In this document: piece after piece, positions 1-64,000 of the stretch
How the letters are laid out: each line of letters begins with the position of its first letter
Numbering within the stretch: position 1 is the first letter of the stretch
Origin: a virus
DNA length: 64,000 nucleotides
Strand: one strand, 5' to 3'
IMG/VR virus record: IMGVR_UViG_3300036770_006330
Made by a program: the position numbers and the translations under genes
Notes under the pieces: generated by a model
Databases searched by the model: none
What the model saw: only the letters and a program-made list of their open reading frames with translations
Told to the model about the DNA's origin: nothing

Positions 1-90
1 ATCGTGCTAGCGACTACTGCTGTTAGCTATGTAATGCTAACCGCGTTGGCGATACGGAATATGTATCGTCGAATATCCCGCTAATCACTC

Positions 91-163
91 GGGCTAGTAG
101 CTCAGTGGTTAGAGCAGCACTCTTATAAAGTGTTGGTCGCGGGTTCAATTCCCGTCTAGCCCA
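91..163 (+). tRNA. tRNA-Ile, anticodon UAU
   Basis: Acceptor stem GGGCTAG/CTAGCCC, D-arm TAGCTCAGTGGTTAGAGC, anticodon arm GCACT-CT-TAT-AA-AGTGT, T-loop GGTTCAATTCC. Confidence 0.9.
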
Positions 164-176
164 CAAGGAGAAGAAA

Positions 177-368
177 ATGAAACTTTGGAAAAAGAAACAA
201 GACGAGCAGTTCATCACACTCGAAGAAGTGCAAAGCCTGATAGACGAAATGGTCGAGTATGGATTCGTCGAAATATCCGACTACACAAAGAGCGGTGAGC
301 CGCGCTATTCGGTAACCCCGCTTGGACGCATGGAGCTTGACTTGGCATTGGGGAATCTAAAGAAGTGA
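177..368 (+). CDS. small hypothetical protein (possible winged-helix fragment)
   Basis: AGGAG SD upstream; overlaps next gene start (GTGA). Confidence 0.65.
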   Translation: MKLWKKKQDEQFITLEEVQSLIDEMVEYGFVEISDYTKSGEPRYSVTPLGRMELDLALGNLKK

Positions 369-1492
369 CGCGACAGCGCCTCTTTCTTGACATCAACTGT
401 GTTGATGCCGCACGGGAGCGAATGCGCCATGTCTACGACACGTTCGACACGGTATGCGTGCAGTTCTCTGGCGGCAAAGATTCGACTGCGGTGCTCTACC
501 TCGCTAAGGAAATACACGAAGAGCGTGGTCTTGGGCCTGTCAAGGTAATCTTCCGCGACGAGGAGATGGTGAGTCCGTCAGTTGTCAAGTTCGTAGAAAA
601 GGTGCGCAACTACGACTGGGTCGACATGGAGTGGTACTGCCTTCCCTATGGGCAGGAGGTATGGGTGCTCGGAAGGCGGGAGTACTGCCTCATATGGAGC
701 CCGTATAGGGCCTCAGAAGGCCGTCTCGTGCGCGAAATGCCTCCTTGGGCCATCAGGGCAGAGAACTTCGGTTTGGACCCTTCTAAAGTGCTCCCACAGT
801 CTGTGGACTATTACACCATGCAGGGCAAGAAGGGGCGTGTTGCCTTCATCACCGGAGTCCGGGCAAACGAGTCGATGATTCGCTACCGCTCTTGCGTACA
901 GAAACTGCATGAGAATTACATCGTTATTCCCTTCAAGATGAAAAAGAACATCCCTCTGCGGTTTGCAAAAGTCATCTATGACTGGACGACCGACGATGTT
1001 CTCAAGTTCATTACGGAAGAGCACGGCGGCGAGTACTGCGAGTACTACGACATGGCGGCTATGACTGGTTCGAATACTCGAGTTGGTATCCCGCTCCATG
1101 CGGTAGCAATTCGGCGCATTGGCGATGTGGTTGCAACCGAGCCGGAATTCTACGACCGCCTATACGAGTGCTTCCCACATATTGATGCGCAGCGACGCTG
1201 GTGGCCCGAGTATGACCTCGAGTCACGAATCATGCAATATGCATCAGATGGGTGGGACGGCATAAAGCGATGCATTGAGGAGAATATGGCTACTCCTGGC
1301 CTGAAGAAACGAGCGATGGCTTTCTGTGCCGAGTTCCGCAAGAAGCACGCTCGCGACCCTCGCTCCTACCCGCTGCACTGGCTGGTAAGGAACTTGCTCA
1401 TCCATGAGTTCAACATAACTTCAGTAAACCCAATCGGACCCGGTACGCGCGCGTACACGGTGCAAATGGAGCAAGAAGCTCAAGAAGCCTGA
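365..1492 (+). CDS. phosphoadenosine phosphosulfate (PAPS) reductase-family / PP-loop protein
   Basis: 375 aa; PP-loop FSGGKDS, GVRANES and IYDW motifs. Confidence 0.85.
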   Translation: MTRQRLFLDINCVDAARERMRHVYDTFDTVCVQFSGGKDSTAVLYLAKEIHEERGLGPVKVIFRDEEMVSPSVVKFVEKVRNYDWVDMEWYCLPYGQEVWVLGRREYCLIWSPYRASEGRLVREMPPWAIRAENFGLDPSKVLPQSVDYYTMQGKKGRVAFITGVRANESMIRYRSCVQKLHENYIVIPFKMKKNIPLRFAKVIYDWTTDDVLKFITEEHGGEYCEYYDMAAMTGSNTRVGIPLHAVAIRRIGDVVATEPEFYDRLYECFPHIDAQRRWWPEYDLESRIMQYASDGWDGIKRCIEENMATPGLKKRAMAFCAEFRKKHARDPRSYPLHWLVRNLLIHEFNITSVNPIGPGTRAYTVQMEQEAQEA

Positions 1493-1710
1493 GGCTTAGG
1501 CTTTTTCTTTTTTGCTGGCTTAACCGGCTTGTTGAGTATCGCAAGCTGCCGGTCACACTCGGCAATAATTTTGTCTTGCTTCTTTATCTCAGCTTCTAGT
1601 TTGGCAATCTCTCGGTCCAACTGAAGCATCTCGCGGTCCATCTGTCGAATCTCTGCTGCGAGCTGCTTGCCGAGGTCTGGTTTCTTTGGGGCTTGTTCTG
1701 GTTGTGTCAT
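1480..1710 (-). CDS. hypothetical coiled-coil protein
   Basis: MTQPEQAPKK... heptad-rich; start chosen downstream of the longest ORF. Confidence 0.6.
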   Translation of the reverse strand: MTQPEQAPKKPDLGKQLAAEIRQMDREMLQLDREIAKLEAEIKKQDKIIAECDRQLAILNKPVKPAKKKKPKPQAS

Positions 1711-1723
1711 GGAACCATCATAT

Positions 1724-2179
1724 CTAGATGTCGATGACATTGTTGCTGTTTGTTGCCATCCGTCTTGCCGTGTCGGCATCGAGAAACACCACCACATACG
1801 AGAGGTGTACGCCGTCCTCATCCTGCTCCATCACCACATCAACCGATTCTGCCGGTATGCCCAGATGGTTCGCTATCCCAGCCCTTGTGAAGCCAATCTG
1901 CTGCTCGGTGTATGCGACGTCCTCGGCAATATCATCTCGCCACACCTCCTCGATTGGCGGCTCGACTATCGTCGGACGAGCCAAACTGGCTAAAACCTTC
2001 TCTGCTTGTTCCGCCTGAACACAACCCAAACATGAGAGCTTCTCGGTGCTAGCGGCACGCTTCCTCGTCTCGATGTGACCGCACTCAAGCTTGTGTAGGT
2101 ACTGGACCTTGCTCCATTCGCCGGCCTTGATTATTTCCAGGACTTTGCGTTGAGGAGCTGCTTTGCGGTTATATTCCAT
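1724..2179 (-). CDS. hypothetical protein with LECGH...CxxC zinc-binding motif
   Basis: ORF from MEYNRK; couples with the upstream ORF. Confidence 0.65.
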   Translation of the reverse strand: MEYNRKAAPQRKVLEIIKAGEWSKVQYLHKLECGHIETRKRAASTEKLSCLGCVQAEQAEKVLASLARPTIVEPPIEEVWRDDIAEDVAYTEQQIGFTRAGIANHLGIPAESVDVVMEQDEDGVHLSYVVVFLDADTARRMATNSNNVIDI

Positions 2180-2483
2180 ACTTCTCGAGCTCGTAGTCAA
2201 TGAAAGCCTCGAGGTGGAGGGCATCAACCAGCTCCATGACACTCATCATCCCGATGGGAGTCTGCAGCATGGTCTTCTCGAGCTGCTCGTATACAAACCT
2301 GTCTCCATGAGCCTCTACGGACATTGAGGCAATAATGAACGACTGAATCGCCTGCTTGCATGCGGGTACAAACTCGGTCGATACGGGTGGATAGTGGTTC
2401 GAAACAAGGTGAATCTCTAGCGCCTGCTCATAGGAAATATCTCCGCTTAGCGATGCTGCGTCATACGCGCTCAGATATCCCAT
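2169..2483 (-). CDS. hypothetical protein
   Basis: GGAGG SD before ATG at 2483. Confidence 0.65.
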   Translation of the reverse strand: MGYLSAYDAASLSGDISYEQALEIHLVSNHYPPVSTEFVPACKQAIQSFIIASMSVEAHGDRFVYEQLEKTMLQTPIGMMSVMELVDALHLEAFIDYELEKYGI

Positions 2484-2561
2484 ATGTCCTCCGATATGCG
2501 GCGAAATGCCCATCCCAAAAACAAACCAGCTGTAGCAACTAGTGCTACGACAATGATTCCG

Positions 2562-4496
2562 TCACGCATTTTCTGATGCCAACCCTTCGGCAAGGAAGTT
2601 CATGACAATCTGCTCTGGTCCCACGGTCAGTTCTCCCTCAATTCCTTCGGTTGCTGCTTCAACGATAGTGCGCTTTGTTGCAATGAGCTCGAAAATCTCT
2701 TCATCGATGGTTCCGGAGGCGAGCATGTAGGTCGACATTACCGAGCCCTTCTGACCAATGCGGTGACAGCGACTGTAGGTCTGGTCGACATCTGCCGGTG
2801 TCCACGGCAACTCAACGAACAATACGTCCTGCGCTGCGGTCAATGTGTGGCCGGTCTTTGCGGCCTGGATGGACAACACAATGACCGGTGCTTCGTCGAT
2901 ATCGCCGGCCTGGAACTTCGCCTTGGCGTCCTCAACGTCCTCAACGCTCATGCCGCCCTGAATCTTAAGGCCGCAGTAGTGCTCGGCTATCGCGTCAACG
3001 ATGTCGCGATGATGTGCGGCAACAACGACCTTGTCTCCGGTGGCAATCTTGGAATCAATCCACTCATATACGGATTCCATCTTGGCTTTAGCGGCGAGTC
3101 GACGGAGTACGGATATTCGGACAAGATGCTCATTGGATTCGGCTTTGATTTTCGCCTGCACCGCAGCTGACCAAATCGGCTTCCCGAGTTCGAGTGCAAT
3201 CTCGCGGGCTCGCTTAGTGATGTACTGAATGATGTCCTCACGAGCTTCGTTGTACTCCTTCATGGCTGCTGTTGTTCCGGTAACCACAACCCGCGAGTGT
3301 CGAACGGCCGGCAAATCCTCAAGCACCTGGTCCTTGGTTCGGCGGATATAGCAGGTGGCACGAAGAGTGTCATTCAGTTCCTCGAGGTTTGTAGCGCCGT
3401 CAATATGCCACTGCCCGAAACGGTCACGAAAAGCTCCGCAGTAACGGCGGTAAAACCCCCACAATCCACCGAACTTATTGAGCTGCCCAAGAATGTCTAA
3501 CTGAGGACCAAACTCAGCGGGACGGTTGGTGATGGGCGTACCGGTCAAACACAGAACCAGGCCGTCGTCAGCGGCTGAACGCGCCATCTTGATTGCGGAC
3601 TTTGTTCGTTTCGCTGTTGGAGTCTTTGCATAATGGCTTTCATCAAACACGTAGCTCTTGAAACCGAGAAGCGACTTACACCAATGGTCAATGTTTGAAT
3701 AGCCGACAACGAGTACATCCAACTGGCTGCGGTCGGGTAGCTCGGAACGATTTGCGACCACCTCAACTCGGCGATGCGGCAACCACTTCGCGAACTCCTT
3801 CTTCCAGTTCAATACGAGCCCCGGAGGACAAACAATCAGAGCCGGATACGTGCCGGCGTACTCGAGCGCGCCAATCGCCTGAATTGTCTTTCCGAGTCCC
3901 ATGTCGTCGGCGATAAACGACCGTTTTGCGTTGACTGCATAGAGAATTCCAGCTTTCTGGTACGGCAGCAGGCTTCCTTGCAGGGTGGGTATGTCCAGTT
4001 CTGCGGTAACCGACTTCGCTGCCGCGAGGGTTTCCGTGCGCTGCCGCTCAATTTCATCAGCCATCTCAATGAGTTCTTGGTCTACGGGCTGGTTGAAACG
4101 GTCCGCCCAGAGGAGTGCATGCCGAATCGCCGTCAGCGGCGCCCGCCAGGCCTTTGCTTCTCCATCCCATGTGATACCCGGGACTCCTTTGACCGCCTTA
4201 ACGAGTACGGGTTCATAAGCGAAACTCAGGTACACCCAGTCGCCGTCTCGGTACACGCCCTTCGGGGAAAAAGCCCTGCGGGGGGTAGCAAACGTGAGTA
4301 CGTCGGGGTCAATGTGAAAGTCATACTTCGCTGCGAACTGACGTGCTTCGTCAAGGCTGTGGATTGGCACACGCCAAACACGGCTCACCCTGTCCCATTT
4401 CGCACCTTGTATCCGCTTTATCTCGGCAACCCTGTCTGCGTCATAAGGGAAATCCAGCACCAGATGGTCGTTGGAGAGGGTCAGCGTCTCGGACAT
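2562..4496 (-). CDS. SNF2-family helicase/ATPase with two N-terminal HARP-like repeats (SMARCAL1-like)
   Basis: DDMGLGKT, DESH, LTGTP, Q..SRCHRIGQ; two repeats FPYD..V..IK.I.GAKWD...VWR / FAYE..V..VK.V.GITWD...AWR; TACGAT -10 sits 7 nt before ATG. Confidence 0.88.
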   Translation of the reverse strand: MSETLTLSNDHLVLDFPYDADRVAEIKRIQGAKWDRVSRVWRVPIHSLDEARQFAAKYDFHIDPDVLTFATPRRAFSPKGVYRDGDWVYLSFAYEPVLVKAVKGVPGITWDGEAKAWRAPLTAIRHALLWADRFNQPVDQELIEMADEIERQRTETLAAAKSVTAELDIPTLQGSLLPYQKAGILYAVNAKRSFIADDMGLGKTIQAIGALEYAGTYPALIVCPPGLVLNWKKEFAKWLPHRRVEVVANRSELPDRSQLDVLVVGYSNIDHWCKSLLGFKSYVFDESHYAKTPTAKRTKSAIKMARSAADDGLVLCLTGTPITNRPAEFGPQLDILGQLNKFGGLWGFYRRYCGAFRDRFGQWHIDGATNLEELNDTLRATCYIRRTKDQVLEDLPAVRHSRVVVTGTTAAMKEYNEAREDIIQYITKRAREIALELGKPIWSAAVQAKIKAESNEHLVRISVLRRLAAKAKMESVYEWIDSKIATGDKVVVAAHHRDIVDAIAEHYCGLKIQGGMSVEDVEDAKAKFQAGDIDEAPVIVLSIQAAKTGHTLTAAQDVLFVELPWTPADVDQTYSRCHRIGQKGSVMSTYMLASGTIDEEIFELIATKRTIVEAATEGIEGELTVGPEQIVMNFLAEGLASENA

Positions 4497-4545
4497 CCTG
4501 TTCATCGTACACCTCGGTAGCCCCGTTGACCCAGCCAGCAAAACC

Positions 4546-4578
4546 CCGTCGGACATCTGGTGCGCCGTCGGACATCTG
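4546..4578 (+). repeat. direct repeat CCGTCGGACATCTG x2
   Basis: two copies read directly; combines the spacer sub-motifs CCGTCG and GACATC. Confidence 0.75.
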
Positions 4579-4596
4579 ACGACCTGCTTCACGGGC

Positions 4597-4627
4597 AAAA
4601 GAAAACACCCACCCTTTCGGGTGGGTG
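4597..4627 (-). terminator. intrinsic terminator
   Basis: CACCCACCC-TTTC-GGGTGGGTG, A-run on + (U-run on -). Confidence 0.75.
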
Positions 4628-4697
4628 CGTTCTTGGGGGTACTTCGTTGGTTAGAAGAGGAAAAAGGCGATTACTATCGCCAGCGCAAGTGTTTGAG

Positions 4698-4820
4698 TCA
4701 CTTCTCAACACCCCACGCTTCTTGTTTCCACTTCGCCCACTTCTCACGCTTCGTGTGTACCCAATCTCCGAGTGGGACACCGAAAACGACTGAGAGTAGT
4801 ATCAGTTGATACAACTTCAT
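4698..4820 (-). CDS. 40-aa small membrane-type protein (not in ORF track)
   Basis: MKLYQLILLSVVFGVPLGDWVHTKREKWAKWKQEAWGVEK; AAAGGGA SD; own promoter and terminator. Confidence 0.6.
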   Translation of the reverse strand: MKLYQLILLSVVFGVPLGDWVHTKREKWAKWKQEAWGVEK

Positions 4821-4849
4821 CTCGCTTCCCTTTCTAGTAGGTACTTTTC

Positions 4850-4879
4850 AGAGTAGCGAAATGACTAGTACTAAGTCAA
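4850..4879 (-). promoter_or_regulatory. SigA-type promoter
   Basis: TTGACT-N18-TACTCT. Confidence 0.7.
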
Positions 4880-5097
4880 GCACTCTTGTACCTCGTTCGT
4901 CAAGTTCGCTCAGGTGACTTCGGGCACTTGTGCCCCAGACAGCGCAAGCCGAGTTCGTGCGTTCAGGCGACCACGCACAGCGTTCCCACCCAAACCGAGT
5001 TCGTCTGCCATCACCAGACCCGTTTCAGCCAGCGAAGACCAGATGCTGATGTCTTCCAACGGGGCTCTTGGGCGGCTGTCCCACACCATCTTCTTTT

Positions 5098-5112
5098 GAC
5101 GGTGGCGGATGA
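5098..5112 (+). repeat. polar 15-mer copy 1
   Basis: GACGGTGGCGGATGA preceded by TCTTCTTTT. Confidence 0.9.
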
Positions 5113-5311
5113 ACCCCGACGGGTCGCCTGTTTAGACAATGGGTCTGCAAAAAGCAAGTTGCTCGCACCAGCATAATGTCTGGACTGAGGAGAAGTTTGG
5201 ACTTAGTCCAACTCTGGACAGCATCCACGTTCCAACTGGGACTTGACCCCAGAAGCCCCGCCATCTGGAGTCGCACGGGGACTGAGTTGCCCTTCTGGGG
5301 TGTTTGGGGGC

Positions 5312-5350
5312 AAAGAAAAACCCCGCCGAGTGGGGGTATCTCGGCGGGGT
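5312..5350 (-). terminator. intrinsic terminator
   Basis: ACCCCGCCGAG...CTCGGCGGGGT with A-run on +. Confidence 0.7.
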
Positions 5351-5355
5351 AGTCC

Positions 5356-5547
5356 TTATTCGGGTTGTGTCGTCACTCCCGAGAGAGCCCACCACAAGCG
5401 GAACGCTTGCCCGTGAACCTCACGGAGAGTTTCGGTCACCTCTTGCTCAGGGCTCGCCTCAACGTAGTCCTGAATGATGTTGGCGAGTTGTCGTGCGACG
5501 CTCGCAACATCCAAGAGAGTGACTGACGACTGAGTTGGCTCAGTCAT
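5356..5547 (-). CDS. hypothetical protein (63 aa)
   Basis: MTEPTQSS...; GGAGG SD; promoter upstream. Confidence 0.7.
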   Translation of the reverse strand: MTEPTQSSVTLLDVASVARQLANIIQDYVEASPEQEVTETLREVHGQAFRLWWALSGVTTQPE

Positions 5548-5564
5548 TAGTACCTCCACCAAGC

Positions 5565-5619
5565 AGGATAGTGGGGTACAAGTGGGACAGCAAGCATTTC
5601 CCGTGTGTTTGCCGTCACA
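5565..5619 (-). promoter_or_regulatory. SigA-type promoter with upstream CRP-like box
   Basis: TTGCTG-N17-TATCCT; TGTGT-N6-TCACA at 5604-5619. Confidence 0.6.
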
Positions 5620-5658
5620 TACCAGCGCAAACGGTTGGGAGAGCCGTCGTCGAGCCAG

Positions 5659-5692
5659 CCGGCTTCGAGCAAACCGGCTTCGAGCAAACCGG
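5659..5692 (+). repeat. tandem repeat CCGGCTTCGAGCAAA x2 (+CCGG)
   Basis: read directly. Confidence 0.85.
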
Positions 5693-5735
5693 ATGGTCTT
5701 CTTGCGGGGCTTCCGATGTCCCATCATCTTCTTCT

Positions 5736-5750
5736 GACGGTGGCGGAAGA
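5736..5750 (+). repeat. polar 15-mer copy 2
   Basis: GACGGTGGCGGAAGA. Confidence 0.9.
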
Positions 5751-5774
5751 GCAGTTCGCCCGTTCGGGGGCAAC

Positions 5775-5819
5775 AAAAAAAGGGGGCAAGCGCACCTCAT
5801 TGGTACGCCTGCCCCCTTT
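5775..5819 (-). terminator. intrinsic terminator
   Basis: AGGGGGCA.GCGCACC...GGTACGC.TGCCCCCT with A-run on +. Confidence 0.7.
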
Positions 5820-5828
5820 CAGGGGGTA

Positions 5829-6170
5829 CTACGGATAGCGAAGTTCTGACTTTTTACGGCGAGTGAACGTGAGTGGGCTGTTTTCTAGTTCCTTTGTAAG
5901 TTGCCAGCGCATTTTTGGCAGACAACCACGCAGGTACTTTTGTAGTCGGGCTACGGCGTAGAGGCGCATAGGGAATAATCCGTATGCCCACTCGGGTAGC
6001 TCGTCTTTATCGTTATCAACGATGACCCAATACGGCTTCACTTTTCCGTACTCAATGCGGTTCACACGCCGTATTGAGTAGCGCACCTGATTTCGGTGCG
6101 AAGTGTCGCCACTTTCGGGCGCATCGTCGCATTGACCGAAGTCAAAACGGGGTACGCCTTCTGTTTCCAT
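5829..6170 (-). CDS. hypothetical protein (leaderless)
   Basis: METEGVPRF...; ATG 7 nt after -10. Confidence 0.7.
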   Translation of the reverse strand: METEGVPRFDFGQCDDAPESGDTSHRNQVRYSIRRVNRIEYGKVKPYWVIVDNDKDELPEWAYGLFPMRLYAVARLQKYLRGCLPKMRWQLTKELENSPLTFTRRKKSELRYP

Positions 6171-6177
6171 AGAGGTC

Positions 6178-6231
6178 ACTCTATCCCACTTATGCCCAAT
6201 GAGCAAGTTTTAGTTTGTGACCCACGACACG
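6178..6231 (-). promoter_or_regulatory. SigA-type promoter with CRP-like box
   Basis: TTGCTC-N17-TAGAGT; TGTGA-N6-ACACG from 6216. Confidence 0.6.
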
Positions 6232-6617
6232 TTTTCCTCGGTCACGACCCCAACCACCGAGAGTGACCGCCTAACCACGCCTGTTTGTAAGGGTTGCCTA
6301 ACTGTTAGGTGAGCCTTACGTTGATTTATCACTAAGCCAGCCAGACCACCAGCGATGTCGAGAACTCCTCGCCAGCTCTGGGCTTCGCCACGGGGCTTCA
6401 GAGGCGAACGCGTGAAGAACTCCCAGTCGCCGTCGGGGGGCGGGCGCAGCACGGGAACTTATCCAATAAACCGTTTGGTTGCGGGCACAACCATCTTGCT
6501 TCACCCAAAGAAGTTGCCAACATACCGAGTTGATGTCGGAAAGTCAATGTCCCAGATGGCGACGCACGTCCTTCTCGAGAAGACCTCAAGAGCCCCGCAA
6601 CAAACCGCCATCAAACC

Positions 6618-6632
6618 GACGGTGGCGGAAGA
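6618..6632 (+). repeat. polar 15-mer copy 3
   Basis: GACGGTGGCGGAAGA. Confidence 0.9.
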
Positions 6633-6637
6633 AGGAC

Positions 6638-6675
6638 AAAAAAAATCGGGCGCCCCCGTTGCTGGGAACGCCCGA
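6638..6675 (-). terminator. intrinsic terminator
   Basis: A8 followed by TCGGGCG...CGCCCGA hairpin. Confidence 0.65.
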
Positions 6676-6823
6676 CTTCTTTGCTTGATTTCAGAACAGC
6701 ACTAGTGCTACTAGAACTGCGACTGCAAGTGACTGAATCACGACAGGTGCTTCCTTTCTGCCGTTACGCGTTGTAGTGATAGGTGACGCGCGAGCGTACA
6801 CGGTCTTTTGGGAAATGTCAACT

Positions 6824-7060
6824 TTAGACGGACTTCTCCAACTCTTTCGCCAGAACGACGAGCGAATCGTCGTTGTTTAGGCGCGAATGGAACACAATGC
6901 GCTTGATGAGAAGGCGTACTAGCCACTTCAGTTGAGCGTTCTCTGCGAGCAAGTCGTCGCGCTCAGTGTCGCGCTTTGACTTCTCCTCGTAGAACTTCGC
7001 CCAGCCGACCCGGCGTGACGCCTCAAGCCCTTGTATGACTTGAGTAGTGGTGGTTTTCAT
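6824..7060 (-). CDS. hypothetical protein (78 aa)
   Basis: MKTTTTQVIQG...; AGGAG SD. Confidence 0.7.
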   Translation of the reverse strand: MKTTTTQVIQGLEASRRVGWAKFYEEKSKRDTERDDLLAENAQLKWLVRLLIKRIVFHSRLNNDDSLVVLAKELEKSV

Positions 7061-7262
7061 GGTATCTCCTGTAGGTTCGGTTTCCACCCTTAGTTGACGG
7101 ATAAGAGCACCGCTTGGTCAGTAAATGTCAAATGACATTGGACACATGGTGTTACAGCAGCGCCAGGTCGCCGTCGACAGCTGAGCTTGCGGCCCGGCCG
7201 GGCTCGAGGGACATCAAGCTCCCGGGACTTCGGTGCCGTCGGCAAGCGCTTCATCTTCTTTT

Positions 7263-7277
7263 GACGGTGGCGTATGA
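7263..7277 (+). repeat. polar 15-mer copy 4
   Basis: GACGGTGGCGTATGA. Confidence 0.9.
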
Positions 7278-7284
7278 CGGGCAC

Positions 7285-7328
7285 AAAGAAGAAGCCCACC
7301 CACCCCATAACGCAGGGCAGGTGGGCTT
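7285..7328 (-). terminator. intrinsic terminator
   Basis: AAGCCCACC...GGTGGGCTT. Confidence 0.6.
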
Positions 7329-7349
7329 GCTACTTGGGCTAAGCGGTGA

Positions 7350-7763
7350 TTAGCAGCCCATACGCTGTTCGTGATAGCGCTCGCTCGCCAGTTCAGACGC
7401 AGCGTGGCGGTACTCGGCAATGTAGTCCTGAACCTGTGCGGGTAGGGCTGACTCATTCAGGCGGTGTAACTTGCCCGAGCCATCGCAATACTCGCAGCGA
7501 GCGTCAAACGCACCTTGTGCGTAGTTCAGGCTGAACTCGTCACCGTGCGCTAGCAGTTCGTCAGTAGACATAGCGCCGAAGCGGTGAGAATGGAAGCCGT
7601 TACCACGACAGGTGTCGCAGATAACCCATTCCATCTCAAACTCAAACGGCAGCAGTTCGCCACGCTCAACGGCATCAACTAGTGACTCCAATAGGCGTGA
7701 CTCCGAGGTGTGTAATGCGTAGCGCTTAGCGCTAAGCAGTCCGTCATAGTCGATTTCTGGCAT
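7350..7763 (-). CDS. hypothetical protein with DnaJ-type CxxCxGxG zinc knuckles
   Basis: CDTCRGNG and CEYCDGSG. Confidence 0.75.
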   Translation of the reverse strand: MPEIDYDGLLSAKRYALHTSESRLLESLVDAVERGELLPFEFEMEWVICDTCRGNGFHSHRFGAMSTDELLAHGDEFSLNYAQGAFDARCEYCDGSGKLHRLNESALPAQVQDYIAEYRHAASELASERYHEQRMGC

Positions 7764-7798
7764 AGATGACCCCCTTGGGTCTGATAGTAGGTAGTTAG

Positions 7799-7853
7799 AT
7801 TTTAGGGGCACTAACGGCATAAGTCAAGAGCCGCAGCCGTGTTCGCCGACACA
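7799..7853 (-). promoter_or_regulatory. SigA-type promoter with CRP-like box
   Basis: TTGACT-N17-TAAAAT; CGTGT-N6-ACACA at 7838-7853. Confidence 0.7.
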
Positions 7854-7949
7854 CACCCAACGCCGCCGTAGGTCGTCGCCCGTCGGCTGTCCCCGCCAAC
7901 CCCCTTCGGCAGTCCCGCCGCCGACGACGCAGATGTCTCGTCTTCTTTT

Positions 7950-7964
7950 GACGGTGGCGGATGA
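7950..7964 (+). repeat. polar 15-mer copy 5
   Basis: GACGGTGGCGGATGA. Confidence 0.9.
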
Positions 7965-8051
7965 CCGATTACGGGCACTAAAAAACCACCCCCACAACCG
8001 AGATTTATCTCAGCGCAGGGGTGGCTTAGAAGTCAGGCTATCGGGGTTTTG

Positions 8052-8546
8052 CTACACCGCAACCTGTGTGAATGGGCAGACTGCCTGCTCTCCGAACACC
8101 TTCTCGTAGAGCCAGCGACCGTTTTGCCAGTCGGTTTCCCAGCCCCCATCTGAACCGATGTCTACGCACGAACCGTAGATGACCTTCGCACGGATGAGAA
8201 CGGCTGTTACGACCGTGTCATAGGGCTTCTGGTTCGTCTTACAGAAGTCAAAGATTTGGTGCTTCTTCTCACGGTCGCCTGCGTAGGCTTTCACCCACCA
8301 CTCGGGCTGTTCGGGTAGTGCTTCCCACGAAAAGGTTTCGTGGTCTTGGTCGTTTAGTTCTTGACCATTGAAGCGAAAGTAGCCTTCGGTGAACTCAGGC
8401 TCCCCTTTCCCATCCCAGCCAGCGATGACTATTCCTTCCAACTTGGCTTGCTCGATGATTTTCTTAGCGTCAAGCGCTAGTTTCCCGAACATCCAAGCCG
8501 ACCCGACATTACGTTTGTCTCGGGTGACGTAGTGCGTGTATCCCAT
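8052..8546 (-). CDS. conserved-looking phage hypothetical protein (MGYTHY...FCKT..KPYD)
   Basis: 164 aa ORF with promoter and SD. Confidence 0.8.
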   Translation of the reverse strand: MGYTHYVTRDKRNVGSAWMFGKLALDAKKIIEQAKLEGIVIAGWDGKGEPEFTEGYFRFNGQELNDQDHETFSWEALPEQPEWWVKAYAGDREKKHQIFDFCKTNQKPYDTVVTAVLIRAKVIYGSCVDIGSDGGWETDWQNGRWLYEKVFGEQAVCPFTQVAV

Positions 8547-8578
8547 TAGGTAGGTATTCCCCTTTCTTGTTGTAAGTC

Positions 8579-8607
8579 AGTCTAGGGGCACTTGGGGTAT
8601 CTGTCAA
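8579..8607 (-). promoter_or_regulatory. SigA-type promoter
   Basis: TTGACA-N17-TAGACT. Confidence 0.75.
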
Positions 8608-8608
8608 A

Positions 8609-8809
8609 CTATCGGATGCGATTTGCTGGGTGGCGTTGCTTGGTCGCAGCCAAAGCATCGCAGTTCAGATGCTCGTAGCCGACCCCCCGCAGGTGCTTCA
8701 CGGGAGTCCCGCCATCCATCTGGCAACCACAGTTCAGGCACGTGGCTTGCTTTGCCAGAACAACGACGACTCCGAGTTTGACTGGGTTATTGGTAATAGT
8801 TAGGTTCAT
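8609..8809 (-). CDS. small zinc-finger-like protein (leaderless)
   Basis: CLNC...HLNC; ATG 6 nt after -10. Confidence 0.65.
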   Translation of the reverse strand: MNLTITNNPVKLGVVVVLAKQATCLNCGCQMDGGTPVKHLRGVGYEHLNCDALAATKQRHPANRIR

Positions 8810-8815
8810 ACAAGC

Positions 8816-8844
8816 AACTTACCCAACACCCATAAAGAAGTCAA
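8816..8844 (-). promoter_or_regulatory. SigA-type promoter
   Basis: TTGACT-N17-TAAGTT. Confidence 0.7.
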
Positions 8845-8948
8845 GTATTTCATCGCTGGCGAAGTTCTTATCGCCGTCGATTTCTCCTACCGGCTTAGTG
8901 CTAATCATTTTTGCGCCGGGGCTTGCGGGTTTCCTGAGTTCTTCTTTT

Positions 8949-8963
8949 GACGGTGGCGGATGA
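8949..8963 (+). repeat. polar 15-mer copy 6
   Basis: GACGGTGGCGGATGA. Confidence 0.9.
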
Positions 8964-9026
8964 CGGGCGTACCCCAGACCACCTACACGGGCTTGACCTG
9001 ACCTACCAAATGGTCACGGGAAATGC

Positions 9027-9055
9027 TTGACTTTCATCCGTGTGGTTCGTAAGTT
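9027..9055 (+). promoter_or_regulatory. SigA-type promoter
   Basis: TTGACT-N17-TAAGTT. Confidence 0.7.
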
Positions 9056-9062
9056 GGAATGT

Positions 9063-9344
9063 ATGCGTACACCTACCTATTATCTTGTCCGTACCTATGT
9101 CCGTGTGATTTTCTGGACTGCTGTCGCCTTCGGGTTGATTTGGCTGGTCAGCACTTCTGTCGGTTCGTGGGATAAATACGAATGTGTAGAAACCAATGTG
9201 GTCGTTCAGCCCTACGACACAATGTGGGCTATCGCAGAGAAATACTGTGACGGCAACATTGAGGTCGCAGTAGCCGATTTGATTTCGGCGCACGGCTCTG
9301 CTACGGTTATCGTTGGGCAAACTATTGAGGTGCGTAATAAGTGA
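9063..9344 (+). CDS. membrane-anchored LysM-domain protein (leaderless)
   Basis: N-terminal TM then VVQPYDTMWAIAEKY...IVGQTIEV. Confidence 0.75.
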   Translation: MRTPTYYLVRTYVRVIFWTAVAFGLIWLVSTSVGSWDKYECVETNVVVQPYDTMWAIAEKYCDGNIEVAVADLISAHGSATVIVGQTIEVRNK

Positions 9345-9742
9345 CCGAACAAGATTTTGATAACAAGCGTTATGGAGTGGTAGAGAGTGTTCGCCCTTCT
9401 TCCGTAATAAAGTGCGACGGTTGCGCCAAAGATGTACCGTGCTTTTCGCAAACAAACCTGCCCGAACACGGCTTCGTGCTTACGCTTGCGTCAATGGACT
9501 ACTACGGTGGGTTCAGCGACTTTTTTGATGACGAGCCACCCAAGTTCCTGCTGTGCCACGACTGTTCGTTGGCACTCATAACTGCTCTGCCGTTGGTCGC
9601 AGAACGCTTACCCCGAGGACTACACCCGTGCGACTTAGATACGCCGTGCTGCGACTATGCGTGGAAATGGATTAGCGACGGACAATGGAAAGACAACAAC
9701 CTTCACTTTGCCAAAGACGGCAAATGGGTTCCTGCTTCGTAA
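9341..9742 (+). CDS. Cys-rich hypothetical protein
   Basis: CDGC, CHDC; GTGA-type overlap with the upstream gene. Confidence 0.65.
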   Translation: MTEQDFDNKRYGVVESVRPSSVIKCDGCAKDVPCFSQTNLPEHGFVLTLASMDYYGGFSDFFDDEPPKFLLCHDCSLALITALPLVAERLPRGLHPCDLDTPCCDYAWKWISDGQWKDNNLHFAKDGKWVPAS

Positions 9743-9797
9743 TGAACAGTATCGCTTTCTCTGTCGTGATTTTTTTGGTGCTGTTCGTTATCTTGCC

Positions 9798-9992
9798 TTA
9801 GTCAAAGAGGCTCATAGCCTGCTCTTTCGGCGGGCTTTCCACGCAGATGCCGTGTGCGTAGCGATACAACTTCTCTACTTGCTTGATACCACCTGTCTTG
9901 CCGACCTTCACCCAGCAAGTGACTTGATGCCAAGTTCCTTCGGCTGTCGGGTCGAGTGGATGTGCGCAGACGACGCAGTTGTAGAGGTTCAT
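9798..9992 (-). CDS. small zinc-finger-like protein (leaderless)
   Basis: CVVC...HGIC; TACTAT -10 6 nt upstream of ATG. Confidence 0.65.
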   Translation of the reverse strand: MNLYNCVVCAHPLDPTAEGTWHQVTCWVKVGKTGGIKQVEKLYRYAHGICVESPPKEQAMSLFD

Positions 9993-10041
9993 ACCCAGAT
10001 AGTATCAGCGGGGCTCCCGCCCCCGCAAGGGGACTTCTTCT

Positions 10042-10056
10042 AACGGTGGCGGATGA
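10042..10056 (+). repeat. polar 15-mer copy 7
   Basis: AACGGTGGCGGATGA. Confidence 0.9.
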
Positions 10057-10070
10057 GTTGGTCGGGGAAT

Positions 10071-10111
10071 AGAAAACGGGCAGGCGCACCATCTCGGCAC
10101 GCCTGCCCGTT
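10071..10111 (-). terminator. intrinsic terminator
   Basis: AACGGGCAGGCG...CGCCTGCCCGTT. Confidence 0.7.
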
Positions 10112-10148
10112 AGGGGGTTTGGGGTGTTGTTGGCGAGATAACTCGCTA

Positions 10149-10574
10149 TTAGTAGACGGTCTCCAAGTCGTCTGCGTTGGCATAGCGCACGGTGTATCCA
10201 CGCCCCATAGGTACGTCGTGGTGTGCGAGGTTCAGGTGAAGCGTGTCTCCGCTAAGCGAATAGCGCAAGCGCCACTCGGCATTGACAGTGACTGCGTGTA
10301 TGAAGTCACGAACTTTATCCGCAACGAAGGTTCCGCCAACTGAGCGGTTCCACAATGGCAGTCCGTCTATCGCCCACACACGCTTACCGTGCGTTGCGAG
10401 TGAAGGGTTGTTATCCCACCACGCTTTGACTGCGTAGTAGAAGTTGTCTACTTGTTCATCCCAACAACTGCCATCGCAGTAGTCAAGTGGTGTGGTTGTG
10501 TCGGTGTCTGGGTCGTAGTTAGCGCACGAACAAACATTCGTGAACTCACCATCCCATTCTGGTTTGTTTGTCAT
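10149..10574 (-). CDS. hypothetical protein (leaderless)
   Basis: MTNKPEWDGEF...HHDVPMG. Confidence 0.75.
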   Translation of the reverse strand: MTNKPEWDGEFTNVCSCANYDPDTDTTTPLDYCDGSCWDEQVDNFYYAVKAWWDNNPSLATHGKRVWAIDGLPLWNRSVGGTFVADKVRDFIHAVTVNAEWRLRYSLSGDTLHLNLAHHDVPMGRGYTVRYANADDLETVY

Positions 10575-10580
10575 ACCACT

Positions 10581-10609
10581 ATTCTGTCGCACTTTTGCCC
10601 CAATGTCAA
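10581..10609 (-). promoter_or_regulatory. SigA-type promoter
   Basis: TTGACA-N17-CAGAAT. Confidence 0.65.
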
Positions 10610-10771
10610 GTGTTTGGTCGCAGGTCACTTGACTTCGTGCCGGCGAGAGGCTCAGTACCGGCGAGCAAGCCGGATGTCTGGTCGAACCGGCGACAGCAAC
10701 CCGACGACGCCGGCTCAACAGGATGCCGCCCTAGGCGGGGCTTCAGACCCGACGGCAACCTGTCTTGTTTT

Positions 10772-10786
10772 GACGGTGGCGTATGA
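10772..10786 (+). repeat. polar 15-mer copy 8
   Basis: GACGGTGGCGTATGA. Confidence 0.9.
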
Positions 10787-10799
10787 GCGTAGATAGCAC

Positions 10800-10834
10800 A
10801 ACGGGCGAGCGCACCCGAAGGTACGCCCGCCCGT
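10800..10834 (-). terminator. terminator-like hairpin
   Basis: ACGGGCG.GCGCACC-CGAA-GGTACGC.CGCCCGT. Confidence 0.65.
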
Positions 10835-10863
10835 AGTCGGGGGGATTTGGGGTTGTTAGGCGA

Positions 10864-11232
10864 CTACTCCCACGATGAGAGGTCTAACACCATTTCGGCT
10901 AGTTGGTCGCAATAGACCATAGGCGTGCGAGCCTCAACGATTTCGGTATTTGCGTCTTTGCCACGCTTTACGAAACGGATACGGCTAACCGTGTAGGTGT
11001 CTGAGAAGTCAAGCACCACCTCAATACGACGGTCGTGCGTAATCGGCAACAGTACGCCGACATTCTCACCTTGTTCATCTTTTAGATAGGCGACACGCCC
11101 GCCCGACACGCCGAGCATCGTCATCATTCCTATTTGGTGTTTGATTTCGTTCACGTCGCAAGGGCGACCTTCACGGATAAGAGAGAGAACAGTCGCCCCT
11201 TGACGACCGCCCCATTTGAGTGTTGTTGTCAT
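10864..11232 (-). CDS. hypothetical protein (leaderless)
   Basis: 122 aa; promoter TTGACA-N17-TACGCT at 11239-11267. Confidence 0.75.
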   Translation of the reverse strand: MTTTLKWGGRQGATVLSLIREGRPCDVNEIKHQIGMMTMLGVSGGRVAYLKDEQGENVGVLLPITHDRRIEVVLDFSDTYTVSRIRFVKRGKDANTEIVEARTPMVYCDQLAEMVLDLSSWE

Positions 11233-11277
11233 AGGTTCAGCGTACCACTTGTACCTCAGACTGTCAAGTGTTGTCGC

Positions 11278-11481
11278 TTAGGCGAAGCGTGGTTCTCCGT
11301 GAGGCGGGCAGTCCGAATAGGGGTTCTCGTTCCCCTCGTTATCTTCACAACCGCACCAACCGAATAGTTCTACCTGAGTTTCGTGCGTCAGTTCTAGTAG
11401 GTCATCATACGAAGGCGACCCACCCAACTCGCTTATGACGATTTTCCAGAAGTCCACGAATAGTTGTTCGCTGTTTGTCAT
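11278..11481 (-). CDS. small acidic Cys-containing protein (leaderless)
   Basis: promoter TTGACA-N17-TAGTAT at 11488-11516. Confidence 0.7.
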   Translation of the reverse strand: MTNSEQLFVDFWKIVISELGGSPSYDDLLELTHETQVELFGWCGCEDNEGNENPYSDCPPHGEPRFA

Positions 11482-11597
11482 ACCTTCATACTAGGCATAA
11501 GTGTCTCAGTTGTCAAGTTTTGGTTGTCCCCTGTTCCCCGCCGTCGTTGGGACAGCAACCCCAACGGGGCTGCCGAACGGCGGGCACTTCTTCTTCT

Positions 11598-11612
11598 AAC
11601 GGTGGCGGATGA
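11598..11612 (+). repeat. polar 15-mer copy 9
   Basis: AACGGTGGCGGATGA. Confidence 0.9.
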
Positions 11613-11623
11613 CTTCACGGGAG

Positions 11624-11666
11624 AAAAGAAAAGGGCGGGCGCACCGAGTTGGTACGCCCGCCCTTT
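11624..11666 (-). terminator. intrinsic terminator
   Basis: AAGGGCGGGCGCACC...GGTACGCCCGCCCTT with A-runs on +. Confidence 0.75.
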
Positions 11667-11689
11667 GGCGGATTACTGAGAGTTAGCGC

Positions 11690-11977
11690 TCAGTTGCGCC
11701 GCGCCTCAAAGGCGAATAGCCCTGCGAAGGGGTTTGGGTATCCGATTACATCATTTGCCCAGCGCTCAGCGTCGCTGTTTTGGGTTTCGCAGTCACGGAA
11801 GCGCTTTGCCGACGATAGGTAGGTAGCCCCATCACGGTCTTTGCGTATCGCAATAGCGAGTGCTTTGGTGATTTGGTCGTAATGAACGGTAATCGTGACT
11901 GTCGTATCGGGTGTACCCCACCCGTCTGCGACAACCCCAGTCACCGTGTATGTCGGTTTCTTTTTGGTGTTTGTCAT
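11690..11977 (-). CDS. hypothetical protein (leaderless)
   Basis: promoter TTGACT-N17-TAACCT at 11984-12012. Confidence 0.7.
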   Translation of the reverse strand: MTNTKKKPTYTVTGVVADGWGTPDTTVTITVHYDQITKALAIAIRKDRDGATYLSSAKRFRDCETQNSDAERWANDVIGYPNPFAGLFAFEARRN

Positions 11978-12336
11978 AGCCTAAGGTTAGCCCACTACTG
12001 CCCCTAAGTCAAGTTTATTGGGTGTGACTTGCGCCGAGGCGTTGGCTTGGTAGGCGACCCTGACGACGGCAAGCCCAGACGACGACATCAGTCCCATCCG
12101 ACAGGTCGGGAGCCCCGCCGGATGGCGGCGGCAACCCCAAAACGCGTTTCTCCTCAGCCGCAGCGCCCGTGTTGTTAGCGTTTTCGCTAACACTTATTTA
12201 GTGCTAAGTCAGCAAACCCTTATTTCACGCCACTCGACTTTTACCGCTTATCGAAGTTCTCGTTCGAGCTGGCGCCGTCGTCGAGCATCTTCTGGTGTCC
12301 CAGCGGGGCTTCGGATGTCCGAACACCTGTTCTTTT

Positions 12337-12351
12337 GACGGTGGTGGATGA
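12337..12351 (+). repeat. polar 15-mer copy 10
   Basis: GACGGTGGTGGATGA. Confidence 0.9.
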
Positions 12352-12360
12352 GAAGGGGGT

Positions 12361-12404
12361 AGAAAGCAGAAAGCCCGCCACCCGATTACTCGGATGACGG
12401 GCTT
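12361..12404 (-). terminator. intrinsic terminator
   Basis: AAGCCCG.CA.CCG...CGG.TG.CGGGCTT. Confidence 0.65.
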
Positions 12405-12418
12405 CTGGATGGGCGTGA

Positions 12419-12850
12419 TTAGAGGCTGACTGTTTCCCGCAGGTACTTGTGCTTCTTGACTAACTTCCAAGTTGTCTTGTCCCCAACTACCTGAGCCTCA
12501 TAGACGCAGAGTTTGTCGTCGGCTAGCAGGTAGAGGAACTGCGCCCAACCGAAGTTCTTGCTCTTGTCGGTAAAGAGGTGCGGTTTATCTTCCTTGTAGG
12601 CGATACCGTACCCATCCACGAGCGAGAAATCGTCGGCATTACCGTGCCACATCTCAGCGAGTTTGGTCTTGCTTGCGTAGATAGATGACCACGCATTTTT
12701 CATCAGGTTCTTGCGAGCCTGTTCCAGACCATCACGCCGTACGAGAAGCAGTAGGTCAGGTACTTTTGCGTCTGGGTATCCATCCCAATGGCAATAGCGA
12801 CCTCGCCAACCGCCCTTGTGAGGCACAGCGATAATGCTACGAGTTGCCAT
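12419..12850 (-). CDS. phage hypothetical protein (YCHWDGYP family)
   Basis: MATRSII...YCHWDGYP motif. Confidence 0.8.
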   Translation of the reverse strand: MATRSIIAVPHKGGWRGRYCHWDGYPDAKVPDLLLLVRRDGLEQARKNLMKNAWSSIYASKTKLAEMWHGNADDFSLVDGYGIAYKEDKPHLFTDKSKNFGWAQFLYLLADDKLCVYEAQVVGDKTTWKLVKKHKYLRETVSL

Positions 12851-13037
12851 TTAGCACCTCGTCTAGCAACTGATAGGTGTCTATGCCCTCAATGAGAGAC
12901 AGGTTAGACCCGCTATCCCATTTCACATTGAGAACACGGTCACCGAAAGCGTCGGTAAATGAACCGACCACCTCGCCCTCATCACCCGCCGTTAGACGGG
13001 TGTAAGGGTCGTAGGTGTGGACTAAGCGGATACGCAC
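12837..13037 (-). CDS. DUF4314-like protein
   Basis: RIRLVHT.DP...G..G.V...D..G....V.WD.GS.LSLI...D pattern. Confidence 0.75.
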   Translation of the reverse strand: MRIRLVHTYDPYTRLTAGDEGEVVGSFTDAFGDRVLNVKWDSGSNLSLIEGIDTYQLLDEVLNGNS

Positions 13038-13039
13038 GG

Positions 13040-13294
13040 CTATTCCCCGCCCTCATTATCCAAGATGAGGTTTGCGAAGAAACACTTGGAAGCGGTGTGT
13101 CCAATGGTGAGGGACATACCGCACACTCCGAGTGTGTCCAGCAAGTTCATAGCCGTCAGTTCGTCAAGGCTTTCCAACTCACGGAGTTTTTCCGTCAGTC
13201 GTTCAGCCATACGCATTTGGATGACCAGCGTTTCTTCTTCATCCTTATTGGCGAAGAAGTCCACCACATCCTGTGGGAACTGTGTGGTGTTCAC
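13040..13294 (-). CDS. hypothetical protein
   Basis: operon-coupled ORF. Confidence 0.65.
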   Translation of the reverse strand: MNTTQFPQDVVDFFANKDEEETLVIQMRMAERLTEKLRELESLDELTAMNLLDTLGVCGMSLTIGHTASKCFFANLILDNEGGE

Positions 13295-13524
13295 TTGATA
13301 CCGTCAAACAGACGGACAGGCTTGACCGACAGCGCAACGCACAGGCGAAGCAGGGTGTCCAGATTTGGCGAGAAGTGGTTGTTCTCAATGCGGTTCACCG
13401 TCTTGCGGTCAATGCCAGCAAGTTCGGCAAGTGCTTGTTGAGAGAGTTCTGCGTCAATGCGGAACTGACGCAAGCGGTCTGCGACCACTTTCTCCTTCTT
13501 GCTCTTGGTTGGTTTGGTTTTCAT
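13291..13524 (-). CDS. XRE/Cro-family helix-turn-helix regulator
   Basis: RLRQFR...LSQQALAELAGIDRKTVNRIEN...P.LDTLLRLC.AL. Confidence 0.9.
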   Translation of the reverse strand: MKTKPTKSKKEKVVADRLRQFRIDAELSQQALAELAGIDRKTVNRIENNHFSPNLDTLLRLCVALSVKPVRLFDGIK

Positions 13525-13560
13525 TGGTTGTTTTCTCCTTGTTTGGTTTGGGTATTACAT

Positions 13561-14136
13561 CTAACAGATTTGGAAACCGCCACAGGCTTTCAGGAAGTTG
13601 GCGAACTCACGGATGTTGGCAAGATTTATGGAGTAGTTGGCTTCATTGGGTTCTGTTTCACCCTTGCCATTACATCCATTACAAGTCTGAGAGATTTCGG
13701 TCTCGTCTTTCTTGATGGGCAACTTCTTGTATTTCGGAAGTTTCTGCCCGTCACCCACGATGTCTGCCATTATGTCGTAGTCGTATGGGTTGCGAGTTTC
13801 GCCCGTCTTGGTGTTTTTGTACCAAAGGCGCATACCTGTCGCCATACAATGCGAACACTTGCGCTTTGGCAGAGACTTGATGTAGTCGTTGCGCTCTTTG
13901 ATGTATTGCTTTGCCGTGCCGTCTTTGAGCGAAGCGAGCAGACGCTTCCCCAACTCCTCGCTATCCCAGCCATCCAAGCCGTCGCCGTCGTTTGAGTGGG
14001 CGTTCTTTACCTTGTCGCAGATTTCAGGTGCGACAGCCGAGCAGTAGTCCCACAAGGGATGCCACCACCAAATGTTGTTGCGGAAGTATTCGCCACGCTC
14101 GCTCGTCGGGTTTTGCCCGTACACATCCATTCCCAT
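13561..14136 (-). CDS. phage hypothetical protein with CxxCxGxG zinc finger
   Basis: YFRNNIWWWHPLW; CSHC / CNGCNGKG; promoter TTGACG-N17-TAACTT at 14169-14197. Confidence 0.8.
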   Translation of the reverse strand: MGMDVYGQNPTSERGEYFRNNIWWWHPLWDYCSAVAPEICDKVKNAHSNDGDGLDGWDSEELGKRLLASLKDGTAKQYIKERNDYIKSLPKRKCSHCMATGMRLWYKNTKTGETRNPYDYDIMADIVGDGQKLPKYKKLPIKKDETEISQTCNGCNGKGETEPNEANYSINLANIREFANFLKACGGFQIC

Positions 14137-14328
14137 AGTTATTCACTCCTCGTTAGTAGGTGTACCACAAGTTATCCGCTATTTACGCTTTCGTCAAGTC
14201 TTTCTGGGTGGCTTCTGGCACAGCCCACTTTGGGTATCGCCAGCGTTCGCCGTCGTTCACGCCGGTTCGCCGGTTTGCGCCACCAGCCGTATCAGCCGGG
14301 GCTTCGGGGTTGGCGCACATCTTCTTAC

Positions 14329-14343
14329 GACGGTGGCGTATGA
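14329..14343 (+). repeat. polar 15-mer copy 11
   Basis: GACGGTGGCGTATGA. Confidence 0.9.
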
Positions 14344-14384
14344 GATGGGGTACGACCCAACACACATCAGTTTCCAGACAGCAC

Positions 14385-14421
14385 AAAGGGGCTGGCATAC
14401 CCGAAGGTACACCAGCCCCTT
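14385..14421 (-). terminator. intrinsic terminator
   Basis: AAGGGGCTGG..TACC-CGAA-GGTA..CCAGCCCCTT. Confidence 0.7.
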
Positions 14422-14441
14422 GTGGGTGGGTTTTTGGGGGG

Positions 14442-14933
14442 TTAGTTGCCCTTGGCGAGCATTGAGCGAAGCGTCTGACGGAGAGCGTCGGCAAGAGTTC
14501 CCTTTGCCTGCCCGAAGTCAAGTACGGGTTCGTCATCACCTTGGAAACGAACTGACGAAACCATTTGGTTCGTCTTGGTTGCGAGCGTGGTTAGACGGAC
14601 ACGCTTGCGCTGTGGGTGCTGTGACGGTTGGCAGTTGTTTCCGTCATTGGGGCTAGCCCAACCGACTGTCTCGCAGACAAGAGCCACTTCGTTTTCAGCC
14701 AGCGTGTGAGTACGGGCAACATTTGCCAGACCTACATACACATCTGGGTATGCGTCTAGGTGACGAACGAAACCGTCTGCCGACAGAGCGAACATCTGAG
14801 CAGACATACGCTCAAACTCGTCTAGTTTCTTGACGGTTGCCAACTCTTGTAGTGCCTTCTCTGCCGAAGTCACCAAGCGTTCTAGGTCTTGGTGGTTCAG
14901 GCGTTTCTTTTCTGTTATTGGTTTCTTAGCCAC
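14442..14933 (-). CDS. hypothetical protein
   Basis: GTG start with GAAGGGA SD; promoter TTGACT-N17-TACCTT at 14964-14992. Confidence 0.75.
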   Translation of the reverse strand: MAKKPITEKKRLNHQDLERLVTSAEKALQELATVKKLDEFERMSAQMFALSADGFVRHLDAYPDVYVGLANVARTHTLAENEVALVCETVGWASPNDGNNCQPSQHPQRKRVRLTTLATKTNQMVSSVRFQGDDEPVLDFGQAKGTLADALRQTLRSMLAKGN

Positions 14934-15155
14934 TATTGCTTCCCTTCTGTGAGTGGTACTTACAAGGTACAGGTAGTAGCCACGCAAGTCAAGTTTCTTC
15001 GTGTGACTTGCGACAACGAGCGTTTAGGCAGACCTAACAAGCAGACCCAACGAATAGCACCTGCGCCAAACCTGCCCCACGCCGTCTGGGACACGACGAC
15101 GGCGACATCACGGGTCGCACCACCGGGGCTTCGGGGCGACCCGTGTTCTTCTTGT

Positions 15156-15170
15156 GACGGTGGCGTATGA
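15156..15170 (+). repeat. polar 15-mer copy 12
   Basis: GACGGTGGCGTATGA. Confidence 0.9.
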
Positions 15171-15187
15171 CCCGTTCGTGGGTACGA

Positions 15188-15222
15188 GAAAGGGGCGCAC
15201 CCCCTTTCGGGAGTACGCCCCT
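15188..15222 (-). terminator. intrinsic terminator
   Basis: AGGGGCG.AC.CCC-TTTC-GGG.GT.CGCCCCT. Confidence 0.65.
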
Positions 15223-15241
15223 GTTGGCTGGTTGCTATCGG

Positions 15242-15601
15242 TTATTCGCCGTTGAGCAAGCCAGAAATGTCGTCGGGTACGCCTTCTTTGGCGACCAAGA
15301 GAGCGTTCGCCGTGACGCTGTATTTGCGAACCATCTTGCTGATGTATTCCTGCTTCGCTTTATCGTCGCCGTGAAGCATTATCGCTCGGGCTTCGTCTAG
15401 TAGTTGCTCTTGGGTGACTTCGCCCTTGTCCACCATTTGCTCTAAGGCTGTGATGAGTTCTCGGGCGATTACTGCGCTGTAAGTGCGAGCCATAAAGTCA
15501 CGCACACGCTCGGGCATTTCCCCGTCGCCCTGTGTTGCTTCCCACACTTCTAGAAATGTAGGTATCGGGTTGTTCTTGTTCGTTTTGGGTGTCCACTCCA
15601 T
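15242..15601 (-). CDS. hypothetical protein
   Basis: AGGAG SD. Confidence 0.75.
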   Translation of the reverse strand: MEWTPKTNKNNPIPTFLEVWEATQGDGEMPERVRDFMARTYSAVIARELITALEQMVDKGEVTQEQLLDEARAIMLHGDDKAKQEYISKMVRKYSVTANALLVAKEGVPDDISGLLNGE

Positions 15602-15612
15602 TGTTGTTCTCC

Positions 15613-16260
15613 TTAGTTGTGCTTGGACATCTCAACCATTTGGCAGTATTTCACGAAAGCGTGAAACACATCTGGCACACGACCTTGCTGTGGCTCGGTT
15701 GCGTCGTAGTGAAACACATCTGCGTCATCTTCATACACAGGTAGTCCGTTGTCGCCGTACTTGTAGAACTGCGACATAGTTGCGCTTTCGCCTGTCCACG
15801 CAAAGGCTGTGGCGATAAGACCTTCTTCCACATTTGAGAGTGGATTTTCGTGGAAGTCTTTTTCTAGCGCACCACGCTCGTAGTCGCCGTCTTGGGTAAG
15901 TTTGGCGAGTTCCTTCTTTCCTTCTTCGTTGTTGCTCAGACGACGAGCGAAACCTTCCACAACGAACATCAGGAAGCGAAACTTGGTAAGACCACTCTCA
16001 CCCAAGTCGTTGAGCATTTTTGGCAAGGCATCTACGGGGTGGTCGCCATTGGAGAGACACATCTCTATTACCTGCCCACCAAGACCTTCGTTGCCTTCGT
16101 CGTCTTTGATTTCCAGCCCAACGACAACCATTGGGTTCAGGTCTGTGTGTCCTTTGTTTTCTTCACACGCTGACGACTTCATACCCTTCGTCAGTTCCAT
16201 TGTGGAACGGAGTGCGTGTTCCAAGAGTTCCTTCTCGGACATACCTTCTAGGTCTGGCAT
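15613..16260 (-). CDS. hypothetical protein
   Basis: 215 aa; AAGGAG SD; promoter TTGACG-N18-TACACT at 16292-16321. Confidence 0.8.
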   Translation of the reverse strand: MPDLEGMSEKELLEHALRSTMELTKGMKSSACEENKGHTDLNPMVVVGLEIKDDEGNEGLGGQVIEMCLSNGDHPVDALPKMLNDLGESGLTKFRFLMFVVEGFARRLSNNEEGKKELAKLTQDGDYERGALEKDFHENPLSNVEEGLIATAFAWTGESATMSQFYKYGDNGLPVYEDDADVFHYDATEPQQGRVPDVFHAFVKYCQMVEMSKHN

Positions 16261-16324
16261 TAGTGATACTCCTTGCTTGTAGGTACTACTGAGTGTAGGG
16301 GGTACAGGGTACAGTCGTCAAGGG

Positions 16325-16594
16325 CTATTCGTCACCCAAGAGATTTCGCAAGTCGGTGTCTAGGTTCTGGGCTTCGTCTTTGGCTACTTGTTCTTCCCAC
16401 TCGGCTATGCCCTTGTCGGTGTGCTTATTCAGCATTTCAGCCACTTCCAGCAGGCTTGCTATGTCCTGTTCCTTGTATTCATAGTCACGGCGCATAAGCG
16501 TCACCAGACGGTCTGAAATGGCTTTGTGGACTTCACACATCTGCTGAAAGGTGAGAGTGATAGTTCCTGTGTAGTTGCTCGGTTCGTGTTCCAT
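16325..16594 (-). CDS. hypothetical protein
   Basis: MEHEPSNY... acidic helical protein. Confidence 0.65.
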   Translation of the reverse strand: MEHEPSNYTGTITLTFQQMCEVHKAISDRLVTLMRRDYEYKEQDIASLLEVAEMLNKHTDKGIAEWEEQVAKDEAQNLDTDLRNLLGDE

Positions 16595-16732
16595 ACCCGT
16601 ACTACGCACGATTTCCAGAAAGTGTGATGCCCGTAGCAAGAAGTTTCCGACGGCACAGCGAACTGCGCCAGCCACCAGAAGGTCGGTAGCCCCGTGCGCC
16701 ATCTTCGCCAGCCGGGGCTTCGGTCTTGTTGC

Positions 16733-16747
16733 GACGGTGGCGTATGA
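16733..16747 (+). repeat. polar 15-mer copy 13
   Basis: GACGGTGGCGTATGA. Confidence 0.9.
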
Positions 16748-16791
16748 CCCGACGAGAGCGACGGGGGCAGTCGGCTGGCATAATGGTTGCT

Positions 16792-16947
16792 ATGGGAGAG
16801 CGAAAGATACGAGCCAAGTGGCTAGACGGAGAGCGTCAGGCGTTCGCAGACGGCTTGCGCTACCGTGCCGTGCGCTTCCAAGACCGTAGGAAGCAGACAG
16901 CCAAATACCTGTGCCGTCGCCAACCACGCTTCCCCGAAGGCGAGTGA
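16792..16947 (+). CDS. small basic hypothetical protein (probably leaderless)
   Basis: CATAAT 7 nt before ATG. Confidence 0.5.
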   Translation: MGERKIRAKWLDGERQAFADGLRYRAVRFQDRRKQTAKYLCRRQPRFPEGE

Positions 16948-16997
16948 CGCAGTTCACACGACAAAGACTTGACGAAGGCTATTGTCGCCTGTACGGT
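16943..16997 (+). promoter_or_regulatory. CRP-like box plus SigA-type promoter
   Basis: AGTGA-N6-TCACA (16943-16958), 10 nt, then TTGACG-N17-TACGGT. Confidence 0.7.
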
Positions 16998-17035
16998 ACA
17001 GAGTGCCATACACACCTACTAGGAAGGACTAGATA

Positions 17036-17446
17036 ATGGCACTATCACCAGAACAAACAGCCCGTCTGTTTCTGAACGCTCGTCAGGCGTTTATGGAAGC
17101 AGAGAAGGCAAAGAAGGAAGCCGAAACGGAACTCCGTAAGGCTCTCGCAACTCTCGGCGTGAACGAAATCGTCGTTGAGGGTCACTCTGTCCAAATCGTT
17201 GATGTGGTGAACACCACCTACGACGCAGACAAGTTGGCGCAAGTCGTCAAGCCAGCCGTGTTCCGTAAGGTCACGAAGTCCGTCGTGGACAAGGACTTGA
17301 TGAAGTCGGCACTCGCCGTCGGTCTTATTGACCAACTCACGGCTGATGAAGTGTCCACCGTGAAACCCACGACGCAGGTGCGTGTGTACGCACTCTCGCC
17401 AGAGGCAAAGAAGTCGCAACAGAACGAAGTCGCAAAGTCGGCGTAG
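17036..17446 (+). CDS. hypothetical coiled-coil protein
   Basis: AGGA SD; 136 aa. Confidence 0.8.
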   Translation: MALSPEQTARLFLNARQAFMEAEKAKKEAETELRKALATLGVNEIVVEGHSVQIVDVVNTTYDADKLAQVVKPAVFRKVTKSVVDKDLMKSALAVGLIDQLTADEVSTVKPTTQVRVYALSPEAKKSQQNEVAKSA

Positions 17447-17567
17447 TTCGGGGGCGAAGGACTGTTCGCTCGTTCACAAGTAGTGACCTAACTGTTTGCG
17501 AGCGAGTGAACGGTCAGGGTGGGGTCTGTCTCGTAGAGAAGGGGCAGACACCCACCCACCGAAATAC

Positions 17568-17596
17568 TTGCGTTGTGATAACGCAGTCGCTACTAT
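17568..17596 (+). promoter_or_regulatory. SigA-type promoter
   Basis: TTGCGT-N17-TACTAT. Confidence 0.65.
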
Positions 17597-17640
17597 CAGT
17601 AATACCTACTAACTACTACCTACGAAAGAAGGAAGCAACA

Positions 17641-18381
17641 ATGGCTCGCACAGCGACCAAGAACCAAGAACTGCCGAAATGTTGGCAGACCGTCAAAGAC
17701 GCACTTGACGCAGGTATTGACCGTGTAATCCTGTTTGGAACAGCAGGTGTCGGCAAGACCTACGCAGGTCTGAACTACGGCGAACTCACAGGTGGGGCGC
17801 ACCGTCTTATCTGTACCGACGAAATGACCAACGCAGATGTGACGGGTTGCTGGCAACCCACAGCGTCGGGTTCGTGGTCGTGGCTGGAAGGCGCAGGTAT
17901 CAAGGCGTGGAAAGGCAACGGCAAAGTCGGTGGTCGTCTGGTCATTGACGAGATAGACAAGGCAGGTGGTGATGTGTTCGCCACGCTTCTCGCTATCACG
18001 GACAGCCCAGAGAGCGCACAATGGGAACACCCCCAGACCAAGAAAGTCATCAAGCCGTTGGAAGGCTTCTCTGTCGTGATGACGACGAACATTGAGGAAA
18101 TGTCTGACCTGCCAATGGCACTCAAAGACCGTTTCCCTGTCGCTATCCGTATCAACGAGCCACACCCAGAGGCTCTGTTGCGTATGAGCGAGGACTTGCG
18201 TGACTACGCAAAGGTGATGTGTGACGCTGGTGAGCGTCGTATCTCACTCCGTTCGTTCTACGCATACGACAAGTTGCGTAATGCTCTTGGCGCAAAGAAA
18301 GCCGCCGAGATGGTGTTCGGCAACCGTGCCAAGTCGTTCCTTGACGCTATCCAAGTGGATACAGGCAAGAAAGTCGTCTGA
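17641..18381 (+). CDS. MoxR/CbbQ/CobS-like AAA+ ATPase
   Basis: Walker A GTAGVGKT, Walker B LVIDEID, sensor TTN, ALKDRF. Confidence 0.88.
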   Translation: MARTATKNQELPKCWQTVKDALDAGIDRVILFGTAGVGKTYAGLNYGELTGGAHRLICTDEMTNADVTGCWQPTASGSWSWLEGAGIKAWKGNGKVGGRLVIDEIDKAGGDVFATLLAITDSPESAQWEHPQTKKVIKPLEGFSVVMTTNIEEMSDLPMALKDRFPVAIRINEPHPEALLRMSEDLRDYAKVMCDAGERRISLRSFYAYDKLRNALGAKKAAEMVFGNRAKSFLDAIQVDTGKKVV

Positions 18382-19985
18382 TGTCCACAAAGGTCAAAGA
18401 GAACTCTGGCTACAAAGTCGTGGGGGTCACAACCCCCACGCAAGTAGTTCCAGACGCAGAAATGCTGAACCGTGACGACTTGGAGAGTGGGCGTTGGGTT
18501 ATTCACTCAACCACAAACTCTGGTGACGAAATCGGTCTGGACACAGACGCTCGCACAATGTTCGTTCCGACATACGACGACGAACTCTCTCGCCACTTGC
18601 GAGCGCAACAGATGTTCTACGCCAAGTGTTCGCCAACTCCGAAACAATGGAACAAGTTGTGGGCGAAGCGTGGCTACGCAAGCACTCGCACCATTACTGC
18701 CTGTGAGCAACTCCGTATCACGACGCTGATGATGAACGCTGGCTTTGAGCCACACAAGAACTTACAGCGTGGTTCGGAAATGCTTGACGGCTTCACAATG
18801 GCTACTCACAACGACTTTCAGGCAGTTGTATTGGGTGCTATCTCCTGCCATAACACGCAAGGCGAGCAAGCGTTCCTTGACGGAGTGAAAGCAGTCCACC
18901 CCGAGTGGATAGAACCACTCGTCACTATCACCACGCAAGCAACCGACTTCTACAACGCCGTTGAGAAACACAACAAGCAAGCACTCAAAGACGAGTGTGC
19001 GTGGCGTTGTATTCCACCACTCAACGCAACGGGTACAAATGTTCGTACTCACGGCTTTGGCTACACAGAGCAACTCGCTAAGTGGGTGGAGAACATCATT
19101 GGCGCACTCACCGACGAGGGAAAGTCTCAGCCGAAACTTGGCAAGCCAGAGCAGACCCAAGACAAAGAAGGCGAGGGCGAAGGCGAGGGCGAAAGCAAGA
19201 GCGACAAGGACAAAGACGGTGAAGGCTTGTCCAAGAGCGAACTACGCAAACTCTTGCGTGGTATCAAAGAGAGTGCCAAAGAGAAACAGGCTTGGCATCA
19301 CGGAACAGTACCCACTAAGGGCGTGAAGCAAATGTGGGGAGAGTTGCGTATCTCCAAGCCAGCACTCACCAAGCACCTTATGGGTGCTATTGGCAAGAAG
19401 CGTGTTGCGTCGCAGACAGGTCGCAACCCACGCCGTATGTCTCGCTTGCTCACAGACCCAGAGCGTCGTATCTTTGACCGTACCGTGCGTGGGGCAGGTG
19501 GAGTGGTACTCGTAGATACGAGTGGCTCTATGTCTCTCTCTGAGGAACAGGTCAAGCAAATCGTTATCCACGCACCGTCAGCACTTGTGGCGCAGTATTC
19601 GGGTGGCTCTCGTATTCGCCCGAACCTGTATGTAATCGCCAACAAGGGTCGTATGGTGGACAAGTTGCCACGCCCGAACGGTTCTAACGAGGTGGACTTT
19701 CCAGCGTTGGAGTGGGCTATCAAGCAACGCCAACGCCCGAACTCGCCTGTTATCTGGGTATCAGACGGTGGAGTGACGGGTCGTGGCGACAACTGCCACG
19801 ACGACCTAACAATGGCGTGTATTCGTCTGTGTAAGAAAGAAGGCGTGTATGTCGTGCCAGACCCAGACACGGCGATAGTCCTACTCAAACGCTTACAGCG
19901 TGGCGAGAAGGTGACGAGCGTTGTACCCGACACTCTCAAAGAAACCTACAAAGAGGCAACAGGTCAAGAACTCGTACTCCGTTAG
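18381..19985 (+). CDS. vWA-domain protein (CobT-like partner of the AAA+ ATPase)
   Basis: MIDAS DTSGS, later VSDG; acidic EGEGEGE linker; translationally coupled. Confidence 0.82.
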   Translation: MSTKVKENSGYKVVGVTTPTQVVPDAEMLNRDDLESGRWVIHSTTNSGDEIGLDTDARTMFVPTYDDELSRHLRAQQMFYAKCSPTPKQWNKLWAKRGYASTRTITACEQLRITTLMMNAGFEPHKNLQRGSEMLDGFTMATHNDFQAVVLGAISCHNTQGEQAFLDGVKAVHPEWIEPLVTITTQATDFYNAVEKHNKQALKDECAWRCIPPLNATGTNVRTHGFGYTEQLAKWVENIIGALTDEGKSQPKLGKPEQTQDKEGEGEGEGESKSDKDKDGEGLSKSELRKLLRGIKESAKEKQAWHHGTVPTKGVKQMWGELRISKPALTKHLMGAIGKKRVASQTGRNPRRMSRLLTDPERRIFDRTVRGAGGVVLVDTSGSMSLSEEQVKQIVIHAPSALVAQYSGGSRIRPNLYVIANKGRMVDKLPRPNGSNEVDFPALEWAIKQRQRPNSPVIWVSDGGVTGRGDNCHDDLTMACIRLCKKEGVYVVPDPDTAIVLLKRLQRGEKVTSVVPDTLKETYKEATGQELVLR

Positions 19986-19996
19986 GAGTGCGAAGG

Positions 19997-20040
19997 TGGG
20001 CTGGTCTGGTCAAATCACGCTTCCTTGCCAGACCAGCCCA
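19997..20040. terminator. 13-bp inverted repeat after the vWA gene
   Basis: TGGGCTGGTCTGG...CCAGACCAGCCCA. Confidence 0.6.
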
Positions 20041-20109
20041 CAGAAACACGCAATAGGAAGCGATTACAGACGAGTTAGAGAAGCGTCGGCTACCTAGATA
20101 GGGGGGCAA

Positions 20110-20247
20110 ATGAGCGACGACAAGTGCCACAACTGCCAGACAACAAACCCAGACGACGACATACAAGAAGGTCTGTGCGCTGAGTGCTTCCGTGACTTGC
20201 CAGAAGGCGAGTGGCACACAGCAGGTACTTGGGGGAAAGCGAAATGA
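20110..20247 (+). CDS. 45-aa CxxC...CxxC zinc-ribbon protein (not in ORF track)
   Basis: MSDDKCHNC...LCAECF; ATGA overlap with the next ORF. Confidence 0.6.
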   Translation: MSDDKCHNCQTTNPDDDIQEGLCAECFRDLPEGEWHTAGTWGKAK

Positions 20248-20393
20248 GCGACACATCATCTGAGCAAACGCTCACGCCAGAGGAACGCAAGGAACTGAAA
20301 GAACAGTTGGAATACGCACTCGCACAACCAGAAGGAACGCTACAACGACTTCTGGGGGAGTTGTTGGTGAAACTCAACCCACCCATTGAGTAG
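20244..20393 (+). CDS. small hypothetical protein
   Basis: MSDTSSEQ... Confidence 0.6.
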   Translation: MSDTSSEQTLTPEERKELKEQLEYALAQPEGTLQRLLGELLVKLNPPIE

Positions 20394-20405
20394 TGCTAAC
20401 TGTTT

Positions 20406-20420
20406 GACGGTGGCGTATGA
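20406..20420 (+). repeat. polar 15-mer copy 14
   Basis: GACGGTGGCGTATGA. Confidence 0.9.
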
Positions 20421-20421
20421 C

Positions 20422-20670
20422 CTATCGCTTGCTCATTAGGTTCTTGTCGTAGAACCTAACAAACAGAAAGATGTATCCGAGAAGCAAGCAGTAGCGATAC
20501 GAGATAATGTCGTCTATGACTTGCTCGTATCTCAGTATGAGAAGGGCTAACCACAAGCCAAAGCCATAGACGAAGCCCGACGCTAGAAAGCCCAACACGC
20601 CAGCCAAGACAAGGCTGGTTGTTGTTGGTGGCTTTTCTTTCGGTGTTGTCTTTGGAAACTGATTAGGCAT
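20422..20670 (-). CDS. small two-TM membrane protein
   Basis: two hydrophobic segments. Confidence 0.65.
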   Translation of the reverse strand: MPNQFPKTTPKEKPPTTTSLVLAGVLGFLASGFVYGFGLWLALLILRYEQVIDDIISYRYCLLLGYIFLFVRFYDKNLMSKR

Positions 20671-21052
20671 TGGTCATCTGTGGCTTGCGAACACGACGCA
20701 AGATTTGATGAACACGCTGGCGAGACAGTCCGTACTCGTCGGCAATACTTTGGAGTGAGCGACCTGCTTCTCTCGCGTTTAGCATTGCTTCATCTCGCTG
20801 TGCGTCGCCCATAGGTCCCGGCTTACACGGCCCCCAAGACCAACCGGAGAACTTCTCCAACTCGATTTGGCGTTCGCTCGACAGACTTCCAGCACGGTAT
20901 TTCACTCGGAGATAACTCACCCACGAACCAAGCGAAACAACAGTTCCATCAACGGCGACTTTCGCTGCCGCAGGAACTCTTGCGTGTCCGTGCTGTGAAG
21001 TGAACAACTCCAAAGCCTTTATGTTTCTTGCCCATTTTTCTGAGGTTCTCAT
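20663..21052 (-). CDS. helicase-associated (HA)-domain plus sigma70-region-4-like HTH protein
   Basis: W...L..F...HGH.RVP...LGSWV...R...L..ER...L...GWSW followed by G.SLQSIADEYGLSRQRVHQI. Confidence 0.8.
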   Translation of the reverse strand: MRTSEKWARNIKALELFTSQHGHARVPAAAKVAVDGTVVSLGSWVSYLRVKYRAGSLSSERQIELEKFSGWSWGPCKPGPMGDAQRDEAMLNAREAGRSLQSIADEYGLSRQRVHQILRRVRKPQMTNA

Positions 21053-21148
21053 AGTCAAGAGGCTAATACAGATTTGGCTGCTGCGGCGGAAGCTCGAGGG
21101 ACATCTGGCAGTCCCGTTCCGGACTCGAGTGAACACGGGGCTTTTACT

Positions 21149-21163
21149 GACGGTGGCGGATGA
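21149..21163 (+). repeat. polar 15-mer copy 15
   Basis: GACGGTGGCGGATGA. Confidence 0.9.
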
Positions 21164-21250
21164 CATCCGGTGGGACGCCGGTTTCTGGTCGAGCACGGGT
21201 TGCGAAATCGACTTAGCCCCTGTACTGTTCACCCCACAAGGAGAAGGAAC

Positions 21251-21463
21251 ATGAAGACATACACCAAAGAAGACATCCAGAAAATGAAGGCAAATCCCAA
21301 GGAGTTGGTCGGCACTCGTGGTCTTATGGACTGCGGTGAACTCACTGTTGGGGTGCACATCAAGGACACACGGGTTCGGTTCGGTCACATCGACTTGCTG
21401 GTCACGCCTCTCGCAGGTGCGGGCGAAGTCTGGGTGGAAAAACACCGTGTCACTCCTGCGTGA
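21251..21463 (+). CDS. hypothetical protein
   Basis: AAGGA SD; promoter TTGCGA-N17-TACTGT at 21200-21228. Confidence 0.7.
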   Translation: MKTYTKEDIQKMKANPKELVGTRGLMDCGELTVGVHIKDTRVRFGHIDLLVTPLAGAGEVWVEKHRVTPA

Positions 21464-21513
21464 CTCAAGTCACAAAGTAAATACTTGACAATTATCGGTG
21501 GGGTATGTACCTT
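21459..21513 (+). promoter_or_regulatory. CRP-like box plus SigA-type promoter
   Basis: CGTGA-N6-TCACA (21459-21474), 10 nt, then TTGACA-N17-TACCTT. Confidence 0.72.
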
Positions 21514-21547
21514 GTACCCCACAGTACCTACTACCTAAGGAGTGCCC

Positions 21548-21703
21548 GTGCCCAAAGAATTCATGGTCAAGTTCACAGTGCCTGACGAGGTCGACCCAGA
21601 CGAGTTAATCAGCCTCATGGCAGATGACTTCTTCTACGCCAACCGAGAGACAGAGGACTTCGGTCCGCTGCTGGGTCACATCTTGTTCGAGGTCGTCAAA
21701 TGA
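21548..21703 (+). CDS. 51-aa acidic protein (not in ORF track)
   Basis: GTG start after AAGGAG; ATGA overlap with the next ORF. Confidence 0.6.
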   Translation: MPKEFMVKFTVPDEVDPDELISLMADDFFYANRETEDFGPLLGHILFEVVK

Positions 21704-21888
21704 GCGACAAACTTCTCGACCTCGAAGAAAGTCTCACTCACGCTATTCATGTGCTCCAAGGAGTGCTGAATGATGTGAAGTCAGGGAAATACACCAAAGA
21801 ACAAGCAGCGCTAGATGCTGAGAACCTCACATACACCGAGGGTCTCGACTTCATCTCTGCTTTAAGCGATTACGCCGAGGAGGAGTAA
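21700..21888 (+). CDS. hypothetical protein
   Basis: coupled ORF. Confidence 0.65.
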   Translation: MSDKLLDLEESLTHAIHVLQGVLNDVKSGKYTKEQAALDAENLTYTEGLDFISALSDYAEEE

Positions 21889-22151
21889 TGAACAAAGAAC
21901 AACGCGATAACGACTGGTCGCAGATATGCGATGAAATCTTCAAATCATTGGCTGAAGCAGAGAAGACTCTCGCAGCCATGAAGAAGGCTCTCACCACAAA
22001 CGCAGACCAGAAAACCATCTTCGATGTTGCCAAAACATTCAATGCGATTTCCCGTGATATCGAGTTCCTCATGGATGATGCGGAACTTTGGGTGAAACTC
22101 AACGAAATCGAGGACTTCATCTACAAGCCACGCTTGGAGGTAATTAAATGA
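21888..22151 (+). CDS. hypothetical protein
   Basis: GGAGGAG SD, coupled. Confidence 0.7.
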   Translation: MNKEQRDNDWSQICDEIFKSLAEAEKTLAAMKKALTTNADQKTIFDVAKTFNAISRDIEFLMDDAELWVKLNEIEDFIYKPRLEVIK

Positions 22152-22348
22152 ACGGAATGCCCTACAAGGTCTTTCGCGCGGACCACTGGATAAGCGTGGA
22201 GTTTCTCGGCTCTGCTGGGAAAATAACTTTCCGCTGCGAGGACGACGACGAAGCAATTAAACAGGAACTTTTCTGGCAGGACGTCATTGCGATGGCAGAG
22301 AACTGGGATTCACACCTAGAGGAGGATGACGACGATGTGGTTTCATGA
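22148..22348 (+). CDS. hypothetical protein
   Basis: GGAGG SD. Confidence 0.65.
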   Translation: MNGMPYKVFRADHWISVEFLGSAGKITFRCEDDDEAIKQELFWQDVIAMAENWDSHLEEDDDDVVS

Positions 22349-22547
22349 CCTGCACCGGTATTACATGGTGCTGCGCGCGCGCTGGTACTTCTATCGAGAG
22401 GGGTACCGCAATGGCGGGCTGCCATGTTGGCACTGTGTCTTCGTGCCAGACGAAATCGATGGGAAGTTCTACCCAATCTGGTTGACTTGTACCAATCCAG
22501 AATTCGGAGGAGTTCAGGACGATGGCTGCAACTGGGGAAATGTGTGA
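22335..22547 (+). CDS. hypothetical protein
   Basis: coupled ORF; start uncertain. Confidence 0.5.
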   Translation: MWFHDLHRYYMVLRARWYFYREGYRNGGLPCWHCVFVPDEIDGKFYPIWLTCTNPEFGGVQDDGCNWGNV

Positions 22548-22909
22548 ACTGTTTCGAAAGTCAGACCTGCGTTGACTGCGGCATCGACACGCTCGAAGCC
22601 AAGGAGTACTACATGGTTACTGACAACTGCTGGAAGCGTGCTGGGATGCGACCGTATGACGGGATGCTCTGTATTGGCTGCCTAGAGTCTCGCCTTGGAA
22701 AGAAGTTGACTCCCCGCAACTTCAGTGAGTGCCCGCTGAACTGGCGCAACACCCTGGTCCCCGACTACGCGTCGGACCGCCTGGTCAGCCGTCTGTACCA
22801 TGGCGGCAAGAACTCGAAGTGGGCTCGAGGAGCACTGGCTGCCATCGAAGAACTCAGCCGCGGGGAGGCACGCCTATTGGAATCCCTCACTCTTGTGGAG
22901 TTTCGCTAA
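22544..22909 (+). CDS. zinc-binding hypothetical protein
   Basis: CVDC...YMV.D..W...LCIGCLE.RLG..L...F; GTG start overlapping upstream stop. Confidence 0.7.
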   Translation: MNCFESQTCVDCGIDTLEAKEYYMVTDNCWKRAGMRPYDGMLCIGCLESRLGKKLTPRNFSECPLNWRNTLVPDYASDRLVSRLYHGGKNSKWARGALAAIEELSRGEARLLESLTLVEFR

Positions 22910-22912
22910 CAC

Positions 22913-22927
22913 AACGGTGGTGGATGA
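22913..22927 (+). repeat. polar 15-mer copy 16
   Basis: AACGGTGGTGGATGA, 2 nt upstream of TTGACA-N17-TAAAGT (22930-22958). Confidence 0.85.
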
Positions 22928-22997
22928 TGTTGACAAAGATGAACATAACCATTAAAGTTATTAAACAAGTAGCTCCGGCTGCAGAAGGGAAACAATC

Positions 22998-23420
22998 ATG
23001 ACCGTTACGACACCAGTCGAATCGGACGCAAAGGTTCAAGTCCGCGTTGAAGTAACCGAGACTCGGCTTAGCACCGAGTACTACGACATCGACGCCAAGG
23101 ACCTGCCCCCAAACTGGCACTCGATGAACCAGGACGAACAACACGTCTGGATTCGCGCGCGCGGCAATGTTGTGAAGAACAACGTTGAAGAGATTCAGGA
23201 ACGCACTGATGGGGTGTTCCTCTCCTGGGAGAAATCGCACCCGGAATGGACCGTTACGTTTACGTATACACAATCCGAGATTGTCTCTGCAGCCAATCGC
23301 GAGGCTGCAATTAATAAAGCACGCATGGCAATTGCCCGTACGTACGATGACCCAGACGGTGCCATCCAGGTCCTTGGCGACGCTGATGTTGACGTCCTCG
23401 ACGGACGCTGGGGTCTCTGA
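22998..23420 (+). CDS. hypothetical protein
   Basis: GAAGGGA SD. Confidence 0.75.
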   Translation: MTVTTPVESDAKVQVRVEVTETRLSTEYYDIDAKDLPPNWHSMNQDEQHVWIRARGNVVKNNVEEIQERTDGVFLSWEKSHPEWTVTFTYTQSEIVSAANREAAINKARMAIARTYDDPDGAIQVLGDADVDVLDGRWGL

Positions 23421-23668
23421 TGGAGCCGATAAAGATTGGCGCTGACGTCGTCTACATCTGGGAAGACAACCCGTCCCAGGAGCTCCATGGATATATATCC
23501 TTTGCTGACTGGGAAGATGATGCGGACGAAGACGCGTATGGCGTAAACGACCTCGACATTTTCTTTTTCTCGAGTGAAGCTGAGCTCCCGGAGCTAATGA
23601 AGCCGCATAATGGCTCTGACTTCCGGGTCCTATCCTTCGAGTATCGCATGGCTGACGGTGGTGGATGA
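23420..23668 (+). CDS. acidic hypothetical protein
   Basis: coupled ORF; last codons are 15-mer copy 17. Confidence 0.7.
   Translation: MEPIKIGADVVYIWEDNPSQELHGYISFADWEDDADEDAYGVNDLDIFFFSSEAELPELMKPHNGSDFRVLSFEYRMADGGG
23654..23668 (+). repeat. polar 15-mer copy 17
   Basis: GACGGTGGTGGATGA. Confidence 0.8.
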
Positions 23669-24009
23669 TGGGAATACTTGATGTGAAAGAGACCGAAGAC
23701 CTGGTCAATCGACTGTTCCTTTGGGATGCCATCGAAAAACGCGGCACGCCAATCACCAATGACATTTATGTCGTCGATATCGACATGTTGTCCCATGAGC
23801 AACGACTGGTTATCACCGGTGGTGACCCTGAGGAGATTCAAAAGCTTGTCGACGAGTTCGGCAGCACGCTAGAATCACAGTTGACACTGTCGATACGTAT
23901 ATTTGCCAAGCTGGTAAACACCATCTATGACAAGGCGTCGCCGGCGCAGCAAGGTCAGATTATGGACCTCATCCGCAACACACTTAAAGACATCGAGGAG
24001 GAAGAATGA
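23665..24009 (+). CDS. hypothetical protein
   Basis: coupled ORF. Confidence 0.7.
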   Translation: MMGILDVKETEDLVNRLFLWDAIEKRGTPITNDIYVVDIDMLSHEQRLVITGGDPEEIQKLVDEFGSTLESQLTLSIRIFAKLVNTIYDKASPAQQGQIMDLIRNTLKDIEEEE

Positions 24010-24164
24010 AACACGTAGTAGTACTGGGAATTGCCTTCGAAGTGGAGGCGGACGACCGCGAACAGGCTGAAGCCAAGGCTTTTGCTGCGCTGCAGGAGCA
24101 CACCCGCGCGACCGTAACGGACGGGTTCTGGGTAGAAGACACCCGTGAGCTCCAAGGGTCCTAA
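24006..24164 (+). CDS. 52-aa hypothetical protein (not in ORF track)
   Basis: MKHVVVLGIAFEVEADD...; GGAGG SD, ATGA overlap. Confidence 0.65.
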   Translation: MKHVVVLGIAFEVEADDREQAEAKAFAALQEHTRATVTDGFWVEDTRELQGS

Positions 24165-24391
24165 TGCTGTCTCGCGAGCTAAATTTAACTGAAACCCTTC
24201 GCCTGGCGCGCCTAGTAGAGGGTAAACCAATCAGCCGCAGCCGGCTGGGGTCTCCATGCCGCTTTGTCCGCCGCATCGACATACTGGTCCACCTCGTGGT
24301 GCCCGAGCTGATTGAAGACGCGTTTCCTCGAGTCGCGCGATATCTCCGACGGACGTCTCCTCGATGGGGCCGCAGCTGGCGCTCATGGTAA
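24164..24391 (+). CDS. hypothetical protein
   Basis: TAATG coupling. Confidence 0.5.
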   Translation: MLSRELNLTETLRLARLVEGKPISRSRLGSPCRFVRRIDILVHLVVPELIEDAFPRVARYLRRTSPRWGRSWRSW

Positions 24392-24486
24392 GTAGCTACT
24401 AATGGCAAAGTATCTAGCCACGGCAATCATCATCTGGTTCTTCCTATTTTCGTGACAGCTATTTGTTGTTGTACTATTTTCTTCCT

Positions 24487-24651
24487 ATGAAGAACGTCAA
24501 CAAGACAAGGCACTGGCGCTGCGGTACATGCGGCAATCAACTCACGACATTTGTAAACCTGAGTTGTCCACCAGAGTGCGGCAACCCGAGTGTGCACAGC
24601 ACGCGTCGTGTTGTTATGGAGCAAGTTAAAAAATTAGTAAACGCTTCGTAG
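24487..24651 (+). CDS. small zinc-ribbon protein
   Basis: WRCGTCG...CPPEC. Confidence 0.55.
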   Translation: MKNVNKTRHWRCGTCGNQLTTFVNLSCPPECGNPSVHSTRRVVMEQVKKLVNAS

Positions 24652-24666
24652 TATCGCTAACCCTTT

Positions 24667-24681
24667 GACGGTGGCGGATGA
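24667..24681 (+). repeat. polar 15-mer copy 18
   Basis: GACGGTGGCGGATGA. Confidence 0.9.
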
Positions 24682-24700
24682 GGTGTGATAGAAATGAAAC

Positions 24701-25192
24701 ATGCACCTCACACAAAATGCTCCGACCACTTGGAATCAAGCTGCTGAAGTAAGCGCATCACAAATCTTTTCGAGTTTGACTTCGGCCCACGTCAATCTCG
24801 GAACTTTGCGCACGACGTTCGAACGCCTTTCTACCTCGTATTTCTCGGACTTTTCTGACTGCTCGAAAGAACGAGCATCAATTCTGTGGGAATCAATTGG
24901 TACATGCGCTCTCGAGTGGGGCGTAATGCATTCGATAATCATTTCGAAGGACCATCTTGTCTCGACTCTTGTTCGAAAGCAACGGGACTACGGACACAAC
25001 AACATCGCAAAATATGGCCGGCAGGGACTCATCATTCGAGTACACGACAAAATCGCCCGCCTGGAGAACCTGGTTGCGAAGAACTCAACGGCTGCAAATG
25101 AACCAATCGAAGACACCATTCTCGACATCGCCGGCTATTCGGCCATCGGCATGATGTGGGAAGCCGGGACTTTCTTACTCCCGCTCGAGTAA
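24701..25192 (+). CDS. DUF1599 / nucleotide-modification-associated domain 1 (Nmad1) protein
   Basis: RKQRDYG...R.HDK.ARL.NL....E.I.DT.LDIAGY. Confidence 0.8.
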   Translation: MHLTQNAPTTWNQAAEVSASQIFSSLTSAHVNLGTLRTTFERLSTSYFSDFSDCSKERASILWESIGTCALEWGVMHSIIISKDHLVSTLVRKQRDYGHNNIAKYGRQGLIIRVHDKIARLENLVAKNSTAANEPIEDTILDIAGYSAIGMMWEAGTFLLPLE

Positions 25193-25359
25193 AAGGTGCG
25201 GTGGGGGAGCTCGCCGGCAAGCCACCTACCAACTTCCGCGAACTACAACCCCACCGCTACTGACGAAGGGAGAAGGGGGAACCTTCGCCAGCGCTTTATA
25301 GAATAGCTGTTTACTATTCGCTGCGGCGGAACCACCCGGGGCTTTCATTGCCCTAGTAC

Positions 25360-25374
25360 GACGGTGGTGGATGA
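25360..25374 (+). repeat. polar 15-mer copy 19
   Basis: GACGGTGGTGGATGA preceded by CCCGGGGCTTT. Confidence 0.88.
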
Positions 25375-25758
25375 ACCGGATGCGCAACCGGCCGAGGACC
25401 CGTCACGAGACAGACGGGTTGCGAAAAAAGAATGCGCACGCGACCTACATGCGCCAACAACGAGAACGCCCACGCGCTGCGCGAGTGCGGGTATTTACTA
25501 CAAACTCGTTCCCTTCGGCAATATGGAGCTATCGCTCCGTAATTGCCGAGGGTTAAACAACTTTCTTGGTAGAACAAATTGGAAGGACAACCAGATGATT
25601 GACATGTTGTACTGAATCCCGTGGACTGGGGAACACCATGTCACCCCACACGCATGTTGTAACTCGTACTTCTACATACTGGGAATAAGAAAAAACTACC
25701 GATTTTTTTCGACCCTGTCAAGCACGTCAAATGCGATATTTCCTAACAAAATAGGGGG

Positions 25759-25787
25759 TTGACAAAAAAATTTTTGGGCCCTATGCT
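25759..25787 (+). promoter_or_regulatory. SigA-type promoter
   Basis: TTGACA-N17-TATGCT. Confidence 0.75.
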
Positions 25788-25821
25788 GTCAGGACACCAA
25801 GTAGCTACTAGGAGGAACATC

Positions 25822-25986
25822 ATGAACATCGGAGTAATCACCAGTGCCCCATCGGTCATCTGCATGGAGTGCGCAGCCGACGACAAGGTCGACTGGGCAA
25901 CTTCGGATGGCTATCCGGACGGATTCACATGCGACGACTGCGGCAGCGTGGTTGACTCGCGCGGAGAGGTAACCAGTGGCCTTTAA
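25822..25986 (+). CDS. small CxxC...CxxC protein
   Basis: AGGAGG SD; CMEC, CDDC. Confidence 0.65.
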   Translation: MNIGVITSAPSVICMECAADDKVDWATSDGYPDGFTCDDCGSVVDSRGEVTSGL

Positions 25987-26410
25987 GCGCCTCGAGGACA
26001 AGGAGATAGTCCGCAAGGCCCTCCTGGTGCCCGACGCGGAGGTCCAGCTCGTCTGGCGTGCCTGGGTTAACGCCCACGGGTCCTCCGGCCGCGGGAAAGC
26101 TCCCAAGCTCACCGAAGACAGGTACGACCTCATCCGGGCCGCAATAATCAAATATGGTCTTCAACAATGCATCAAGGCCTGTTACGGGATTCTCTACTCC
26201 GACTGGCATATGGGCAACAATCCAGGAACCAAGGTTTATAACTCCCTCGAGCTCATCCTCAGGGACGGATGGCGAGTGAACCGGTTCGTAAAGCTCTACG
26301 AAGCCAACAAGGCTGAATTCCAGGGAGTTGTTCTTACCGTCGAGGAGCCTTTGCAAATCGGGGAAGACCTCGGTAGTATCGCTAATACATCAACGGTGGC
26401 GGAAGAGTAG
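25976..26410 (+). CDS. putative replication-initiator-like protein (C-terminal helical domain type)
   Basis: W.....KLT..R...I......G...C..A...I....W..G.N......LELILR; adjacent to loader-like gene. Confidence 0.5.
   Translation: MAFKRLEDKEIVRKALLVPDAEVQLVWRAWVNAHGSSGRGKAPKLTEDRYDLIRAAIIKYGLQQCIKACYGILYSDWHMGNNPGTKVYNSLELILRDGWRVNRFVKLYEANKAEFQGVVLTVEEPLQIGEDLGSIANTSTVAEE
26392..26406 (+). repeat. polar 15-mer copy 20 (last)
   Basis: AACGGTGGCGGAAGA. Confidence 0.8.
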
Positions 26411-26423
26411 GTAACAAAAGGTA

Positions 26424-26894
26424 ATGGAACGAGAGTCAGTGAAGAAACTGGTGGGAATAGCTTTCTCGCACTGGAACCAAGGTATAGCTAGTTCGGGAAA
26501 AGGTCTCGATGCCATCTTGGATGCGTGGGAAAGTGCACTACATGACATCACATACCAAGAAGCAGTGAAAGCTGTTAATCACCTAGCTATCACGGAAACA
26601 TACTTACCCCGTCCTTTTCAGATTCGCAAACAAGCGCTCATTCTGGCTGGAAAGGTCAAGCCGGCTCCCCCTGGGTCAGCTGCGTGGGCCATTCTCCAGA
26701 ATGTGGCACGAGACGTCAATACAGGCGCTATAGAGCCCACAAACATGCACGAGGTGGTTCTCACCACCATCCAGCGCATGGGAGGCGTAGGAGCCATCTC
26801 CGCGGCTACAAACGGCGACCGTGCGTTCTTCCTCGAGGTGTACAAAGATGTGCTCGGGGAATGGGAAGCACAGGCATACGGCACGACAGAGTAG
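26424..26894 (+). CDS. putative helicase loader/inhibitor (G39P-like)
   Basis: AW...L.DI.Y.EA..AV......E.Y.P.P..IR pattern. Confidence 0.55.
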   Translation: MERESVKKLVGIAFSHWNQGIASSGKGLDAILDAWESALHDITYQEAVKAVNHLAITETYLPRPFQIRKQALILAGKVKPAPPGSAAWAILQNVARDVNTGAIEPTNMHEVVLTTIQRMGGVGAISAATNGDRAFFLEVYKDVLGEWEAQAYGTTE

Positions 26895-26903
26895 ACTTCG
26901 CTC

Positions 26904-27089
26904 ATGCGTAAGCGCATGGGCAGACCAACCAAGCAGGCGACAGGGAGATTCTCGACCGTCACCATACGCGTACCGGCGAATACGAAGAACATGATTACCG
27001 AACTCGCTGATGGATATGACATGACCATCACCGAGTACCTTCTGACGCTTGTAGAACGCGATGCCGCTGGAACCCCAAAGAGCGAGTAA
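26904..27089 (+). CDS. ribbon-helix-helix DNA-binding protein
   Basis: GRP...TVTIRVP...K..I..LA....MTITEYL. Confidence 0.7.
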   Translation: MRKRMGRPTKQATGRFSTVTIRVPANTKNMITELADGYDMTITEYLLTLVERDAAGTPKSE

Positions 27090-27405
27090 CCCAGAAGGCA
27101 AGTACAACCTCACGGTCGTCATACCGGGTTGGCTCAAGAATCGAATCCTCGAACACTGCGAGTCACTTGGAATATCAATCACCGAGTGGGTTGCTACTCG
27201 ATTGATGCTTGACATTCGCGAAGAAAGAGGACTGCCGGCTCCGCCGCCGGCTGTAAAAGGAATACCTGACGCAACTGACTCGATACGCGAGTGGCTAACT
27301 GGTGAACGAACTATTCAACCCTGTGGGAAAACTGACTGCAATCCCGAGTGGGAGGAACTACAAAAGATGAAATTCTGCACAAAATGTGGTGTGCGGGGAC
27401 TTTAG
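27061..27405 (+). CDS. RHH-like protein with C-terminal Cys cluster
   Basis: LTVVIP.WLK.RI..HC...GISITEWV; C..C...C..C. Confidence 0.65.
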   Translation: MPLEPQRASNPEGKYNLTVVIPGWLKNRILEHCESLGISITEWVATRLMLDIREERGLPAPPPAVKGIPDATDSIREWLTGERTIQPCGKTDCNPEWEELQKMKFCTKCGVRGL

Positions 27406-27627
27406 CGACTTTTTTGCGATACCAGGAGTTGTCACTCCTGCCAACTATCTGCATCGTAAAACTTGTTAGTGGAGCCAGCCAGCCCTAAGGAGGTAGTGCT
27501 CTCGCACGTTTAATAACAACCGACTGGCTCCGTCCACCAGTCTAATCATCGTCGTCTGGTTTATCTCCACAGAATGGAAGTACCCGTATCACCCTCTTGG
27601 TGATGCACGAACACAGTGTCGCTTCCA

Positions 27628-27954
27628 CTAGTCGCCCCACATCTGGCTGAGTGTTGGCCTCTTTGGACCGATTCCTCTTCTCCGCTGTTCTGCCTGTAAC
27701 TGTCTGCTCGTCATCCCTGCCCATATCCCGTGCATGTCGGCTACTGGGAACTCGAGGGCGTACTCCAAGCACTGCTTCGATACCGGACATGCTGCACAGA
27801 GTGCTCGAGCTTCTGGGATATACGAGATGTCTTTATGGGACTTGGGGAACATCTTGTGTGTGAGCCCTTTGCAGTTAGCAAAGTTCATCCACCCACCTGA
27901 TGCTTGGATATCACTTTCGCTGAGTTGGTTTACTACTTCGGGTGCGTCCGACAT
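27628..27954 (-). CDS. whiB: WhiB-family transcription factor
   Basis: W...ANC...A.ALC.ACPV...CLEYAL...GIWAG four-Cys signature. Confidence 0.93.
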   Translation of the reverse strand: MSDAPEVVNQLSESDIQASGGWMNFANCKGLTHKMFPKSHKDISYIPEARALCAACPVSKQCLEYALEFPVADMHGIWAGMTSRQLQAEQRRRGIGPKRPTLSQMWGD

Positions 27955-28621
27955 GTTCCTTTACTTTCTTTCCACTACCTTTTGTCGAGGTACTGTTTTG
28001 CTTGGGTTTTGTGCCGGAACTCTCTTGTATGTAGGTATGGTAGGGAGCACCTGTATGGACGTCGTACTTGGCTGCTGAAGCCAATGCTTTGGTGGCAATT
28101 GTCCTCGCCATCTGGGTGGTAAGCCACTTCTTTCGCTGCATCAGAACATGAAGTGCCCCTAGTGCGTAGTCTCCTCCTGAGCCGATGGCGTAGTAACTAT
28201 TGGCATCTGGGCACCAGGAATAGTCTCCATCAATCACGTAAATAGTTCCGTGAATTGAAATGATGACCGTGGAATCGTGCTCTGCGATATGGGCACCTTC
28301 TCGCTCTGGAGTGGCGTACCCTTGTTTTTCAAAGCATTCCCGTAGCGCTGGCACGAACTTGACAGTTATGAATGCGTCGAGTTTCTTGCCTTTCAGATTG
28401 CTCGGCGGTGTAGGTGGCTGAAAGGCATGATGCAGGATGTTGAGAGCTCTCACATCTCCGGCTGCTCCGAGAAGGTAGGGTCCGTTCTGGGCGACCTTGG
28501 AGATACCGTTCCCCAAGTGAGTAATCGCACTCGTAGCCCCATCATCTGAGACGTTGACTATCCGAGAGTCAGCACATAGGACAGAGAATCCATCTCCCTG
28601 TATTCCGACTATGGTGGTCAT
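27911..28621 (-). CDS. Ntn-hydrolase, proteasome beta / HslV-like peptidase
   Basis: N-terminal MTTIVG, ADSR, K..., AIGSGG.YALGAL. Confidence 0.85.
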   Translation of the reverse strand: MTTIVGIQGDGFSVLCADSRIVNVSDDGATSAITHLGNGISKVAQNGPYLLGAAGDVRALNILHHAFQPPTPPSNLKGKKLDAFITVKFVPALRECFEKQGYATPEREGAHIAEHDSTVIISIHGTIYVIDGDYSWCPDANSYYAIGSGGDYALGALHVLMQRKKWLTTQMARTIATKALASAAKYDVHTGAPYHTYIQESSGTKPKQNSTSTKGSGKKVKEHVGRTRSSKPTQRK

Positions 28622-28707
28622 TGCTCATCCTTTGCCAGCCAGCCTTGATTAATTTGCGGCGCCGAGCAACCAGTAGCTTATTGCAACAGTGGCTGTGGAA
28701 CCGTACC

Positions 28708-29892
28708 CTACTTTGCCTTGTATTCCGTACCCCGGAACATGCCCCAGCCGTTATAGATGTGCATGACTTCGTAGGAGAACTTGTGGTCTCCCTTGTCCTC
28801 GTAGCAGACAACTCCGAGACCCTGTTGCCAGTCTTCGACAACCGTTAACGGGCGTCCATCGAGGTCGATGCCCCCCTTGGTAGAAGGCACTGCTCCGTCT
28901 ACGCGAGCCAGAGTTCCAGGAGATGCGGCCATGATGGTCTTGGCACCGTCATAGTCGCGGCGGGTCTTGTATGCCGTCTCTACGCGATGGATGTGTCCAT
29001 AGATGACTGAAGTCTTCTCGTTGCCGAGGTACATATGGGCTGTTGAGCCATTGGACTTCACTCGGGTTCCGTGAATCACGCGCAGCTTTTCATTAATCCA
29101 GAGTTCGCCGGCCGGGTAGCCTGGGCGGTACTCCACCTCAAACTCGTCAAAACGACAGAGGCTGGGGACTGACATGACAGGCCAGGACTTTGGGCTATCT
29201 CCCTTACGAAGACCGAACGTCGCTTTGGCATTATCGAGAATGAAGTTGGGCAACCGCTCTTCGTGGTTTCCTGCCAGCCAGTAGATGTCAGCAGAAGGAG
29301 CCGCGGCGCGGAGCTGGGCAGCCAGAACAGTCGCACGGTTGATTGACTCCTGGGTTGTCAGAGCAAACGCAGGGCTCGTGCGATATTTCCCAAGTTCTGG
29401 GAAGTCGATGTTGTCACCGACACAGACAATCATCTCTGGCTCAAGGTCTGCTATCACCTGGAGGGCGACCGCAATTGCCTTCTCGTCGTGGGTTGGCTCA
29501 AGACCCCCATCCTCACGACGGTAGTACCCAATTTGGACGTCGGGAACAATGACAGCCTGCTTGTAGGGCTTTGTGACCTTCTTCACAGAAGGTGGTTTTG
29601 GCAGACTGATAGCAGGGCCGGGTTGAACGACAGGCCAGGATGGACCTTCCTCGAAAGCCGGGCTGAATTGGAAGTGCCACAGGTCGTGGACTTCTGCCTC
29701 TCCCTCGGCATTCTTGGTCAGGGTCTGGGATGTGGATACCTTCTTGATTTGACCGATGTCACTTGGGTCAATACCCTTACGAGAGAGGGTCTCAGCCAAG
29801 GCGGCGAGGAACCTCTCCTTGTGGGCATCTCGTTCTGGCTTAAGTGCTATCTTTGTTAGCTTGTCAGCCATTGAATTCTTTTTCTGGGTCAT
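28708..29892 (-). CDS. calcineurin-like metallophosphoesterase
   Basis: PDVQ, GDNID, GNHE, HG, GHIH motifs. Confidence 0.85.
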   Translation of the reverse strand: MTQKKNSMADKLTKIALKPERDAHKERFLAALAETLSRKGIDPSDIGQIKKVSTSQTLTKNAEGEAEVHDLWHFQFSPAFEEGPSWPVVQPGPAISLPKPPSVKKVTKPYKQAVIVPDVQIGYYRREDGGLEPTHDEKAIAVALQVIADLEPEMIVCVGDNIDFPELGKYRTSPAFALTTQESINRATVLAAQLRAAAPSADIYWLAGNHEERLPNFILDNAKATFGLRKGDSPKSWPVMSVPSLCRFDEFEVEYRPGYPAGELWINEKLRVIHGTRVKSNGSTAHMYLGNEKTSVIYGHIHRVETAYKTRRDYDGAKTIMAASPGTLARVDGAVPSTKGGIDLDGRPLTVVEDWQQGLGVVCYEDKGDHKFSYEVMHIYNGWGMFRGTEYKAK

Positions 29893-30143
29893 TTTGGGCC
29901 TCCTGGGAAGCACTTGCATTGTTCTTTGGTGGATTCTGCGAAGCAGTGACGATGCCCACGAATCGCTTCGCGAGAAATCATGACCCCCTCGGACTTCAAG
30001 GCATCAGAGATGGTCTTGTCGCCCACCTCGCTCTGCATGATGAGGCAGAACGCCTCCTTGGTCTCCCCATCCATCTTGCAGAATGCGTCTCCCACAACGC
30101 AGTTCTTCTTGACCAGAAGGGTGTTCAACTTATCTTTGAGCAT
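29889..30143 (-). CDS. small hypothetical protein (possible HTH/Zn)
   Basis: MLKDKLN...; GGGG SD; ATGA overlap with the phosphoesterase. Confidence 0.65.
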   Translation of the reverse strand: MLKDKLNTLLVKKNCVVGDAFCKMDGETKEAFCLIMQSEVGDKTISDALKSEGVMISREAIRGHRHCFAESTKEQCKCFPGGPK

Positions 30144-30288
30144 GGTTCCCCCTTTTGTGAGACAATACCCACGCGCAACCAGGCGCCCGCAGAAATATTC
30201 AGCGAGACGAATGTGTGCTCGTGCATGGTGTATATTAAAGCACAGAAATGTAATTTGGACAAGCACCACCTTGTAAGGGGTCAGGTAC

Positions 30289-30738
30289 ATGGCAGAAAAG
30301 GTTTCCCAGGGAGCTAATAGTCAGTTAGTTACTCCTATTGAGCTCATCCTTAAGGATGGGAAAAATTTGCCGCCCGAGGAACTTGCCAGGAGGATTCTGG
30401 AGACTGTTTCGAGCACGAGTGGCATCTACTACTCGGCTGATAAGGAAATCTCTCTTTTGACAGCGCCGGCGAGGGTATTGGTGACAATCATCCAGGAACC
30501 CAACATCACTGTTCGCGCGCTGAGCATTTATCTGGGAATCTCTGAAGCGGCTGTCCTGAAATCACTGCGTTTGCTCCTCGACAATAACCTCATAGCAAAG
30601 ACAAAAGTCAAGGGTAAAAACAATTACTCAGTTGTCAAAGAATCGTTCGAAAAACACAGTGATATCATCCATGCGATTCGTGCAATAGCAAAGGTTTCGT
30701 CCGTGGCACAATTAAAGCCCGATGACGAACCCTTCTGA
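30289..30738 (+). CDS. winged-helix DNA-binding protein
   Basis: PNITVRALSIYLGISEAAVLKSLRLL...LI.K...G..N.Y. Confidence 0.75.
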   Translation: MAEKVSQGANSQLVTPIELILKDGKNLPPEELARRILETVSSTSGIYYSADKEISLLTAPARVLVTIIQEPNITVRALSIYLGISEAAVLKSLRLLLDNNLIAKTKVKGKNNYSVVKESFEKHSDIIHAIRAIAKVSSVAQLKPDDEPF

Positions 30739-30919
30739 TTGGAACGAGATTCTTGTGCGCCTTGAGAACAAGAACGCCGACACTTTCTCTGACGCTGAGC
30801 TTGTGCGGCGTGCGGCGGAGGAGATACGCAAGCTCCGTGAACAGCTTGAAGTCGCAGAACGACGCATATCTGAACTATCGATGAAACTGCTGGAACTGAT
30901 GAAAGAAGTTATTCGATGA
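30722..30919 (+). CDS. small coiled-coil protein
   Basis: AAEEIRKLRE. Confidence 0.6.
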   Translation: MTNPSDWNEILVRLENKNADTFSDAELVRRAAEEIRKLREQLEVAERRISELSMKLLELMKEVIR

Positions 30920-31299
30920 CAAATGTCGGCAAGGAACACGAAGATAATCTTGAACTTGCGGACGGCGCTAAGAACCTTGTCGAGCGAGACGGCGTAGACA
31001 ACCTAGAGATGGCAATGTCGAAGGTGACCGAGGACCTTGTTCTGGGGCGCAAGCGTTCTGGAACCGGGCAGAAGGGTGAGCCAACCCAAAAGCAGGTAAT
31101 AGTGAGGGCCACTGAACGTGACCATGAGCGCTGGAAAAAGACGGCAGAAATCAAAGGTCTGTCTTTGGCCGAGATGATTCGAGAGCTCTGCAACAAAGCA
31201 GCAAGCGAAGCGTTAGAGTGTCAACACCCAATTGAGAGGCGAAAGCGTTATCCTTGGGCAGAAATCTGCACAAAATGCAACGTCCGGCTAAGGGGATGA
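30916..31299 (+). CDS. RHH-like protein with C-terminal Zn motif
   Basis: QVIVRA....ERWK..A...GLSLAEMIRE; CQH...CTKC. Confidence 0.65.
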   Translation: MTNVGKEHEDNLELADGAKNLVERDGVDNLEMAMSKVTEDLVLGRKRSGTGQKGEPTQKQVIVRATERDHERWKKTAEIKGLSLAEMIRELCNKAASEALECQHPIERRKRYPWAEICTKCNVRLRG

Positions 31300-31300
31300 C

Positions 31301-31528
31301 ATGGAACTTTACTACAAGTCTTTCAATGACTTTCTTGCCGACGCAAGCATAGTTTACGAAAAGTTGCGCAAGAACGATGAAACCTGGCGTTATGGGCAGG
31401 TGTATTTCAACCTCCTTGACGACCACCGTCCAGACATCTCAGAGAAGATTCGCGGCACCAAGTTTGACCCATTCTTCCGAGATGAAGTGAAAAAAGAAAT
31501 CCATGATTTTGTTGAGGCGCAGTGGTAA
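31301..31528 (+). CDS. phage hypothetical protein (WRYGQ.YFN.L...DPF)
   Basis: ORF with conserved-looking motif. Confidence 0.7.
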   Translation: MELYYKSFNDFLADASIVYEKLRKNDETWRYGQVYFNLLDDHRPDISEKIRGTKFDPFFRDEVKKEIHDFVEAQW

Positions 31529-31534
31529 ACGACT

Positions 31535-32365
31535 ATGGGAGTCAAAGTTCTTTCGGGTATAAACATCGGCAACGTTCCAAAGACGCCGTCCACTCCATTC
31601 ACTGACGAACCAACACCACAGGCCGACAGGGAGCTGCTCTCGCGTGCCCTGACTCTTGGGTATCCGGTTGGATACAAACAGGAACAAGATGGTCGAGTCA
31701 TCCAAAACATTGTCCCTGTTTACAAACTTGAATCACAGCAGATTTCGTCCTCATCCAAGGTCGAGCTTGAAATGCACACAGAGACGGCCTTCCATCCGCA
31801 CATGCCGCATTGGGTAATGCTCCTCTGCATGAGGGGTGATAGCAGGGCGGAAACAACCTACGCACTACGCGACGATATTCTTCAGAAGCTTGACGAATCA
31901 GTGATATCAGTATTGAAAACCGATTCCTTCGTTACGTCAATCGATGACAGCTTCAGAACCAAGAATGAACCAAACGCTTATATCCGTACCCAGATTCTTA
32001 GCGAAGACGGGAAAAAGTTTGTCTATGACTCCGCCTTGATGCGCCCATTGAGCAAAGAGGCAGAGCATGCTCTTTCTCATCTTCGGGTGGCGATAGCAGA
32101 CTCAAAGCGAAGCATCGTACTCGAAGCTGGAGAGTTGATGATTATCGACAACCACGCAGTGGTTCATGGTCGCAAGCCATTCCAAGCTCGCTACGACGGA
32201 ACAGATAGGTGGCTAAAGCGATGTCTGGTTGTTGACCGGCTTCCGCTAGATGAGATGTCCCATGGAGTAATCGACACAAAGCTTGAGCGATATGGGATGT
32301 CGGAGATAGAGTTGAGCGATGCGTCGATAGCTCAATGGATAGAGCAACAGACTTCTAATCTGTAG
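31535..32365 (+). CDS. TauD/clavaminate-synthase-like Fe(II)/2-oxoglutarate dioxygenase
   Basis: H-T-E (EMHTETAF), LLCMR.D, IIDN..VVHGR..F, RWLKR. Confidence 0.87.
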   Translation: MGVKVLSGINIGNVPKTPSTPFTDEPTPQADRELLSRALTLGYPVGYKQEQDGRVIQNIVPVYKLESQQISSSSKVELEMHTETAFHPHMPHWVMLLCMRGDSRAETTYALRDDILQKLDESVISVLKTDSFVTSIDDSFRTKNEPNAYIRTQILSEDGKKFVYDSALMRPLSKEAEHALSHLRVAIADSKRSIVLEAGELMIIDNHAVVHGRKPFQARYDGTDRWLKRCLVVDRLPLDEMSHGVIDTKLERYGMSEIELSDASIAQWIEQQTSNL

Positions 32366-32396
32366 GTTGCAGGTTCGAGTCCTGCTCGACGCGCCA
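32321..32396 (+). tRNA. tRNA-Arg, anticodon UCU
   Basis: GCGTCGA/TCGACGC acceptor, ACAGA-CT-TCT-AA-TCTGT, GGTTCGAGTCC, CCA encoded. Confidence 0.92.
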
Positions 32397-32405
32397 AGGA
32401 GGAAC

Positions 32406-33068
32406 ATGGAATACGGATTTGTACGACTCGATGCTCATATGGCGGATGACCTTTCGGTGGTCAATTCAGCACGGGTATCATTTGCCAAGTCATCAGATGA
32501 GCTTGATGAGTCAGGAAAGGGTTTAATCAATTTTTTGATGCGCGAGCGACACGGAACACCATTCGAGCATAATGCTTTCCGGTTCCACATAAAGTGTCCA
32601 CTGTTCGTCGCCCGCGAGTGGTTCCGACACCGCATCGGCTCTTTCAATGAATTCTCAGCTCGATACAGCGAGGTTGGGGAGGACTTCTATGTGCCGCCGA
32701 TGGAACACGTACGCAAGCAGGTTGGCAAACCCGGGTACTACACGTTCGAGCCACTTGATGAAGGCATTTCCAAAGAGGTCATTGAGACAATCAAAGAATT
32801 CAATACACGAGCACTATCGGGATATCGCTATCTTCTTGAAAAGGGAACTGCGAAAGAGCTTGCCCGGGCGATACTTCCGGTCTCGATGTACACCCAGTTT
32901 TACTGGACGGTAAATGCGCGAGCAATGATGAATTTCCTTTCACTCCGAAACCACAAATCAGCTCAGCTCGAAATTCGAGAATATGCAGAGGACTTAGAAA
33001 AGATTTTCTCAGAAATAATGCCAGTAACGCACGCGGCATGGGTTACAAACGGTAGGGTTGCACCATAG
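32406..33068 (+). CDS. thyX: FAD-dependent thymidylate synthase
   Basis: H.TPFEH, REWFRHR...FNEFSARY, ELAR.ILP, LR....AQ.EIR; AGGAGG SD. Confidence 0.95.
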   Translation: MEYGFVRLDAHMADDLSVVNSARVSFAKSSDELDESGKGLINFLMRERHGTPFEHNAFRFHIKCPLFVAREWFRHRIGSFNEFSARYSEVGEDFYVPPMEHVRKQVGKPGYYTFEPLDEGISKEVIETIKEFNTRALSGYRYLLEKGTAKELARAILPVSMYTQFYWTVNARAMMNFLSLRNHKSAQLEIREYAEDLEKIFSEIMPVTHAAWVTNGRVAP

Positions 33069-33072
33069 TTTT

Positions 33073-33148
33073 TGGCGAGTAGCTCAGTTGGCAGAGCAAG
33101 GGACTGTTAATCCCTGGGTCGCAGGTTCGAGCCCTGCCTCGCCAGCCA
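33073..33148 (+). tRNA. tRNA-Asn, anticodon GUU
   Basis: AGGGA-CT-GTT-AA-TCCCT; CCA encoded. Confidence 0.92.
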
Positions 33149-33149
33149 C

Positions 33150-33222
33150 TGGCGAGTAGCTCAATCGGCAGAGCACCGGACTTTTAATCCGTTGGTTGTG
33201 GGTTCGATTCCCATCTCGCCAA
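33150..33222 (+). tRNA. tRNA-Lys, anticodon UUU
   Basis: CGGA-CT-TTT-AA-TCCG; GGTTCGATTCC. Confidence 0.9.
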
Positions 33223-33354
33223 CGAAATTGGTATCCTTGAATTGGTGCGTCGGAGCCCATCCGACGTAGACTCAAGTGGGCTTGGCCTTTGTCCAGAGGG
33301 CGACATAATTCTGTGGGTTTGGGTGCATCCACAAAGCGTCTGGTCACACCCAAT

Positions 33355-33441
33355 GGAGCGGTGGCAGAGAGGCTTATCGCACCTGTCTTGAAAACAGGAG
33401 TCCGTTTGTGCGGACCGGGGGTTCAAATCCCTCCCGCTCCT
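33355..33441 (+). tRNA. tRNA-Ser, anticodon UGA
   Basis: CCTGT-CT-TGA-AA-ACAGG, long variable arm GTCCG-TTTGTG-CGGAC. Confidence 0.9.
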
Positions 33442-33511
33442 CGAGTAGGATGACAAAGAGGGGACTGCGTGTCTAACGCGTCTTAAACGACACTGTGGTG
33501 TGCCCTCAGAA

Positions 33512-33586
33512 CGGGATGTAGCACAGCTTGGCTAGTGCGCCTGGTTTGGGACCAGGAGGTCGCAGGTTCAAATCCTGCCATCCCGA
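33512..33586 (+). tRNA. tRNA-Pro, anticodon UGG
   Basis: CGGGATG/CATCCCG; CCTGG-TT-TGG-GA-CCAGG. Confidence 0.92.
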
Positions 33587-33662
33587 CAAGTACAAAGTCA
33601 TTGAGAAAATTTGCTATTCCGTGATTTTCTCGAGTACTTTGTACTTGTACAGCATTTATTGT

Positions 33663-33737
33663 GCCCTTGTAGCTCAGTGGCAGAGCAACCGCCTTGTAAG
33701 CGGTAGGTCGTCAGTTCAATCCTGACCGAGGGCTCCA
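33663..33737 (+). tRNA. tRNA-Thr, anticodon UGU
   Basis: ACCGC-CT-TGT-AA-GCGGT; CCA encoded. Confidence 0.92.
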
Positions 33738-33741
33738 GTTG

Positions 33742-34320
33742 TTACATACGCCAGTTGGAGAGACCACCGGCGGACTCGTTCATAATGAAGCGAGCCATTT
33801 TGAGGTTGCAGTCAAGAGTTTTTAGACCCTGCATATGATTTCGCACAGCCCATTTACCGCATACCTCAATAATTCGTGAGCGCCAGCTGGAATTGATTTG
33901 GACCAAGCCAGTGTCGTACGAACCGTCCTTGTTGAGAGCGTAGGTCATATTGCCGTTTTCATCCCATCGGGCGTTCTGGGCTTCTGGGTTGCAGCGGCTC
34001 TCGCGATAGGCAATGTACGACCATGTCTCAATTGGATACAGGCCATATTGGACAAAATCGTCCTCAAACTCAGGGCATCGCTGCTCTGGGTCCTTGGGAA
34101 CCTGCTTGCGGCGGCCAGGATGGTCGGTTCGAACTGGCGGGTATTTCACGTCAAAAGCCAATTCATTGACGCCCTCAGTTGGGTTAACCACCCTGACCCG
34201 AGGGGCCGCAGCGATGGTCGTTTCGCTAGGTTTGGTATTGCTCACAGTCGCCGGACCGGGGATTGCGATTCCGATAAAAAACAAGAGTATGGAAATTGCA
34301 TAACCCTGTAATGTGTTCAA
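33742..34320 (-). CDS. secreted lytic transglycosylase (SLT/lysozyme-like)
   Basis: signal/TM; IAYRESRCNP, D.GLVQIN, NL..A...W. Confidence 0.8.
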   Translation of the reverse strand: MNTLQGYAISILLFFIGIAIPGPATVSNTKPSETTIAAAPRVRVVNPTEGVNELAFDVKYPPVRTDHPGRRKQVPKDPEQRCPEFEDDFVQYGLYPIETWSYIAYRESRCNPEAQNARWDENGNMTYALNKDGSYDTGLVQINSSWRSRIIEVCGKWAVRNHMQGLKTLDCNLKMARFIMNESAGGLSNWRM

Positions 34321-34519
34321 TGTTTTTCCTTTGTTCGTTGGATAAAACGCGACAAGAGGTGGGCTTGTCGATGGTTAGCTAGTAGCTATCTCCATTCATA
34401 AATTATACCCCCCTTTACGCCCAAAATCCCCCCTAAAGTGACGTTTATTACAATTTGGTTACACACAAAACCCTTATGTTTATTGGGTTTTATGGGAATG
34501 TTTAAAAAAATTGCCCCAA

Positions 34520-34549
34520 AAACGCCAAAACCCACCCTTTCGGGTGGGT
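34520..34549 (-). terminator. intrinsic terminator of ssb
   Basis: ACCCACCC-TTTC-GGGTGGGT, A-runs on +; same hairpin as at 4606. Confidence 0.75.
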
Positions 34550-34574
34550 CTGACGCTCTGTCGGAAGAGACTCG

Positions 34575-35051
34575 TTAGAAGGGCTCTTCTTCTGTCTCCT
34601 GCTGTGCAGGGCGAGTCGGAAGCTTCGGACGCGCAACCGCCGCTGGGCGAGTCGCTGTCTTTGTCTGAGTGGTGGCAACTGCTGTTTCACCATTGCCGCC
34701 CTTGCGACGCTGGAAGCTCTCGACCGAAATCAAGCCGAGACCGATGTTGTCGGCAACGAGGACGAAGTTGTTGCGCTTCTCGTTGGTTTCCTTGTCGGTC
34801 CACTGACGCTGCTCGAGGCGGCCGGAGACGACTACGCGAACGCCTTTGGACAGAACGCGGGAAACATCTTCAGCCAGAAAGCGCCAAGCTTCTACTTTGA
34901 AGTAGCTGGTCTGCTCCTTCTTCTCTCCGTTGTCGTCGGTCCAGGTGCGGTTTGAGGCAACAGAGAATGAAGCCTTTGCCGTCCCCGAATCGAAGTAACG
35001 AATCTCGGGGTCATCGGTGAGATTCCCCGTGATAGTGATTTGTGATGACAT
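34575..35051 (-). CDS. ssb: single-stranded DNA-binding protein
   Basis: ITGNLT.DPE.R...F.VA...W..LAE.V...L.KG.RV.V.GRLEQR; acidic EEEPF tail. Confidence 0.93.
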   Translation of the reverse strand: MSSQITITGNLTDDPEIRYFDSGTAKASFSVASNRTWTDDNGEKKEQTSYFKVEAWRFLAEDVSRVLSKGVRVVVSGRLEQRQWTDKETNEKRNNFVLVADNIGLGLISVESFQRRKGGNGETAVATTQTKTATRPAAVARPKLPTRPAQQETEEEPF

Positions 35052-35128
35052 GTATTTCTCCTAACTCGTGGTTTTTGTGCCCGTGGGCCTAACGCATTCC
35101 ACTATAGGGCGGTGATAGAGTAAATGCA

Positions 35129-35356
35129 ATGAGCACAGACAAAATTGAGGCAAGGTACCGTGTCTTCCGTCACATCCAGGAAAACCTTATGGATATGGTC
35201 GATGACGGCAAGGTAGAGGGCAAAGAACTGGTTGAGCTGCAGGAATCAATGGGGGAAATCGTCAACTTGGTGCTTGACTGCCTCGGTTTTGAGATTGAGA
35301 GCGTTGAGAGCGAATCCTCAATGAAGGCAATTATCAACCTTCAAGACGTGAGCTGA
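35129..35356 (+). CDS. hypothetical protein
   Basis: ORF; leaderless-like TAGAGT. Confidence 0.6.
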   Translation: MSTDKIEARYRVFRHIQENLMDMVDDGKVEGKELVELQESMGEIVNLVLDCLGFEIESVESESSMKAIINLQDVS

Positions 35357-35673
35357 GTAGCTGCCCAAGCCGCGAAAAAATCATCTGTTGCCGGGATGAA
35401 CCAAACCTGACTTCCGTCTAGGCCCATAGCCGGGTCGCCAACGAAAGCCCAAGCGATTCGGATTGTTGGAGCTGGGTCACATACACCGACATTGCACTCA
35501 AGACCAAAGCGCTGAATAAACCATTGCACGGCACAACCATCTTTGGTTAGTTTGCAAGGCCCATCATCTCCGTGGGGGCACTTTATTCCGGTTATAGCAA
35601 GTTCGCTTTTTTCTATTCGCAAACCTATTTCGTGACCGTCGTTATGCCAAATCAGTTCTGTTTCTGTCGTCAT
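35341..35673 (-). CDS. hypothetical protein
   Basis: GGAG SD. Confidence 0.65.
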   Translation of the reverse strand: MTTETELIWHNDGHEIGLRIEKSELAITGIKCPHGDDGPCKLTKDGCAVQWFIQRFGLECNVGVCDPAPTIRIAWAFVGDPAMGLDGSQVWFIPATDDFFAAWAATQLTS

Positions 35674-35743
35674 TCTGACTCCATCGGATAAATTTAGAAA
35701 TTTAGGTTTATCCCTTTACAAGCAGGTGTTACTCAATTTTATA

Positions 35744-36145
35744 TCACTTAGTCTTGAACTCGGCCCAGGTCTTATCGCCAACTCCGTAGTACTCTCTGGC
35801 GTAGCCAGACTCGATAATGTCCTTATTAAGGCAAGCGGTAGACGGATTTTCGACATCATCAGATGAGTAAATTCGCGCCAGGATGCGCCCGTACTTATCA
35901 TTCTTGTCAGGGATGGTATTTATAAAAACCCACTTATGGCGAGTTAGCCAGTCTGTGGTGAACACTTTGGCTTTCAGCCCTAGTTCTTTTTCCGCAGCGT
36001 CCTTTGTCCGCGATTCTGGAGTATTAACTCCATACAGCCTTACCCGAATTTTATGGTGAATATCAAAACCGAGGTCAATCATTAAGTCAATAGTGTCGCC
36101 ATCAATGACCTTGAGAACCGTGGCTCCATACCAAAACCGTTCCAT
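35744..36145 (-). CDS. thermonuclease (SNase-like)
   Basis: KVIDGDTID..IDLGF....RVRLYGVNTPE...DKYGRILA. Confidence 0.9.
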   Translation of the reverse strand: MERFWYGATVLKVIDGDTIDLMIDLGFDIHHKIRVRLYGVNTPESRTKDAAEKELGLKAKVFTTDWLTRHKWVFINTIPDKNDKYGRILARIYSSDDVENPSTACLNKDIIESGYAREYYGVGDKTWAEFKTK

Positions 36146-36534
36146 AAATACTTACTCCCACATATCTTTGTTGGGCAGGGTCATTTGTCCCCTGACTTTG
36201 ATGAATAATTTTATGCCAGATACAACGATAAGCGGAAGAAGCGCAAAGAAAGCTGTCAATACTTTTATGTCTGTTTTCCGAATCATGTGATTTAAAACTC
36301 CGTTAACAGTATTCCATCAATATCGACTGACCCATGTGTAATAATCTCCGGATGCTTTTAGCGCTAATTTCACTGATTCTCTATGCCTGCATGTATGTAG
36401 CTGTAGGCAGAGCCGTCGATTCATACGACGGATACGGCAAGAGGGATTAGGCCTCAATCACCCACCATCCATCTGGATGAAGGGGACGACTCAACATATC
36501 CTTAGCTGTTCTGGCTGTGGACAATAATGGTCGT

Positions 36535-37311
36535 ATGAATAAGCCAATGATACCAAAAGTGATTTGGCAGACCCACGAATACGAAAAAGAAAATCTTCCT
36601 CTTTACATGCAAGCAGCAATCGGTACATGGACTGAGCAGAACCCAGATTTTGTTCATCGCTACATCTCTGGCTCCGAAAGAAGACAATTTATTGCAGAAG
36701 GATTTGGGGAACAGGCTGCACAAATTTACGACAGAGGCGAGAACAATGTAGTTAAAGCAGATATTTGGAGACTATTTGTTATGTATAAACACGGGGGGAT
36801 TTACGCCGATATTGATACTTATTGCATGGCTCCCATCGAGACATTCATGCAGCTCGATGGTTCGACGTTTATTTGTGAGCAGTTATTTTTTATAGAAAAC
36901 AAAATCAACACAAACAACTCTGTATTCGCAACCGTCCCAAACGGCGCCGAAATTGATTTCATCTTGAATACATTTATTGAATGGGCGAACAAGCTCGCAG
37001 TTAACAACAAGCTCATTACCGTTGAAGACTCCGGCCCTCGTTTATACAACGAGGCCCTCACATTAATGAGTAAATCCGGACTGCCGTCGACCTTTAAAAT
37101 GCGACGCAGGGGCTTCCCATCACTGAGCAACCAAAATGTCATTTGGTCATATTCCCCAGAGACATCCAATGTTCTGACGCCGTTTGGTTCAACTGGTTGG
37201 AATGACATCAGCCACAGGACATTAACGAAGGATGTGTTAGACGTTTTGCAGCAAGTCTTAGATAACGGAATAGATATAAAAATTTCTAAAAGATTGTCAC
37301 ATCACCTGTAA
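36535..37311 (+). CDS. glycosyltransferase, GT32/OCH1-like (DXD)
   Basis: IPKVIWQT, KADIWR...GGIYADID, GP. Confidence 0.88.
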   Translation: MNKPMIPKVIWQTHEYEKENLPLYMQAAIGTWTEQNPDFVHRYISGSERRQFIAEGFGEQAAQIYDRGENNVVKADIWRLFVMYKHGGIYADIDTYCMAPIETFMQLDGSTFICEQLFFIENKINTNNSVFATVPNGAEIDFILNTFIEWANKLAVNNKLITVEDSGPRLYNEALTLMSKSGLPSTFKMRRRGFPSLSNQNVIWSYSPETSNVLTPFGSTGWNDISHRTLTKDVLDVLQQVLDNGIDIKISKRLSHHL

Positions 37312-37649
37312 TGGCATACGAACTAATCGGCATCGAACCAAAATCATCACTCGGTGTTTGTGTGCGATTCAATATAGTCAAGTGGGTTCATATCTCATTT
37401 GTGTTACGGGAAATAAACGCAATAAGCGACTTCCGGAGATTGATAATTCCCGACGGAAACATGTTCGATTCGCAAGTAGCAGAGGCCTTACTCCAGAAGT
37501 TACAAACAATCGGCGGCAGGGAGTTGGGTGAAATAATCGATAAGACCGCACCGATATCTACAAGCGATAAAGGTGTCGTCGCCACGTATGAAGACATATA
37601 CATACTTAAATTATTTCTGGGAAAAAGCAACGGCTTTTATGTGACTTAG
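37311..37649 (+). CDS. hypothetical protein
   Basis: TAATG coupling. Confidence 0.6.
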   Translation: MAYELIGIEPKSSLGVCVRFNIVKWVHISFVLREINAISDFRRLIIPDGNMFDSQVAEALLQKLQTIGGRELGEIIDKTAPISTSDKGVVATYEDIYILKLFLGKSNGFYVT

Positions 37650-37650
37650 G

Positions 37651-37926
37651 CTAAAGCTCGTGTATCAACGAGTCTTTAATTACCCATAACTTGCAGATTG
37701 CCTCAGGAGCAATTTTCCCAGAGACAATTTCGCAACCTTGGCCGCCAAGGTAAAACGAGCAGTTAGCACAAATCATGCCCTCCTTCACAAACGGATGCTT
37801 CTCCATGTAGTGGGCACCATCGGCTTTTACCCCTTGGTCCCATTTGCCATATTTTTCGGCAATGTCCTCAAATAGTTTGTACATCTCAACTTGGCGAGAT
37901 TTGAGCCCATCAATATTGTCACTCAT
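37651..37926 (-). CDS. HiPIP-like four-Cys protein
   Basis: CANCSFY.....CEIVSGKI.P.AICKLW. Confidence 0.65.
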   Translation of the reverse strand: MSDNIDGLKSRQVEMYKLFEDIAEKYGKWDQGVKADGAHYMEKHPFVKEGMICANCSFYLGGQGCEIVSGKIAPEAICKLWVIKDSLIHEL

Positions 37927-38075
37927 TTTCGGTTTCCTCGTTGGCAAGACTAGCTTCGTGTGCTGCCTGCTCAGCCAATCTTTGCTCAAGGAGTTCGAAA
38001 CGTTTTTTGCGACGCTCCGTTAGTGCGCCGGCGTCCCACGGGGGAACCCAAACCGGGCGATTACAGCACCCCATA

Positions 38076-38360
38076 TCATGACTCCGACGGTTCTGCAGCC
38101 TCTGGCTCTGGTGCTTCTTCCTTGTTTCTACCTGTAGAAATCATCAATCCCGCGAGTGTCCCAGTGATAAAAGTTGCAACGCTGGAAAGAACCCCAAAAA
38201 ACATTTTGTCGTTCTCGGCTTGTACACCTATTGGCTGAGTGACAAAGACAAGGGCATAGAGAACACCAACAGTAGTGATGGTGAGAACACCAGCCAAAAC
38301 GCATCCGACAACAAACTTGAGTCGAGCATCGATTTCGCTGGGGGTAAGTCTTTGCTTCAT
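38076..38360 (-). CDS. two-TM membrane protein (holin-like)
   Basis: two hydrophobic helices in the lysis cluster. Confidence 0.65.
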   Translation of the reverse strand: MKQRLTPSEIDARLKFVVGCVLAGVLTITTVGVLYALVFVTQPIGVQAENDKMFFGVLSSVATFITGTLAGLMISTGRNKEEAPEPEAAEPSES

Positions 38361-38608
38361 GGAATTGTTGTCTCCTCTGTTGTGCCTGTAGTGGGGGTGT
38401 CGTCGCTAATTGGAATATCTAGCGTTGTCTCTGTTGGGTCGAAGCCAATGAGGTTTTCCGTGCACATGCCGTCAACCAAACATGTTGGGGGATGACAATC
38501 AGAATCATTCCAGTTTGCTGGGTCTTGGCACTCGTATCGGTAATGCCCGTCATAGCCGCATCCCGCCAAAAATAGAGATAAAGCGGCCGCGAGAACTATT
38601 TTCTTCAC
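38357..38608 (-). CDS. lipoprotein
   Basis: lipobox LAGC. Confidence 0.75.
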   Translation of the reverse strand: MKKIVLAAALSLFLAGCGYDGHYRYECQDPANWNDSDCHPPTCLVDGMCTENLIGFDPTETTLDIPISDDTPTTGTTEETTIP

Positions 38609-38853
38609 GCGTCGTCGCCGCCATCAACCTTGGAAAACACCGCGTTGATTTCGGATTCGCTCAGGTCACCATCCTTGAGGTAAGCGCGCGACAAGCCTTC
38701 TACGACAGACGCGACACCGCCGATTCCTGCCATCCAAATTGACTTAACGAGTCCTACGCCAGCAATAGTTCCAGCGCCCACGACGCCAAGACCGGTAGCA
38801 AGAAAGGTGGCAACAATGCGGTATGCAATACTCTGAAGTATTTTCAAGTTCAT
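38605..38853 (-). CDS. membrane protein (holin-like)
   Basis: two TM segments. Confidence 0.65.
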   Translation of the reverse strand: MNLKILQSIAYRIVATFLATGLGVVGAGTIAGVGLVKSIWMAGIGGVASVVEGLSRAYLKDGDLSESEINAVFSKVDGGDDA

Positions 38854-39257
38854 GTTTTCTTTTTCCTCCGTACTGGAACCATGTCTCTTTCGCCGGACAT
38901 TGAAGAATTCATGTGGTCAGAAATGTGTTGGGCAAAATCCTCTTTTAGGGAGTTCAATTTCTCGTCTTGCCGGTCAACCTTCACCTCGATGACACTGAGG
39001 TCAAGGTCAATATGGTGGACGTCTGTGCTGAGACTAGCTACGTCACTCTTAAGATTGTCCAACTTTTGCTGGACGATTCCATGGTCGCGTTCTTGGGCCT
39101 TATCACCCCTACGAACAATCATCGCAAGGATGCCAAAAAGACCAGTAATCAGGGCAGCAAGAGCGCCGTCAGCCATAGCTATTTCCCGTCCTTCTTCATA
39201 CCGAGCATCCAGTTGCAAGAAGAGTAAAGTTGCAATCGCAACTATCTGAGCATTCAT
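38850..39257 (-). CDS. TM plus coiled-coil protein (start may be the internal MADGAL)
   Basis: TM then heptad repeats; typical of actinophage lysis cassettes. Confidence 0.6.
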   Translation of the reverse strand: MNAQIVAIATLLFLQLDARYEEGREIAMADGALAALITGLFGILAMIVRRGDKAQERDHGIVQQKLDNLKSDVASLSTDVHHIDLDLSVIEVKVDRQDEKLNSLKEDFAQHISDHMNSSMSGERDMVPVRRKKKT

Positions 39258-39337
39258 TTTCGCACTGACACATGGAGCAGTTGCATTCCGACTTTGCGTG
39301 CGGGTTGGTCAATCTGGCGTCTGCCGTTTCCATAATG

Positions 39338-39589
39338 TCACTTGTCCTCGCAAGAACAGGTTTCGCAATGCCCGTCCTTCTTCATGCCTTTGGCACCAAA
39401 GTATCCGCCGAGGATACCTATGACGCCACCAAGTGCTGTTTGGACAAGGGTCATCACTTCTGCTGAAACATCAACCGCTTCACCAGTTGATTGCGTTTCA
39501 ATTGCGGCAACCAAATAGTCACCAACAATTGCGGTGAGGATTGCCACCATCACCCCAATTGCGAGAATGAACATTGTCTTGTCTTTCAT
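39338..39589 (-). CDS. two-TM membrane protein (holin-like)
   Basis: ATGA overlap with endolysin; GGVIGILGGYFG. Confidence 0.65.
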   Translation of the reverse strand: MKDKTMFILAIGVMVAILTAIVGDYLVAAIETQSTGEAVDVSAEVMTLVQTALGGVIGILGGYFGAKGMKKDGHCETCSCEDK

Positions 39590-40425
39590 AAGCCAATCCC
39601 CAAATCATCAAGAACGCGTTTGCCAGCTTTGCCACCAGGGCCATAACCCTTTGACTCCTTGTAGGCAATCACGGCAGCTGTTGTTTTTGGGCCAAAATCG
39701 CCGTCAAACTTGCCCTTATAGAATCCTCTTTCGGCGAGCTCTTCTTGGAGCTTTGTTACGCGGGGACCGCTGTCGCCTGGGTCTAGGTCTCCGCCATCGT
39801 CTTTTCCCGCCGCTGGGGCAGAAGGGGCAGATGGTGCAGCAGGTACGGAAGCAGTATTCGCACCTGCTGCAGGCTTTTGTATATTGTTCTTCGCCATATA
39901 TTCAGCTACTGCCGCAGGAGGGTTGTCGCCTTCCGTATACCGCAAGTGCCATGGCTCCTCGGGAACGACTTCCCATGAAAAACCAAATTTACGAACGTTG
40001 GCAATTAGCCACTTGAGGCGCTTTGGTTCTCCGGCCGTGTGAACATCAACAGCCAACCCGGTGTTGTGCTGACTCGTACCTGGTGCCGCAAGGCTGGCAA
40101 ACTTCGGGTCCTTTTTGTACCACTTTTTGCCTTCAAATGTTCTTGTCGCGTTGCCGTTTGGAGTTGTTGTATATCGCTGCTTGAAAACGGTCAGCTGAGA
40201 CTCGTAGGTTCGGTATGTGTCGCCAGCCGAAACTGGCTTCAGCTCTACACCATCTGCCTTGGCTGCTTCGACCATTGCGGCCCATGCCGCCGCGCAAAGC
40301 CAGTGGAGCCTTCCACCGCCAACAGCAGGACGAAGAAGAGACTCTGGAAGCTTTCCTGGCTGAACACCCTTAAGGTCTGCAGGCTGCTTTACCGGTACGA
40401 CGATGTCCCATTCGACTTTGCTCAT
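39586..40425 (-). CDS. endolysin: M15 (VanY-like) peptidase plus peptidoglycan-binding domain
   Basis: YRTYESQ, PGTSQH..GLAVD, EPWH; C-terminal V..LQ..L...G...DG.FGP.T..AV. Confidence 0.88.
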   Translation of the reverse strand: MSKVEWDIVVPVKQPADLKGVQPGKLPESLLRPAVGGGRLHWLCAAAWAAMVEAAKADGVELKPVSAGDTYRTYESQLTVFKQRYTTTPNGNATRTFEGKKWYKKDPKFASLAAPGTSQHNTGLAVDVHTAGEPKRLKWLIANVRKFGFSWEVVPEEPWHLRYTEGDNPPAAVAEYMAKNNIQKPAAGANTASVPAAPSAPSAPAAGKDDGGDLDPGDSGPRVTKLQEELAERGFYKGKFDGDFGPKTTAAVIAYKESKGYGPGGKAGKRVLDDLGIGL

Positions 40426-40505
40426 CAGATACTCCTGTAACTAATAGGAAGTACTGATAGTTTACATCAAAAGTGCCTAACCTTTTATTAGGTACTATTT
40501 GTGAA

Positions 40506-43500
40506 TTAGTCGTTATCTGGCTCCAGCATATGCACATACATTGCCATTGCCGTAGCCACAGCAAATGCACCAACTGTCACCCACCTGAGGAACCCAGATA
40601 CGGTGAAGAAGAGAACTACTGCGCCGGCAATTGTAAAGCCCATATTGAAAATGCCAAGGCCGAACTTCTTGATAAACGCTTTCCAATCCACTGTTTTTTC
40701 TCCATTCACATATTTGTAAATACTTAATTGTTTGACCCAATCAACGCCGTCTCCGGCAATTTCACCCTGGGCCTCGGTTTCCTCGTCCTCTTTGCGCGCA
40801 GCAATATCGCTGCGAGGAGGGGACGGAGAACTTGCTGGAGATGGACTGCCCTGTGGTATCGCCGCAGCCGCAGCAGTTGCTGCAGCAACAACGCTTACAG
40901 CAACCACGGTTCGTCTTTCTCCAACTGAAATTGTTTGGTTGACCATTTCGTAATTATCAAAAGCGCCCTGGAACAAGTCGACAGTATTTTCGAAAACCTC
41001 TCGAATTGCTTCTGGTGCGTCTTGAACAGCTTCCACGATTGCTGCGGCAGCCGACTCATCAAGGTTTTCAGCATTAACCGATTCGAATATCTGCTCAGCC
41101 TGCTCTGAACTGATTGATTCAAGTACGGCTGGCGACGAAACGAGCTCTGTCGCCAGCTCTTCTGTCACTCCATTTTCAATTACGGCAGCCACGACAGCAG
41201 CAACCTTCTCTTTATCCTCTTCGGTTAGCGTTTCCGTATCGCCGATGATTGAGTCGAGAACAGCAGAAACAACTGCTACCGCTTCTTCTGGTGATATATC
41301 TGCGAGAACATCCGTCACCGCATCTAGAATTTCGAAAGCATTTGAAGATTCGTCAATATCCAGTGATGGTATTGTTGAATCTTGTGAAGCTGGCATTTCT
41401 TCTTCTTGTGGTAGTTCCTCTTCTGATGATTGCTCTGATTCTGCTTGTTCTGGCTCTTCTGTTTCGGGCTCATCAGCAGGAAGGGTCGGATTTGTTTCAG
41501 GCTCAGAAGGCTCCACCTCCGGTTCGGTCTGTTCGTCCCCAGGCAGGTCTGGAACGGTTGAGGAGGAATCTGGAACAGTAGTTTCCGGGATGGTGGTATC
41601 CGGAGTGGTTGTAGTTGTTGTTTCCGGAACAGTAGTTCCAGGCGTCGTGTCTGGAGTCGGTTCTGGAACTGGGGCAGTCGTAGTTTGAGTCGGAACAACA
41701 ACAGTTGTTGTCGTGCTGGGAACAGTTGTAGTAGTGGTAGTAGTGGTGGTAGTAGTAGTGGTAGTAGTAGCGGTAGTAGTAGTGGTAGTAGTAGTGGTAG
41801 TGGTGGGAATAACTATCGAGTCACTATCCACGACGTAGCCAGAACCGGAGTAGTTGTCCGTATTTGATGCTGACTGTCCAAACACGTTGTTTCTTGACGT
41901 GGACCAAGAGTTTGCACTTACGCCGTTAAAAGTCGTAGAGCCGTTATTAAACGAGTTGCCGAATGTTATTGCGGTGCTGTTGCCATCGAACGTGTTTCCC
42001 TCAACCAATTGATTATCTTCGCCAGGAGTCCATGTTGTTGGAATCCATGAGAAAAACATGATTGCGTTGCCGTTATCAGTAAACTGCGAGTTGTATACCT
42101 GTTGTCTATTGAGGCCACGTATATTTGCCCCTACAGTGTTATTCTCGAATGTGCTGCCATTAATGCGCACAAATCTTTCAACCCACAACCCATACTGGTT
42201 CCCTTCGAAAGTGGAGTTATTTATATATATCCTGTTGGTGTAGTCGGTGTCAGTTAGGCTTTTTGATGACGGGGTGCTTCCGTGGTCAGATGTAACACCG
42301 GCGACATTATTAATAAAATCGCAGTTAGTGAATGTAGTTACTCCGCCGTTGTGCTGATAAAAAGCCCATCCAGGTGAATCCGATATCCGAACATTGGTTA
42401 TCGTAAATGTTCCTTGGCTGTTGTAAATTGTGCCGCCGTTCCAAGAAACATTTTTCCCCTGTTTAAATGTCATGTCTTGAATTGTTATGGAGCGGGAGCC
42501 ACTGCTATAAATGGCGCGATACAGGTCGTTTCCGTCAATGATTGTAGTTGTCTTACCAGTTCCGGTAATTGATACTCCCTGGGTTATTACTGGAAGGTCT
42601 GATGTCAGCGAAACAGTTCCGCTGATATCAAATTCAATAGCGTCGTAAATCCCCCCGGACTGTGAATTCGCTTGGTTTATTGCCCAGCGGAAAGTTCCTT
42701 CAGAACCATCATCAAGGAGGCTCGTGACCTGAAGCGCAGTTGCTTGCGGAATCGTTGTAGTAGTGGACGTAGTTGTGGTTGTGGTGCTCGTTGTGGTTGT
42801 TGTCTCAACCGCTGGAGCGGTCTCGTTATTTGGCGCAACACCACCGAAACTTTCGCAGTTTGAGCCAGCAGGAACACACCTATCCGTATCTCCTGCGACA
42901 TTGTCAATCATTAACACCGGGGAGAGCGCCGTATCACCTAAGTTAAATACAGCAAAACCGAGCTTGTATGTTCCGCTAACGGAAACTTCGTATGTGGATG
43001 TTTGCCATCCAGTTGCACCAAACGAATTGACCGAGTAATCACCAGTGCCGGGGTTCGTAAATCCAAGGAGTGCGTATTTTTCCGTGTAGTTATTTACGGT
43101 TATTTCTGGCTCTGATTCGACAGTTACGGGAACCAATGAGGTGAGTGAACCGTCGTTGTACGGCACATAGTCAGTGCCGAGATAGTTCCAGGACATTGTG
43201 TAAGTAACTCCGGCATCAAGTTCAACGTCCTTGGTAATCCATGCAGCATCAGTCGGGTTGGGGCTGCCGTATCCAGAAGCCTGAGAATCTGCAGTAAGAA
43301 GGTTCTGGATGGCAGTTTGAGGGGCACCAGAGAGTCCAAGAGCAGTCATCGCCTGACTAAATGTTTGTTCGTTTTTGGGTTGAAGAAGCGCCGCATACGA
43401 ATCATTGTTCGGAGAGAATGTCCAGCTTCCAGCTGGTACAGCGGGGGCATAATACGGGTTCGGACTTCCATTGGAGAGCGTTGGACTGCCAACAGCTCCA

Positions 43501-44438
43501 CGGGAGTTATGAGTAAAAGTCCGTGAGCCACTAAATATAGAAACGCCGGTTCCGCTGCCGGTAATCGTTGCACCTAGATTTCCAGTTTGTGAACCCCTAT
43601 CCCAGCCAGTAAATGAATTGCTTTCGAATCCGGCATTTGATATCGGCGTTGGACCAGGGGCGATAGTAGTGGTCGTCGTTGCCGGCAGAGTAGTCGTAGT
43701 AGTCGGCGCAGTGGTCGTACTCGGTTCTATGGTCGTTGTCGTAGTTGAACTTGTTGTGCTGGTCGTAGTAGGCGCAGTAGTTGTGGTAGCCGGCACAGTA
43801 GTTGTTGTAGTGGTTGTTGTGGCGGCGATTATTTCAACAGCCGTTGAACCAATACACGGCAAACCGCCAGAGTTTGATGAGCATGTTTGCCAGCCAAGCG
43901 ATGATGTCCAGCTTGAATTTGTAACAAATTCTGTATTTGTGAGCAGTTCAGTTCCATCAAGTTTTAGTGACGCGGACTCGACTTGTGTTCCATAATTGCC
44001 ACCCCAAAATTCACCATCTTGACCAATGATGAATATTCGTGCGGTTGCGACACTGGCCCACCCAGAACCAACTCCAGTAGACGTTACGCTGATTGAGTAG
44101 TCGTTGAATACTCCACCGTCAGTAAGCGTTAGGTATCCCGTGCTGTGGCTATAAATACTCCCACCACCAGAACCCAGGAGCTGTATGCCAAGGGCGAGCG
44201 TGTCAGAGGACACCTTCCAATCTTGGACCTCGGCGGCGGAGATTGTTGCAGTGAGGGTGCTGCCTTCGGCAATTATTGAAGAAACGTTGACATCCTGGGA
44301 AACAGTGGCTTGCTGATAAGCGAAAACGAGTTTATTGCCATCTGCGGCGCGCGCTCCGAGCGGGATAAATAGCAAGACAAGTGAAATAAGTGAAATCAAG
44401 CATGCTGTCACGCGCACACGCGAAAACAAAACTGGCAT
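40506..44438 (-). CDS. large secreted/membrane-anchored mucin-like protein (Thr-rich linkers, beta-helix-like domain, C-terminal TMs)
   Basis: signal peptide; three poly-Thr tracts; pectin-lyase-like F..N repeats; acidic stalk; two C-terminal TM helices. Confidence 0.85.
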   Translation of the reverse strand: MPVLFSRVRVTACLISLISLVLLFIPLGARAADGNKLVFAYQQATVSQDVNVSSIIAEGSTLTATISAAEVQDWKVSSDTLALGIQLLGSGGGSIYSHSTGYLTLTDGGVFNDYSISVTSTGVGSGWASVATARIFIIGQDGEFWGGNYGTQVESASLKLDGTELLTNTEFVTNSSWTSSLGWQTCSSNSGGLPCIGSTAVEIIAATTTTTTTTVPATTTTAPTTTSTTSSTTTTTIEPSTTTAPTTTTTLPATTTTTIAPGPTPISNAGFESNSFTGWDRGSQTGNLGATITGSGTGVSIFSGSRTFTHNSRGAVGSPTLSNGSPNPYYAPAVPAGSWTFSPNNDSYAALLQPKNEQTFSQAMTALGLSGAPQTAIQNLLTADSQASGYGSPNPTDAAWITKDVELDAGVTYTMSWNYLGTDYVPYNDGSLTSLVPVTVESEPEITVNNYTEKYALLGFTNPGTGDYSVNSFGATGWQTSTYEVSVSGTYKLGFAVFNLGDTALSPVLMIDNVAGDTDRCVPAGSNCESFGGVAPNNETAPAVETTTTTSTTTTTTSTTTTIPQATALQVTSLLDDGSEGTFRWAINQANSQSGGIYDAIEFDISGTVSLTSDLPVITQGVSITGTGKTTTIIDGNDLYRAIYSSGSRSITIQDMTFKQGKNVSWNGGTIYNSQGTFTITNVRISDSPGWAFYQHNGGVTTFTNCDFINNVAGVTSDHGSTPSSKSLTDTDYTNRIYINNSTFEGNQYGLWVERFVRINGSTFENNTVGANIRGLNRQQVYNSQFTDNGNAIMFFSWIPTTWTPGEDNQLVEGNTFDGNSTAITFGNSFNNGSTTFNGVSANSWSTSRNNVFGQSASNTDNYSGSGYVVDSDSIVIPTTTTTTTTTTTATTTTTTTTTTTTTTTVPSTTTTVVVPTQTTTAPVPEPTPDTTPGTTVPETTTTTTPDTTIPETTVPDSSSTVPDLPGDEQTEPEVEPSEPETNPTLPADEPETEEPEQAESEQSSEEELPQEEEMPASQDSTIPSLDIDESSNAFEILDAVTDVLADISPEEAVAVVSAVLDSIIGDTETLTEEDKEKVAAVVAAVIENGVTEELATELVSSPAVLESISSEQAEQIFESVNAENLDESAAAAIVEAVQDAPEAIREVFENTVDLFQGAFDNYEMVNQTISVGERRTVVAVSVVAAATAAAAAIPQGSPSPASSPSPPRSDIAARKEDEETEAQGEIAGDGVDWVKQLSIYKYVNGEKTVDWKAFIKKFGLGIFNMGFTIAGAVVLFFTVSGFLRWVTVGAFAVATAMAMYVHMLEPDND
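41725..41804. repeat. GTA/GTG trinucleotide tract encoding poly-Thr
   Basis: about 26 consecutive GTA/GTG/GCG triplets. Confidence 0.85.
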
Positions 44439-44495
44439 TTATCCTCCCGCCGAGGACACCAATTTTAGCAGTAGCTATTGTTTGAAAAGCTACAC

Positions 44496-45155
44496 CTATT
44501 TGCCGGCGGGCCATTTCCCCCTAAAGAGACGAGCATCATTTTCGATATCTCGTTGAAAATTTGGCGGCGGGTCATTTACGATTGTTTGAGAACGATTACC
44601 GCTGCACGATGCAACGCCAGTAATGCCCGTTCGCCTATTTGCGGTCCGCGATACCCAACAAATAACGTCGACATCCCCGTACCACCACCTCATGCGCTCG
44701 TCAAATCTCCATTTTGGGACTAAATCTTTTGCAAGAAACATACAAAATCCAGCAAATCCAGTCGATGGAATAAATAACTCAGCTGTGCAATTATCCACAC
44801 AGGGCGAAACTAGGCCCAGGGTTGGGTCGCTGTCAATCAGTTCAGCGACTAATGACGCACAGTTTTCTGATATTGAGACGTCATCATTAATGAATGCTAT
44901 GTGGTTGTTTCGTTTTTGTAAATAGTCCATGCCGATATTCCACATGTTGTGTATTCCGGTCCCAACTGGAACAGCAAATACAACAACTTTGTCCTGAATT
45001 AAACCGGATACATGTTGTAGCGCATTTGGACCATCACATATAATCACTATCAAGCCAACATCAATGTCTCTAGAAAGTTGACCGATTAAATTCTGCAAAT
45101 CACCAAAATTCGATTTAGTCGGTATGACCACATCAACAGTGGACATTCTATTCAA
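44496..45155 (-). CDS. GT2-family glycosyltransferase
   Basis: VDVVIPT, WNIG, FINDDV, GFCM, WWYGD. Confidence 0.82.
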   Translation of the reverse strand: MNRMSTVDVVIPTKSNFGDLQNLIGQLSRDIDVGLIVIICDGPNALQHVSGLIQDKVVVFAVPVGTGIHNMWNIGMDYLQKRNNHIAFINDDVSISENCASLVAELIDSDPTLGLVSPCVDNCTAELFIPSTGFAGFCMFLAKDLVPKWRFDERMRWWYGDVDVICWVSRTANRRTGITGVASCSGNRSQTIVNDPPPNFQRDIENDARLFRGKWPAGK

Positions 45156-45882
45156 TCCACGCTTTCCTAACTGCTACGCCAATGCCTAAAAAATGTTGCC
45201 CGACGGAAACGTATTGGTCTGTGAATTCATGGAACGTGTGGGTTTCGGAGTTTTGTTCCTTAAACTCAGTCCAGTACTGGCCAACAGCAGGACAAGCAAA
45301 ACTTGATATGTCGTGAAAAATTTGAATATTTGAACACATAAGAGTCTTTTCGGCATCATTTTTAACGCCAAGATAGCTGTGGTCTCCGTCGATAAAAACC
45401 ACATCAAATATTTTATTGGATAAAAATTGCGCAAACTCGTCGGTGTGTGAATTTATTTGTATAAACTCAGCCAATTCTGGATTTAGTCGTAAATAGGCCG
45501 AGATTAGTGGGGGCTCGCTAATTATGTCGATTGCAATTGACTTTTCAAAATTTTTGTTTAGCGAAGAAAGTAATTCAGAATGGACAAGATACGTGCCACC
45601 ATGTCGACACCCTATTTCTAAATATGTTTTGATTTGTGGGGCAAAAGATGCTAAAAAAGTTATATAACGAGAAAATTGGTTTGGATATTGCCAAATTCGT
45701 AAACCAAGACCATGGCCCATATACGCGTGCAACTCCGGTGGTTGTTCATTTAGGTTTTCGTTATTTAGGCCCAAAGATGGCAAGAAAAAGTGCTCCCAAA
45801 ATTTTGGGTTTTTTAGTGCTTTTGCCCCAACTAGCGAAAAGGCAAGATTCGTGGAATATGCAGCTTTGTCGTAGTCAAACAT
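45148..45882 (-). CDS. class I SAM-dependent methyltransferase (Methyltransf_24-like)
   Basis: YLEIGCRHGGT, FIDGDHSY.GV..D, FHDI. Confidence 0.88.
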   Translation of the reverse strand: MFDYDKAAYSTNLAFSLVGAKALKNPKFWEHFFLPSLGLNNENLNEQPPELHAYMGHGLGLRIWQYPNQFSRYITFLASFAPQIKTYLEIGCRHGGTYLVHSELLSSLNKNFEKSIAIDIISEPPLISAYLRLNPELAEFIQINSHTDEFAQFLSNKIFDVVFIDGDHSYLGVKNDAEKTLMCSNIQIFHDISSFACPAVGQYWTEFKEQNSETHTFHEFTDQYVSVGQHFLGIGVAVRKAWIE

Positions 45883-47657
45883 TACATGTCTCCGATTTCA
45901 AATGAATGATTTATGAGAGTTTGCACTTCATCTCGAAAAGTGGGTTTTTCGCCACGGATAAAATTGTGGTATTGAAGCTGCGAGACAAAGTTAGATTCAA
46001 AATTGTCATAGATATCTTTTATTCGTGCTCCAAGCCCATCAACGGAATCAAACTTAAATTTGTCGTCTATTGGAACATCGATATGATTTTTCGCTGCGCC
46101 TTTTGCGGCTGTCAACACAACGCATCCAGATATCGACGCTTCTCTTGGCATCCTATCTTTACCTGGGTGGTTGCCAAAATCTACATAGACCATTGATTCA
46201 GCAAATATTTGGGCTAGTTCGTGTTTTTGTTTACCGGCGATTTCTATTACTTCGATGTCGGGATTTTCAGCAATAAATTGCTCAGCAAGTTCTTTTCCTT
46301 TTTTGGGATTGGTTATCACACGTCTTATGCGCACTTTTGATTTTGGGGACCTAAAAGCATCATGGACGTAATCGGTCAACATCAAAGCATCGCGACCAAA
46401 CAACGTTTTGACGTGCAAGCGCGCATACTCTGATTGCGCGGCATGTCGCCACGCCTTGTTCGCAATCTGTGGGTCGGCGGCAACAAAGTGGTCAACGGAT
46501 AGCCACCAAAAAACTATTCTGTTTGTAAACTCATTGAGCATGTATGGATATACCTCTGGAATAACCACTATGTCATCTGGTTGAATTTCGTCTCTATGTA
46601 TTACTGGGGTGTCGTATGACGAAAATTCTTTTGCTTTCAAGTGGGAGGCATCAAACGGTGTGTAACAAATTTTTCCCATTCCTGGAGATAGTTCATTGAC
46701 TGTGTCAATTAGTTGATGCAAAGCTTCTGGCCCGCCAGAAACAAAATTTGCAGGACAAATAGCTACTATTTTGGGCCGCGGCCTACGAGTGCTATTCAAT
46801 TCAAAATTAAAATATTCCGGCTGCACATCTGGGATGGGGTCAACCAATGGCATGTTCACGGCAGGAGAATTCATGATGATGTTATTTAGCGTATGTTTCG
46901 AAGCTTCTTCTACTGAAACCGAAGAGCCGAATGTATGAAGCATTCCAGTTGGGAGCCATTTGGGAGGAATGTTTGGCGGAATGCCAAGCCAATTATGACA
47001 AATATCTACGCTGTATATTAGCCTGGCAGATATTGATGGGCTTACATATTGTCCACCTGTTGAGAAGCCGGCCATATGGCACCGTCTAGACATTTGCGCA
47101 TGTTCGTAGCCGTATACGTGTGGGGTTGTCGGGTCATAACCACCCACCGAGTCAAGACACGCTCTCGAAAAGTACAACGCCACGCCTAGGGCATTTTTTG
47201 TAACAGCCATCTGCGTGTGCGTACCGCCGAACCGCGACACTAAGCCAAGTCGTTTGGAAAGCGAAGAAGCGACTTCGCCGGATGGAGTTTCATCAAGAAA
47301 CCACATACTGTGGCCAATATTATTCTGCTCATTCACATATATAAATGCATCTGCCCATCCGTAGGCGTGTGGCCACGCATCGTCATCGAACAAAAATACA
47401 TAATCGCAATCAGACAGCATGGATAGGCAAGCATTTTTTGCTTTAGCTATACCAAGCCGAACTGGAGAATATTTATATGCGATTGGAGCCGTGGATTCAG
47501 AAATAATTAGCCTGGTAGCTTCAGCATCTTCGCTGTTGTCATCTATCACGACCAACTTGTCTCCAGAGCCAAATGCCGCAAAATGCTCGAGACAAGACCT
47601 AAGGCATTCTGGCCTGTTTCTAGTAGTTATTCCAATTCCTATTTTTTTATTATTCAT
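45882..47657 (-). CDS. bifunctional glycosyltransferase (GT2-like N-terminus plus GT-B-like C-terminus)
   Basis: IGITTRNR, VIDDNS, LGIAKAKN, FLFDDD; then GGPEALHQL, YVDFG.HPGKDR.PREA...GC. Confidence 0.82.
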   Translation of the reverse strand: MNNKKIGIGITTRNRPECLRSCLEHFAAFGSGDKLVVIDDNSEDAEATRLIISESTAPIAYKYSPVRLGIAKAKNACLSMLSDCDYVFLFDDDAWPHAYGWADAFIYVNEQNNIGHSMWFLDETPSGEVASSLSKRLGLVSRFGGTHTQMAVTKNALGVALYFSRACLDSVGGYDPTTPHVYGYEHAQMSRRCHMAGFSTGGQYVSPSISARLIYSVDICHNWLGIPPNIPPKWLPTGMLHTFGSSVSVEEASKHTLNNIIMNSPAVNMPLVDPIPDVQPEYFNFELNSTRRPRPKIVAICPANFVSGGPEALHQLIDTVNELSPGMGKICYTPFDASHLKAKEFSSYDTPVIHRDEIQPDDIVVIPEVYPYMLNEFTNRIVFWWLSVDHFVAADPQIANKAWRHAAQSEYARLHVKTLFGRDALMLTDYVHDAFRSPKSKVRIRRVITNPKKGKELAEQFIAENPDIEVIEIAGKQKHELAQIFAESMVYVDFGNHPGKDRMPREASISGCVVLTAAKGAAKNHIDVPIDDKFKFDSVDGLGARIKDIYDNFESNFVSQLQYHNFIRGEKPTFRDEVQTLINHSFEIGDM

Positions 47658-47659
47658 GA

Positions 47660-48748
47660 CTACATCCCAAGTATAAATCTGAATGTTGCGTCCCAGTCGA
47701 GTCCACGCTCACTCATAGAAAAAGCTTTTAGCTGGTCATAGTTATGGCTTACTTCATCTCTGCGCACATTGGGTTTGAGCAGTTCGTCAAGGTGATACTG
47801 CCATTCATCTGCCGTGTTGGCTATTCGCCCTATCCCTTGGTCTGATAGGTGTTCATATTCTGGTGAGTACGAAGAAACAAAAGGAACTCCAGCTGCAGCG
47901 TATTCAAGACCTTTTATAAAAGATTTTGCATGATTAAAGGGAATATTATTTAGTGGAACTATTCCAATATCAATTGGCTCAAAAAGTTTTGGATAGGAAA
48001 GAATCGGAACCAGAGAATTGGTTTTTGCGTATTCGGCAGGCACTCCAAGCACATCATATGCCGCTGGCGCATCTACTGTGTGCCCAGAATGATGAAAATA
48101 CAAACTTCGTGATTGTATGTAATCAGAAAACCATGGGGTGAGCTGCTCTAGGTCGTTGGAGCGCCACGGAGTTGCCCCTACCCAACCAATGCGCAATCGT
48201 CTTTGGCCTAAAAACCGTTTTTTTTTCCACCGTTCAATGTCTATACCATTTCGAACCATAAAAACATTTGGGCGCTTATTGGCATAATAGTTAAATAGAA
48301 ACGGCGTGGAAGTTATTACCGCATCAGCACGTTGAATTATTTCAGCATATATTTCGCGATTATTGTCTGGGTTATTTTTGGGGTCAGTGGCAGTATACGC
48401 TCGATTAGATTTTGATAAACCATCAAACCAGTCGTCAACGTCAACGACAATTTTTTGACCAAGCTGTTTCGCTCGGTCCATTCCCTCAAGAACTTTTTTC
48501 TGCATAAGTAATTTAAATACGATGATGTCCCAACCATGAATAATTTGGCCCTCATTAACAATTAAGCCAAAGCCTTTCTGTTCGCTAAATCCAGGGAATC
48601 CCATTCCAGAAACCCAACCATGTTTCCGGAGTTCTTCCATTGGAAGTTGACATCTGTACCATGCACACCCATTTGGCTGAAGCGGGTCAGTTCCCCAGGC
48701 CCAGTCGCCGGTTAGGTAGCAAACGGTCGGTTTTCGTTTTTTTTTCAT
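47660..48748 (-). CDS. GT-B (GT4-like) glycosyltransferase
   Basis: WYRC..P, DVDD, IGWVG, DIGIVPL...FN.AKS.IK.LEYAAAGVP. Confidence 0.85.
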   Translation of the reverse strand: MKKKRKPTVCYLTGDWAWGTDPLQPNGCAWYRCQLPMEELRKHGWVSGMGFPGFSEQKGFGLIVNEGQIIHGWDIIVFKLLMQKKVLEGMDRAKQLGQKIVVDVDDWFDGLSKSNRAYTATDPKNNPDNNREIYAEIIQRADAVITSTPFLFNYYANKRPNVFMVRNGIDIERWKKKRFLGQRRLRIGWVGATPWRSNDLEQLTPWFSDYIQSRSLYFHHSGHTVDAPAAYDVLGVPAEYAKTNSLVPILSYPKLFEPIDIGIVPLNNIPFNHAKSFIKGLEYAAAGVPFVSSYSPEYEHLSDQGIGRIANTADEWQYHLDELLKPNVRRDEVSHNYDQLKAFSMSERGLDWDATFRFILGM

Positions 48749-49152
48749 TGTTCGTGTGCAAATCCAGTAGCGCGGTCAAAATAATCTGTTCGTTCAAGCC
48801 TAATCGACCGCATTGGCCCTGGTGTGCTCGGGCTGCGATTTTGCTCTGTTGTGGTTTCGAATTGTTGAACAATTTTTCTATATGGGAGACGCGCTTCGTC
48901 GAGCCCGCGGTCATGCCTGTGGAGCATGTCGAAAAATGCGTCATTGGGAGTTTTCCCAATACCGATATTTGCAGCTGCTTTAGATGCCCAAAAATCAGCG
49001 CATGCTTCGTCATCCCCAACTGCATCGTCGGGAATAAAGTCGCAATTAGCCATACAGAACCACTCTCCGCCTTCATAGACCCCGCCATACCGAGACTGAG
49101 AGATGACTATTGGATACAAACCAATAAGGTCCATGTTCGAGAAACTTTCCAT
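48745..49152 (-). CDS. hypothetical protein
   Basis: YPIVI.QSRYGGVYEGGEW. Confidence 0.7.
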   Translation of the reverse strand: MESFSNMDLIGLYPIVISQSRYGGVYEGGEWFCMANCDFIPDDAVGDDEACADFWASKAAANIGIGKTPNDAFFDMLHRHDRGLDEARLPYRKIVQQFETTTEQNRSPSTPGPMRSIRLERTDYFDRATGFAHEQ

Positions 49153-49263
49153 CGGCTAGATGTTAGTCCGTAAGTTGCCGTCAACAGATAAATAGTTTAT
49201 TAACTGGTAGCTACGTCTAGTAAGTGCTACTCTTGTCTTGGGTGACAAAACAGGAGGCCCAAA

Positions 49264-49479
49264 ATGAACACAGCATTCCTCAAAGACACGGTTGAAAGAG
49301 CAGTCAGAACATTTCTCCAGGGCTACCTGGGTTCATGGCTTGCAACAGGAGCAGATTTCGATGGTCTTGTTGGCTCAGACAATCTGAAGGTTGGCGTTGT
49401 GGCAGTCGCTCTCTCGGTTGCCATGTCGATGGGTCTCAAGAAAGTCGGTTCGAACAAGGAATCTGGCTCAGTCCTTTAA
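49264..49479 (+). CDS. holin (r1t-like)
   Basis: F.KD..ERAVRTF.Q; AGGAGG SD. Confidence 0.75.
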   Translation: MNTAFLKDTVERAVRTFLQGYLGSWLATGADFDGLVGSDNLKVGVVAVALSVAMSMGLKKVGSNKESGSVL

Positions 49480-49547
49480 TCCCCCGCAACCTGCAATTTT
49501 TGCGGGGTTCTCTCATCTAAAATTGCTATGCAACGCTGGGAGAATGC

Positions 49548-49913
49548 ATGCTGGCTGGTACTTATAACATCTATTGTGAGCAGGGTGCGACCTTTGGTCG
49601 GTTCATGACCATAGAGGTGCCAGACGAAATTGACCCAGAAATCACTACGCCATACGACTTAACGGATTACACCGCCAGAATGCAGGTTCGCAGGACCATT
49701 GATAACGGCACCGTTATGGCAGAACTAACCACAGAGAACGGGTTAATCACGCTAGGTGGGGTGCTCGGCACAATAGAGATTCAAATGCCTGCAGAAATGA
49801 CAGCGTCTTTGTCAACGAGCGGAGTTTATGACCTCGAAATAATTAATTCCGGGGGTCAAGTGTCTAGGGTTGTGCAGGGAAGTTTCACCCTTAACCAAGA
49901 GGTAACCAGATGA
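49548..49913 (+). CDS. virion structural/baseplate-associated protein
   Basis: QGATF...DLT.YTARMQVR...GVYDLEI...V.R...G. Confidence 0.75.
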   Translation: MLAGTYNIYCEQGATFGRFMTIEVPDEIDPEITTPYDLTDYTARMQVRRTIDNGTVMAELTTENGLITLGGVLGTIEIQMPAEMTASLSTSGVYDLEIINSGGQVSRVVQGSFTLNQEVTR

Positions 49914-50221
49914 GCGGTTACCCAAATCAGGTATTGGTTGAGCAGGACACTGCGAACCAGGTAATTGTTGACGAGCAGGTCGCTAATCAAATCACGATTA
50001 GAACTGGTTCAATTTCGCTTGGTGTAACGAAACGCCATATCCACACCCAGGCAAGTGCGGCAACAACCTGGATAATTAATCACTTGCTCGGTGGCAAACC
50101 ATCTGTCACCATCGTTGATTCTGCTGACACTGTAGTCGTGGGTGAGGTAACATATAACAGCAATACTCAGGTGACGGTCGAGTTCACGTCACCATTTTCT
50201 GGGTATGCGTATTTAACATAA
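49910..50221 (+). CDS. minor structural protein
   Basis: W.INH.LG..PSVT.VDS...F..PFSG.AYL. Confidence 0.7.
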   Translation: MSGYPNQVLVEQDTANQVIVDEQVANQITIRTGSISLGVTKRHIHTQASAATTWIINHLLGGKPSVTIVDSADTVVVGEVTYNSNTQVTVEFTSPFSGYAYLT

Positions 50222-50230
50222 GGTGGATTA

Positions 50231-51712
50231 ATGGCGCAGAGATTTGTCACCAATCTAAATCTTAATCAAAATCAACTGATTAACGGCACCTTTGAGGTTG
50301 TCGCTATTGACCCGAACACGAACCTGTTCGACGGTCGAATGATTTTCAACTCTGCAGAAGGAACAATCAAGGTTTACGACCTTACTTCCGCTACATGGCG
50401 GAAGATGCTCACTGGAATTACGATTTCCAATTCCGGAGACGCGGCATCGGCCCTTACGGTCGGCGAGTCGAATGGTTACATAACCCTCACGCCAAACTAC
50501 GTCACCTCGGCAAGCGCCGGTGTGATGTACGCGTCGGACAAGGTGAAGCTTGACAATGCTACGTCAAGCGACAGCATTGGCACGCTTGTTATGCGTTCTG
50601 GAACAGGAACGTTCCAGGCTGCAACCCCGGTAAATGGTCTTGATGTTGCAAACAAGTCATACGTTGACTCTGCGAGAACCGGGCTCGATGTAAAAGCATC
50701 AGTAAAGGTAGCAACAACAGAAGAGGGTGCGCTCTCTACGGCGTTTGCTGCCGGCCAGCTCGTAGACGGATACACACTTGTTGCTGGCGACCGAATCCTC
50801 ATCAAGAATCAGAGCAATGCCGAAGACAATGGCATTTATGTCGTGCAGCCAAGCGGCGCGCCAATTCGAGCAACCGATGCTGATAGTTCCGCCGAGGTAA
50901 CACCAGGTCTCTTCACATTCGTTGAACAAGGAACTACAAACGCAGACTCTGGCTGGGTTCTCATTACTGATGGGAACATCAACCTTGGTGTAACCGAACT
51001 TGAGTTCTCACTCTTCTCTGTCGCCGGAAACATTCTTGCTGGTGATGGCCTCTCAAAGACCGGTGACGTTCTCTCTGTCAATGTCGATGGCACAAGCCTC
51101 GAAATTGTTTCAGATGACCTCCGTATCGCCTCTGGTGCTGCTGGTGATGGCCTCGGTTGGAGCACGGGTGTTCTCTCCGTAAATGTCGCTGCGTCTGGCG
51201 CCGTAGAGATTGTCGCTGACAATCTTGAAGTCAAGCTTGATTCAAGCTATAGCGGACTTGCCAAGTCGAGCGGTGGACTCAGAATCAATTCCAATATTGC
51301 TGGTGATGGAATTACTTACACGAATGGTGTTCTCAGCAGAAACGTAATTGACCTCGGCCAAGGCTCCGACGACACAACCGGAACACTCCCAGTTGACCAA
51401 GGTGGTACCGGAGCGACAACCGAGTCGACAGCAAGAACGAATCTTGCTGCTGACACACCGGCACTTGGTTATACGCCATCTGTTGCTCCGGCTCTTGCTC
51501 GCGTAACCCATCAGGTAATCGGTGATGCAACAAATACCGACTACACCATTACGCACAATTTCAACACCAGGGCAGTTGTTGTTCAGGTGTTTGATACAAG
51601 CACGTATGACACGGTAATCGCCGATGTGGTAAGAACAAGCACCAATTCAGTAACTATCAGCTTCTCTGTCGCACCATCTGCTGGCGCCTACACTGTCGTC
51701 ATAACAGGTTAA
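50231..51712 (+). CDS. tail fibre/minor tail protein
   Basis: ANKSYVD..GLDVKASVKVATT, GDRILIKNQ...NGIY, AGDGL repeats. Confidence 0.8.
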   Translation: MAQRFVTNLNLNQNQLINGTFEVVAIDPNTNLFDGRMIFNSAEGTIKVYDLTSATWRKMLTGITISNSGDAASALTVGESNGYITLTPNYVTSASAGVMYASDKVKLDNATSSDSIGTLVMRSGTGTFQAATPVNGLDVANKSYVDSARTGLDVKASVKVATTEEGALSTAFAAGQLVDGYTLVAGDRILIKNQSNAEDNGIYVVQPSGAPIRATDADSSAEVTPGLFTFVEQGTTNADSGWVLITDGNINLGVTELEFSLFSVAGNILAGDGLSKTGDVLSVNVDGTSLEIVSDDLRIASGAAGDGLGWSTGVLSVNVAASGAVEIVADNLEVKLDSSYSGLAKSSGGLRINSNIAGDGITYTNGVLSRNVIDLGQGSDDTTGTLPVDQGGTGATTESTARTNLAADTPALGYTPSVAPALARVTHQVIGDATNTDYTITHNFNTRAVVVQVFDTSTYDTVIADVVRTSTNSVTISFSVAPSAGAYTVVITG

Positions 51713-51768
51713 TCCATAGTGCCTCGAGGGGCACGAACGACGACTAGAAGACAGTTGAGGCTGTATTC

Positions 51769-54700
51769 ATGACAAAATTTGTAGGTAAGCCCCTACGCGG
51801 AGTCGAGTTTGCGAATCCGAGTGATGAGGCCTTTTCGACGCGGGTAACCACCGACCCACACGCGCGCATACGAATTGATGCCGGCGGGCGCATTACATGG
51901 TCAAGCGGCGCAGCAACTGGCGATGTCACGCTCTACAGAAGTGCTACAGACACACTCACTACAGATGACGTACTTAAGGCAACTGGTGGCGTAGTAACGC
52001 TCGTAACAAACGGTGCTCCGACAGTTGCGCTTTCAGATGGCGCACTCGCAGTCGACTCTACAAACGACATTCTCTATATCCGTTCTGGTGGCGAGTGGAT
52101 TCAAGTTAAACCAACACTCTCGCTTGACGAGCTGTCTGATGTAGACCTTAGCACAGCACCAAATGACGGAGATTTTCTTTCGTATGATTCAAGTGCGTCT
52201 GCATGGGTCGCGGCATCAGTCCAGTTTGCAGCGTCACTCGATGAACTTACTGATGTAAGCACTGCTGGGGCAGAAAACGGCGAGGTACTGCAGTTCAACG
52301 GAACGGAGTGGGTGCCTGCGACCCTCCCTAGTTCTGAACCAATTGGACATGAAGACAAGTCTCAAAGCACAATCAGTTTCGATGAATCAACAAGAGTGTT
52401 TTCAATCGCTCCAACAGGAGCGTCGTTTACGGTGTGGTGCGCCGGCAAACGATACATAAAGACAACTCAGCAATCAGTAACGATTCCAGACACCTCCGGT
52501 CTTTACTACATCTATTTCAATAATGTCGGAAGCCTTGCGTACAAAACCACATACTTCACGTGGGACCAAGACACGCCAACTGCATACATCTACTGGAATG
52601 CCGACGACAACAAGGCTTATTTCTTTGCCGATGAGCGACATGGCGTAACCCTCGACTGGGCAACGCATGAGTATCTGCATAGAACTCGTGGTGCGTCAAT
52701 CGCGAGTGGTTTTGGCGCAAACGCATACACGGTTTCTGGTGATGGCTCTCTTGATGCCCATGCGAAAATCGATATTGCAAACGGTACGTTTTTTGACGAA
52801 GACCTACAGGTCGATATCTCGCATTCAGCTTCACCGACTCCCGATACATGGGAACAAAGACTCCAGGGTGGGGCGTACATCCCTGTTTTCCGCAGACATA
52901 ACACGCATTGGGTAAAAGACACCGCAACACAGTTCCCACTTAAGCAGGGAACATCAAGGGCCCAGTACAACTTGAATACAGCTGGAACGTGGTCATCTGT
53001 TGATATCGACCAAAACAAGTTCGGCATTTCATGGATTGTCGCAACGAATAATTTGAATGAGCCAGTACTCGCAATACTTGGTCAGGGAACTTACAACACA
53101 ATCGGTGAGGCTGAATCTGTTGGCTGGGATTCACTCAATCTTGATAATTTCCCAGTTTTTGAATTTAGACCGCTGTACAAAATTATTTATGAGACATCTA
53201 CCGGATATGCCAACACTCCTCACGCTCGATTCTCTGGCGTTTATGACCTGAGAAGAGTTACTTCTGGTGGAGACCAGTCAATTCCAACAACGCCAATAAG
53301 CGACCACGGGTCAATGACTGGTCTGGCTGACGATGACCACCTTCAGTACCTCACTGTCGTTAGACATGACGCTCTCGACCATTCGACAGCAATGGGGACA
53401 GTTGTTCTTGATGACATAAGCAACGTTTCTGCGTCCGCTCCGGGAGTGGGGCAGTCACTTACGTGGGACGGAACCGCTTGGGTGCCAGGTGAGGGTGGTG
53501 GTGGTGCGACCGTCACCGTATCAACCACAGCGCCAGCGTCACCAGAGGAAGGTGACCTCTGGTATAACTCTGAAACAACCTCAATGCTCGTCTACTACGA
53601 CTCATCGTGGATTGAAGTTGGTGGTGGCGGAGGCGGCGGTGGCGGAGGCGGAGCTTCCGTAACAGTGAGTGATACAGCCCCAGCGAGCCCTGGAACTGGT
53701 GACCTATGGTTTGAGTCTGATACTGGCGCGACATTTATTTGGTACGACGGAGCATGGATTGAGGTAGGCGCAGCAGGAGATTTCCAGCTTGACACCATTC
53801 AAGACATTGGCGATGTTCTCATATCCGGAGAACAGCCAGGAGATTTTCTCAAGTGGAACGGCACTAAATGGGTTAACGATGCGATAAATCTTGGTGTCGA
53901 TACGACAGGTGGGTATGTCGAATATCTAACTGCTGGAACAGACATCGTCATCACGAATAACTCTGGTGAAGCCGCTCATCCAACGATTAGCGCGTCTGTT
54001 CAGTATCTGAACAACATTGGAGACGTAACGATTACGTCCCTCGCGACGGGCCAGTTCCTAAAGCACAATGGCAGCGCCTGGGTCAACGATTATGTTGACC
54101 TTGGGACAGACACTGATGGTGACTACGTAGAAAGTCTTGTTGCCGGAACGGGCGTAACAATCACGGACAATGTTGGTCAAGGAACAAACCCAACAATCGC
54201 AATTGGGCAGGATGTTTCAACATCGGCATCCGTGTCATTTGGCCACATCAATGGACCGCTCACTGGAAACGTAGTCGGGAACGTCACTGGGAATTTGACG
54301 GGCAATGCATCAACCGCATCAGCCCTACAAACAACTCACACGATTGGGCTAAGCGGAGATGTTTCTGGTTCTGTGTCATTTAATGGCACGTCAAATGCAA
54401 TTATCACTGCGACAATCCAGCCCAATGCCGTTGCCCTTGGGACCGATACGACTGGGGCTTATGTATCGAACCTTGTAGCAGGAACCGGCATAACCCTTGC
54501 GGACAATTCCGGCGAATCTGCTACTCCAACAATTTCAATTGGTCAAGATGTATCAACTTCGGCATCCGTAACATTCCAGAACGTCACCGTGAACGGTGAC
54601 TTGGTTGTAAATGGAACAACAACGACCTTAAACACAACTGAATTGTTGGTGGAAGACAACATTATCACCCTAAATTCCAACGTCTCTGCTTCGCCAACAA

Positions 54701-55833
54701 TCGATGCTGGTATTGAAATTAAACGAGGAACTCAGCCGACGGTAACGCTGAAGTGGAATGAAACAATCGACAAATGGCAATTCACCAATGACGGCTCTAA
54801 TTACATTGAGCTTGGTTCAGGAGCAGCAGAGATTTCTGCAACACCGCCATCAATCCCAGAAGAAGGCGCTCTATGGTTTGACTCAACGACCGCCAAGACA
54901 TACGTGTACTACGACTCATACTGGGTCGAAATCGGCGCCTCGGGCGGAAACGGCGTATCGGTTACAACTTCGTCTGTCGCCCCAACAAATCCAGAAGAAG
55001 GCGACATCTGGTATGACACAGTAACTACACAAACGAGTATTTATTACAACTCAGCATGGGTCCCAGTTGGGACTGTTGGTGGAGCAAGCGTAACCGTTTC
55101 GGATACTGCGCCAGGGAACCCCGAAGAGGGAGACCTGTGGTTCAATTCTTCAAATACAAAGACATATGTATATTACGACAGTTCATGGATTGAGGTGGGT
55201 GCAGTATCTGGTGGCGCAAGGCTCTACGTAAATGCCCTCGCACCAGCATCGCCAAACGAAGGCGACATGTGGTTTGACTCAGATACGGCACAAACATTTA
55301 CGTATTACGACGGTCAGTGGGTTGAAATTGGAGCCTCCGGGATGGCGGCGATAGTTGCTGATGTAGCGCCATCGAACCCAATAAACGGTCAGATTTGGTT
55401 TAACTCATCATCTGGTGGAACGTACGTTTACTACGGTTCAAACTCGGTCTGGATTGAAATAGGGGCTGCGCCAGCATCAAGCATCGTCAATAACTTTGAA
55501 GCCAAAGGAGATGTGCTCGTAGGGACTGGCGTAGGCACATACGACAACCTTGCCGTGGGGGCAAATGGGACCGTCCTTTTGTCGGCATCAGCACAGGTGA
55601 CTGGCATGGCCTGGGGCAAGGTCGGTGCGACAAATATGAACCTGCTGTACGCGGACCAGTCGCAGTTCCCGTCAGCAACAGACAATCATGGCTCGATAGT
55701 CCACAGCCACGCAGATGGCAAAATGTATTACGCCCACGCTGGAAGCTGGGTGGCCATACCGACAACAACTGAAGTTCAAGCAAAAGCATCAACAGGTAAG
55801 GCAATAGCTATGGCTATTGTCTTCGGAGGATAA
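51769..55833 (+). CDS. long tail fibre with repeated P..GDLWF.S...Y....W.E.G modules
   Basis: 1354 aa; LDEL.DV...G..L.W.G..W and AP..P.EGDLW repeats. Confidence 0.85.
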   Translation: MTKFVGKPLRGVEFANPSDEAFSTRVTTDPHARIRIDAGGRITWSSGAATGDVTLYRSATDTLTTDDVLKATGGVVTLVTNGAPTVALSDGALAVDSTNDILYIRSGGEWIQVKPTLSLDELSDVDLSTAPNDGDFLSYDSSASAWVAASVQFAASLDELTDVSTAGAENGEVLQFNGTEWVPATLPSSEPIGHEDKSQSTISFDESTRVFSIAPTGASFTVWCAGKRYIKTTQQSVTIPDTSGLYYIYFNNVGSLAYKTTYFTWDQDTPTAYIYWNADDNKAYFFADERHGVTLDWATHEYLHRTRGASIASGFGANAYTVSGDGSLDAHAKIDIANGTFFDEDLQVDISHSASPTPDTWEQRLQGGAYIPVFRRHNTHWVKDTATQFPLKQGTSRAQYNLNTAGTWSSVDIDQNKFGISWIVATNNLNEPVLAILGQGTYNTIGEAESVGWDSLNLDNFPVFEFRPLYKIIYETSTGYANTPHARFSGVYDLRRVTSGGDQSIPTTPISDHGSMTGLADDDHLQYLTVVRHDALDHSTAMGTVVLDDISNVSASAPGVGQSLTWDGTAWVPGEGGGGATVTVSTTAPASPEEGDLWYNSETTSMLVYYDSSWIEVGGGGGGGGGGGASVTVSDTAPASPGTGDLWFESDTGATFIWYDGAWIEVGAAGDFQLDTIQDIGDVLISGEQPGDFLKWNGTKWVNDAINLGVDTTGGYVEYLTAGTDIVITNNSGEAAHPTISASVQYLNNIGDVTITSLATGQFLKHNGSAWVNDYVDLGTDTDGDYVESLVAGTGVTITDNVGQGTNPTIAIGQDVSTSASVSFGHINGPLTGNVVGNVTGNLTGNASTASALQTTHTIGLSGDVSGSVSFNGTSNAIITATIQPNAVALGTDTTGAYVSNLVAGTGITLADNSGESATPTISIGQDVSTSASVTFQNVTVNGDLVVNGTTTTLNTTELLVEDNIITLNSNVSASPTIDAGIEIKRGTQPTVTLKWNETIDKWQFTNDGSNYIELGSGAAEISATPPSIPEEGALWFDSTTAKTYVYYDSYWVEIGASGGNGVSVTTSSVAPTNPEEGDIWYDTVTTQTSIYYNSAWVPVGTVGGASVTVSDTAPGNPEEGDLWFNSSNTKTYVYYDSSWIEVGAVSGGARLYVNALAPASPNEGDMWFDSDTAQTFTYYDGQWVEIGASGMAAIVADVAPSNPINGQIWFNSSSGGTYVYYGSNSVWIEIGAAPASSIVNNFEAKGDVLVGTGVGTYDNLAVGANGTVLLSASAQVTGMAWGKVGATNMNLLYADQSQFPSATDNHGSIVHSHADGKMYYAHAGSWVAIPTTTEVQAKASTGKAIAMAIVFGG

Positions 55834-55836
55834 ATC

Positions 55837-56193
55837 ATGGCTGCACCAAACATCGTCAACGTCACTACTATTACGGGTAAGACTGCTGGCAAAGCGCTGT
55901 CCGGGCAACCGCAGGTGCTCGTAAACAATCCCGGACAGAGCAACAAAGTGTTCAAGATTAATGCTTTGTACATTTCCAATAGGGAAGGTAGCAACGCAGT
56001 CAACGTGAGCGTTTACCTCCAAGGCGTAAACGAGAGTTTTTATTTAGCAGACACTGTTTCTATACCAGCGGATAGCACGCTTGACGTTATATCTAAGTCA
56101 ATCTATCTCGAAGAAGATTGGTCAATTTACGTCGTGTCTGGCGGTCAGGGCGAGCCAGCGGATGCAATCTGCTCTTACGAGGAGATTAGTTAA
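55837..56193 (+). CDS. virion-associated hypothetical protein
   Basis: MAAPNIVNVTTI...SYEEIS. Confidence 0.75.
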   Translation: MAAPNIVNVTTITGKTAGKALSGQPQVLVNNPGQSNKVFKINALYISNREGSNAVNVSVYLQGVNESFYLADTVSIPADSTLDVISKSIYLEEDWSIYVVSGGQGEPADAICSYEEIS

Positions 56194-57359
56194 TGGGGCG
56201 GAGAGGCGGGTCAATCGGACCAAAGCGGAATGCCAGCGGCGGTGGTGGGTTTTGGTCACTTACCGACCAGCAACAGGAGGTTGGCACTGGTAGTTGGGGT
56301 CTTCCATTTTTTGCCGGTGGGAATCAGTCCTCGAGTGATTTATATACATTCATGTCCACCATGGTCAATAAATCCTCAGTGACGGCAGGTGGTGGTGGCA
56401 CTCTTACACTGAATTCGGTTTTGATAGGGAATTATGATTACACTATTAAAAATGGAAATCATACGGTTTCCTCATTTACCAACTCTGACTGGTTCACAAC
56501 AACACAGGATTCAAATGCTGCACTTATTTGTGTGAATGGGAATCTGACTATTTCTTCCGGCATAACTTTTTTGCCATCTGTAAGAAAATTATTTACTTGC
56601 TTATTGGTCAATGGTAATCTCACTATTGATGGAACAGTTTCTATGACTGGCAGAGGGGCAAACACTGTTTCTTTGGCAGTACAGACTGCAAACGTCAGAA
56701 TAATAAATGGCACATATTCATCTGTGACCAATCCACAAATCCCCTCGTCTGGTGGGGCAGGTGGAAGCGCTGGTTCAAGCGGTAATGGTGGAGCAGGAAG
56801 TTCTGGTGCATCTGGCGGAACTGGTGGTGGCGGAGGCGGGAGCGGCTACGCATCAACTGCGGGAAATGGTGCTTCTGGCAGTTCGTTCTCTGGCGGCAGT
56901 GGCGGAGGTGGAAGCAATAGTGGCTCTGGAGATATGAACGCTTCACTTTATGGTGGCACTGGTGGGACGGGTCGTCATGTGAATGGAGGAAATACTGCTG
57001 TCGGTGGAACTGGTAATCCAGGGGGTAGTTCAATCAATAATAACGGAACAGTCAATGGTTCTTCCTTCTTCGGCAATGATGGAACTGGGGGAACGCTGGT
57101 AATTTTCTGCACTGGTTCTCTTTTGGGAAATGGCACAATATCGTCAAATGGCGTAAACGGTAAAAATAATTCTTCGGCAATTGGTGCTGGCGGTGCGTCT
57201 GGGGGCGGGTCAATAACCGTTATATGCAACTCAAACCAATCCACAATCACCCGTTCAGTATCTGGGGGAACGGGAGGAACTGCGTATCCAACCGCTCCGT
57301 ATAATATGGTCGGAGGGAACGGTGGTTCTGGTACCGAACGGATTCTTACTGGTCTATAA
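56193..57359 (+). CDS. glycine-rich virion protein
   Basis: poly-Gly tracts. Confidence 0.75.
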   Translation: MGRRGGSIGPKRNASGGGGFWSLTDQQQEVGTGSWGLPFFAGGNQSSSDLYTFMSTMVNKSSVTAGGGGTLTLNSVLIGNYDYTIKNGNHTVSSFTNSDWFTTTQDSNAALICVNGNLTISSGITFLPSVRKLFTCLLVNGNLTIDGTVSMTGRGANTVSLAVQTANVRIINGTYSSVTNPQIPSSGGAGGSAGSSGNGGAGSSGASGGTGGGGGGSGYASTAGNGASGSSFSGGSGGGGSNSGSGDMNASLYGGTGGTGRHVNGGNTAVGGTGNPGGSSINNNGTVNGSSFFGNDGTGGTLVIFCTGSLLGNGTISSNGVNGKNNSSAIGAGGASGGGSITVICNSNQSTITRSVSGGTGGTAYPTAPYNMVGGNGGSGTERILTGL

Positions 57360-57418
57360 GTTGGTAGACTTTCCATGTTCTATAATATGAGCGTTCCATA
57401 TTCGGAGGTGTAAACGAA

Positions 57419-57787
57419 ATGGCCCATTTTGCAGAAATTGACAGCAATAACGTAGTAACGCGGGTAATCGTTGTTTCAAATGACGACTGCGCAGGCGGAG
57501 AATACCCAGAAAGCGATGCCCCTGGTGCTGCGTTCTGTAACGGTTTGCTGGGCGGAACCTGGAAGCAAACCTCCTACAACAACAACTTTCGCAAGCGCTA
57601 CGCAGGTATCGGTTATGCCTTCAGGGAGGACCTTGATGCTTTCATTGCTCCACAGCCATATCCCTCCTGGACGTTGAACGAGGAGACCGCTGATTGGGAA
57701 GCGCCTGTTGCTCGCCCAGCCGAAGGCGTGTGGACTTGGAACGAAGCAAACCAGGAATGGGAAGAGTTCGTCGCTCCTACCGAGTAG
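57419..57787 (+). CDS. phage hypothetical protein (MAHFAEID...WKQTSYN.NFRK.YAGIG)
   Basis: GGAGG SD; family commonly found among Gly-rich tail genes. Confidence 0.8.
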   Translation: MAHFAEIDSNNVVTRVIVVSNDDCAGGEYPESDAPGAAFCNGLLGGTWKQTSYNNNFRKRYAGIGYAFREDLDAFIAPQPYPSWTLNEETADWEAPVARPAEGVWTWNEANQEWEEFVAPTE

Positions 57788-57793
57788 GCGAAC

Positions 57794-59158
57794 ATGCCCC
57801 TCTCCTTTCCGTCTAATCCATCGGTTAACGACACCTATACCGTTGGTGCTCGCACATGGACGTGGACAGGGAGTATCTGGGAACTTAACGCAAACGTAGT
57901 TTCTCCAGCGTCAGTCACATCAAATGAGATTGCAAACAGCGCTGTCACGGAGTCAAAAATTGCGTCGTCAGCTGTTACTGAATCTAAAATTGGAGCTGCT
58001 GCTGTAACGGAAGCAAAAATAGGCGCAGGTGCCGTCACCGTAAACAAACTTGGTATTGGTGCTGTAACGTCAGAAAAGCTTGCAGCAGAAGCAGTCAATG
58101 CAGATGCAATCAAGCCTGGTGCTGTTTCATCAGCCAAACTTGATTCGCAAGTTGGCGTAATCACTGTTTGTACATCGTCCACTCGGCCAGCATCGCCATT
58201 TGTTGGACAAGCAATTTATGAGACAGATACGAACAAAATGAAGGTCTATATGACCGGCGGGTGGAGTGTTGGAACTTCGCACACAAGAGAAATAGATATT
58301 GAATACCTTGTAATTGCTGGCGGTGGTGGCGGAGGTCAAGCAGAGGGCGGCGGAGGTGGCGGTGCTGGTGGCTATAGGACAAATAAGTCGCTAGCAACTT
58401 CTGGTGGTGGAGCGGTAGCTGAATCTGCAATCGCACTCGGAGTTGGAACATACACAGTTACTGTCGGTGGCGGTGGAGCCGCTGCAGTAAGTTACCAGAC
58501 GCGAGGCACAACTGGGGAAAACTCAGTATTTCATACAATTACATCCCTTGGTGGCGGCGGTGGTGGTGGAGGCGGTAATGGCACTAATTTGACAGGCCTT
58601 ACTGGTGGTTCTGGTGGAGGTGGTACTGGTGGTGCCTCTCTTACTTCAATTGCCGGTGGAAGCGGAACATCAAATCAAGGATTTGCTGGTGGTTCTGGGT
58701 ATCACCTAGGTGGTGTTCACATCGGCGGTGGCGGAGGTGGAGGGGCAGGGGCTATAGGGGGAAATGCACCCACTGGTTCAACCGGAACAGCCGGAGCCGG
58801 AGGAGCTGGTGTAAGTTCGGACATCGACGGTGCGGCGACTGTTCGCGCTGGCGGCGGAGGTGGTGGTGCACACGCTAGCGGAATTACTGCTGGAGCAGGA
58901 GGCACTGGTGGTGGTGGTGCCGGAGCAACTTACAGTGGAGCAGCGACAGCTGGAACAGCAAACACTGGTGGCGGGGGTGGCGGTGCTGGCAACAACACCA
59001 GTCCATCTGGCGCCAGAGCTGGTGGTTCTGGGATAGTTATTGTTAGGTATTTAACTGCTGATGCAGTTGGGCTGACAATTAGTGGTGGGACGGCAACAAC
59101 GGCCGGAACCTACACCGTGAGAACATTCACTTCCAGTGGAAGCTTGGTGATTGCGTAA
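57794..59158 (+). CDS. glycine-rich tail-fibre-associated protein
   Basis: FP..P...D.Y, AVTE.KI repeats, EYLVIAGGG...GGSGIVIVRY. Confidence 0.8.
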   Translation: MPLSFPSNPSVNDTYTVGARTWTWTGSIWELNANVVSPASVTSNEIANSAVTESKIASSAVTESKIGAAAVTEAKIGAGAVTVNKLGIGAVTSEKLAAEAVNADAIKPGAVSSAKLDSQVGVITVCTSSTRPASPFVGQAIYETDTNKMKVYMTGGWSVGTSHTREIDIEYLVIAGGGGGGQAEGGGGGGAGGYRTNKSLATSGGGAVAESAIALGVGTYTVTVGGGGAAAVSYQTRGTTGENSVFHTITSLGGGGGGGGGNGTNLTGLTGGSGGGGTGGASLTSIAGGSGTSNQGFAGGSGYHLGGVHIGGGGGGGAGAIGGNAPTGSTGTAGAGGAGVSSDIDGAATVRAGGGGGGAHASGITAGAGGTGGGGAGATYSGAATAGTANTGGGGGGAGNNTSPSGARAGGSGIVIVRYLTADAVGLTISGGTATTAGTYTVRTFTSSGSLVIA

Positions 59159-60783
59159 TGGCTGCAGCAGACTTCCCTAATAATCCAACAGTCGGTCAGT
59201 CGTTCACTGTCGACAACAAGACCTACGAGTGGAACGGCACGTTCTGGGAGATGGCCATCTCCACGGCAACAATCGCCGATGGGTCTATCGAAGGGGTCAA
59301 GCTCGCTTCCATGTCGGCATCTGTCGGCGATTTCCTTGGATGGGACGGAACCGAGTGGGGCCCTGCGCAAGTTCCAGTAATCAGTTCGCTGGACGATATA
59401 GCCGACGTTGATTTGAGTTCCATAAACAGTGGAGAGTTCCTCAAGTGGACGGGCTCCAAGTGGGCTAATGATGTCATAGACCTTGGAACTGATACAGAAG
59501 GAAACTACGTATCTGACCTAGTTGCTGGACAGGGAATAACTATCTCCCATATTCAAGGAGAGGGTTCGAGTGCCAGCATTTCGCTTGGCGCAGTTATTGA
59601 GGACCTGAATAATGTCGACCTTGCGGGCCTCGCTGGAGGCAATGTTCTGCAGTTCTCCAGCGCTTCTGCGATGTGGATTCCTGGTTCAATCCCAACGATA
59701 AATGCATTGGATGATATTTCCGACGTCGCAGTTCCATCCCCATCAACTGGGGACGTTCTCAAATGGAGCGGGTCAGCATGGGTTAGTGACGCCATTGACC
59801 TTGGAACGGATACCACTGGTAATTACGTATCTGACGTTACTGCCGGCACTGGCGTTACTGTAACCCATACACCAGGAGAGGGCTCAAGCCCGACTGTGGC
59901 AATCGGCCAAAGTGTCGCAACATCAGCAAGCGTTATATTCGCAACAGTTTCAACGACAGGCGATGTGACCGTAGGCGGCAATCTCACTGTTAACGGAACG
60001 TCAACAACCCTAAATACAGAGACGCTTTCGGTTGAAGACAACATAATTGTTCTTAATTCAAATGTTTCAGCATCTCCAGTGCTTGATGCAGGTATCGAGG
60101 TGGAGCGCGGTACATCAAGCAATGTTGCCATCAAGTGGAACGAAACAACAGACACATGGCAGTTTACAAATGATGGAACAACGTATTCAGACCTTGGCTC
60201 TGGTGGTGGCGTAACGGTTTCTTCTACGGCTCCGGCATTACCTGAAGAAGGTGACCTCTGGTTTGACTCTGACACAGCCCAGACCTTCGTCTATTACGAC
60301 TCCAACTGGGTTGAAGTAGGAACAATTGCGGGCAGTGCAAAGATTCTTGTGTCTGCAACTCCGCCAAGTTCACCACTTGAAGGAGAACTATGGTTCGACT
60401 CAGATACCGGAGCTACGTATGTTTATTACTCCTCCACATGGGTAGAGGTTGGGGCAGCGCCATTTGATGCACTGCTCAATAAGGTTGATGCGAAAGGCGA
60501 CATTCTTGTTGCCACGTCGGACAACAATGTCGAGAGGTTGCCAGTTGGAGCAGACGGCTTCTTCCTGAAGGCAAACTCATCTGCTTCGGCCGGCATTGAG
60601 TGGGCAAGCATCCCGACAATAAATGCCCTTGACGATGTGGGCGATGTGTCAGCAGCGGCACCGACTACTGGCTATTTCTTGCAATGGAATGGAACGGCAT
60701 GGGTTCCAGCGGCCGTTTCAGCTGACGTCATGACTGACAGTAAGAACGCCGCAATCATCACAATGGACATTATCGGAGGATAG
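59158..60783 (+). CDS. tail fibre protein (paralogous to 51769-55833)
   Basis: shares DLGTDT.G.YV, VEDNIIVLNSNVSASP..DAGIE and EGDLWFDSDT modules. Confidence 0.82.
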   Translation: MAAADFPNNPTVGQSFTVDNKTYEWNGTFWEMAISTATIADGSIEGVKLASMSASVGDFLGWDGTEWGPAQVPVISSLDDIADVDLSSINSGEFLKWTGSKWANDVIDLGTDTEGNYVSDLVAGQGITISHIQGEGSSASISLGAVIEDLNNVDLAGLAGGNVLQFSSASAMWIPGSIPTINALDDISDVAVPSPSTGDVLKWSGSAWVSDAIDLGTDTTGNYVSDVTAGTGVTVTHTPGEGSSPTVAIGQSVATSASVIFATVSTTGDVTVGGNLTVNGTSTTLNTETLSVEDNIIVLNSNVSASPVLDAGIEVERGTSSNVAIKWNETTDTWQFTNDGTTYSDLGSGGGVTVSSTAPALPEEGDLWFDSDTAQTFVYYDSNWVEVGTIAGSAKILVSATPPSSPLEGELWFDSDTGATYVYYSSTWVEVGAAPFDALLNKVDAKGDILVATSDNNVERLPVGADGFFLKANSSASAGIEWASIPTINALDDVGDVSAAAPTTGYFLQWNGTAWVPAAVSADVMTDSKNAAIITMDIIGG

Positions 60784-60786
60784 AAA

Positions 60787-61122
60787 ATGGCAGCCGGAGA
60801 TAGAACAGAACAGAGACTTGGCGGACCAACGCAGTTGGGTACGACTACGACGACCATCGCAACGGTGGCGGCGAGCAGAGTAGAGGTCATCAAGCAAATC
60901 ATCATTTGCAACACGGACACGTTAGACCGCACGGTCACTTTGTCCATTGGTTCGGCGGCTACGGCTGCCAACCGTTTCATGTCGCAGTTGCCAATCGGCG
61001 CGAATGACATCATGGTTTTTGATACTGCTCTGGTTCTCACTGCGGGCGAAACTTTGGAAGGTCTTTCAGATGCGGCGAACGTAGTGAACGTCATCGCAAT
61101 CGGATGGGAAAAGGAAGTCTGA
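60787..61122 (+). CDS. virion-associated hypothetical protein
   Basis: GGAGG SD; beta-rich. Confidence 0.72.
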   Translation: MAAGDRTEQRLGGPTQLGTTTTTIATVAASRVEVIKQIIICNTDTLDRTVTLSIGSAATAANRFMSQLPIGANDIMVFDTALVLTAGETLEGLSDAANVVNVIAIGWEKEV

Positions 61123-61128
61123 TACCTG

Positions 61129-62043
61129 ATGCCGATTTCCACGCCGTACGGAGTCCTGGGGTTGAAGGACTATGTAAAAGTTGTCGCCCCAACCACAATT
61201 GAATATCTTGTGGTCGCCGGTGGAGGTGGCGGTTCACGTGGGACCATCAATGACGCAACGCTGGGCGGCGGTGGTGGAGGTGGCGGTGGTTATCGCGTGT
61301 CAGTTGTCGGAGAAACATCTGGTGCGAATTCCACCGCAGAAACATTATTTTCACCAGTTAAGGGAAGCGTTTATACCATCACTATTGGCGGAGGTGGGGC
61401 TGGAAATAACAGCTCATCCAGTGATAGGGGTGTGCAAGGTTCAAGCTCTTCGTTTGCGACAATTACATCAACAGGTGGCGGGGGAGGGGGAATACAGAGC
61501 AGGTCTGGTGGCTCTGGTGGCTCTGGTGGCGGCGCAGGACCAGCACTCGGCGGCAATACTGGCGCTGGAGCCGGAACAGCAAATCAGGGATTTTCTGGTG
61601 GAAATACAAATAGCAGCACATCGAATGCTCCGGGAGCCGGAGGAGGAGGCGCAGGGGCATCAGGACAATCGGTTGGTGCAACTGGTTCTGGCGGAAATGG
61701 GGGTACTGGTCTTTCGTCGCTAATTACTGGTGCATCTGTTTTTCGTTCGGGTGGTGGCGGAGGTGCCGGTGGTGGCGGCAACGCTGGTGGAACTGGCGGT
61801 TCGGGCGGTGGCGCTTCTGGTGGGGGCAATGGCGCTGGTTCAAATGCCACTTCAAACACTGGCGGCGGAGGGGGCGGTGGATATGGCACAAATACGGGCG
61901 GCAACGGTGGAAGTGGTGTAGTAATCATCAGATATTCAATAACATTCCCAGAGGCAACAACAACTGGTGCATCGGTTTTGTATTCCACAACTGCAACACA
62001 TCGCGTATACACGTTTAACTCAAGTGGAAGCATTGGTTGGTAA
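61129..62043 (+). CDS. glycine-rich virion protein
   Basis: EYLVVAGGG...GGSGVVIIRY. Confidence 0.78.
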   Translation: MPISTPYGVLGLKDYVKVVAPTTIEYLVVAGGGGGSRGTINDATLGGGGGGGGGYRVSVVGETSGANSTAETLFSPVKGSVYTITIGGGGAGNNSSSSDRGVQGSSSSFATITSTGGGGGGIQSRSGGSGGSGGGAGPALGGNTGAGAGTANQGFSGGNTNSSTSNAPGAGGGGAGASGQSVGATGSGGNGGTGLSSLITGASVFRSGGGGGAGGGGNAGGTGGSGGGASGGGNGAGSNATSNTGGGGGGGYGTNTGGNGGSGVVIIRYSITFPEATTTGASVLYSTTATHRVYTFNSSGSIGW

Positions 62044-63740
62044 TGGGAATATCAAACTCTCGCACCCCACGCGTTGCCACGGAATATGGCGTATGTTCTG
62101 GCGGTACGGAAACTGATATCACCGTTGCTGGTGTCGGCTACAAGTTGCATACCTTCACGGCGACTGGTTCGCTCGTCGTCACCACCCCTGGGTGGTTTGA
62201 TGTATTACTTGTGGGCGGAGGAATGGGTGGGACTGGCTCACAAGACCCAAGCGGGGGTCTGACTGGCGGCGGTGGGGGTGGTGGCTCTGGAAGAGTCGTG
62301 CAAGGGACAATATATTTGAGTTCAAACATCACTGTGACTGTTGGTGGTGGTGGTTCTGCAGGAGCAACTGGTTCGTTTGGTGGAAGGGGAACATCGTCTT
62401 CAATCCCAACTAATCCGATAAACCCACTAGTAGCAGACCCAGCGACCTTAACTGGTTCTGCCATAAACGGAATTCGTAGTGGTGGAACCTCTGCAAGTGA
62501 AAATGCTGGTGGAGGCGGCACAAGCAATTATCATGCCGCAGGCGGCGGTGGTGGTCATGGCGGAACTGGTAGCACAAACCCAACAGCCAATAATGGAGGC
62601 GCTGGAGGTCTTGGCGTTGAAATAAATTCTTTTATTGGCGGAACAGCATCAAGCACATTTGTTGCTGGCGGTGGCGGTGGGGGCGCAGGGGCTAGTGGTG
62701 GTAGCGGAACTGGAGGCGCTGGAGGTTCGTCTGTAGGGGGCGCTGGCGGCGCAACAAACGCAAATGGCTCAAGTGCTACAGCCAACACTGGAAGCGGCGG
62801 TGGAGGCGGTGGAAACGGTTCGGGGAGAACTGGCGGTGCAGGCGGTTCAGGAATCGTCTACATCCGTCGTCGAGTCTCTGGTTCTGCTGTAGGAACACTG
62901 ACGTATCAACCAGTTTTGACTGGAATTGATTATTTGGTTATTGCTGGCGGAGGCGGCGGTGGCTCATCTACGGACGCCCTGAACACTGGTGGTGGTGGAG
63001 GTGCCGGCGGATACAGAACGTCTACTGGCACTTCTGGCGGTAATAGCCCTGCGGAGCAATCACTAATTTTCCTCGCAGGAACAAGTCATGCAGTGACGGT
63101 TGGTTCTGGTGGCGCCGCTGGCGTCAATGGCAGCAATTCAATATTTTCAACAATCACAGCAGATGGTGGTGGCAAGGGGGGTAATGCCAACAATGGCACT
63201 GGCTCAAACGGTGGTTCTGGCGGTGGTGGCGCAGGAGCGTCTGGCGTTGGCGGAGCCGCTTCGACGAATCAAGGCTTCGGTGGAGGAACTTCTGGTGGCA
63301 GAATTGGTGGTGGCGGTGGTGGTGCGGGTGAATCGGGTCAAACAGTTGGCGCGACTGTTGCAAATGGCGCAAGGGGAGGCAATGGTTTAGCCAGTTTAAT
63401 TACTGGGTCATCTGTCACTCGTGCTGGCGGTGGCGGTTCTGGTTCGGCAACTGATGTATTCGTTGGAGGCGCTGGAGGCTCGGGCGGCGGAGGCAAAGGA
63501 GGCGACAACGGTGTCAATAATGCAGGTTCGGGAACTGCGAATACGGGCGGCGGTGGCGGTGGTTCTGCCGACAATTCCGCCTTCACCCCAGGAGCAGGAG
63601 GTTCAGGTGTAGTCATTATCCGCTACCCAACATCAAATGCAATAGGTCTCTCCGTTACTGGTGGAACAATCACCACATCCGGCTCGTACACAATTCACAC
63701 ATTCAACGCATCTGGCACTTTCTCGGTGGCACGGGCATGA
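62043..63740 (+). CDS. glycine-rich virion protein with two Gly-rich domains
   Basis: TAATG coupling; two ...GGSG.V.IR. units. Confidence 0.78.
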   Translation: MGISNSRTPRVATEYGVCSGGTETDITVAGVGYKLHTFTATGSLVVTTPGWFDVLLVGGGMGGTGSQDPSGGLTGGGGGGGSGRVVQGTIYLSSNITVTVGGGGSAGATGSFGGRGTSSSIPTNPINPLVADPATLTGSAINGIRSGGTSASENAGGGGTSNYHAAGGGGGHGGTGSTNPTANNGGAGGLGVEINSFIGGTASSTFVAGGGGGGAGASGGSGTGGAGGSSVGGAGGATNANGSSATANTGSGGGGGGNGSGRTGGAGGSGIVYIRRRVSGSAVGTLTYQPVLTGIDYLVIAGGGGGGSSTDALNTGGGGGAGGYRTSTGTSGGNSPAEQSLIFLAGTSHAVTVGSGGAAGVNGSNSIFSTITADGGGKGGNANNGTGSNGGSGGGGAGASGVGGAASTNQGFGGGTSGGRIGGGGGGAGESGQTVGATVANGARGGNGLASLITGSSVTRAGGGGSGSATDVFVGGAGGSGGGGKGGDNGVNNAGSGTANTGGGGGGSADNSAFTPGAGGSGVVIIRYPTSNAIGLSVTGGTITTSGSYTIHTFNASGTFSVARA

Positions 63741-63769
63741 AATCGTTTATTATGGAAGCGGAGTAAATC

Positions 63770-64000
63770 ATGCCTTTTTCTTCCGTTCTTGGTGCAAATT
63801 CCGTGGTTAAGCCTGGCGTCTGCACGTCCTCGACCCGCCCAACAGTTCCTTATACAGGGCAACTCATTTATGAAACTGATACGAACAGGCTTGTTGCATG
63901 GAACGGAAGTGCGTGGGTGCATACGGCGCCTAGTGGACTTGTGCCTATCGCCCCAACTTCAGTTGGCAAAACTGGCACAAGCAGTACCGCAACAGCAAGT
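63770..64000 (+). CDS. virion protein, partial (runs off the window)
   Basis: MPFSSVLGA...CTSSTRP..PY.GQLIYETDT, same module as in 57794-59158. Confidence 0.7.
   Translation, partial: MPFSSVLGANSVVKPGVCTSSTRPTVPYTGQLIYETDTNRLVAWNGSAWVHTAPSGLVPIAPTSVGKTGTSSTATAS

Follow-up and report, generated by a model that had tools for sequence, protein, structure and literature searches.

Small gene units bordered by a polar motif in an uncultured phage, with probable shuffling as in the PeSL cassettes of T4-type phages

The closest described counterparts of the locus analyzed here are the promoter-early stem-loop (PeSL) cassettes of T4-type phages, found in a hyperplastic, ORFan-rich region where each ORFan lies between an early promoter of the sigma-70-like type and a terminator stem-loop (Arbiol et al., 2010, PMC2839356; Comeau et al., 2014, PMC4122927). 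Where close relatives differ by an insertion, deletion or replacement, the endpoints are in the repeated intergenic motif, a pattern interpreted as recombination between dispersed repeats (PMC2839356; PMC4122927). PeSL-mediated modular shuffling is the precedent for our locus. Integron arrays are similar in their unrelated cargo, co-oriented repeated boundary sites and gain, loss and reordering of cassettes, and the morons of lambdoid phages in being autonomous promoter-gene-terminator accessory units between other genes. However, morons are scattered singly and share no boundary motif, while our units follow each other in tandem, punctuated by a conserved motif. Two types of short sites are also comparable. 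Stoperators of Cluster A mycobacteriophages are numerous asymmetric 13-15 bp sites in short intergenic spaces (PMC9283540), and the nick sites (localized single-strand interruptions) of T5-, phiKMV- and tf-like phages are all on a single strand whichever way the genes run, with similar positions among relatives and with lineage-specific variants (PMC3517423).

The window, a stretch of 64,000 nucleotides from IMG/VR virus record IMGVR_UViG_3300036770_006330, contains ~13 small self-expressed gene units, each bordered by a copy of a 24-nt motif, TCTTCTTTTGACGGTGGCGGATGA, with the core RACGGTGGYGKAWGA (Table 1). Thirteen copies lie between 4.6 and 16.75 kb and 7 more extend out to 26.4 kb, and all 20 are on the + strand despite genes in both directions. 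The 18-mer TTTGACGGTGGCGGATGA gave 17 window matches at up to 3 mismatches, every one on +, compared to 0.07 expected, which confirms that the repeat is real. The core pattern ACGGTGG[CT]G[GT]A[TA]GA matched 20 times on + and never on -; 13 of these matches are within 4520-16950, where the first-pass annotation had estimated about 12. The motif is asymmetric and non-palindromic with no conserved pairing, and is typically preceded by CTTCTT, with CGGGGCT a further 16-21 nt upstream. CGGGGCT is found 14-41 nt 5' of 11 of the 13 copies (32-41 nt in most), and the exact 9-mer CGGGGCTTC adjoins 6 of them.

In each unit, 1-5 small unrelated genes are combined with a SigA/sigma-70-like promoter and a strong hairpin, and a variable GC-rich spacer of 40-400 bp parts motif from promoter. 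Promoters of the form TTGAC-N17-19-TANNNT number 23 against 4.98 +/- 2.44 in shuffles; 19 are within 4.8-25.8 kb, mostly on the strand of the genes. Terminator-like sites are also in excess (27 vs 15.5 +/- 3.2 expected), and the strongest are all on the - strand immediately right of a motif copy. Structures of -31 to -46 kcal/mol occur within 80 nt of 10 of the 13 copies, and hairpins across the family show better folding on the - strand when taken as RNA (p=7e-8). Some hairpins do not have a clear T-run. The GC content of spacers is 0.61 vs 0.52 for genes, and spacers evolve faster. The cargo proteins show no mutual relationship and most lack known domains. The first-pass annotation had thus correctly described near-consensus SigA promoters, - strand terminators, GC-rich spacers and unrelated cargo. 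Its uniform scheme is valid overall, but does not extend to the + strand unit at 9027-9742, to several units in which two promoter-gene sub-units follow each other without an intervening motif, to the copy at 16734, which is in a divergent promoter region and not behind a terminator, or to the copy at 5099, separated from its own hairpin by 200 nt. The SNF2 gene is located at the left edge as proposed, but Pfam reported neither of its two suggested HARP domains.

Table 1. Positions of gene units, motif copies and associated features in the window.
Feature	Position	Strand	Details
Unit 1	4605-5088	-	hairpin 4605-4628; gene 4698-4820 (40 aa, hydrophobic); promoter 4850-4879
Unit 1 spacer	4880-5088		GC-rich; CGGGGCT at 5060
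Motif copy 1	5089-5112	+	core start 5099
Unit 2	5113-5726	-	hairpin 5320-5337; gene 5356-5547 (63 aa, GGAGG ribosome site); promoter-like TTGCTG-17-TATCCT near 5565-5593; spacer carries CGGGGCTTC at 5705
Unit 2 untranslated stretch	5113-5319		inverted AGCCCCG at 5254
Motif copy 2	5727-5750	+	GGAAGA variant
Unit 3	5751-6608	-	terminator 5778-5820; gene 5829-6206; promoter 6519-6547
Unit 3 small ORFs	6210-6504		uncertain
Motif copy 3	6609-6632	+	degenerate 5' half; inverted AGCCCCG at 6591
Unit 4	6633-7253	-	terminator 6639-6682; promoter 6793-6821; gene 6824-7087; CGGGACTTC at 7223 in spacer
Unit 4 ORF	6691-6741		16 codons, hydrophobic
Motif copy 4	7254-7277	+	
Unit 5	7278-7940	-	terminator 7292-7328; ORFan gene 7350-7763 (137 aa); promoter 7799-7827; spacer 73% GC
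Motif copy 5	7941-7964	+	
Unit 6	7965-8939	-	hairpin ~7985-8027; genes 8052-8546, 8609-8809; promoters 8579-8607, 8816-8844 (-10 of the latter 6 nt from ATG, apparently leaderless); CGGGGCTTG at 8917
Motif copy 6	8940-8963	+	
Unit 7	8964-10032	mixed	+ promoter 9027-9055; + genes 9063-9344 (transmembrane segment, weak LysM match), 9341-9742; convergent - gene 9798-9992
Motif copy 7	10033-10056	+	
Unit 8	10057-10762	-	terminator 10075-10111; gene 10149-10574; promoter 10581-10609; CGGGGCTTC at 10736 in spacer
Motif copy 8	10763-10786	+	
Unit 9	10787-11588	-	hairpin 10801-10834; gene 10864-11232; promoter 11239-11267; second sub-unit (-): gene 11278-11481, promoter 11488-11516
Motif copy 9	11589-11612	+	
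Unit 10	11613-12327	-	terminator 11630-11666; gene 11690-11977; promoter 11984-12012; spacer 315 nt; CGGGGCTTC at 12304
Motif copy 10	12328-12351	+	
Unit 11	12352-14319	-	terminator 12370-12405; five-gene operon 12419-14136 (DUF4314 gene 12837-13037, XRE-type HTH gene 13291-13524); promoter 14169-14197; CGGGGCTTC at 14297
Motif copy 11	14320-14343	+	
Unit 12	14344-15146	-	hairpin 14386-14421; gene 14442-~14936; promoter 14964-14992; CGGGGCTTC at 15124 in spacer
Motif copy 12	15147-15170	+	
Unit 13	15171-16723	-	hairpin ~15191-15222; genes 15242-15601, 15613-16260, 16325-16702; promoter 16292-16321; CGGGGCTTC at 16713
Motif copy 13	16724-16747	+	site of divergence between - and + genes
Seven co-oriented motif copies	20397-26406	+	cores 20407, 21150, 22914, 23655, 24668, 25361, 26393; among + genes
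129-aa protein gene	20663-21052	-	HA domain + sigma-70 region 4 / Mor-like HTH; adjoins copy 21150

The motif is common to a family of uncultured phages, with 1-12 copies in each of 46 out of 46 IMG/VR loci. Every locus uses one strand only, and at up to 3 mismatches 263 copies lie on one strand vs 3 on the opposite. In the complete genomes (G004, G006, G007 and G008; complete relatives are 137-170 kb) the motif is confined to a single 15-20 kb region, and it was missing from all 185,579 prokaryote species genomes searched. Twelve of the 15 core positions are >96% conserved in 209 unique copies. The GGAAGA variant makes up 13 of 14 copies in G008 vs 1 of 16 in G004, and such lineage-specific variants suggest concerted evolution or co-evolution with a reader. 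A near-invariant, one-way motif implies a candidate sequence-specific reader, and its constancy probably reflects reading by such a factor, which could be a regulator, a nickase or something that acts at the RNA level.

Gene order differs among relatives, with a hypervariable SNF2-proximal part and a colinear right part, and alignment revealed several gains, losses and moves of units with junctions within the motif. Hybrid junctions within the motif mark two one-unit indels that distinguish the window from its closest relative (L013). At L013:304, a single motif copy has the left flank of copy 5099 and the right flank of copy 5737; the 638-bp unit between these copies (unit 2) is missing there and is found motif-bounded at L013 2845-3513. 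Similarly, at L013:1891 the sequence left of the motif is that flanking copy 7264 and the sequence right of it is that flanking copy 7951, and the 687-bp unit between them (unit 5) is not in L013. In these reciprocal hybrid junctions, one flank is 84-89% identical and the other has no identity. The cassette 9027-9992 (unit 7) is motif-bounded both here and at a different array position in G002-G004. In the closest relative, the unit 9 sub-unit with gene 11278-11481 has a different location, and its breakpoints are at promoters, not at the motif; further breakpoints are found within units or at promoters. Inside arrays, 36 of 311 homology-block ends are at motif edges compared to 10.5 +/- 3.1 expected (1000 randomisations, maximum 20). 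The suggested link between breakpoints and motif is thus supported at 3.4 times chance, but motif edges account for only ~12% of block ends, with ~88% elsewhere. A conserved island alone can make alignments stop at its own edges. Of the non-redundant pairs of motif copies that have any homology in their flanks, 63 are homologous on both sides, 32 on the left only and 39 on the right only.

Given these unit-wise changes, the first-pass annotation's "moron"-like exchange platform is a fair description, while its integron-like reading is rejected. Beyond the window, no tyrosine, serine or Y1/HUH recombinases (PF00589, PF00239, PF01797) were found in four relatives rated 100% complete. In contrast to integrons, IntI and all other tyrosine or serine recombinases are lacking, the motif does not form an imperfect palindrome of the attC type, and the cassettes, which occur in both orientations, bring their own promoters and terminators. 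The missing recombinase, the non-palindromic motif and the per-unit promoters together show that this is not an integron.

We consider it reasonably probable that this is a hyperplastic early region where dispersed direct repeats recombine and thereby shuffle the units, as for the T4 PeSLs. The exchange would be homology-driven and proceed without a dedicated recombinase. However, while the repeated homology in PeSLs is the promoter and stem-loop, here it is a separate 24-nt non-promoter motif with CGGGGCT, parted from the promoter by the GC-rich spacer, co-oriented whatever the gene direction and conserved far beyond its flanks. The phage lineages are unrelated, and mini-circles belong to the PeSL side of the comparison. 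Homology alone does not explain why the 15-nt core is near-invariant between genomes just 65-75% identical, or why its orientation is uniform over both gene directions. A search of the relatives for RecT was negative, which also counts against this reading.

These features, as well as the junctions within the motif, could also reflect recognition by a dedicated strand-specific enzyme, either a nickase like those behind the interruptions in T5, phiKMV and tf phages or a recombinase of unrecognised type. Cassettes would then be excised and inserted through nicks or strand exchange at this sequence, giving a functional integron analogue with self-expressed cassettes. Phage nick sites are similarly restricted to one strand and found at similar positions in relatives (PMC3517423), lineage-specific variants of the core would fit, and co-orientation is a requirement of an excision/integration site, with cargo found in either orientation relative to the motif. 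The one small HNH gene in each complete relative could be relevant, but it is distant from the array, and the recombinase classes above are absent. Moreover, known nick sites are fewer or, in tf, shorter, and do not mark every transcription unit with a single site, and part of the breakpoints are away from the motif. We regard such an enzyme as rather unlikely. Somewhat less likely still is that the motif is only a transcription signal, with incidental junctions and divergence by ordinary illegitimate recombination filtered by selection. It could then be a stoperator-type asymmetric operator or roadblock, for which a monomeric repressor that binds dispersed asymmetric sites is a precedent (PMC9283540), or a -35-type site for an activator. 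The placement agrees with this: copies are found between genes, one at each unit boundary, and only in the early region. Most right-hand copies are preceded by (T)AGTATCGCTAAC in place of CGGGGCT...CTTCTT; at copy 24668 the motif's TTGACG is 18 nt ahead of TAGAAA, i.e., in the -35 position, and copy 22914 has a TTGACA-17-TAAAGT promoter directly 3' of the motif. Up to 1/3 of the copies among + genes have a -10-like hexamer (TANNNT or TANNNN, e.g., TAGAAA) 17-18 nt downstream of TTGACG. The HA and sigma-70 region 4 protein (20663-21052) adjoins a motif copy in 4 of 4 complete relatives with an invariant recognition helix, SRQRVHQI, and is a weak candidate for the motif reader or such an activator. 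However, none of the copies among - genes has a -10 element, - strand promoters are anywhere from 40 to 400 nt away, and distant homologues with the same helix are on contigs without the motif in the 11 kb fetched. Stoperators also differ in sequence and their orientation tracks transcription, while all our copies are on + with genes both ways, and neither an immunity repressor nor the context of an integrase was found here. Finally, the reciprocal hybrid junctions are hard to explain as a conserved-island artefact.

An even more doubtful alternative is that the motif acts in RNA from the + strand. It would then serve a long rightward transcript as a nut/boxA-like or processing signal, or form the 3' module of small + strand RNAs from the spacers. 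This would account for the one-way reading and the same orientation across 21 kb, and among + genes the motif lies within operon mRNA right behind stop codons. The 5' half of the motif, CUUCUUUUGA, is presumably similar to the Gram-positive rrn boxA. Certain copies also have perfect 9-12 bp stems enclosing a CGGGGCU loop, but these stems are no better than shuffled-arm controls and have no strand preference. Rfam gave no match to the motif and no consensus structure was found across its copies. Further, a consistent + strand promoter was not found in the fast-evolving spacers, and neither a phage RNA polymerase nor a sigma factor was found.

The source is best explained as an uncultured phage of about 160 kb, with the array as its hyperplastic, ORFan-rich early-gene region. 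The closest cultured helicase homologues are from actinobacteriophages and the window promoters are SigA-like; the host may be related to that of Cluster A mycobacteriophages. Collectively, our best reading is that this system resembles T4 PeSL shuffling more than an integron. As the motif copies are direct repeats, recombination between any pair would delete, duplicate or excise a whole self-sufficient unit, and an excised unit could re-enter at a different motif copy. In this way, the array would be reshuffled unit by unit while the expression signals stay intact.

The boundary repeat at the unit borders is a 24-nt motif with the consensus TCTTCTTTTGACGGTGGCGGATGA, and 13 copies of it lie in the window between 4.6 and 16.75 kb. 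Its strict core, ACGGTGG[CT]G[GT]A[TA]GA, occurs 20 times from 5099 to 26406, with all 20 copies on the + strand and 0 on the - strand. When the 18-mer was searched at <=3 mismatches, the window gave 17 matches, while 0.07 were expected. To the left of most copies stands CGGGGCT, which is found 13 times on the + strand of the window, always within 5-25.4 kb and nowhere in the remaining 36 kb. The gap from the end of this element to the CTTCTT of the motif is 16-21 nt. Among leftward genes the motif reads CGGGGCT-N16-21-CTTCTTnTGACGG... and is followed by a hairpin; among rightward genes it reads (T)AGTATCGCTAAC-N2-5-RACGG..., directly after a stop codon and ahead of a promoter or start codon.

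Relatives were collected by an exact 17-mer search of IMG/VR, which gave 46 loci. All 46 carry between 1 and 12 core copies, which share one strand within any locus and are spaced by approximately 650-850 bp. At <=3 mismatches, 263 copies in these loci lie on the majority strand vs 3 on the opposite one, and across 209 unique copies conservation exceeds 96% at 12 of the 15 core positions. In each of the four relatives rated 100% complete (137-170 kb), the motif is restricted to one 15-20 kb region and to one strand. It was not found in 185,579 prokaryote species genomes, no Rfam family matched it at E<=1, and the searchable literature held nothing relevant to it. The motif is a trait of this phage family. 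Its variants can be specific to a lineage, as GGAAGA makes up 13 of 14 copies in the complete relative G008 vs 1 of 16 in the complete relative G004, and this fits either concerted evolution or co-evolution with a reader.

The first-pass annotation described the region as an array of self-contained promoter-gene-terminator cassettes, and the motif, promoter, hairpin, spacer and cargo data bear this out, with exceptions. The pattern TTGAC-N17-19-TANNNT has 23 matches in the window vs 4.98 +/- 2.44 in shuffled sequence; 19 of these are within 4.8-25.8 kb, mostly on the strand of the gene downstream. Near-consensus promoters precede most units (12 on the - strand at 4.85-16.3 kb, with + strand ones besides), and most units are closed by a hairpin of their own. 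Among - strand genes, an A-run and a strong hairpin are found to the right of most motif copies. Throughout the family the - strand RNA of these hairpins folds better than the + strand RNA (p=7e-8); the hairpins are hence the terminators of the leftward genes. The spacers measure 48-291 nt from the promoter to the next CGGGGCT and are richer in GC than the genes (61% vs 52%). They are less conserved than the genes, which rules them out as conserved elements. The cargo proteins are mutually unrelated and mostly without a known domain, except for an XRE-type HTH, a DUF4314 and a weak LysM match. The exceptions to the cassette pattern are a unit on the + strand (9027-9742), two promoter-gene sub-units inside several units, a motif copy at 16734 placed in a divergent promoter region, and hairpins of which some lack the T-run.

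Several smaller observations concern the same region. Two tiny hydrophobic ORFs are each equipped with a promoter and a terminator (see table). The adjacent - strand ORFs 15242-15601 and 15613-16260 share a protein cluster with one ORF of approximately 340-370 aa in relatives (G4 14563-15666, G2 12321-13349), which points to either a split of the gene in the window or a fusion in the relatives. Between 4600 and 20800, several 4-bp palindromes are avoided in the transcribed parts only, with densities per kb in genes vs spacers of 0.13 vs 10.2 for CCGG, 0.39 vs 8.7 for TCGA, 0.13 vs 2.9 for AGCT and 0 vs 1.5 for GGCC. CCGG is common again outside this interval, e.g., in 0-4.2 kb and beyond 20.8 kb. 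GGACATC or GATGTCC recurs in the spacers of the window (4491-4580, 7209 and 21099) and of relatives, at times as inverted pairs flanking CGGGGCT, and CTCGAGGGACATC is present twice in the window, at 7203 and 21093.

Selected features of the window and the basis of their description
Feature	Position	Strand	Basis
SNF2 helicase	2562-4598	-	SNF2-rel_dom and Helicase_C (Pfam)
Tiny hydrophobic ORF, 40 codons	4698-4820	-	own promoter and terminator
Tiny hydrophobic ORF, 16 codons	6691-6741	-	own promoter and terminator
ORFan gene	7350-7763		sole match among 5.8 billion proteins is itself
HTH protein	13291-13524		
129-aa protein, HA domain and sigma-70 region 4 / Mor-like HTH	20663-21052	-	

Gene order differs among the relatives. 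All five genomes compared are colinear from approximately 14.4 kb rightwards; the part of the array adjoining the SNF2 gene is hypervariable, and its left part is common only to the closest relative. This closest relative locus, L013, is 75-85% identical to the window and shows three clear events. L013 lacks the unit between copies 5099 and 5737 at the matching place, where a hybrid copy (L013:304) joins the left flank of 5099 to the right flank of 5737. The same unit is present at L013 2845-3513, with a homology block that runs exactly from motif to motif. Likewise, the ORFan-bearing unit between copies 7264 and 7951 is absent from L013, and the hybrid copy L013:1891 has the left flank of 7264 and the right flank of 7951. 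In the third event, gene 11278-11481 has been relocated together with its promoter, and the breakpoints are at promoters rather than at the motif. Cassette 9027-9992 is bounded by the motif both in the window and in three relative genomes (G002-G004), in which it occupies a different array position. The first-pass annotation suggested testing whether relatives differ by rearrangement with breakpoints at the motif, and the hybrid junctions and the moved cassette give a positive answer.

Over all loci, 36 of 311 homology-block ends inside the arrays fall at motif edges vs 10.5 +/- 3.1 expected, and 0 fall inside the core. Non-redundant pairs of motif copies with flank homology share both flanks in 63 cases, the left flank only in 32 and the right flank only in 39. 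Because of the hybrid copies, the block-end enrichment and these flank-pair counts, the motif is a frequent, though not exclusive, mosaic junction, and the sequence comparisons support exchange at the motif. Gene lists of near-identical contigs also show differing cargo beside conserved neighbours. In the relative genome G003 (L017/L049), the motif copies at 8996, 9663 and 10330 of the oriented region delimit two adjacent 667-bp units with a common promoter/spacer half and different cargo. The two units are 64% identical overall with few differences in the last 300 nt; therefore, duplication of the scaffold can be accompanied by a change of gene.

Composite promoter/stem-loop motifs known as PeSLs (promoter-early stem-loop cassettes) flank ORFans in the hyperplastic regions of T4-type phages and act as exchange points (PMC2839356, PMC4122927). 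Exchange between adjacent PeSL motifs also yields mini-circles. The array shares with them a hyperplastic region whose intergenic spaces hold a sigma-70-like early promoter and a terminator stem-loop, the association with ORFans and with the most variable part of the genome, and indels or replacements between close relatives that end in the repeated motif, as seen in the hybrid junctions and the block-end enrichment. The promoter and the stem-loop are not interleaved here, however, but lie 40-400 bp from each other. Recombination between direct repeats yields deletions, duplications and circles but not inversions, which fits the unit-sized indels observed. PeSLs are the closest known system, and the array is a variant distinct from them, carried by an uncultured phage family of unrelated lineage and marked by an additional polar motif with a putative reader. 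The proposal of an integron-like or 'moron' exchange platform, made in the first-pass annotation, holds as far as exchange of units at the motif is concerned but not as membership of the integrons. Co-oriented sites at cassette boundaries and cassette-wise rearrangement are indeed integron-like. However, while integron cassettes are promoterless and depend on one common promoter, the units here mostly have a hairpin and a promoter of their own (23 promoter matches vs 4.98 expected). The four complete relatives gave no match to PF00589 (IntI-type tyrosine recombinase), PF00239 (serine) or PF01797 (Y1), all searched with controls that matched. While attC sites are imperfect inverted repeats that fold as single strands, the motif is asymmetric and does not fold in this way, with a consensus fold of 44 copies that contains 2 pairs at -0.08 kcal/mol. 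Since such a recombinase is absent from the four complete relatives, the motif is asymmetric and unpaired, and each unit is driven by its own promoter, the array lacks what defines an integron. A conserved hairpin with CGGGGCT in its loop was also considered and rejected, as some copies have perfect stems but the stems are overall no better than shuffled arms and show no strand bias.

Homology alone requires neither a near-invariant 15-mer nor strict polarity, and together these imply a sequence-specific reader. Stoperators are sites whose orientation follows the direction of transcription (PMC9283540), whereas all 20 copies here are on the + strand, among - strand genes (4.6-16.7 kb) and + strand genes (17-26 kb) alike. 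Two HTH proteins would be candidate repressors for such a reading; the one at 13291-13524 is missing from G008, and homologues of the one at 20663-21052 occur on contigs that lack the motif. The nick sites of T5-, phiKMV- and tf-like phages are confined to one strand (PMC3517423), and the motif sites are similarly all on one strand and at similar positions in relatives. A dedicated enzyme outside the tyrosine, serine and Y1 recombinase classes might act on the motif by strand-specific nicking or strand exchange, which would make the array a phage-borne platform for capturing and redistributing self-expressed ORFan genes. We consider this unlikely; if true, the array would work like an integron but be built differently. 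Each complete relative genome has one small HNH gene, located far from the array, and RecT was not found in the relatives.

Other roles for the motif were rejected. Small + strand ORFs do not end in it (...SSFDGGG-stop), as stop codons interrupt the frames upstream and AGA stands in place of TGA in many copies, and its ATG is not a start codon, as most G008 copies have AAG. Copies among - strand genes have no correctly spaced -10 and hence are not complete sigma-70 promoters; up to a third of the copies among rightward genes have TTGACG 17-18 nt ahead of a -10-like hexamer. A phage-polymerase promoter was rejected as no phage sigma factor, T7-type or virion RNA polymerase was found: PF04542 gave no match and the giant virion proteins of G004 had no polymerase match in PHROGs. 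The RNA polymerase search with PF00940 matched nothing, controls included, and is hence uninformative.

The 129-aa protein with an HA domain (see table) adjoins a motif copy in 4 of 4 complete relatives. Its family comprises 52 clusters found only in metagenomic phage contigs, and its recognition helix, SRQRVHQI, is invariant down to 39% identity. However, distant homologues with the same helix are present on contigs without the motif (11 kb fetched), so the protein was rejected as the reader, and these comparisons leave at most a weak link between it and the motif.

The source is a large uncultured phage whose host is probably an actinobacterium, as suggested by the promoters, some leaderless-looking starts and the relatives of the helicase. 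On the - strand, the -10 TAAGTT ends 6 nt before the ATG of the start at 8809 (region 8809-8844), and within 16781-16949 the ATG at 16794, the start of a basic + strand ORF of 51 aa, has CATAAT 7 nt ahead of it. Such leaderless-looking starts fit an actinobacterial host. The gene at the left edge had been read as an SNF2 helicase with two HARP domains; the helicase is confirmed, but its first 200 residues gave no HARP domain in Pfam. Its identity to Arthrobacter phage helicases is 31-35%. A megablast search for close cultured relatives among 50,697 phage records gave no match, and one cargo protein is recorded on a 167-kb contig. The window further codes for tail fibres, a head decoration protein, glycosyltransferases, ThyX and a PAPS-reductase-like protein. 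G004 carries, upstream of its array region, giant ORFs of 2026, 2129 and 3915 aa (68284-98422; L054, L055, L057), for which PHROGs gave scattered domains only (DNA-binding and an exonuclease-like part).

Most phage genes whose function is unknown reside in hypervariable early regions, among them likely genes for host takeover and anti-defence, and the turnover of these regions is known in detail only for T4-type phages. In the present array, units are shuffled one by one in the same way, but in an uncultured phage family of unrelated lineage and around a distinct and nearly invariant one-directional boundary motif. This suggests that exchanging modules at repeated regulatory punctuation is a solution general to large phages. 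The 15-mer provides a simple sequence handle for such arrays and their cargo in metagenomes, and the reader of the motif could, when identified, prove to be a regulator or a DNA enzyme of a new kind.

What the first reader, a model, noticed from the sequence alone, without database searches (positions are those of the whole stretch)
5089..26406. Twenty strictly co-oriented copies of an asymmetric 15-mer (RACGGTGGYGKAWGA), independent of gene direction
Seen: copies start at 5098, 5736, 6618, 7263, 7950, 8949, 10042, 10772, 11598, 12337, 14329, 15156, 16733, 20406, 21149, 22913, 23654, 24667, 25360 and 26392. Most are 0.6-1.7 kb apart (up to 3.7 kb) and 18 of 20 are intergenic. All are on the + strand although genes are mostly - strand left of 16.7 kb and + strand right of it. 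I found no reverse copy and no full copy elsewhere in the window. Most copies extend upstream as CGGGGCTTC...TCTTCTTTT. Known: mycobacteriophage L5-type stoperators are asymmetric repeats but orient with transcription, whereas Chi/KOPS-type signals and T5-type programmed nicks are polarised relative to the DNA molecule. Inference: this is a genome-polar signal, for example a protein loading site during ejection, a nick site, a recombination site or a translocase cue, rather than an ordinary operator.
Basis: partly seen in the sequence, partly recalled or inferred. Interest (0 to 1): 0.9.

Follow-up and report, generated by a model that had tools for sequence, protein, structure and literature searches.

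The report
One-way boundary motif between phage cassettes
A 15-base DNA word, always pointing the same way, marks the borders between small swappable gene units in one 20-kb region of a family of large uncultured phages; related phages have gained, moved and even flipped the genes between these marks while the marks stayed fixed.

Summary
All 20 copies are on the + strand (0 expected by chance). In 31 related IMG/VR phage sequences the relaxed core NACGGTGGNNNAWGA occurs 239 times forward and 0 times reverse.

The motif is not genome-wide. In complete relatives of 160 and 170 kb it is confined to one stretch of about 15-19 kb of small genes.

Its direction is independent of gene direction. All four flanking-gene arrangements occur, and the same operon lies in either orientation between unchanged motif copies in different genomes.

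Most copies belong to a module of about 50 bp: CGGGGCT, a 23-30 nt spacer ending in a T-run, then the 15-mer. Homology between genomes stops at the edges of the 15-mer, and one cassette sits between different copies in the closest relative.

Best reading: a protein-recognised, one-way boundary and exchange platform for accessory cassettes. It works like T4 PeSLs or integron junctions but meets the definition of neither.

It is not a general sigma-70 promoter. Relatives lack recognisable recombinases, a phage RNA polymerase and a full sigma factor.

Rivals not excluded: a polar stoperator-like block, an iteron of a DnaD-like protein, a nick site.

The run-finding tool (look-up of sequencing runs) was closed, so strand-specific expression could not be tested.

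Earlier notes from this scan describe comparable boundary repeats in unrelated genomes.

The parts
5098..5112 (+). 15-mer copy (M), left-arm type; G-box CGGGGCT at 5060-5066
5736..5750 (+). M copy, left-arm type; G-box at 5705-5711. With M5098 it bounds the cassette that sits elsewhere in relative L058
6618..6632 (+). M copy without a forward G-box or T-run
7263..7277 (+). M copy; G-box variant CGGGACT at 7223-7229
7950..7964 (+). M copy with T-run, no exact G-box
8949..8963 (+). M copy; G-box at 8917-8923
10042..10056 (+). M copy; G-box at 10009-10015, which here lies in the spacer of a - strand leaderless promoter (TTGCGG-N16-GATACT-N8-ATG)
10772..10786 (+). M copy; G-box at 10736-10742
11598..11612 (+). 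M copy; G-box at 11565-11571
12337..12351 (+). M copy; G-box at 12304-12310; left border of the XRE operon cassette
14329..14343 (+). M copy; G-box at 14297-14303; right border of the XRE operon cassette
15156..15170 (+). M copy; G-box at 15124-15130 inside a 10-bp-stem hairpin
16733..16747 (+). M copy in the divergent gap between the arms; G-box at 16713-16719
20406..20420 (+). M copy, right-arm type (GTAGTGCTAAC upstream)
21149..21163 (+). M copy about 97 nt upstream of the - strand HA/sigma-r4 gene; G-box at 21136-21142
22913..22927 (+). M copy, right-arm type; a TTGACA-17-TAAAGT promoter-like site starts 2 nt after it
23654..23668 (+). M copy inside the stop/start overlap of two + genes
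24667..24681 (+). M copy, right-arm type, 19 nt before the DUF1599 gene; the 42 nt on its upstream side are 82-86% conserved in relatives
25360..25374 (+). M copy upstream of the DnaD-like gene; G-box at 25337-25343
26392..26406 (+). M copy overlapping the 3' end of the DnaD-like gene, 17 nt before the next + gene
5778..5820 (-). intrinsic terminator of the - cassette to the right of M5736
6639..6682 (-). intrinsic terminator next to M6618
7292..7328 (-). intrinsic terminator next to M7263
10075..10111 (-). intrinsic terminator next to M10042
11630..11666 (-). intrinsic terminator next to M11598
12370..12405 (-). intrinsic terminator next to M12337
25976..26410 (+). 144-aa gene with weak replication-initiation/DnaD-like signals, present in every lineage that has M; candidate M-binding protein
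20663..21052 (-). 129-aa protein with an HA domain and a sigma-70 region 4 / Mor-like HTH; second candidate binder
12419..14136 (-). XRE-containing operon cassette (XRE at 13291-13524) that is inverted between unchanged M copies in L017/L111/L101/L071
2562..4496 (-). SNF2-family helicase gene just outside the left end of the array, conserved in relatives

Best explanation
The 15-mer is the invariant core of a one-directional boundary module of about 50 bp. In most copies the module reads CGGGGCT, then 23-30 nt ending in a T-run, then nACGGTGGnnnAWGA. The module punctuates an accessory, probably early, region of about 20 kb made of small self-contained gene cassettes. It occurs in a family of uncultured phages of about 130-170 kb whose portal and helicase are closest to those of actinobacteriophages.

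Shown: the module belongs to the platform and not to the cassettes. Related genomes have gained, lost, relocated and inverted the DNA between two modules, while the modules kept their place and direction. Sequence homology between genomes starts and stops at the edges of the 15-mer.

Inferred: the 15-mer is a double-stranded DNA site read by a sequence-specific, asymmetrically binding phage protein. It is also the short shared sequence at which co-infecting relatives exchange cassettes. Only co-oriented copies give collinear, viable recombinants. This would both explain and maintain the strict polarity regardless of gene direction.

The best candidate readers are the DnaD-like 144-aa protein (25976-26410) and the HA/sigma-region-4 HTH protein (20663-21052).
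For: Polarity:
- 20 forward and 0 reverse copies in the window.
- 239 forward and 0 reverse in 31 non-redundant sources, counting the window and related IMG/VR sequences.
- With up to 3 mismatches, 266 forward against 7 reverse.

Confinement:
- G001 (160 kb, complete) has 16 copies, all within 121.8-140.7 kb.
- G002 (170 kb) has 7 copies, all within 16-31 kb.

Independence from genes:
- Flanking configurations are -M- 57, +M+ 47, -M+ 33 and +M- 23.
- Homologues of five window cassette genes lie on either strand relative to M(+) in different genomes.
- In L017 the XRE operon is inverted, while both flanking modules, G-box included, stay forward.

Junction role:
- Cassette 5113-5735 lies between other M copies in L058, and its site there is X-M-Y.
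- Among copy pairs from different sources, 66 share both flanks, 27 share only the left and 35 share only the right.
- In the one-flank pairs, identity falls to background right at the 15-mer's edges.

Protein-like specificity:
- 12 positions are invariant.
- Three alternating positions vary, and orthologous copies retain their variant.
- The motif is identical in relatives whose homologous genes are only about 65-70% identical in nucleotides and whose cassettes are often unalignable.

Module structure: the G-box-to-M distance is 23-30 nt in 80 of 115 copies.

Candidate readers:
- The 25976 homologue is present in all lineages that have M.
- In distant relatives that carry only 2-3 copies in the stretch fetched, the copies lie upstream of it.
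Against: - No binding protein is demonstrated.
- No recombinase of a known family was found in complete relatives: Tyr, Ser, Y1, RecA, RecT and Erf were searched.
- A 15-24 bp identity is short for homologous exchange.
- Recombination between directly repeated M copies cannot by itself invert a cassette, so a second process is needed.
- Selection for exchange alone would not explain the position-specific conservation, so a direct molecular function is implied and remains unidentified.
- Adjacent copies are not more alike than distant ones (18.6% against 13.9% identical), so there is no sign of duplication at insertion.
- Gene calls come from an in-session codon model. Some +M- cases may hide small unannotated genes.
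Confidence: 0.45

Rival explanations
1. Stoperator-like polar roadblock or operator. A monomeric asymmetric DNA-binding protein sits on M and stops RNA polymerase moving in one direction only (rightward). In the right arm this would silence the + strand genes that follow M. In the left arm it would keep rightward antisense transcription out of the - strand cassettes. Leftward transcription is stopped there by the strong intrinsic terminators next to each copy. Exchange at M would then be a by-product.
For: - M is an asymmetric site in short intergenic gaps, as in Cluster A phages, where reversing a site abolishes repression (PMC9283540).
- Right-arm copies lie 0-20 nt before + gene starts or inside operons.
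- In -M- copies a - strand terminator lies within about 20-30 nt.
- About 30 of 170 copies have a strong hairpin followed by a T-run just upstream on the + strand, which could act as a + strand terminator.
- HTH proteins are encoded in the array.
Against: - Orientation does not follow the direction of the neighbouring genes, so it fails the defining stoperator rule for more than half of the copies.
- No integrase was found in the complete relatives, so a global immunity repressor is not expected.
- There is no evidence for rightward transcription in the left arm.
Confidence: 0.2
2. Iteron-like binding site of the phage's DnaD-like replication protein. It would serve as an origin, secondary origins, or initiator titration and handcuffing sites. 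Ancestrally there would be two tandem copies upstream of that gene, later multiplied through the accessory region. Origin-linked breaks would make the sites recombination hot spots.
For: - GC-richer relatives L003 and L113 show just two exact tandem copies, 42-49 nt apart, in the stretch fetched. They lie about 290-430 nt upstream of the homologue of gene 25976-26410.
- An M copy lies about 270-300 nt upstream of that gene in G002, G003, L006 and L022.
- The gene has a weak PHROG match to 'replication initiation protein', E 8e-6.
- Its best fold matches are the SPP1 G39P helicase loader and DnaD-domain proteins.
- Direct, co-oriented repeats are the rule for iterons (own knowledge).
Against: - The fold matches are weak: Z 3.4-4.5, in the range the tool warns is common for helical proteins.
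- Copies in the window are 0.6-3.7 kb apart. They are not tandem or helically phased.
- 16-20 origins within 20 kb has no precedent.
- No binding has been shown.
Confidence: 0.13
3. Rightward promoter element or 5' RNA element. M would direct or mark + strand transcripts: sense in the right arm and antisense to the cassettes in the left arm. This could shut off early genes or pull the DNA into the cell.
For: - T-GACGG gives a -35-like TTGACG.
- In a subset, mostly the G002/G003 type and copy 24667, a TAnnnT follows at 17-18 nt.
- In G002 most genes near M are + strand.
- Sigma region 4-like HTH modules are present in the giant virion protein and in an array gene.
Against: - Only about 11 of 170 copies have TAnnnT at the right distance.
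- The distance from M to the next promoter or start codon varies from overlap to several hundred nt.
- No T7-like RNA polymerase and no sigma region 2 was found in the relatives.
- Some copies lie inside coding sequence.
Confidence: 0.1
4. Strand-specific nick or modification site, as in T5 or phiKMV-type phages, or the target of an unrecognised site-specific nuclease. Its breaks would seed exchange and end-joining of cassettes in either orientation.
For: - All copies lie on one strand.
- Recombination junctions fall exactly at the site.
- Cassettes are found inverted between fixed sites. Re-joining after breakage would explain this, whereas crossover between directly repeated copies cannot.
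- A conserved partner element sits at a fixed distance on the same strand, often in a hairpin.
Against: - Searches for tyrosine and serine recombinases and a Y1 transposase found nothing. HNH, GIY-YIG and HUH nuclease families were not searched.
- Known phage nick sites are spread over the genome and do not avoid genes (own knowledge).
- Nothing in sequence alone can show a nick.
Confidence: 0.1

Closest known systems
PeSLs (promoter-early stem-loops) of T4-type phages (PMC2839356; PMC4122927)
   Same: Both are short conserved intergenic modules in hyperplastic regions of small orphan genes. [quoted passage not shown] Here too a terminator hairpin adjoins many copies.
   Different: A PeSL is a terminator plus an early promoter, so it is co-oriented with its genes. 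Here the conserved core is neither a terminator nor a general promoter. It keeps its direction when the adjacent operon is inverted. The terminators belong to the cassettes and not to the module.
Stoperators of Cluster A mycobacteriophages (L5 gp71 type; PMC9283540)
   Same: Both are asymmetric 13-15 bp sites present in many copies, mostly in short intergenic gaps of an actinophage-like genome. Both are compatible with a monomeric multi-domain reader.
   Different: Stoperator orientation follows the direction of transcription and the sites are spread over both arms of the whole genome. Here orientation ignores gene direction and the sites are confined to about 20 kb. No integrase was found in relatives, so there is no sign of lysogeny.
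Integron cassette arrays (attC sites)
   Same: Both have co-oriented sites separating mobile gene cassettes, with gain, loss and reordering of cassettes at the sites.
   Different: No IntI-type recombinase was found in complete relatives. There is no attC-type imperfect palindrome or GTTRRRY core. An attC travels with its cassette, whereas here the module stays and the cassette can flip.
Plasmid and phage iterons
   Same: Both are direct, co-oriented repeats. An M copy is linked to a small gene with weak replication-initiation/DnaD-like signals, and distant relatives have two tandem copies.
   Different: In the window the copies are 0.6-3.7 kb apart, one per cassette. They do not form a phased tandem cluster next to an AT-rich unwinding element.
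Asymmetric intergenic repeats of Microbacterium phages (Cluster EC 18-mer) and the SAS/ESAS of Cluster K (PMC7302621)
   Same: All are conserved asymmetric motifs repeated about a dozen times in short intergenic regions of actinobacteriophages, with unknown function.
   Different: Those motifs are all oriented alike and lie 21-30 bp, or a few bp, upstream of start codons, which ties them to the genes. M has no fixed relation to starts or to gene direction.

Membership tests
L5-type stoperators | Asymmetric repeated site of about 13 bp in intergenic gaps | tested here: met
L5-type stoperators | Orientation correlates with the direction of transcription (PMC9283540) | tested here: not met
   Configurations are -M- 57, +M+ 47, -M+ 33 and +M- 23. 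The same operon occurs in both orientations relative to M.
L5-type stoperators | Bound by the immunity repressor of a temperate phage | not testable with these tools
   Binding cannot be tested. No integrase Pfam hit was found in G001-G003.
PeSL mobile regulatory cassettes | Marks the borders of indels and replacements between related genomes in a hyperplastic region | tested here: met
PeSL mobile regulatory cassettes | The conserved unit is a terminator stem-loop plus an early sigma-70 promoter, co-oriented with the genes | tested here: not met
   TAnnnT lies at promoter distance in only about 11 of 170 copies. The terminators sit beside M but vary in sequence and invert with the cassette. 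Orientation is independent of the genes.
Integron (attC/IntI) | Tyrosine recombinase IntI encoded with the array | tested here: not met
   PF00589 gave no hit in G001 or G002 (complete) or in G003, while the controls rang. The window's own full genome could not be searched.
Integron (attC/IntI) | attC: an imperfect palindrome with R''/R' core sites, carried by each cassette | tested here: not met
   M is not palindromic. The module stays in place when the cassette is inverted.
Chi / KOPS-type genome-polar words | Over-represented along the whole replicon, including inside genes, with polarity relative to ends or replichores | tested here: not met
   All 16 copies of G001 lie within 19 kb of 160 kb, and the 7 copies of G002 within 15 kb of 170 kb. 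Only 4 of 160 copies lie inside called genes.
Iterons of a replication initiator | Direct repeats adjacent to the initiator gene, bound by it | tested here: inconclusive
   There is conserved linkage to the DnaD-like gene, with tandem pairs in L003 and L113. The family assignment of the protein is weak and binding is untested.
Sigma-70/sigmaA promoters | -35 and -10 hexamers at 16-18 nt spacing, at a fixed distance from the motif | tested here: not met
T5 / phiKMV-type programmed nicks | Single-strand interruption at the consensus in virion DNA | not testable with these tools

The most novel reading that the evidence does not exclude
The G-box/15-mer module is the repeat of a dedicated gene-cassette acquisition platform in a lytic phage. 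A still unrecognised phage enzyme would cut or nick at the one-way site, and DNA segments carrying complete genes would be captured, exchanged and re-joined in either orientation between fixed repeats. This would be an integron- or CRISPR-array-like architecture for whole genes, with none of the known enzymes.
Probability: 0.15. Interest if true: 0.9.

Novelty: new variant of a known kind. Interest (0 to 1): 0.66.

Why it matters
Hyperplastic regions full of orphan early genes are where phages keep their host-takeover and counter-defence repertoire. How these regions turn over is known in detail only for T4-type PeSLs.

Here a much shorter and far more strictly conserved site does the punctuating. 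Three properties, none of which I found described in the literature searched here, stand out:
- It is absolutely one-directional.
- It is independent of transcription.
- It remains in place while the genes between copies are swapped or flipped.

This separates the 'platform' from the 'cargo'. It also gives a concrete and testable handle on modular evolution in a widespread group of uncultured freshwater-type phages: a 15-bp site, a 7-bp partner and two candidate reader proteins. If a dedicated enzyme is involved, this would be a new kind of gene-capture system and a potential tool.

Tried and rejected
- Nucleotide search against isolated phages found nothing. The nearest isolates are actinophages at only about 31-44% amino-acid identity.
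- Rfam at gathering thresholds found only 7 tRNAs, so no known RNA family covers the module.
- Single-sequence folds around 13 copies gave no common structure for the 15-mer.
- G:T against A:C mismatches in the G-box hairpins were too few (4 against 1) to assign a strand.
- The sigma-70 promoter idea was rejected as a general explanation.
- Reading the ATG inside the motif as a start codon was rejected. The AAGA variants lack it, and the frames that do start there are mostly short ORFs (under 50 aa at 22913 and 24667); only at 23654 does it coincide with a called gene start.
- The G-box as an element of the - strand promoters was rejected. It stays forward next to M when the operon is inverted, and 95 of 115 copies have no -10 after it.
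- Target-site-duplication origin: adjacent copies are barely more alike than distant ones.
- The HA/sigma-r4 protein is a weaker candidate as the specific reader, because homologues at 45-46% identity sit in phages without M within 10 kb.
- A scan of 185,579 bacterial genomes for G-box plus M gave 73 single hits. Many were in high-GC taxa and some were probably on mis-binned phage contigs. Only two loci held two copies each, so this gave no host clue.
- GC skew of G001 follows transcription and does not reveal replication direction.
- Foldseek found no significant match for the 25976 protein model.
- No whole genome is held for the window.

Full report
**1. Observation**

The pattern RACGGTGGYGKAWGA matches at exactly the 20 stated positions, all on the + strand. 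Dinucleotide-preserving shuffles give none. Allowing two mismatches adds only one chance-level hit outside the region.

It shows - strand genes from 1724 to 16702 and mainly + strand genes from 16783 to 27405. The exceptions in the right arm are the - strand genes at 20422-21052. About 18 of 20 copies are intergenic. Copies 23654 and 26392 overlap gene ends.

**2. What the window is**

There is no nucleotide match among 50,697 isolated phage records. The window encodes:
- an SNF2 helicase, an AAA_5 (MoxR/CobS-like) ATPase followed by a 534-aa protein of unknown family, thymidylate synthase and an SSB;
- an HslV-like peptidase and a metallophosphoesterase;
- tail fibres and seven tRNAs.

The SNF2 helicase of the window and the portal protein of relative G001 are closest to actinobacteriophage proteins, at only about 31-44% identity.

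IMG/VR holds a family related to the window at about 65-80% nucleotide identity over most shared stretches. One complete 160-kb member, G001, is syntenic with the window. The cassette genes themselves have no Pfam family.

**3. The motif in the family**

Every related sequence carries the same word in strictly co-oriented arrays.
- In 31 non-redundant sources, counting the window itself, the relaxed core NACGGTGGNNNAWGA occurs 239 times forward and never reverse.
- With up to three mismatches the count is 266 forward against 7 reverse.
- Positions 2-8, 10, 12, 14 and 15 are invariant. Positions 9, 11 and 13 vary, and orthologous copies keep their variant.

The motif is not genome-wide.
- G001 has 16 copies, all between 121.8 and 140.7 kb.
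- G002 (170 kb) has 7 copies, between 16 and 31 kb.
- G003 (129 kb) has 7 copies, between 96 and 116 kb.

Spacing peaks sharply at 600-900 nt, which is one small gene per interval.

**4. Anatomy**

*Left-arm copies.* On the + strand these read: CGGGGCT (the 'G-box'), then a spacer, then a T-run (TCTTCTTTT), then the 15-mer, then about 20 nt, then a strong hairpin. That hairpin, read on the - strand, is the intrinsic terminator of the gene to the right. The gap from motif to that gene's stop codon is tight, with a median of 76 nt.

The G-box lies 23-30 nt from the 15-mer in 80 of 115 copies that have one. In about 30 of 170 copies it sits at the 3' side of the loop of a hairpin with an 8-17 bp stem. 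Shuffled flanks give stems of at most 7 bp. Most copies lack such a stem.

*Right-arm copies.* These carry GTATCGCTAA 4-8 nt upstream and lie 0-20 nt, or 70-90 nt, before + strand gene starts.

**5. Polarity is independent of genes**

Among 160 family copies with called neighbours, the configurations are -M- 57, +M+ 47, -M+ 33 and +M- 23.

A second test does not depend on my gene caller. I ran tblastn with the window's cassette proteins against relatives that had been oriented so that M is forward. The same genes appear on either strand. The XRE operon (12419-14136) is on the - strand in the window, G001, G005 and L058, and on the + strand in L017, L111, L101 and L071. Gene 8052-8546 is on the + strand in G002, L054 and L032.

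In L017 the inverted operon is still flanked by two forward modules, each with its forward G-box. So the G-box and the 15-mer form a platform that stays fixed, and the genes, with their own promoters and terminators, are cargo.

**6. The motif is the mosaic junction**

In the closest relative, L058, the flanks of window copies 5098 and 5736 are joined at a single copy. The intervening cassette, 5113-5735, lies between two other copies. The right-hand homology starts at the first base after the 15-mer.

Across 18,945 pairs of copies from different sources:
- 66 share both flanks;
- 27 share only the left flank;
- 35 share only the right flank.

In the one-flank classes, identity anchored on the motif falls to background at the 15-mer's edges. 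Exchange of unrelated DNA at this site is therefore about as frequent as its conservation.

**7. What it is not**

- *A general sigma-70 promoter.* TAnnnT at 17-18 nt from the TTGACG-like start occurs in about 11 of 170 copies. The distance to real promoters varies.
- *A feature served by known dedicated enzymes.* Complete relatives gave no hits for T7-like RNA polymerase, sigma region 2, tyrosine or serine recombinase, Y1 transposase, RecA, RecT or Erf. Positive controls rang for each of these searches except the T7-like polymerase, where no control genome carries the family.
- *A known RNA.* Rfam finds no family and there is no common fold.
- *A host feature.* It does not occur as arrays in 185,579 bacterial genomes.

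**8. Candidate readers**

*The 25976-26410 protein (144 aa).* It is found in every lineage with M. In GC-richer relatives (L003, L113, L022) only two or three copies were seen in the stretch fetched, two of them exact tandem repeats 42-49 nt apart in L003 and L113. They lie about 270-430 nt upstream of the homologue of this gene. The protein has a weak PHROG match to a replication initiation protein. Its model (pLDDT 82) is weakly most similar to the SPP1 G39P helicase loader and to DnaD-domain proteins, with Z 3.4-4.5. That is a lead and not an assignment.

*The HA plus sigma-region-4 / Mor-like HTH protein (20663-21052).* It is conserved inside the array in G001 and G002. However, homologues at 45-46% identity occur in phages without the motif nearby.

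*The giant head-module protein of G001 (3915 aa).* It carries several sigma-region-4 HTH modules.

**9. Interpretation**

Shown: a strictly one-way, highly conserved site confined to the accessory region. It is independent of gene direction and coincides with the points where lineages have exchanged, moved and inverted cassettes.

Inferred: it is a protein-read DNA site, and its polarity is maintained because only co-oriented copies allow collinear exchange between relatives.

In function it resembles T4 PeSLs (PMC4122927) and integron junctions, but it fails the defining features of both. It also fails the orientation rule of stoperators (PMC9283540).

Four alternatives remain open: a stoperator-like polar block of rightward transcription, an iteron of the DnaD-like protein, a rightward promoter or RNA element, and a nick site.

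Earlier notes of this scan describe comparable boundary repeats around shuffled cassettes in unrelated genomes. I treat these as leads and not as support.

Noticed in passing
L134:6675-18422 (G001 86675-98422); the window's own homologue lies upstream of the window: The 3915-aa head-module protein of relative G001 combines several sigma-70 region 4 HTH modules with Zeta-toxin, NUDIX and DnaJ domains. If it is packaged and ejected, it would deliver DNA-binding and effector domains into the host.
   Followed up: partly
window 9992, 11481, 16783; relatives: Many cassette genes appear to be leaderless. A TAnnnT-type -10 ends 6-8 nt before the ATG, for example TAGTAT-N6-ATG at 11481 and CATAAT-N7-ATG at 16783. 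This would fit an actinobacterial host.
   Followed up: partly
window 5778-5820, 10075-10111, 11630-11666 and relatives: The - strand terminators next to the motif share stem sequence (GGCGTACC...GGTGCGCC). The terminators themselves therefore form a related family.
   Followed up: no
window 5700-5730, 7190-7215, 21095-21110 and many relatives: The word GGGACATC / GATGTCCC recurs around the G-box. It often forms the hairpin stems and often contains the ATG of a - strand ORF (ATGTCCC...).
   Followed up: no
L003 (reverse strand 3029-3092), L113:131-187: GC-richer relatives carry just two exact tandem copies of a 21-mer (GGGGACGACGGTGGCGGATGA), 42-49 nt apart. A hairpin follows whose loop holds an SD-like AAAGGAG.
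   Followed up: partly
window 16783-16947: A 54-aa, very basic protein directly downstream of copy 16733 is among the best conserved genes of the array (61-75% identity in 9 loci) and belongs to no known family.
   Followed up: no
window 365-1492, 24701-25192: A PAPS-reductase-like protein lies just left of the array, and a DUF1599 'nucleotide modification associated' protein lies inside it. This hints at DNA modification.
   Followed up: no
window 32321-32396: tRNA-Arg(TCT) overlaps the 3' end of ORF 31535-32365 and abuts the thymidylate synthase gene. Five further tRNAs follow at 33073-33737.
   Followed up: no
window 47856-60647 against G001 5591-17162: The right part of the window matches the start of the G001 record. 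The two records are therefore cut at different points of a circularly permuted or arbitrarily opened genome.
   Followed up: no
L175 (Oxalobacteraceae MAG contig RGFZ01000057.1): A 14-kb contig binned with a betaproteobacterial MAG carries two co-oriented copies 674 nt apart. It is probably a mis-binned phage fragment and not a host clue.
   Followed up: no

Follow-up and report, generated by a model that had tools for sequence, protein, structure and literature searches.

Why does one stretch of a phage genome hold almost none of the short palindromes that its surroundings contain in ordinary numbers? The window, that is, the whole stretch of DNA that was analysed, is 64 kb long and comes from an uncultured tailed freshwater phage with a genome of about 160 kb, whose best protein matches are actinobacterial phages. 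The initial annotation had reported that TCGA, GGCC, AGCT, TGCA, CATG, AATT and CGCG are absent from 12352 to about 20800. In our recount of this stretch (12352-20800, 8449 nt, GC 0.54; expectations from a dinucleotide model), the first six words indeed have 0 copies, and CGCG is absent up to 20773, with a single copy at 20774. The list had overlooked ACGT, ATAT, TATA, TTAA and GATC, which are likewise at 0 and bring the absent words to 11 of the 16 4-bp palindromes, each with an expectation of 7-48 copies. GATC is missing from the entire 64 kb. CTAG (16 copies), GCGC (27) and GTAC (34) are tolerated, as had been claimed, at close to their expected numbers, and CCGG persists at only five places, again as described:

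14262, 14270, 14296, 15123 and 16712: CCGG, the sole avoided 4-bp palindromes remaining in 12285-20773

The depletion is specific to words of the restriction type. Among the 136 strand-merged 4-mers, the lowest 13 observed/expected values belong to exactly 13 of the 16 palindromes, CCGC (AciI-type) ranks 14th and CCTC (MnlI-type) 18th, and AAAA is the sole non-palindromic 4-mer with zero copies. Sixteen 5-mer pairs are absent, nine of which are W- or S-centred palindromes and another of which is ACTGG (BsrI-type), and the missing 5-bp words include GANTC, GGNCC, CCWGG, GCWGC and CASTG. Between 12352 and 20773, GANTC, GGNCC and TTNAA have 0 copies, the expected 41 GCNGC and 29 CCNGG are reduced to 1 and 3, and 61 of the 64 6-bp palindromes are absent (4 copies against 118 expected); 6-bp palindromes with tolerated cores number 4 against about 19 expected, compared with 82 against 77 outside the zone. 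A codon-preserving shuffle, which the initial annotation had proposed as a check, gave 0 observed sites against 243 +/- 12.7 expected in the coding sequence of the core and 1012 against 1232 +/- 26 in control coding sequence, with the three tolerated words at 61 against 69.5, and codon usage is thereby ruled out as the cause. The depletion that had been described for coding sequence from 4.7 to 12.3 kb is equally evident (26 sites against 164 +/- 10 in the shuffle of 4.6-12.35 kb), and its TCGA exceptions are confirmed at 7750, 8452 and 9952. The words are absent equally from both strands, and a search for missing 2-mers or 3-mers on the sense strand found none; the constraint therefore acts on double-stranded DNA.

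The depleted zone extends well to the left of the core and is organised as follows:

4342..20773, no strand: whole depleted zone, about 16.4 kb
4342..4598, minus strand: left edge; the SNF2-helicase reading frame (ORF 2562-4598) has its start inside the zone
4342..12351, no strand: graded left part, with AATT, ATAT, TATA, TTAA and GATC still at 0
12352..20773, no strand: core of the zone, with 11 of the 16 4-bp palindromes at 0 copies
20774..20878, no strand: right edge, abrupt; 6 sites follow within 105 nt where the nearly site-free 8 kb ends

Outside the zone, where the flanking helicase gene and the DNA beyond about 20.8 kb are site-rich as had been stated, each kb has about 40-55 of the 13 avoided 4-bp palindromes; inside it has 0-14, and their density drops progressively toward the right edge. 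ACGT, TCGA, CCGG and CGCG return in the graded left part, chiefly in the spacers between cassettes, and the length of the site-free run, measured from the right edge, differs word by word from 2.5 to 17 kb. This graded depletion suggests that exposure is maximal at the right edge and decreases leftwards. The last site at normal density on the left is 4341. The right edge falls within ORF 20663-21445(-), near codon 215, and motif copies and plus-strand genes persist to the right of it at normal site density. As this edge sits within a conserved gene, a physical DNA end at this point would require a terminal repeat; the contigs of the relatives are permuted relative to each other and are classed as linear in IMG/VR.

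The place of the zone is conserved among relatives, and its vocabulary is not. The complete 160-kb relative G001 has only one such zone, syntenic with that of the window and with the same gradient (28, 19, 11, 8, 8, 4 and 0 sites per 2 kb, then a jump to 66), and its right edge lies at the same codon; in a second complete relative, G002, it lies within about 300 nt. AciI-type CCGC/GCGG falls stepwise toward the right edge in both this genome and G001, GATC has 0 copies in the 160 kb of G001, and CTAG, GCGC and GTAC are tolerated in every lineage compared. CATG, in contrast, is retained in G001 and in the nearest relative, L077, TGWCA is retained in G001 too, and the G002 zone retains AATT, ATAT, CATG and TGCA but is without ACGT, AGCT, CCGG, CGCG, GGCC, TCGA and TTAA. 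In the L077 stretch aligned to 8959-11213, which has 84% overall identity, 13 of 13 CATG sites are changed in the window. The proposal that the cargo genes came from a differently protected gene pool finds no support: in relatives, the orthologous genes have ordinary or different numbers of sites, each edge of the zone runs through a gene, and CATG was removed in place.

The zone is also dense in promoters of the host type (TTGACN-N16-18-TANNNT), of which 4400-21200 (16.8 kb) has 15 and the remaining 47 kb has 8; an additional one lies at 21485(+), just right of the zone:

4879, 6547, 6821, 7827, 8607, 8844, 11267, 11516, 12012, 14197, 14992 and 16321, minus strand: 12 host-type promoters
8778, 9027 and 16969, plus strand: three host-type promoters (feature span of the promoters 4850..16997)

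Twelve of the 15 are thus co-directional on the minus strand. Their -10 element is never TATAAT, those in the core have TTGACG or TTGACT and never TTGACA at -35, and, where checked, they sit a few tens of nucleotides upstream of conserved starts. The small genes of the zone are nearly all without a known family, and those to which we refer are the following:

13291..13524, minus strand: Xre-type HTH protein, 77 aa, found at 16 loci and among the zone's most widely conserved small genes
15613..16260, minus strand: acidic 215-aa early protein, pI 4.6, the second gene after the leftward promoter region at 16.7 kb
17506..18381, plus strand: MoxR-like AAA+ ATPase (Pfam AAA_5), in the most purged part and conserved in all relatives
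18381..19985, plus strand: 534-aa partner protein with a VWA-type DxSxS metal site (GGVVLVDTSGSMS)
20663..21445, minus strand: ORF with a helicase-associated (HA) domain and a sigma-70 region-4/Mor-type HTH

The pattern is probably explained by avoidance of many restriction enzymes in a block, 4342-20773, that is exposed early and transcribed by the host polymerase. The initial annotation had suggested selection against restriction words in DNA exposed early in infection, and this idea gains from the palindrome-specific and strand-symmetric depletion that reaches CCGC, CCTC and ACTGG, from the avoided sets that vary among relatives, and from the density of host-type promoters. We infer that restriction enzymes are the selective agent, and the differing word sets of the lineages give indirect support to a match between the avoided words and the enzymes of the hosts. 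The block would be an early region read by host RNA polymerase, consisting of small self-contained cassettes and the MoxR-like AAA+/VWA pair, and its DNA would lie naked in the host cell until phage counter-measures act. Selection of silent and replacement changes would have stripped it of nearly the whole Type II vocabulary, namely 13 of the 16 4-bp palindromes, most interrupted 5-bp palindromes, almost every 6-bp palindrome and a number of asymmetric sites. Elsewhere, the genome has normal site counts except for GATC and must therefore be protected in some other way; most likely, it enters or becomes accessible later, when restriction has been overcome by early proteins. There may be a leading end or terminal-repeat boundary at about 20.8 kb, from which the DNA would be pulled in leftwards, and such an entry fits the 12 of 15 promoters that point leftwards. 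Host polymerase is what draws in T7 DNA. That the block is injected first, and in this direction, is our guess, favoured by the nested gradient, the abrupt edge within a gene, and the precedent of T5 and T7 (PMC12455610; 10.1101/866236).

In T5, restriction sensitivity arises only via sites in the first-step-transfer block (10.1101/866236). As in this zone, the first-step-transfer DNA (the left terminal repeat) carries small early genes and host-type promoters, and it is also palindrome-poor, but mildly so (4-bp observed/expected about 0.5-1.0; 6-bp 136 against 212 expected). The zone goes far beyond this, with its 4 6-bp sites against 118 and 11 extinct four-base words, and is graded, unlike the T5 block. 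The 534-aa and 136-aa proteins show no similarity to T5 A1 and A2 (BLASTP: E 0.94 and no alignment). In Autographiviridae, only the recognition motifs in the early-injected part decide sensitivity, as found with a single Type I system and few motifs (PMC12455610). T7-like phages resemble the zone in that host promoters run in one direction from the presumed leading end; they differ in that about 30 Type II-like words are avoided here, in a genome about 4 times larger, and a T7-type RNA polymerase was not found in the relatives.

Restriction avoidance is usually assessed over whole genomes and is modest there, and we know of no earlier description of a graded depletion of this kind. Genome-wide palindrome avoidance in phages was reportedly described by Sharp in 1986 and Rocha in 2001, and restriction-site avoidance in phages is the subject for which Rusinov 2018 is cited in PMC12455610. 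As in these cases, Type II palindromes have been made rarer by silent substitutions, and GATC is avoided genome-wide here as well; unlike them, the zone is regional, sharply bounded, graded, and near-total for most words together. The regional, near-absolute avoidance of about 30 words points to a very strong and broad restriction pressure on one stretch. If our explanation is true, the first-exposed DNA of an uncultured phage, and its direction, can be read from the sequence itself, and the word lists of the lineages (CATG, TGWCA, AATT and others) would reflect the restriction enzymes that circulate in their hosts.

The sites that are left lie largely in spacers beside a repeated motif:

5089..16751, plus strand: 13 co-oriented copies of the 24-nt motif TCTTCTTTTGACGGTGGCGKATGA
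5099, 5737, 6619, 7264, 7951, 8950 and 10043, plus strand: ACGGTGG starts of the first 7 of the 13 motif copies
10773, 11599, 12338, 14330, 15157 and 16734, plus strand: ACGGTGG starts of the remaining 6
5650..5692, no strand: spacer cluster with three TCGA and three CCGG within a GCTCGAAGCCGG repeat, 5 of 6 sites kept in L077
7174..7225, no strand: spacer cluster of TCGA, AGCT, GGCC and CCGG, 10 sites
10640..10713, no strand: spacer cluster with five CCGG and one TCGA, upstream of the promoter 10609-10581
12234..12284, no strand: spacer cluster with four TCGA and one AGCT, all kept in L077

Around most copies, a stem-loop terminator comes first on the minus strand, followed by the motif and then by 100-130 nt of spacer with a host-type promoter at its end. 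The clusters at 7174-7222, 10640-10710 and 12234-12281 (site starts) that the initial annotation had pointed out are real; the enrichment that it saw is not, as dinucleotide shuffles predict 79 sites in the 125 nt adjoining the 13 motif copies and 38 are present; a single spacer, that at motif copy 7264, exceeds its composition expectation (11 against 7). The spacers are therefore less purged, not enriched. At about half the composition expectation, and with only CCGG kept in the core spacers (at 14296, 15123 and 16712 in a conserved AAGCCCCGG box adjoining a motif copy), they give no support to a role as decoys or methyltransferase landing pads; moreover, no C5, N6/N4 or D12 (Dam-type) methyltransferase, TGT/DpdA or ThyA-like enzyme was found in the complete relatives G001 and G002 (PF00145, PF01555, PF02086, PF01702 and PF00303 absent). 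No sign of RNA structure was seen in the spacers (z -0.03 to -1.3). The TCGA/CCGG clusters conserved in L077 can still be cut by a Type II enzyme, so protection is incomplete unless something shields them or enzymes for these words are uncommon. In the T4-type PeSL cassettes, reportedly described by Arbiol, Comeau and Krisch in 2010, small early ORFs likewise have a stem-loop terminator on one side and an early promoter on the other; unlike them, the cassettes here have the extra co-oriented motif and the spacer between terminator and promoter, and we know of no link of PeSL to restriction-site depletion.

It is also conceivable, if rather unlikely, that the whole genome enters together, mostly shielded by co-ejected capsid proteins or a compartment, and that the early block is bared for RNA polymerase, so that exposure would track transcription rather than entry order. 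The zone does coincide with the promoter cluster, the spacers upstream of promoters are its least purged part, and relatives encode head-module proteins of 2026-3915 aa that are possibly ejected with the DNA. However, the zone edges ignore transcription units, falling within the HTH and helicase genes, on/off transcription would not be expected to yield a gradient that is smooth and nested word by word across 16 kb, and no protein that coats DNA was found. Early exposure of a purged block can also be given a stricter form, which we consider unlikely: the zone would be a first-entering terminal platform for expression, invisible to practically all Type II enzymes of a diverse host population, with the site-free runs (2.5-17 kb) as an internalisation clock that records the time spent unprotected during slow, polymerase-driven entry. 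The self-contained cassettes of terminator, motif, spacer and promoter may then allow early expression to outlive cuts in the spacers.

Self-avoidance, an idea said to have been proposed by Davison for T5 A1, would mean that phage-borne or quickly made nucleases destroy host DNA and that the phage DNA in the cell at that stage has to lack their sites. One phage nuclease could suffice for the genome-wide lack of GATC in the clade (no copy in the 64 kb of the window or the 160 kb of G001), and giant head proteins with an HNH-like stretch (G001) and, in another, an exonuclease-like stretch exist; yet about 30 words are avoided in sets that shift between close relatives, which a varied host repertoire fits far better, and the zone yielded no gene for a restriction-type nuclease, making this very unlikely. 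We regard it as highly improbable that the gradient reflects gene age in a uniformly exposed block whose left cassettes are recent and still unpurged. Genes of the left part are less widely conserved, many occurring in L077 only, and those of the right part (AAA+, VWA, Xre) are present in all relatives, but G001 shows the same monotonic gradient with partly different cassettes, and the AciI-type words step down in both genomes. Causes other than restriction (acquired cargo, an RNA-level constraint such as RNase escape, or avoidance of a base-modification context) are scarcely credible, being largely refuted by the word specificity without any missing 2- or 3-mer, the strand symmetry, the differing site loads of orthologues, the edges within genes, the in-situ CATG changes and the lack of RNA structure in the spacers.

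If early exposure of a purged block is the correct explanation, whatever protects the remaining 145 kb should be sought among the products of the block's mostly family-less genes. Scanned with Pfam, 20 early ORFs showed no match to the Ocr or ArdA anti-restriction families, and DNA modification may take other routes, through a PAPS-reductase-like gene or glycosyltransferases. The acidic 215-aa early protein, for which a confident structure model was obtained and a clear fold match was not found, may be a novel anti-restriction mimic.

Restriction sites are truly and very strongly depleted in the zone, a block of the window extending from about 4342 to 20773, and this depletion is conserved. 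The initial annotation had described the stretch 12352-20800 as nearly free of seven four-base palindromes (TCGA, GGCC, AGCT, TGCA, CATG, AATT, and CGCG), and the counts proved stronger than reported: 11 of the 16 four-base palindromes (AATT, ACGT, AGCT, ATAT, CATG, GATC, GGCC, TATA, TCGA, TGCA, and TTAA) have no copy there, CGCG occurs once, and CCGG was found only at the five positions already named (about 14262, 14269, 14296, 15123, and 16712). The reported tolerance of CTAG (16 copies), GCGC (27), and GTAC (34) also holds, as these are near expectation. In a ranking of the 136 strand-merged tetramers by their observed/expected ratio, the bottom 13 places are all taken by palindromes (13 of the 16), with CCGC/GCGG (the AciI word) in 14th and CCTC/GAGG (the MnlI word) in 18th place. 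Among all 256 tetramers, AAAA is the sole non-palindromic one without copies; a blanket avoidance of A/T-only tetramers could be ruled out, since the missing ones are four palindromes and plus-strand AAAA, and most others (AAAT, ATTA, TATT, TTAT, ATTT) are at expectation. Coding constraints were addressed by permuting synonymous codons inside each gene, the codon-preserving shuffle that had been suggested, and this gave 0 sites observed vs 243 ± 12.7 expected in the coding sequence of the core (7.3 kb), 26 vs 164 ± 10 at 4.6-12.35 kb, where depletion had likewise been noted, and 1012 vs 1232 in 26 kb of control genes; the tolerated words were not depleted (61 vs 69.5). The absence of AAAA from the plus strand spans 12140-21280 (0 vs about 19-30 expected), TTTT is also absent within 18-20 kb, and as the AAAA absence was not found in G001, a complete relative of 160,282 nt, it is specific to the window's lineage.

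The avoidance extends to longer words. Of the interrupted words, GANTC (34 expected), GGNCC (29), and TTNAA (31) have no copy in the core (12352-20773), GCNGC has 1 vs 41 expected, and CCNGG 3 vs 29; the 64 hexameric palindromes together amount to 4 copies vs 118 expected. Sixteen 5-mer pairs are missing from both strands, nine of which are palindromes centred on W or S (CASTG, TGWCA, GCWGC, GASTC, TTSAA, GGWCC, GTWAC, CCWGG, GAWTC), and another is ACTGG/CCAGT, the BsrI word. The tolerated tetramers are avoided as cores of 6-bp palindromes in the zone (4 of 77 CTAG, GTAC, and GCGC copies vs about 19 expected), and outside it such palindromes are at expectation (82 vs 77). In sense-oriented genes, the tetramers without copies are again those 13 palindromes together with TTTT, and not a single dinucleotide or trinucleotide is missing. 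With every such short word present and the avoidance equal on both strands, we rejected an RNA-level cause as well as the avoidance of a short modification context.

The zone is wider than initially described, and its two ends, which lie in or near the following genes, differ in character.

Genes at the ends of the zone
2562-4598, minus strand: SNF2 helicase
20663-21445, minus strand: ORF with a helicase-associated domain and a sigma-70 region-4 type HTH; the right edge falls inside it

The right edge is abrupt, with a nearly empty 8 kb followed by six sites in 105 nt (20774-20878). The left side is graded: in successive 2-kb steps between 4 and 20 kb, the 13 words total 22, 28, 8, 9, 7, 4, 1, and 0, and the left end includes the opening codons of the helicase frame. 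Measured for each word as the distance leftwards from the right edge, the site-free runs are nested; outside the zone, the mean spacing of these words is just 120-500 nt.

Site-free runs leftwards from the right edge
AATT, ATAT, TATA, TTAA: about 17 kb
CATG, TGCA, GGCC: about 14 kb
ACGT, AGCT, TCGA, CGCG: 8.5-9.6 kb
CCGG: 4 kb
CCGC/GCGG: 2.5 kb

Searching IMG/VR for the motif, a co-oriented element containing ACGGTGG, yielded many contigs, and in a GATC-free family with several co-oriented copies, palindromes drop sharply where the motif array starts. In G001, a record rated complete, there is a single depleted zone, syntenic with that of the window, with 28, 19, 11, 8, 8, 4, and 0 sites per 2 kb, then 66 and 131, and its right edge matches that of the window to the codon, in the same gene. 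In the more distant G002 (170 kb), the edge is within about 300 nt of the right-edge HTH gene. The avoided words, in contrast to the place, differ between lineages.

Words kept and avoided in related genomes and contigs
G001: keeps CATG and TGWCA; lacks most other words avoided in the window
L077, the nearest relative: keeps CATG; lacks most other 4-bp words avoided in the window
G002: keeps AATT, ATAT, CATG, and TGCA; lacks ACGT, AGCT, CCGG, CGCG, GGCC, TCGA, and TTAA
L095, a related contig: keeps AATT, ATAT, and TATA; lacks CATG
All lineages: keep CTAG, GCGC, and GTAC

Over 7.8 kb, L077 and the window share 84% identity, and all 13 CATG copies that L077 has opposite window 8959-11213 are changed in the window, each by a different substitution. 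The proposal that the genes of the block came from a differently protected pool therefore had to be abandoned, as import is excluded by a fixed location with a vocabulary that shifts between lineages. Such a constant place with a changing word list is what selection by varying host restriction enzymes would predict. In G002 (L131), a second stretch at 1-4000, at the contig start and left of the helicase, is nearly without AGCT, CATG, CCGG, CGCG, GGCC, TGCA, and TTAA, and has no counterpart in the window.

The genes of the block, called as reading frames conserved by tblastn against related contigs, run leftward from 16.7 to 4.6 kb and rightward from 16.7 to 20 kb. Matches to TTGACN-N16-18-TANNNT number 15 in the zone (12 on the minus strand) vs 8 in the remaining 47 kb, and where checked, they sit a few tens of nucleotides upstream of conserved starts, so that the zone appears to be an early region read by the host polymerase. 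The promoters, too, keep to the words allowed in the zone: the -10 boxes (4879-16969) are TAGTAT, TACGCT, TAACCT, TAACTT, TACACT, and similar, never TATAAT, and the core -35 boxes are TTGACG or TTGACT; TTGACA never occurs there, since it contains TGACA, which the core avoids. Neither a T7-type RNA polymerase (in a search without positive control) nor a sigma region 2 was found in the relatives. Of the 20 early ORFs scanned, none gave a match above the Pfam thresholds other than to an Xre-type HTH and to DUF4314, and the PHROG matches were weak and led exclusively to families without an assigned function. Among the rightward genes are those for a MoxR-like AAA+ ATPase and its 534-aa partner, which carries a VWA-type DxSxS motif and gave no meaningful match among solved structures; this CobS/CobT-like pair (17506-19985) lies in the most purged part and is present in all relatives. 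The first three genes past the leftward start at 16.7 kb (15242-16702) encode acidic proteins (pI 4.6-4.9), and homologues of the 215-aa and 119-aa proteins are apparently fused into a single ORF of 342-367 aa in the related contig L100 and in G001. The acidic 215-aa protein was considered as a possible DNA mimic; its model is confident (pLDDT 87), a Foldseek search of the PDB had no match at E ≤ 0.001, and VIA-align scores did not exceed Z 6.5 (a pilin-like alpha+beta arrangement), so that neither a clear known fold nor a function emerges from these comparisons.

The 15-mer of the initial annotation lies within a longer element of 24 nt, of which there are 21 copies, all co-oriented, and ACGGTGG[CT]G is on the plus strand in each (window 5099-26393 and 60862). 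In the zone, most copies directly follow a terminator, and then come a conserved AGCCCCG box, a spacer of 100-130 nt, and a promoter. Right of 21.1 kb, conserved genes are on the plus strand with the motif 3-85 nt ahead of their start codons, and a TTAGCGATACTAC-type box on the minus strand then replaces the AGCCCCG box; the motif is therefore not simply a minus-strand promoter. The spacers had been thought to be enriched in sites, which we did not confirm: against dinucleotide shuffles, the 13 window spacers hold 38 sites vs 79 expected, four have none, and just one exceeds its own expectation, and therefore the spacers are a partial refuge. In a meta-profile of 65 motif copies from the window and nine relatives, 17-38 sites per kb, about the genome norm, are found 25-125 nt downstream of the motif, and 1-8 per kb elsewhere in the zone. 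Core spacers retain CCGG alone, with three of the five copies within the conserved box. L077 shares about three quarters of the spacer sites, somewhat above the prediction from 72-87% spacer identity. The sites probably belong to functional sequence. CTCGA, GCCGG, and GGGACATC recur in spacers, and RNA structure was not significant in six spacers (z-scores -0.03 to -1.3). GGGACATC or its complement GATGTCCC, together with CTCGA repeats, lies beside the motif at 4542-4579, 5700-5720, 7200-7215, 12300-12320, and 21090-21108; these may be regulator binding sites.

In conclusion, the zone is best read as regional, graded, multi-enzyme restriction-site avoidance in an early block. In T5 and T7-like phages, only sites within the first-entering DNA matter (10.1101/866236; PMC12455610). 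The first-step DNA of T5 is mildly depleted (136 vs 212 expected 6-bp palindromes; 4-bp words at 0.5-1.0 of expectation), and compared with this, the zone is an extreme form; no similarity to T5 A1/A2 was found. A leading end or a terminal-repeat boundary near 20.8 kb would fit both the nesting of the gradient and an abrupt edge that disregards gene borders; from there, the DNA would enter leftwards, possibly driven by a polymerase, with protection building up during entry. That exposure depends on transcription instead of entry order is a less likely reading, albeit one to be taken seriously. Self-avoidance of phage nucleases is improbable for the zone and appeals chiefly as an explanation for the loss of GATC throughout the genome. 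This word has no copy in the 64 kb of the window or the 160 kb of G001; it is also missing from some 30 related contigs and kept by the L009/L046 lineage. That the gradient reflects gene age is the least probable of these three alternatives.

The contigs of the relatives are mutually permuted, and both contig ends of G001 map to 41-47 kb of the window, in a low-GC, hypervariable glycosyltransferase region (41000-47500); assemblies of this clade therefore break there, and the maps are permuted. The window belongs to an uncultured tailed phage, and besides glycosyltransferases, it encodes tail-fibre genes (50-64 kb), seven tRNA genes, and an endolysin-like gene. In phage and plasmid collections, megablast with the zone as query returned no DNA-level match. 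The best protein matches (helicase, phosphoesterase, terminase) are to phages of Actinobacteria (31-44% identity), and the closest relatives of the terminase are from Gordonia and Brevibacterium phages (~43%), whose records give no termini information on the packaging type. C5, N6/N4, and D12 methyltransferases, TGT/DpdA, and ThyA-like enzymes are absent from two complete relatives. PAPS-reductase-like genes are suspected of a role in DNA modification, and one (phrog_2302) lies just outside the zone at 365-1492. The head module of G001 (68284-98422; L124, L125) contains giant ORFs of 2026, 2129, and 3915 aa, which may be ejected proteins; the 3915-aa ORF has a D5-like/HNH-like stretch and the 2026-aa ORF a DNA-polymerase-exonuclease-like stretch.
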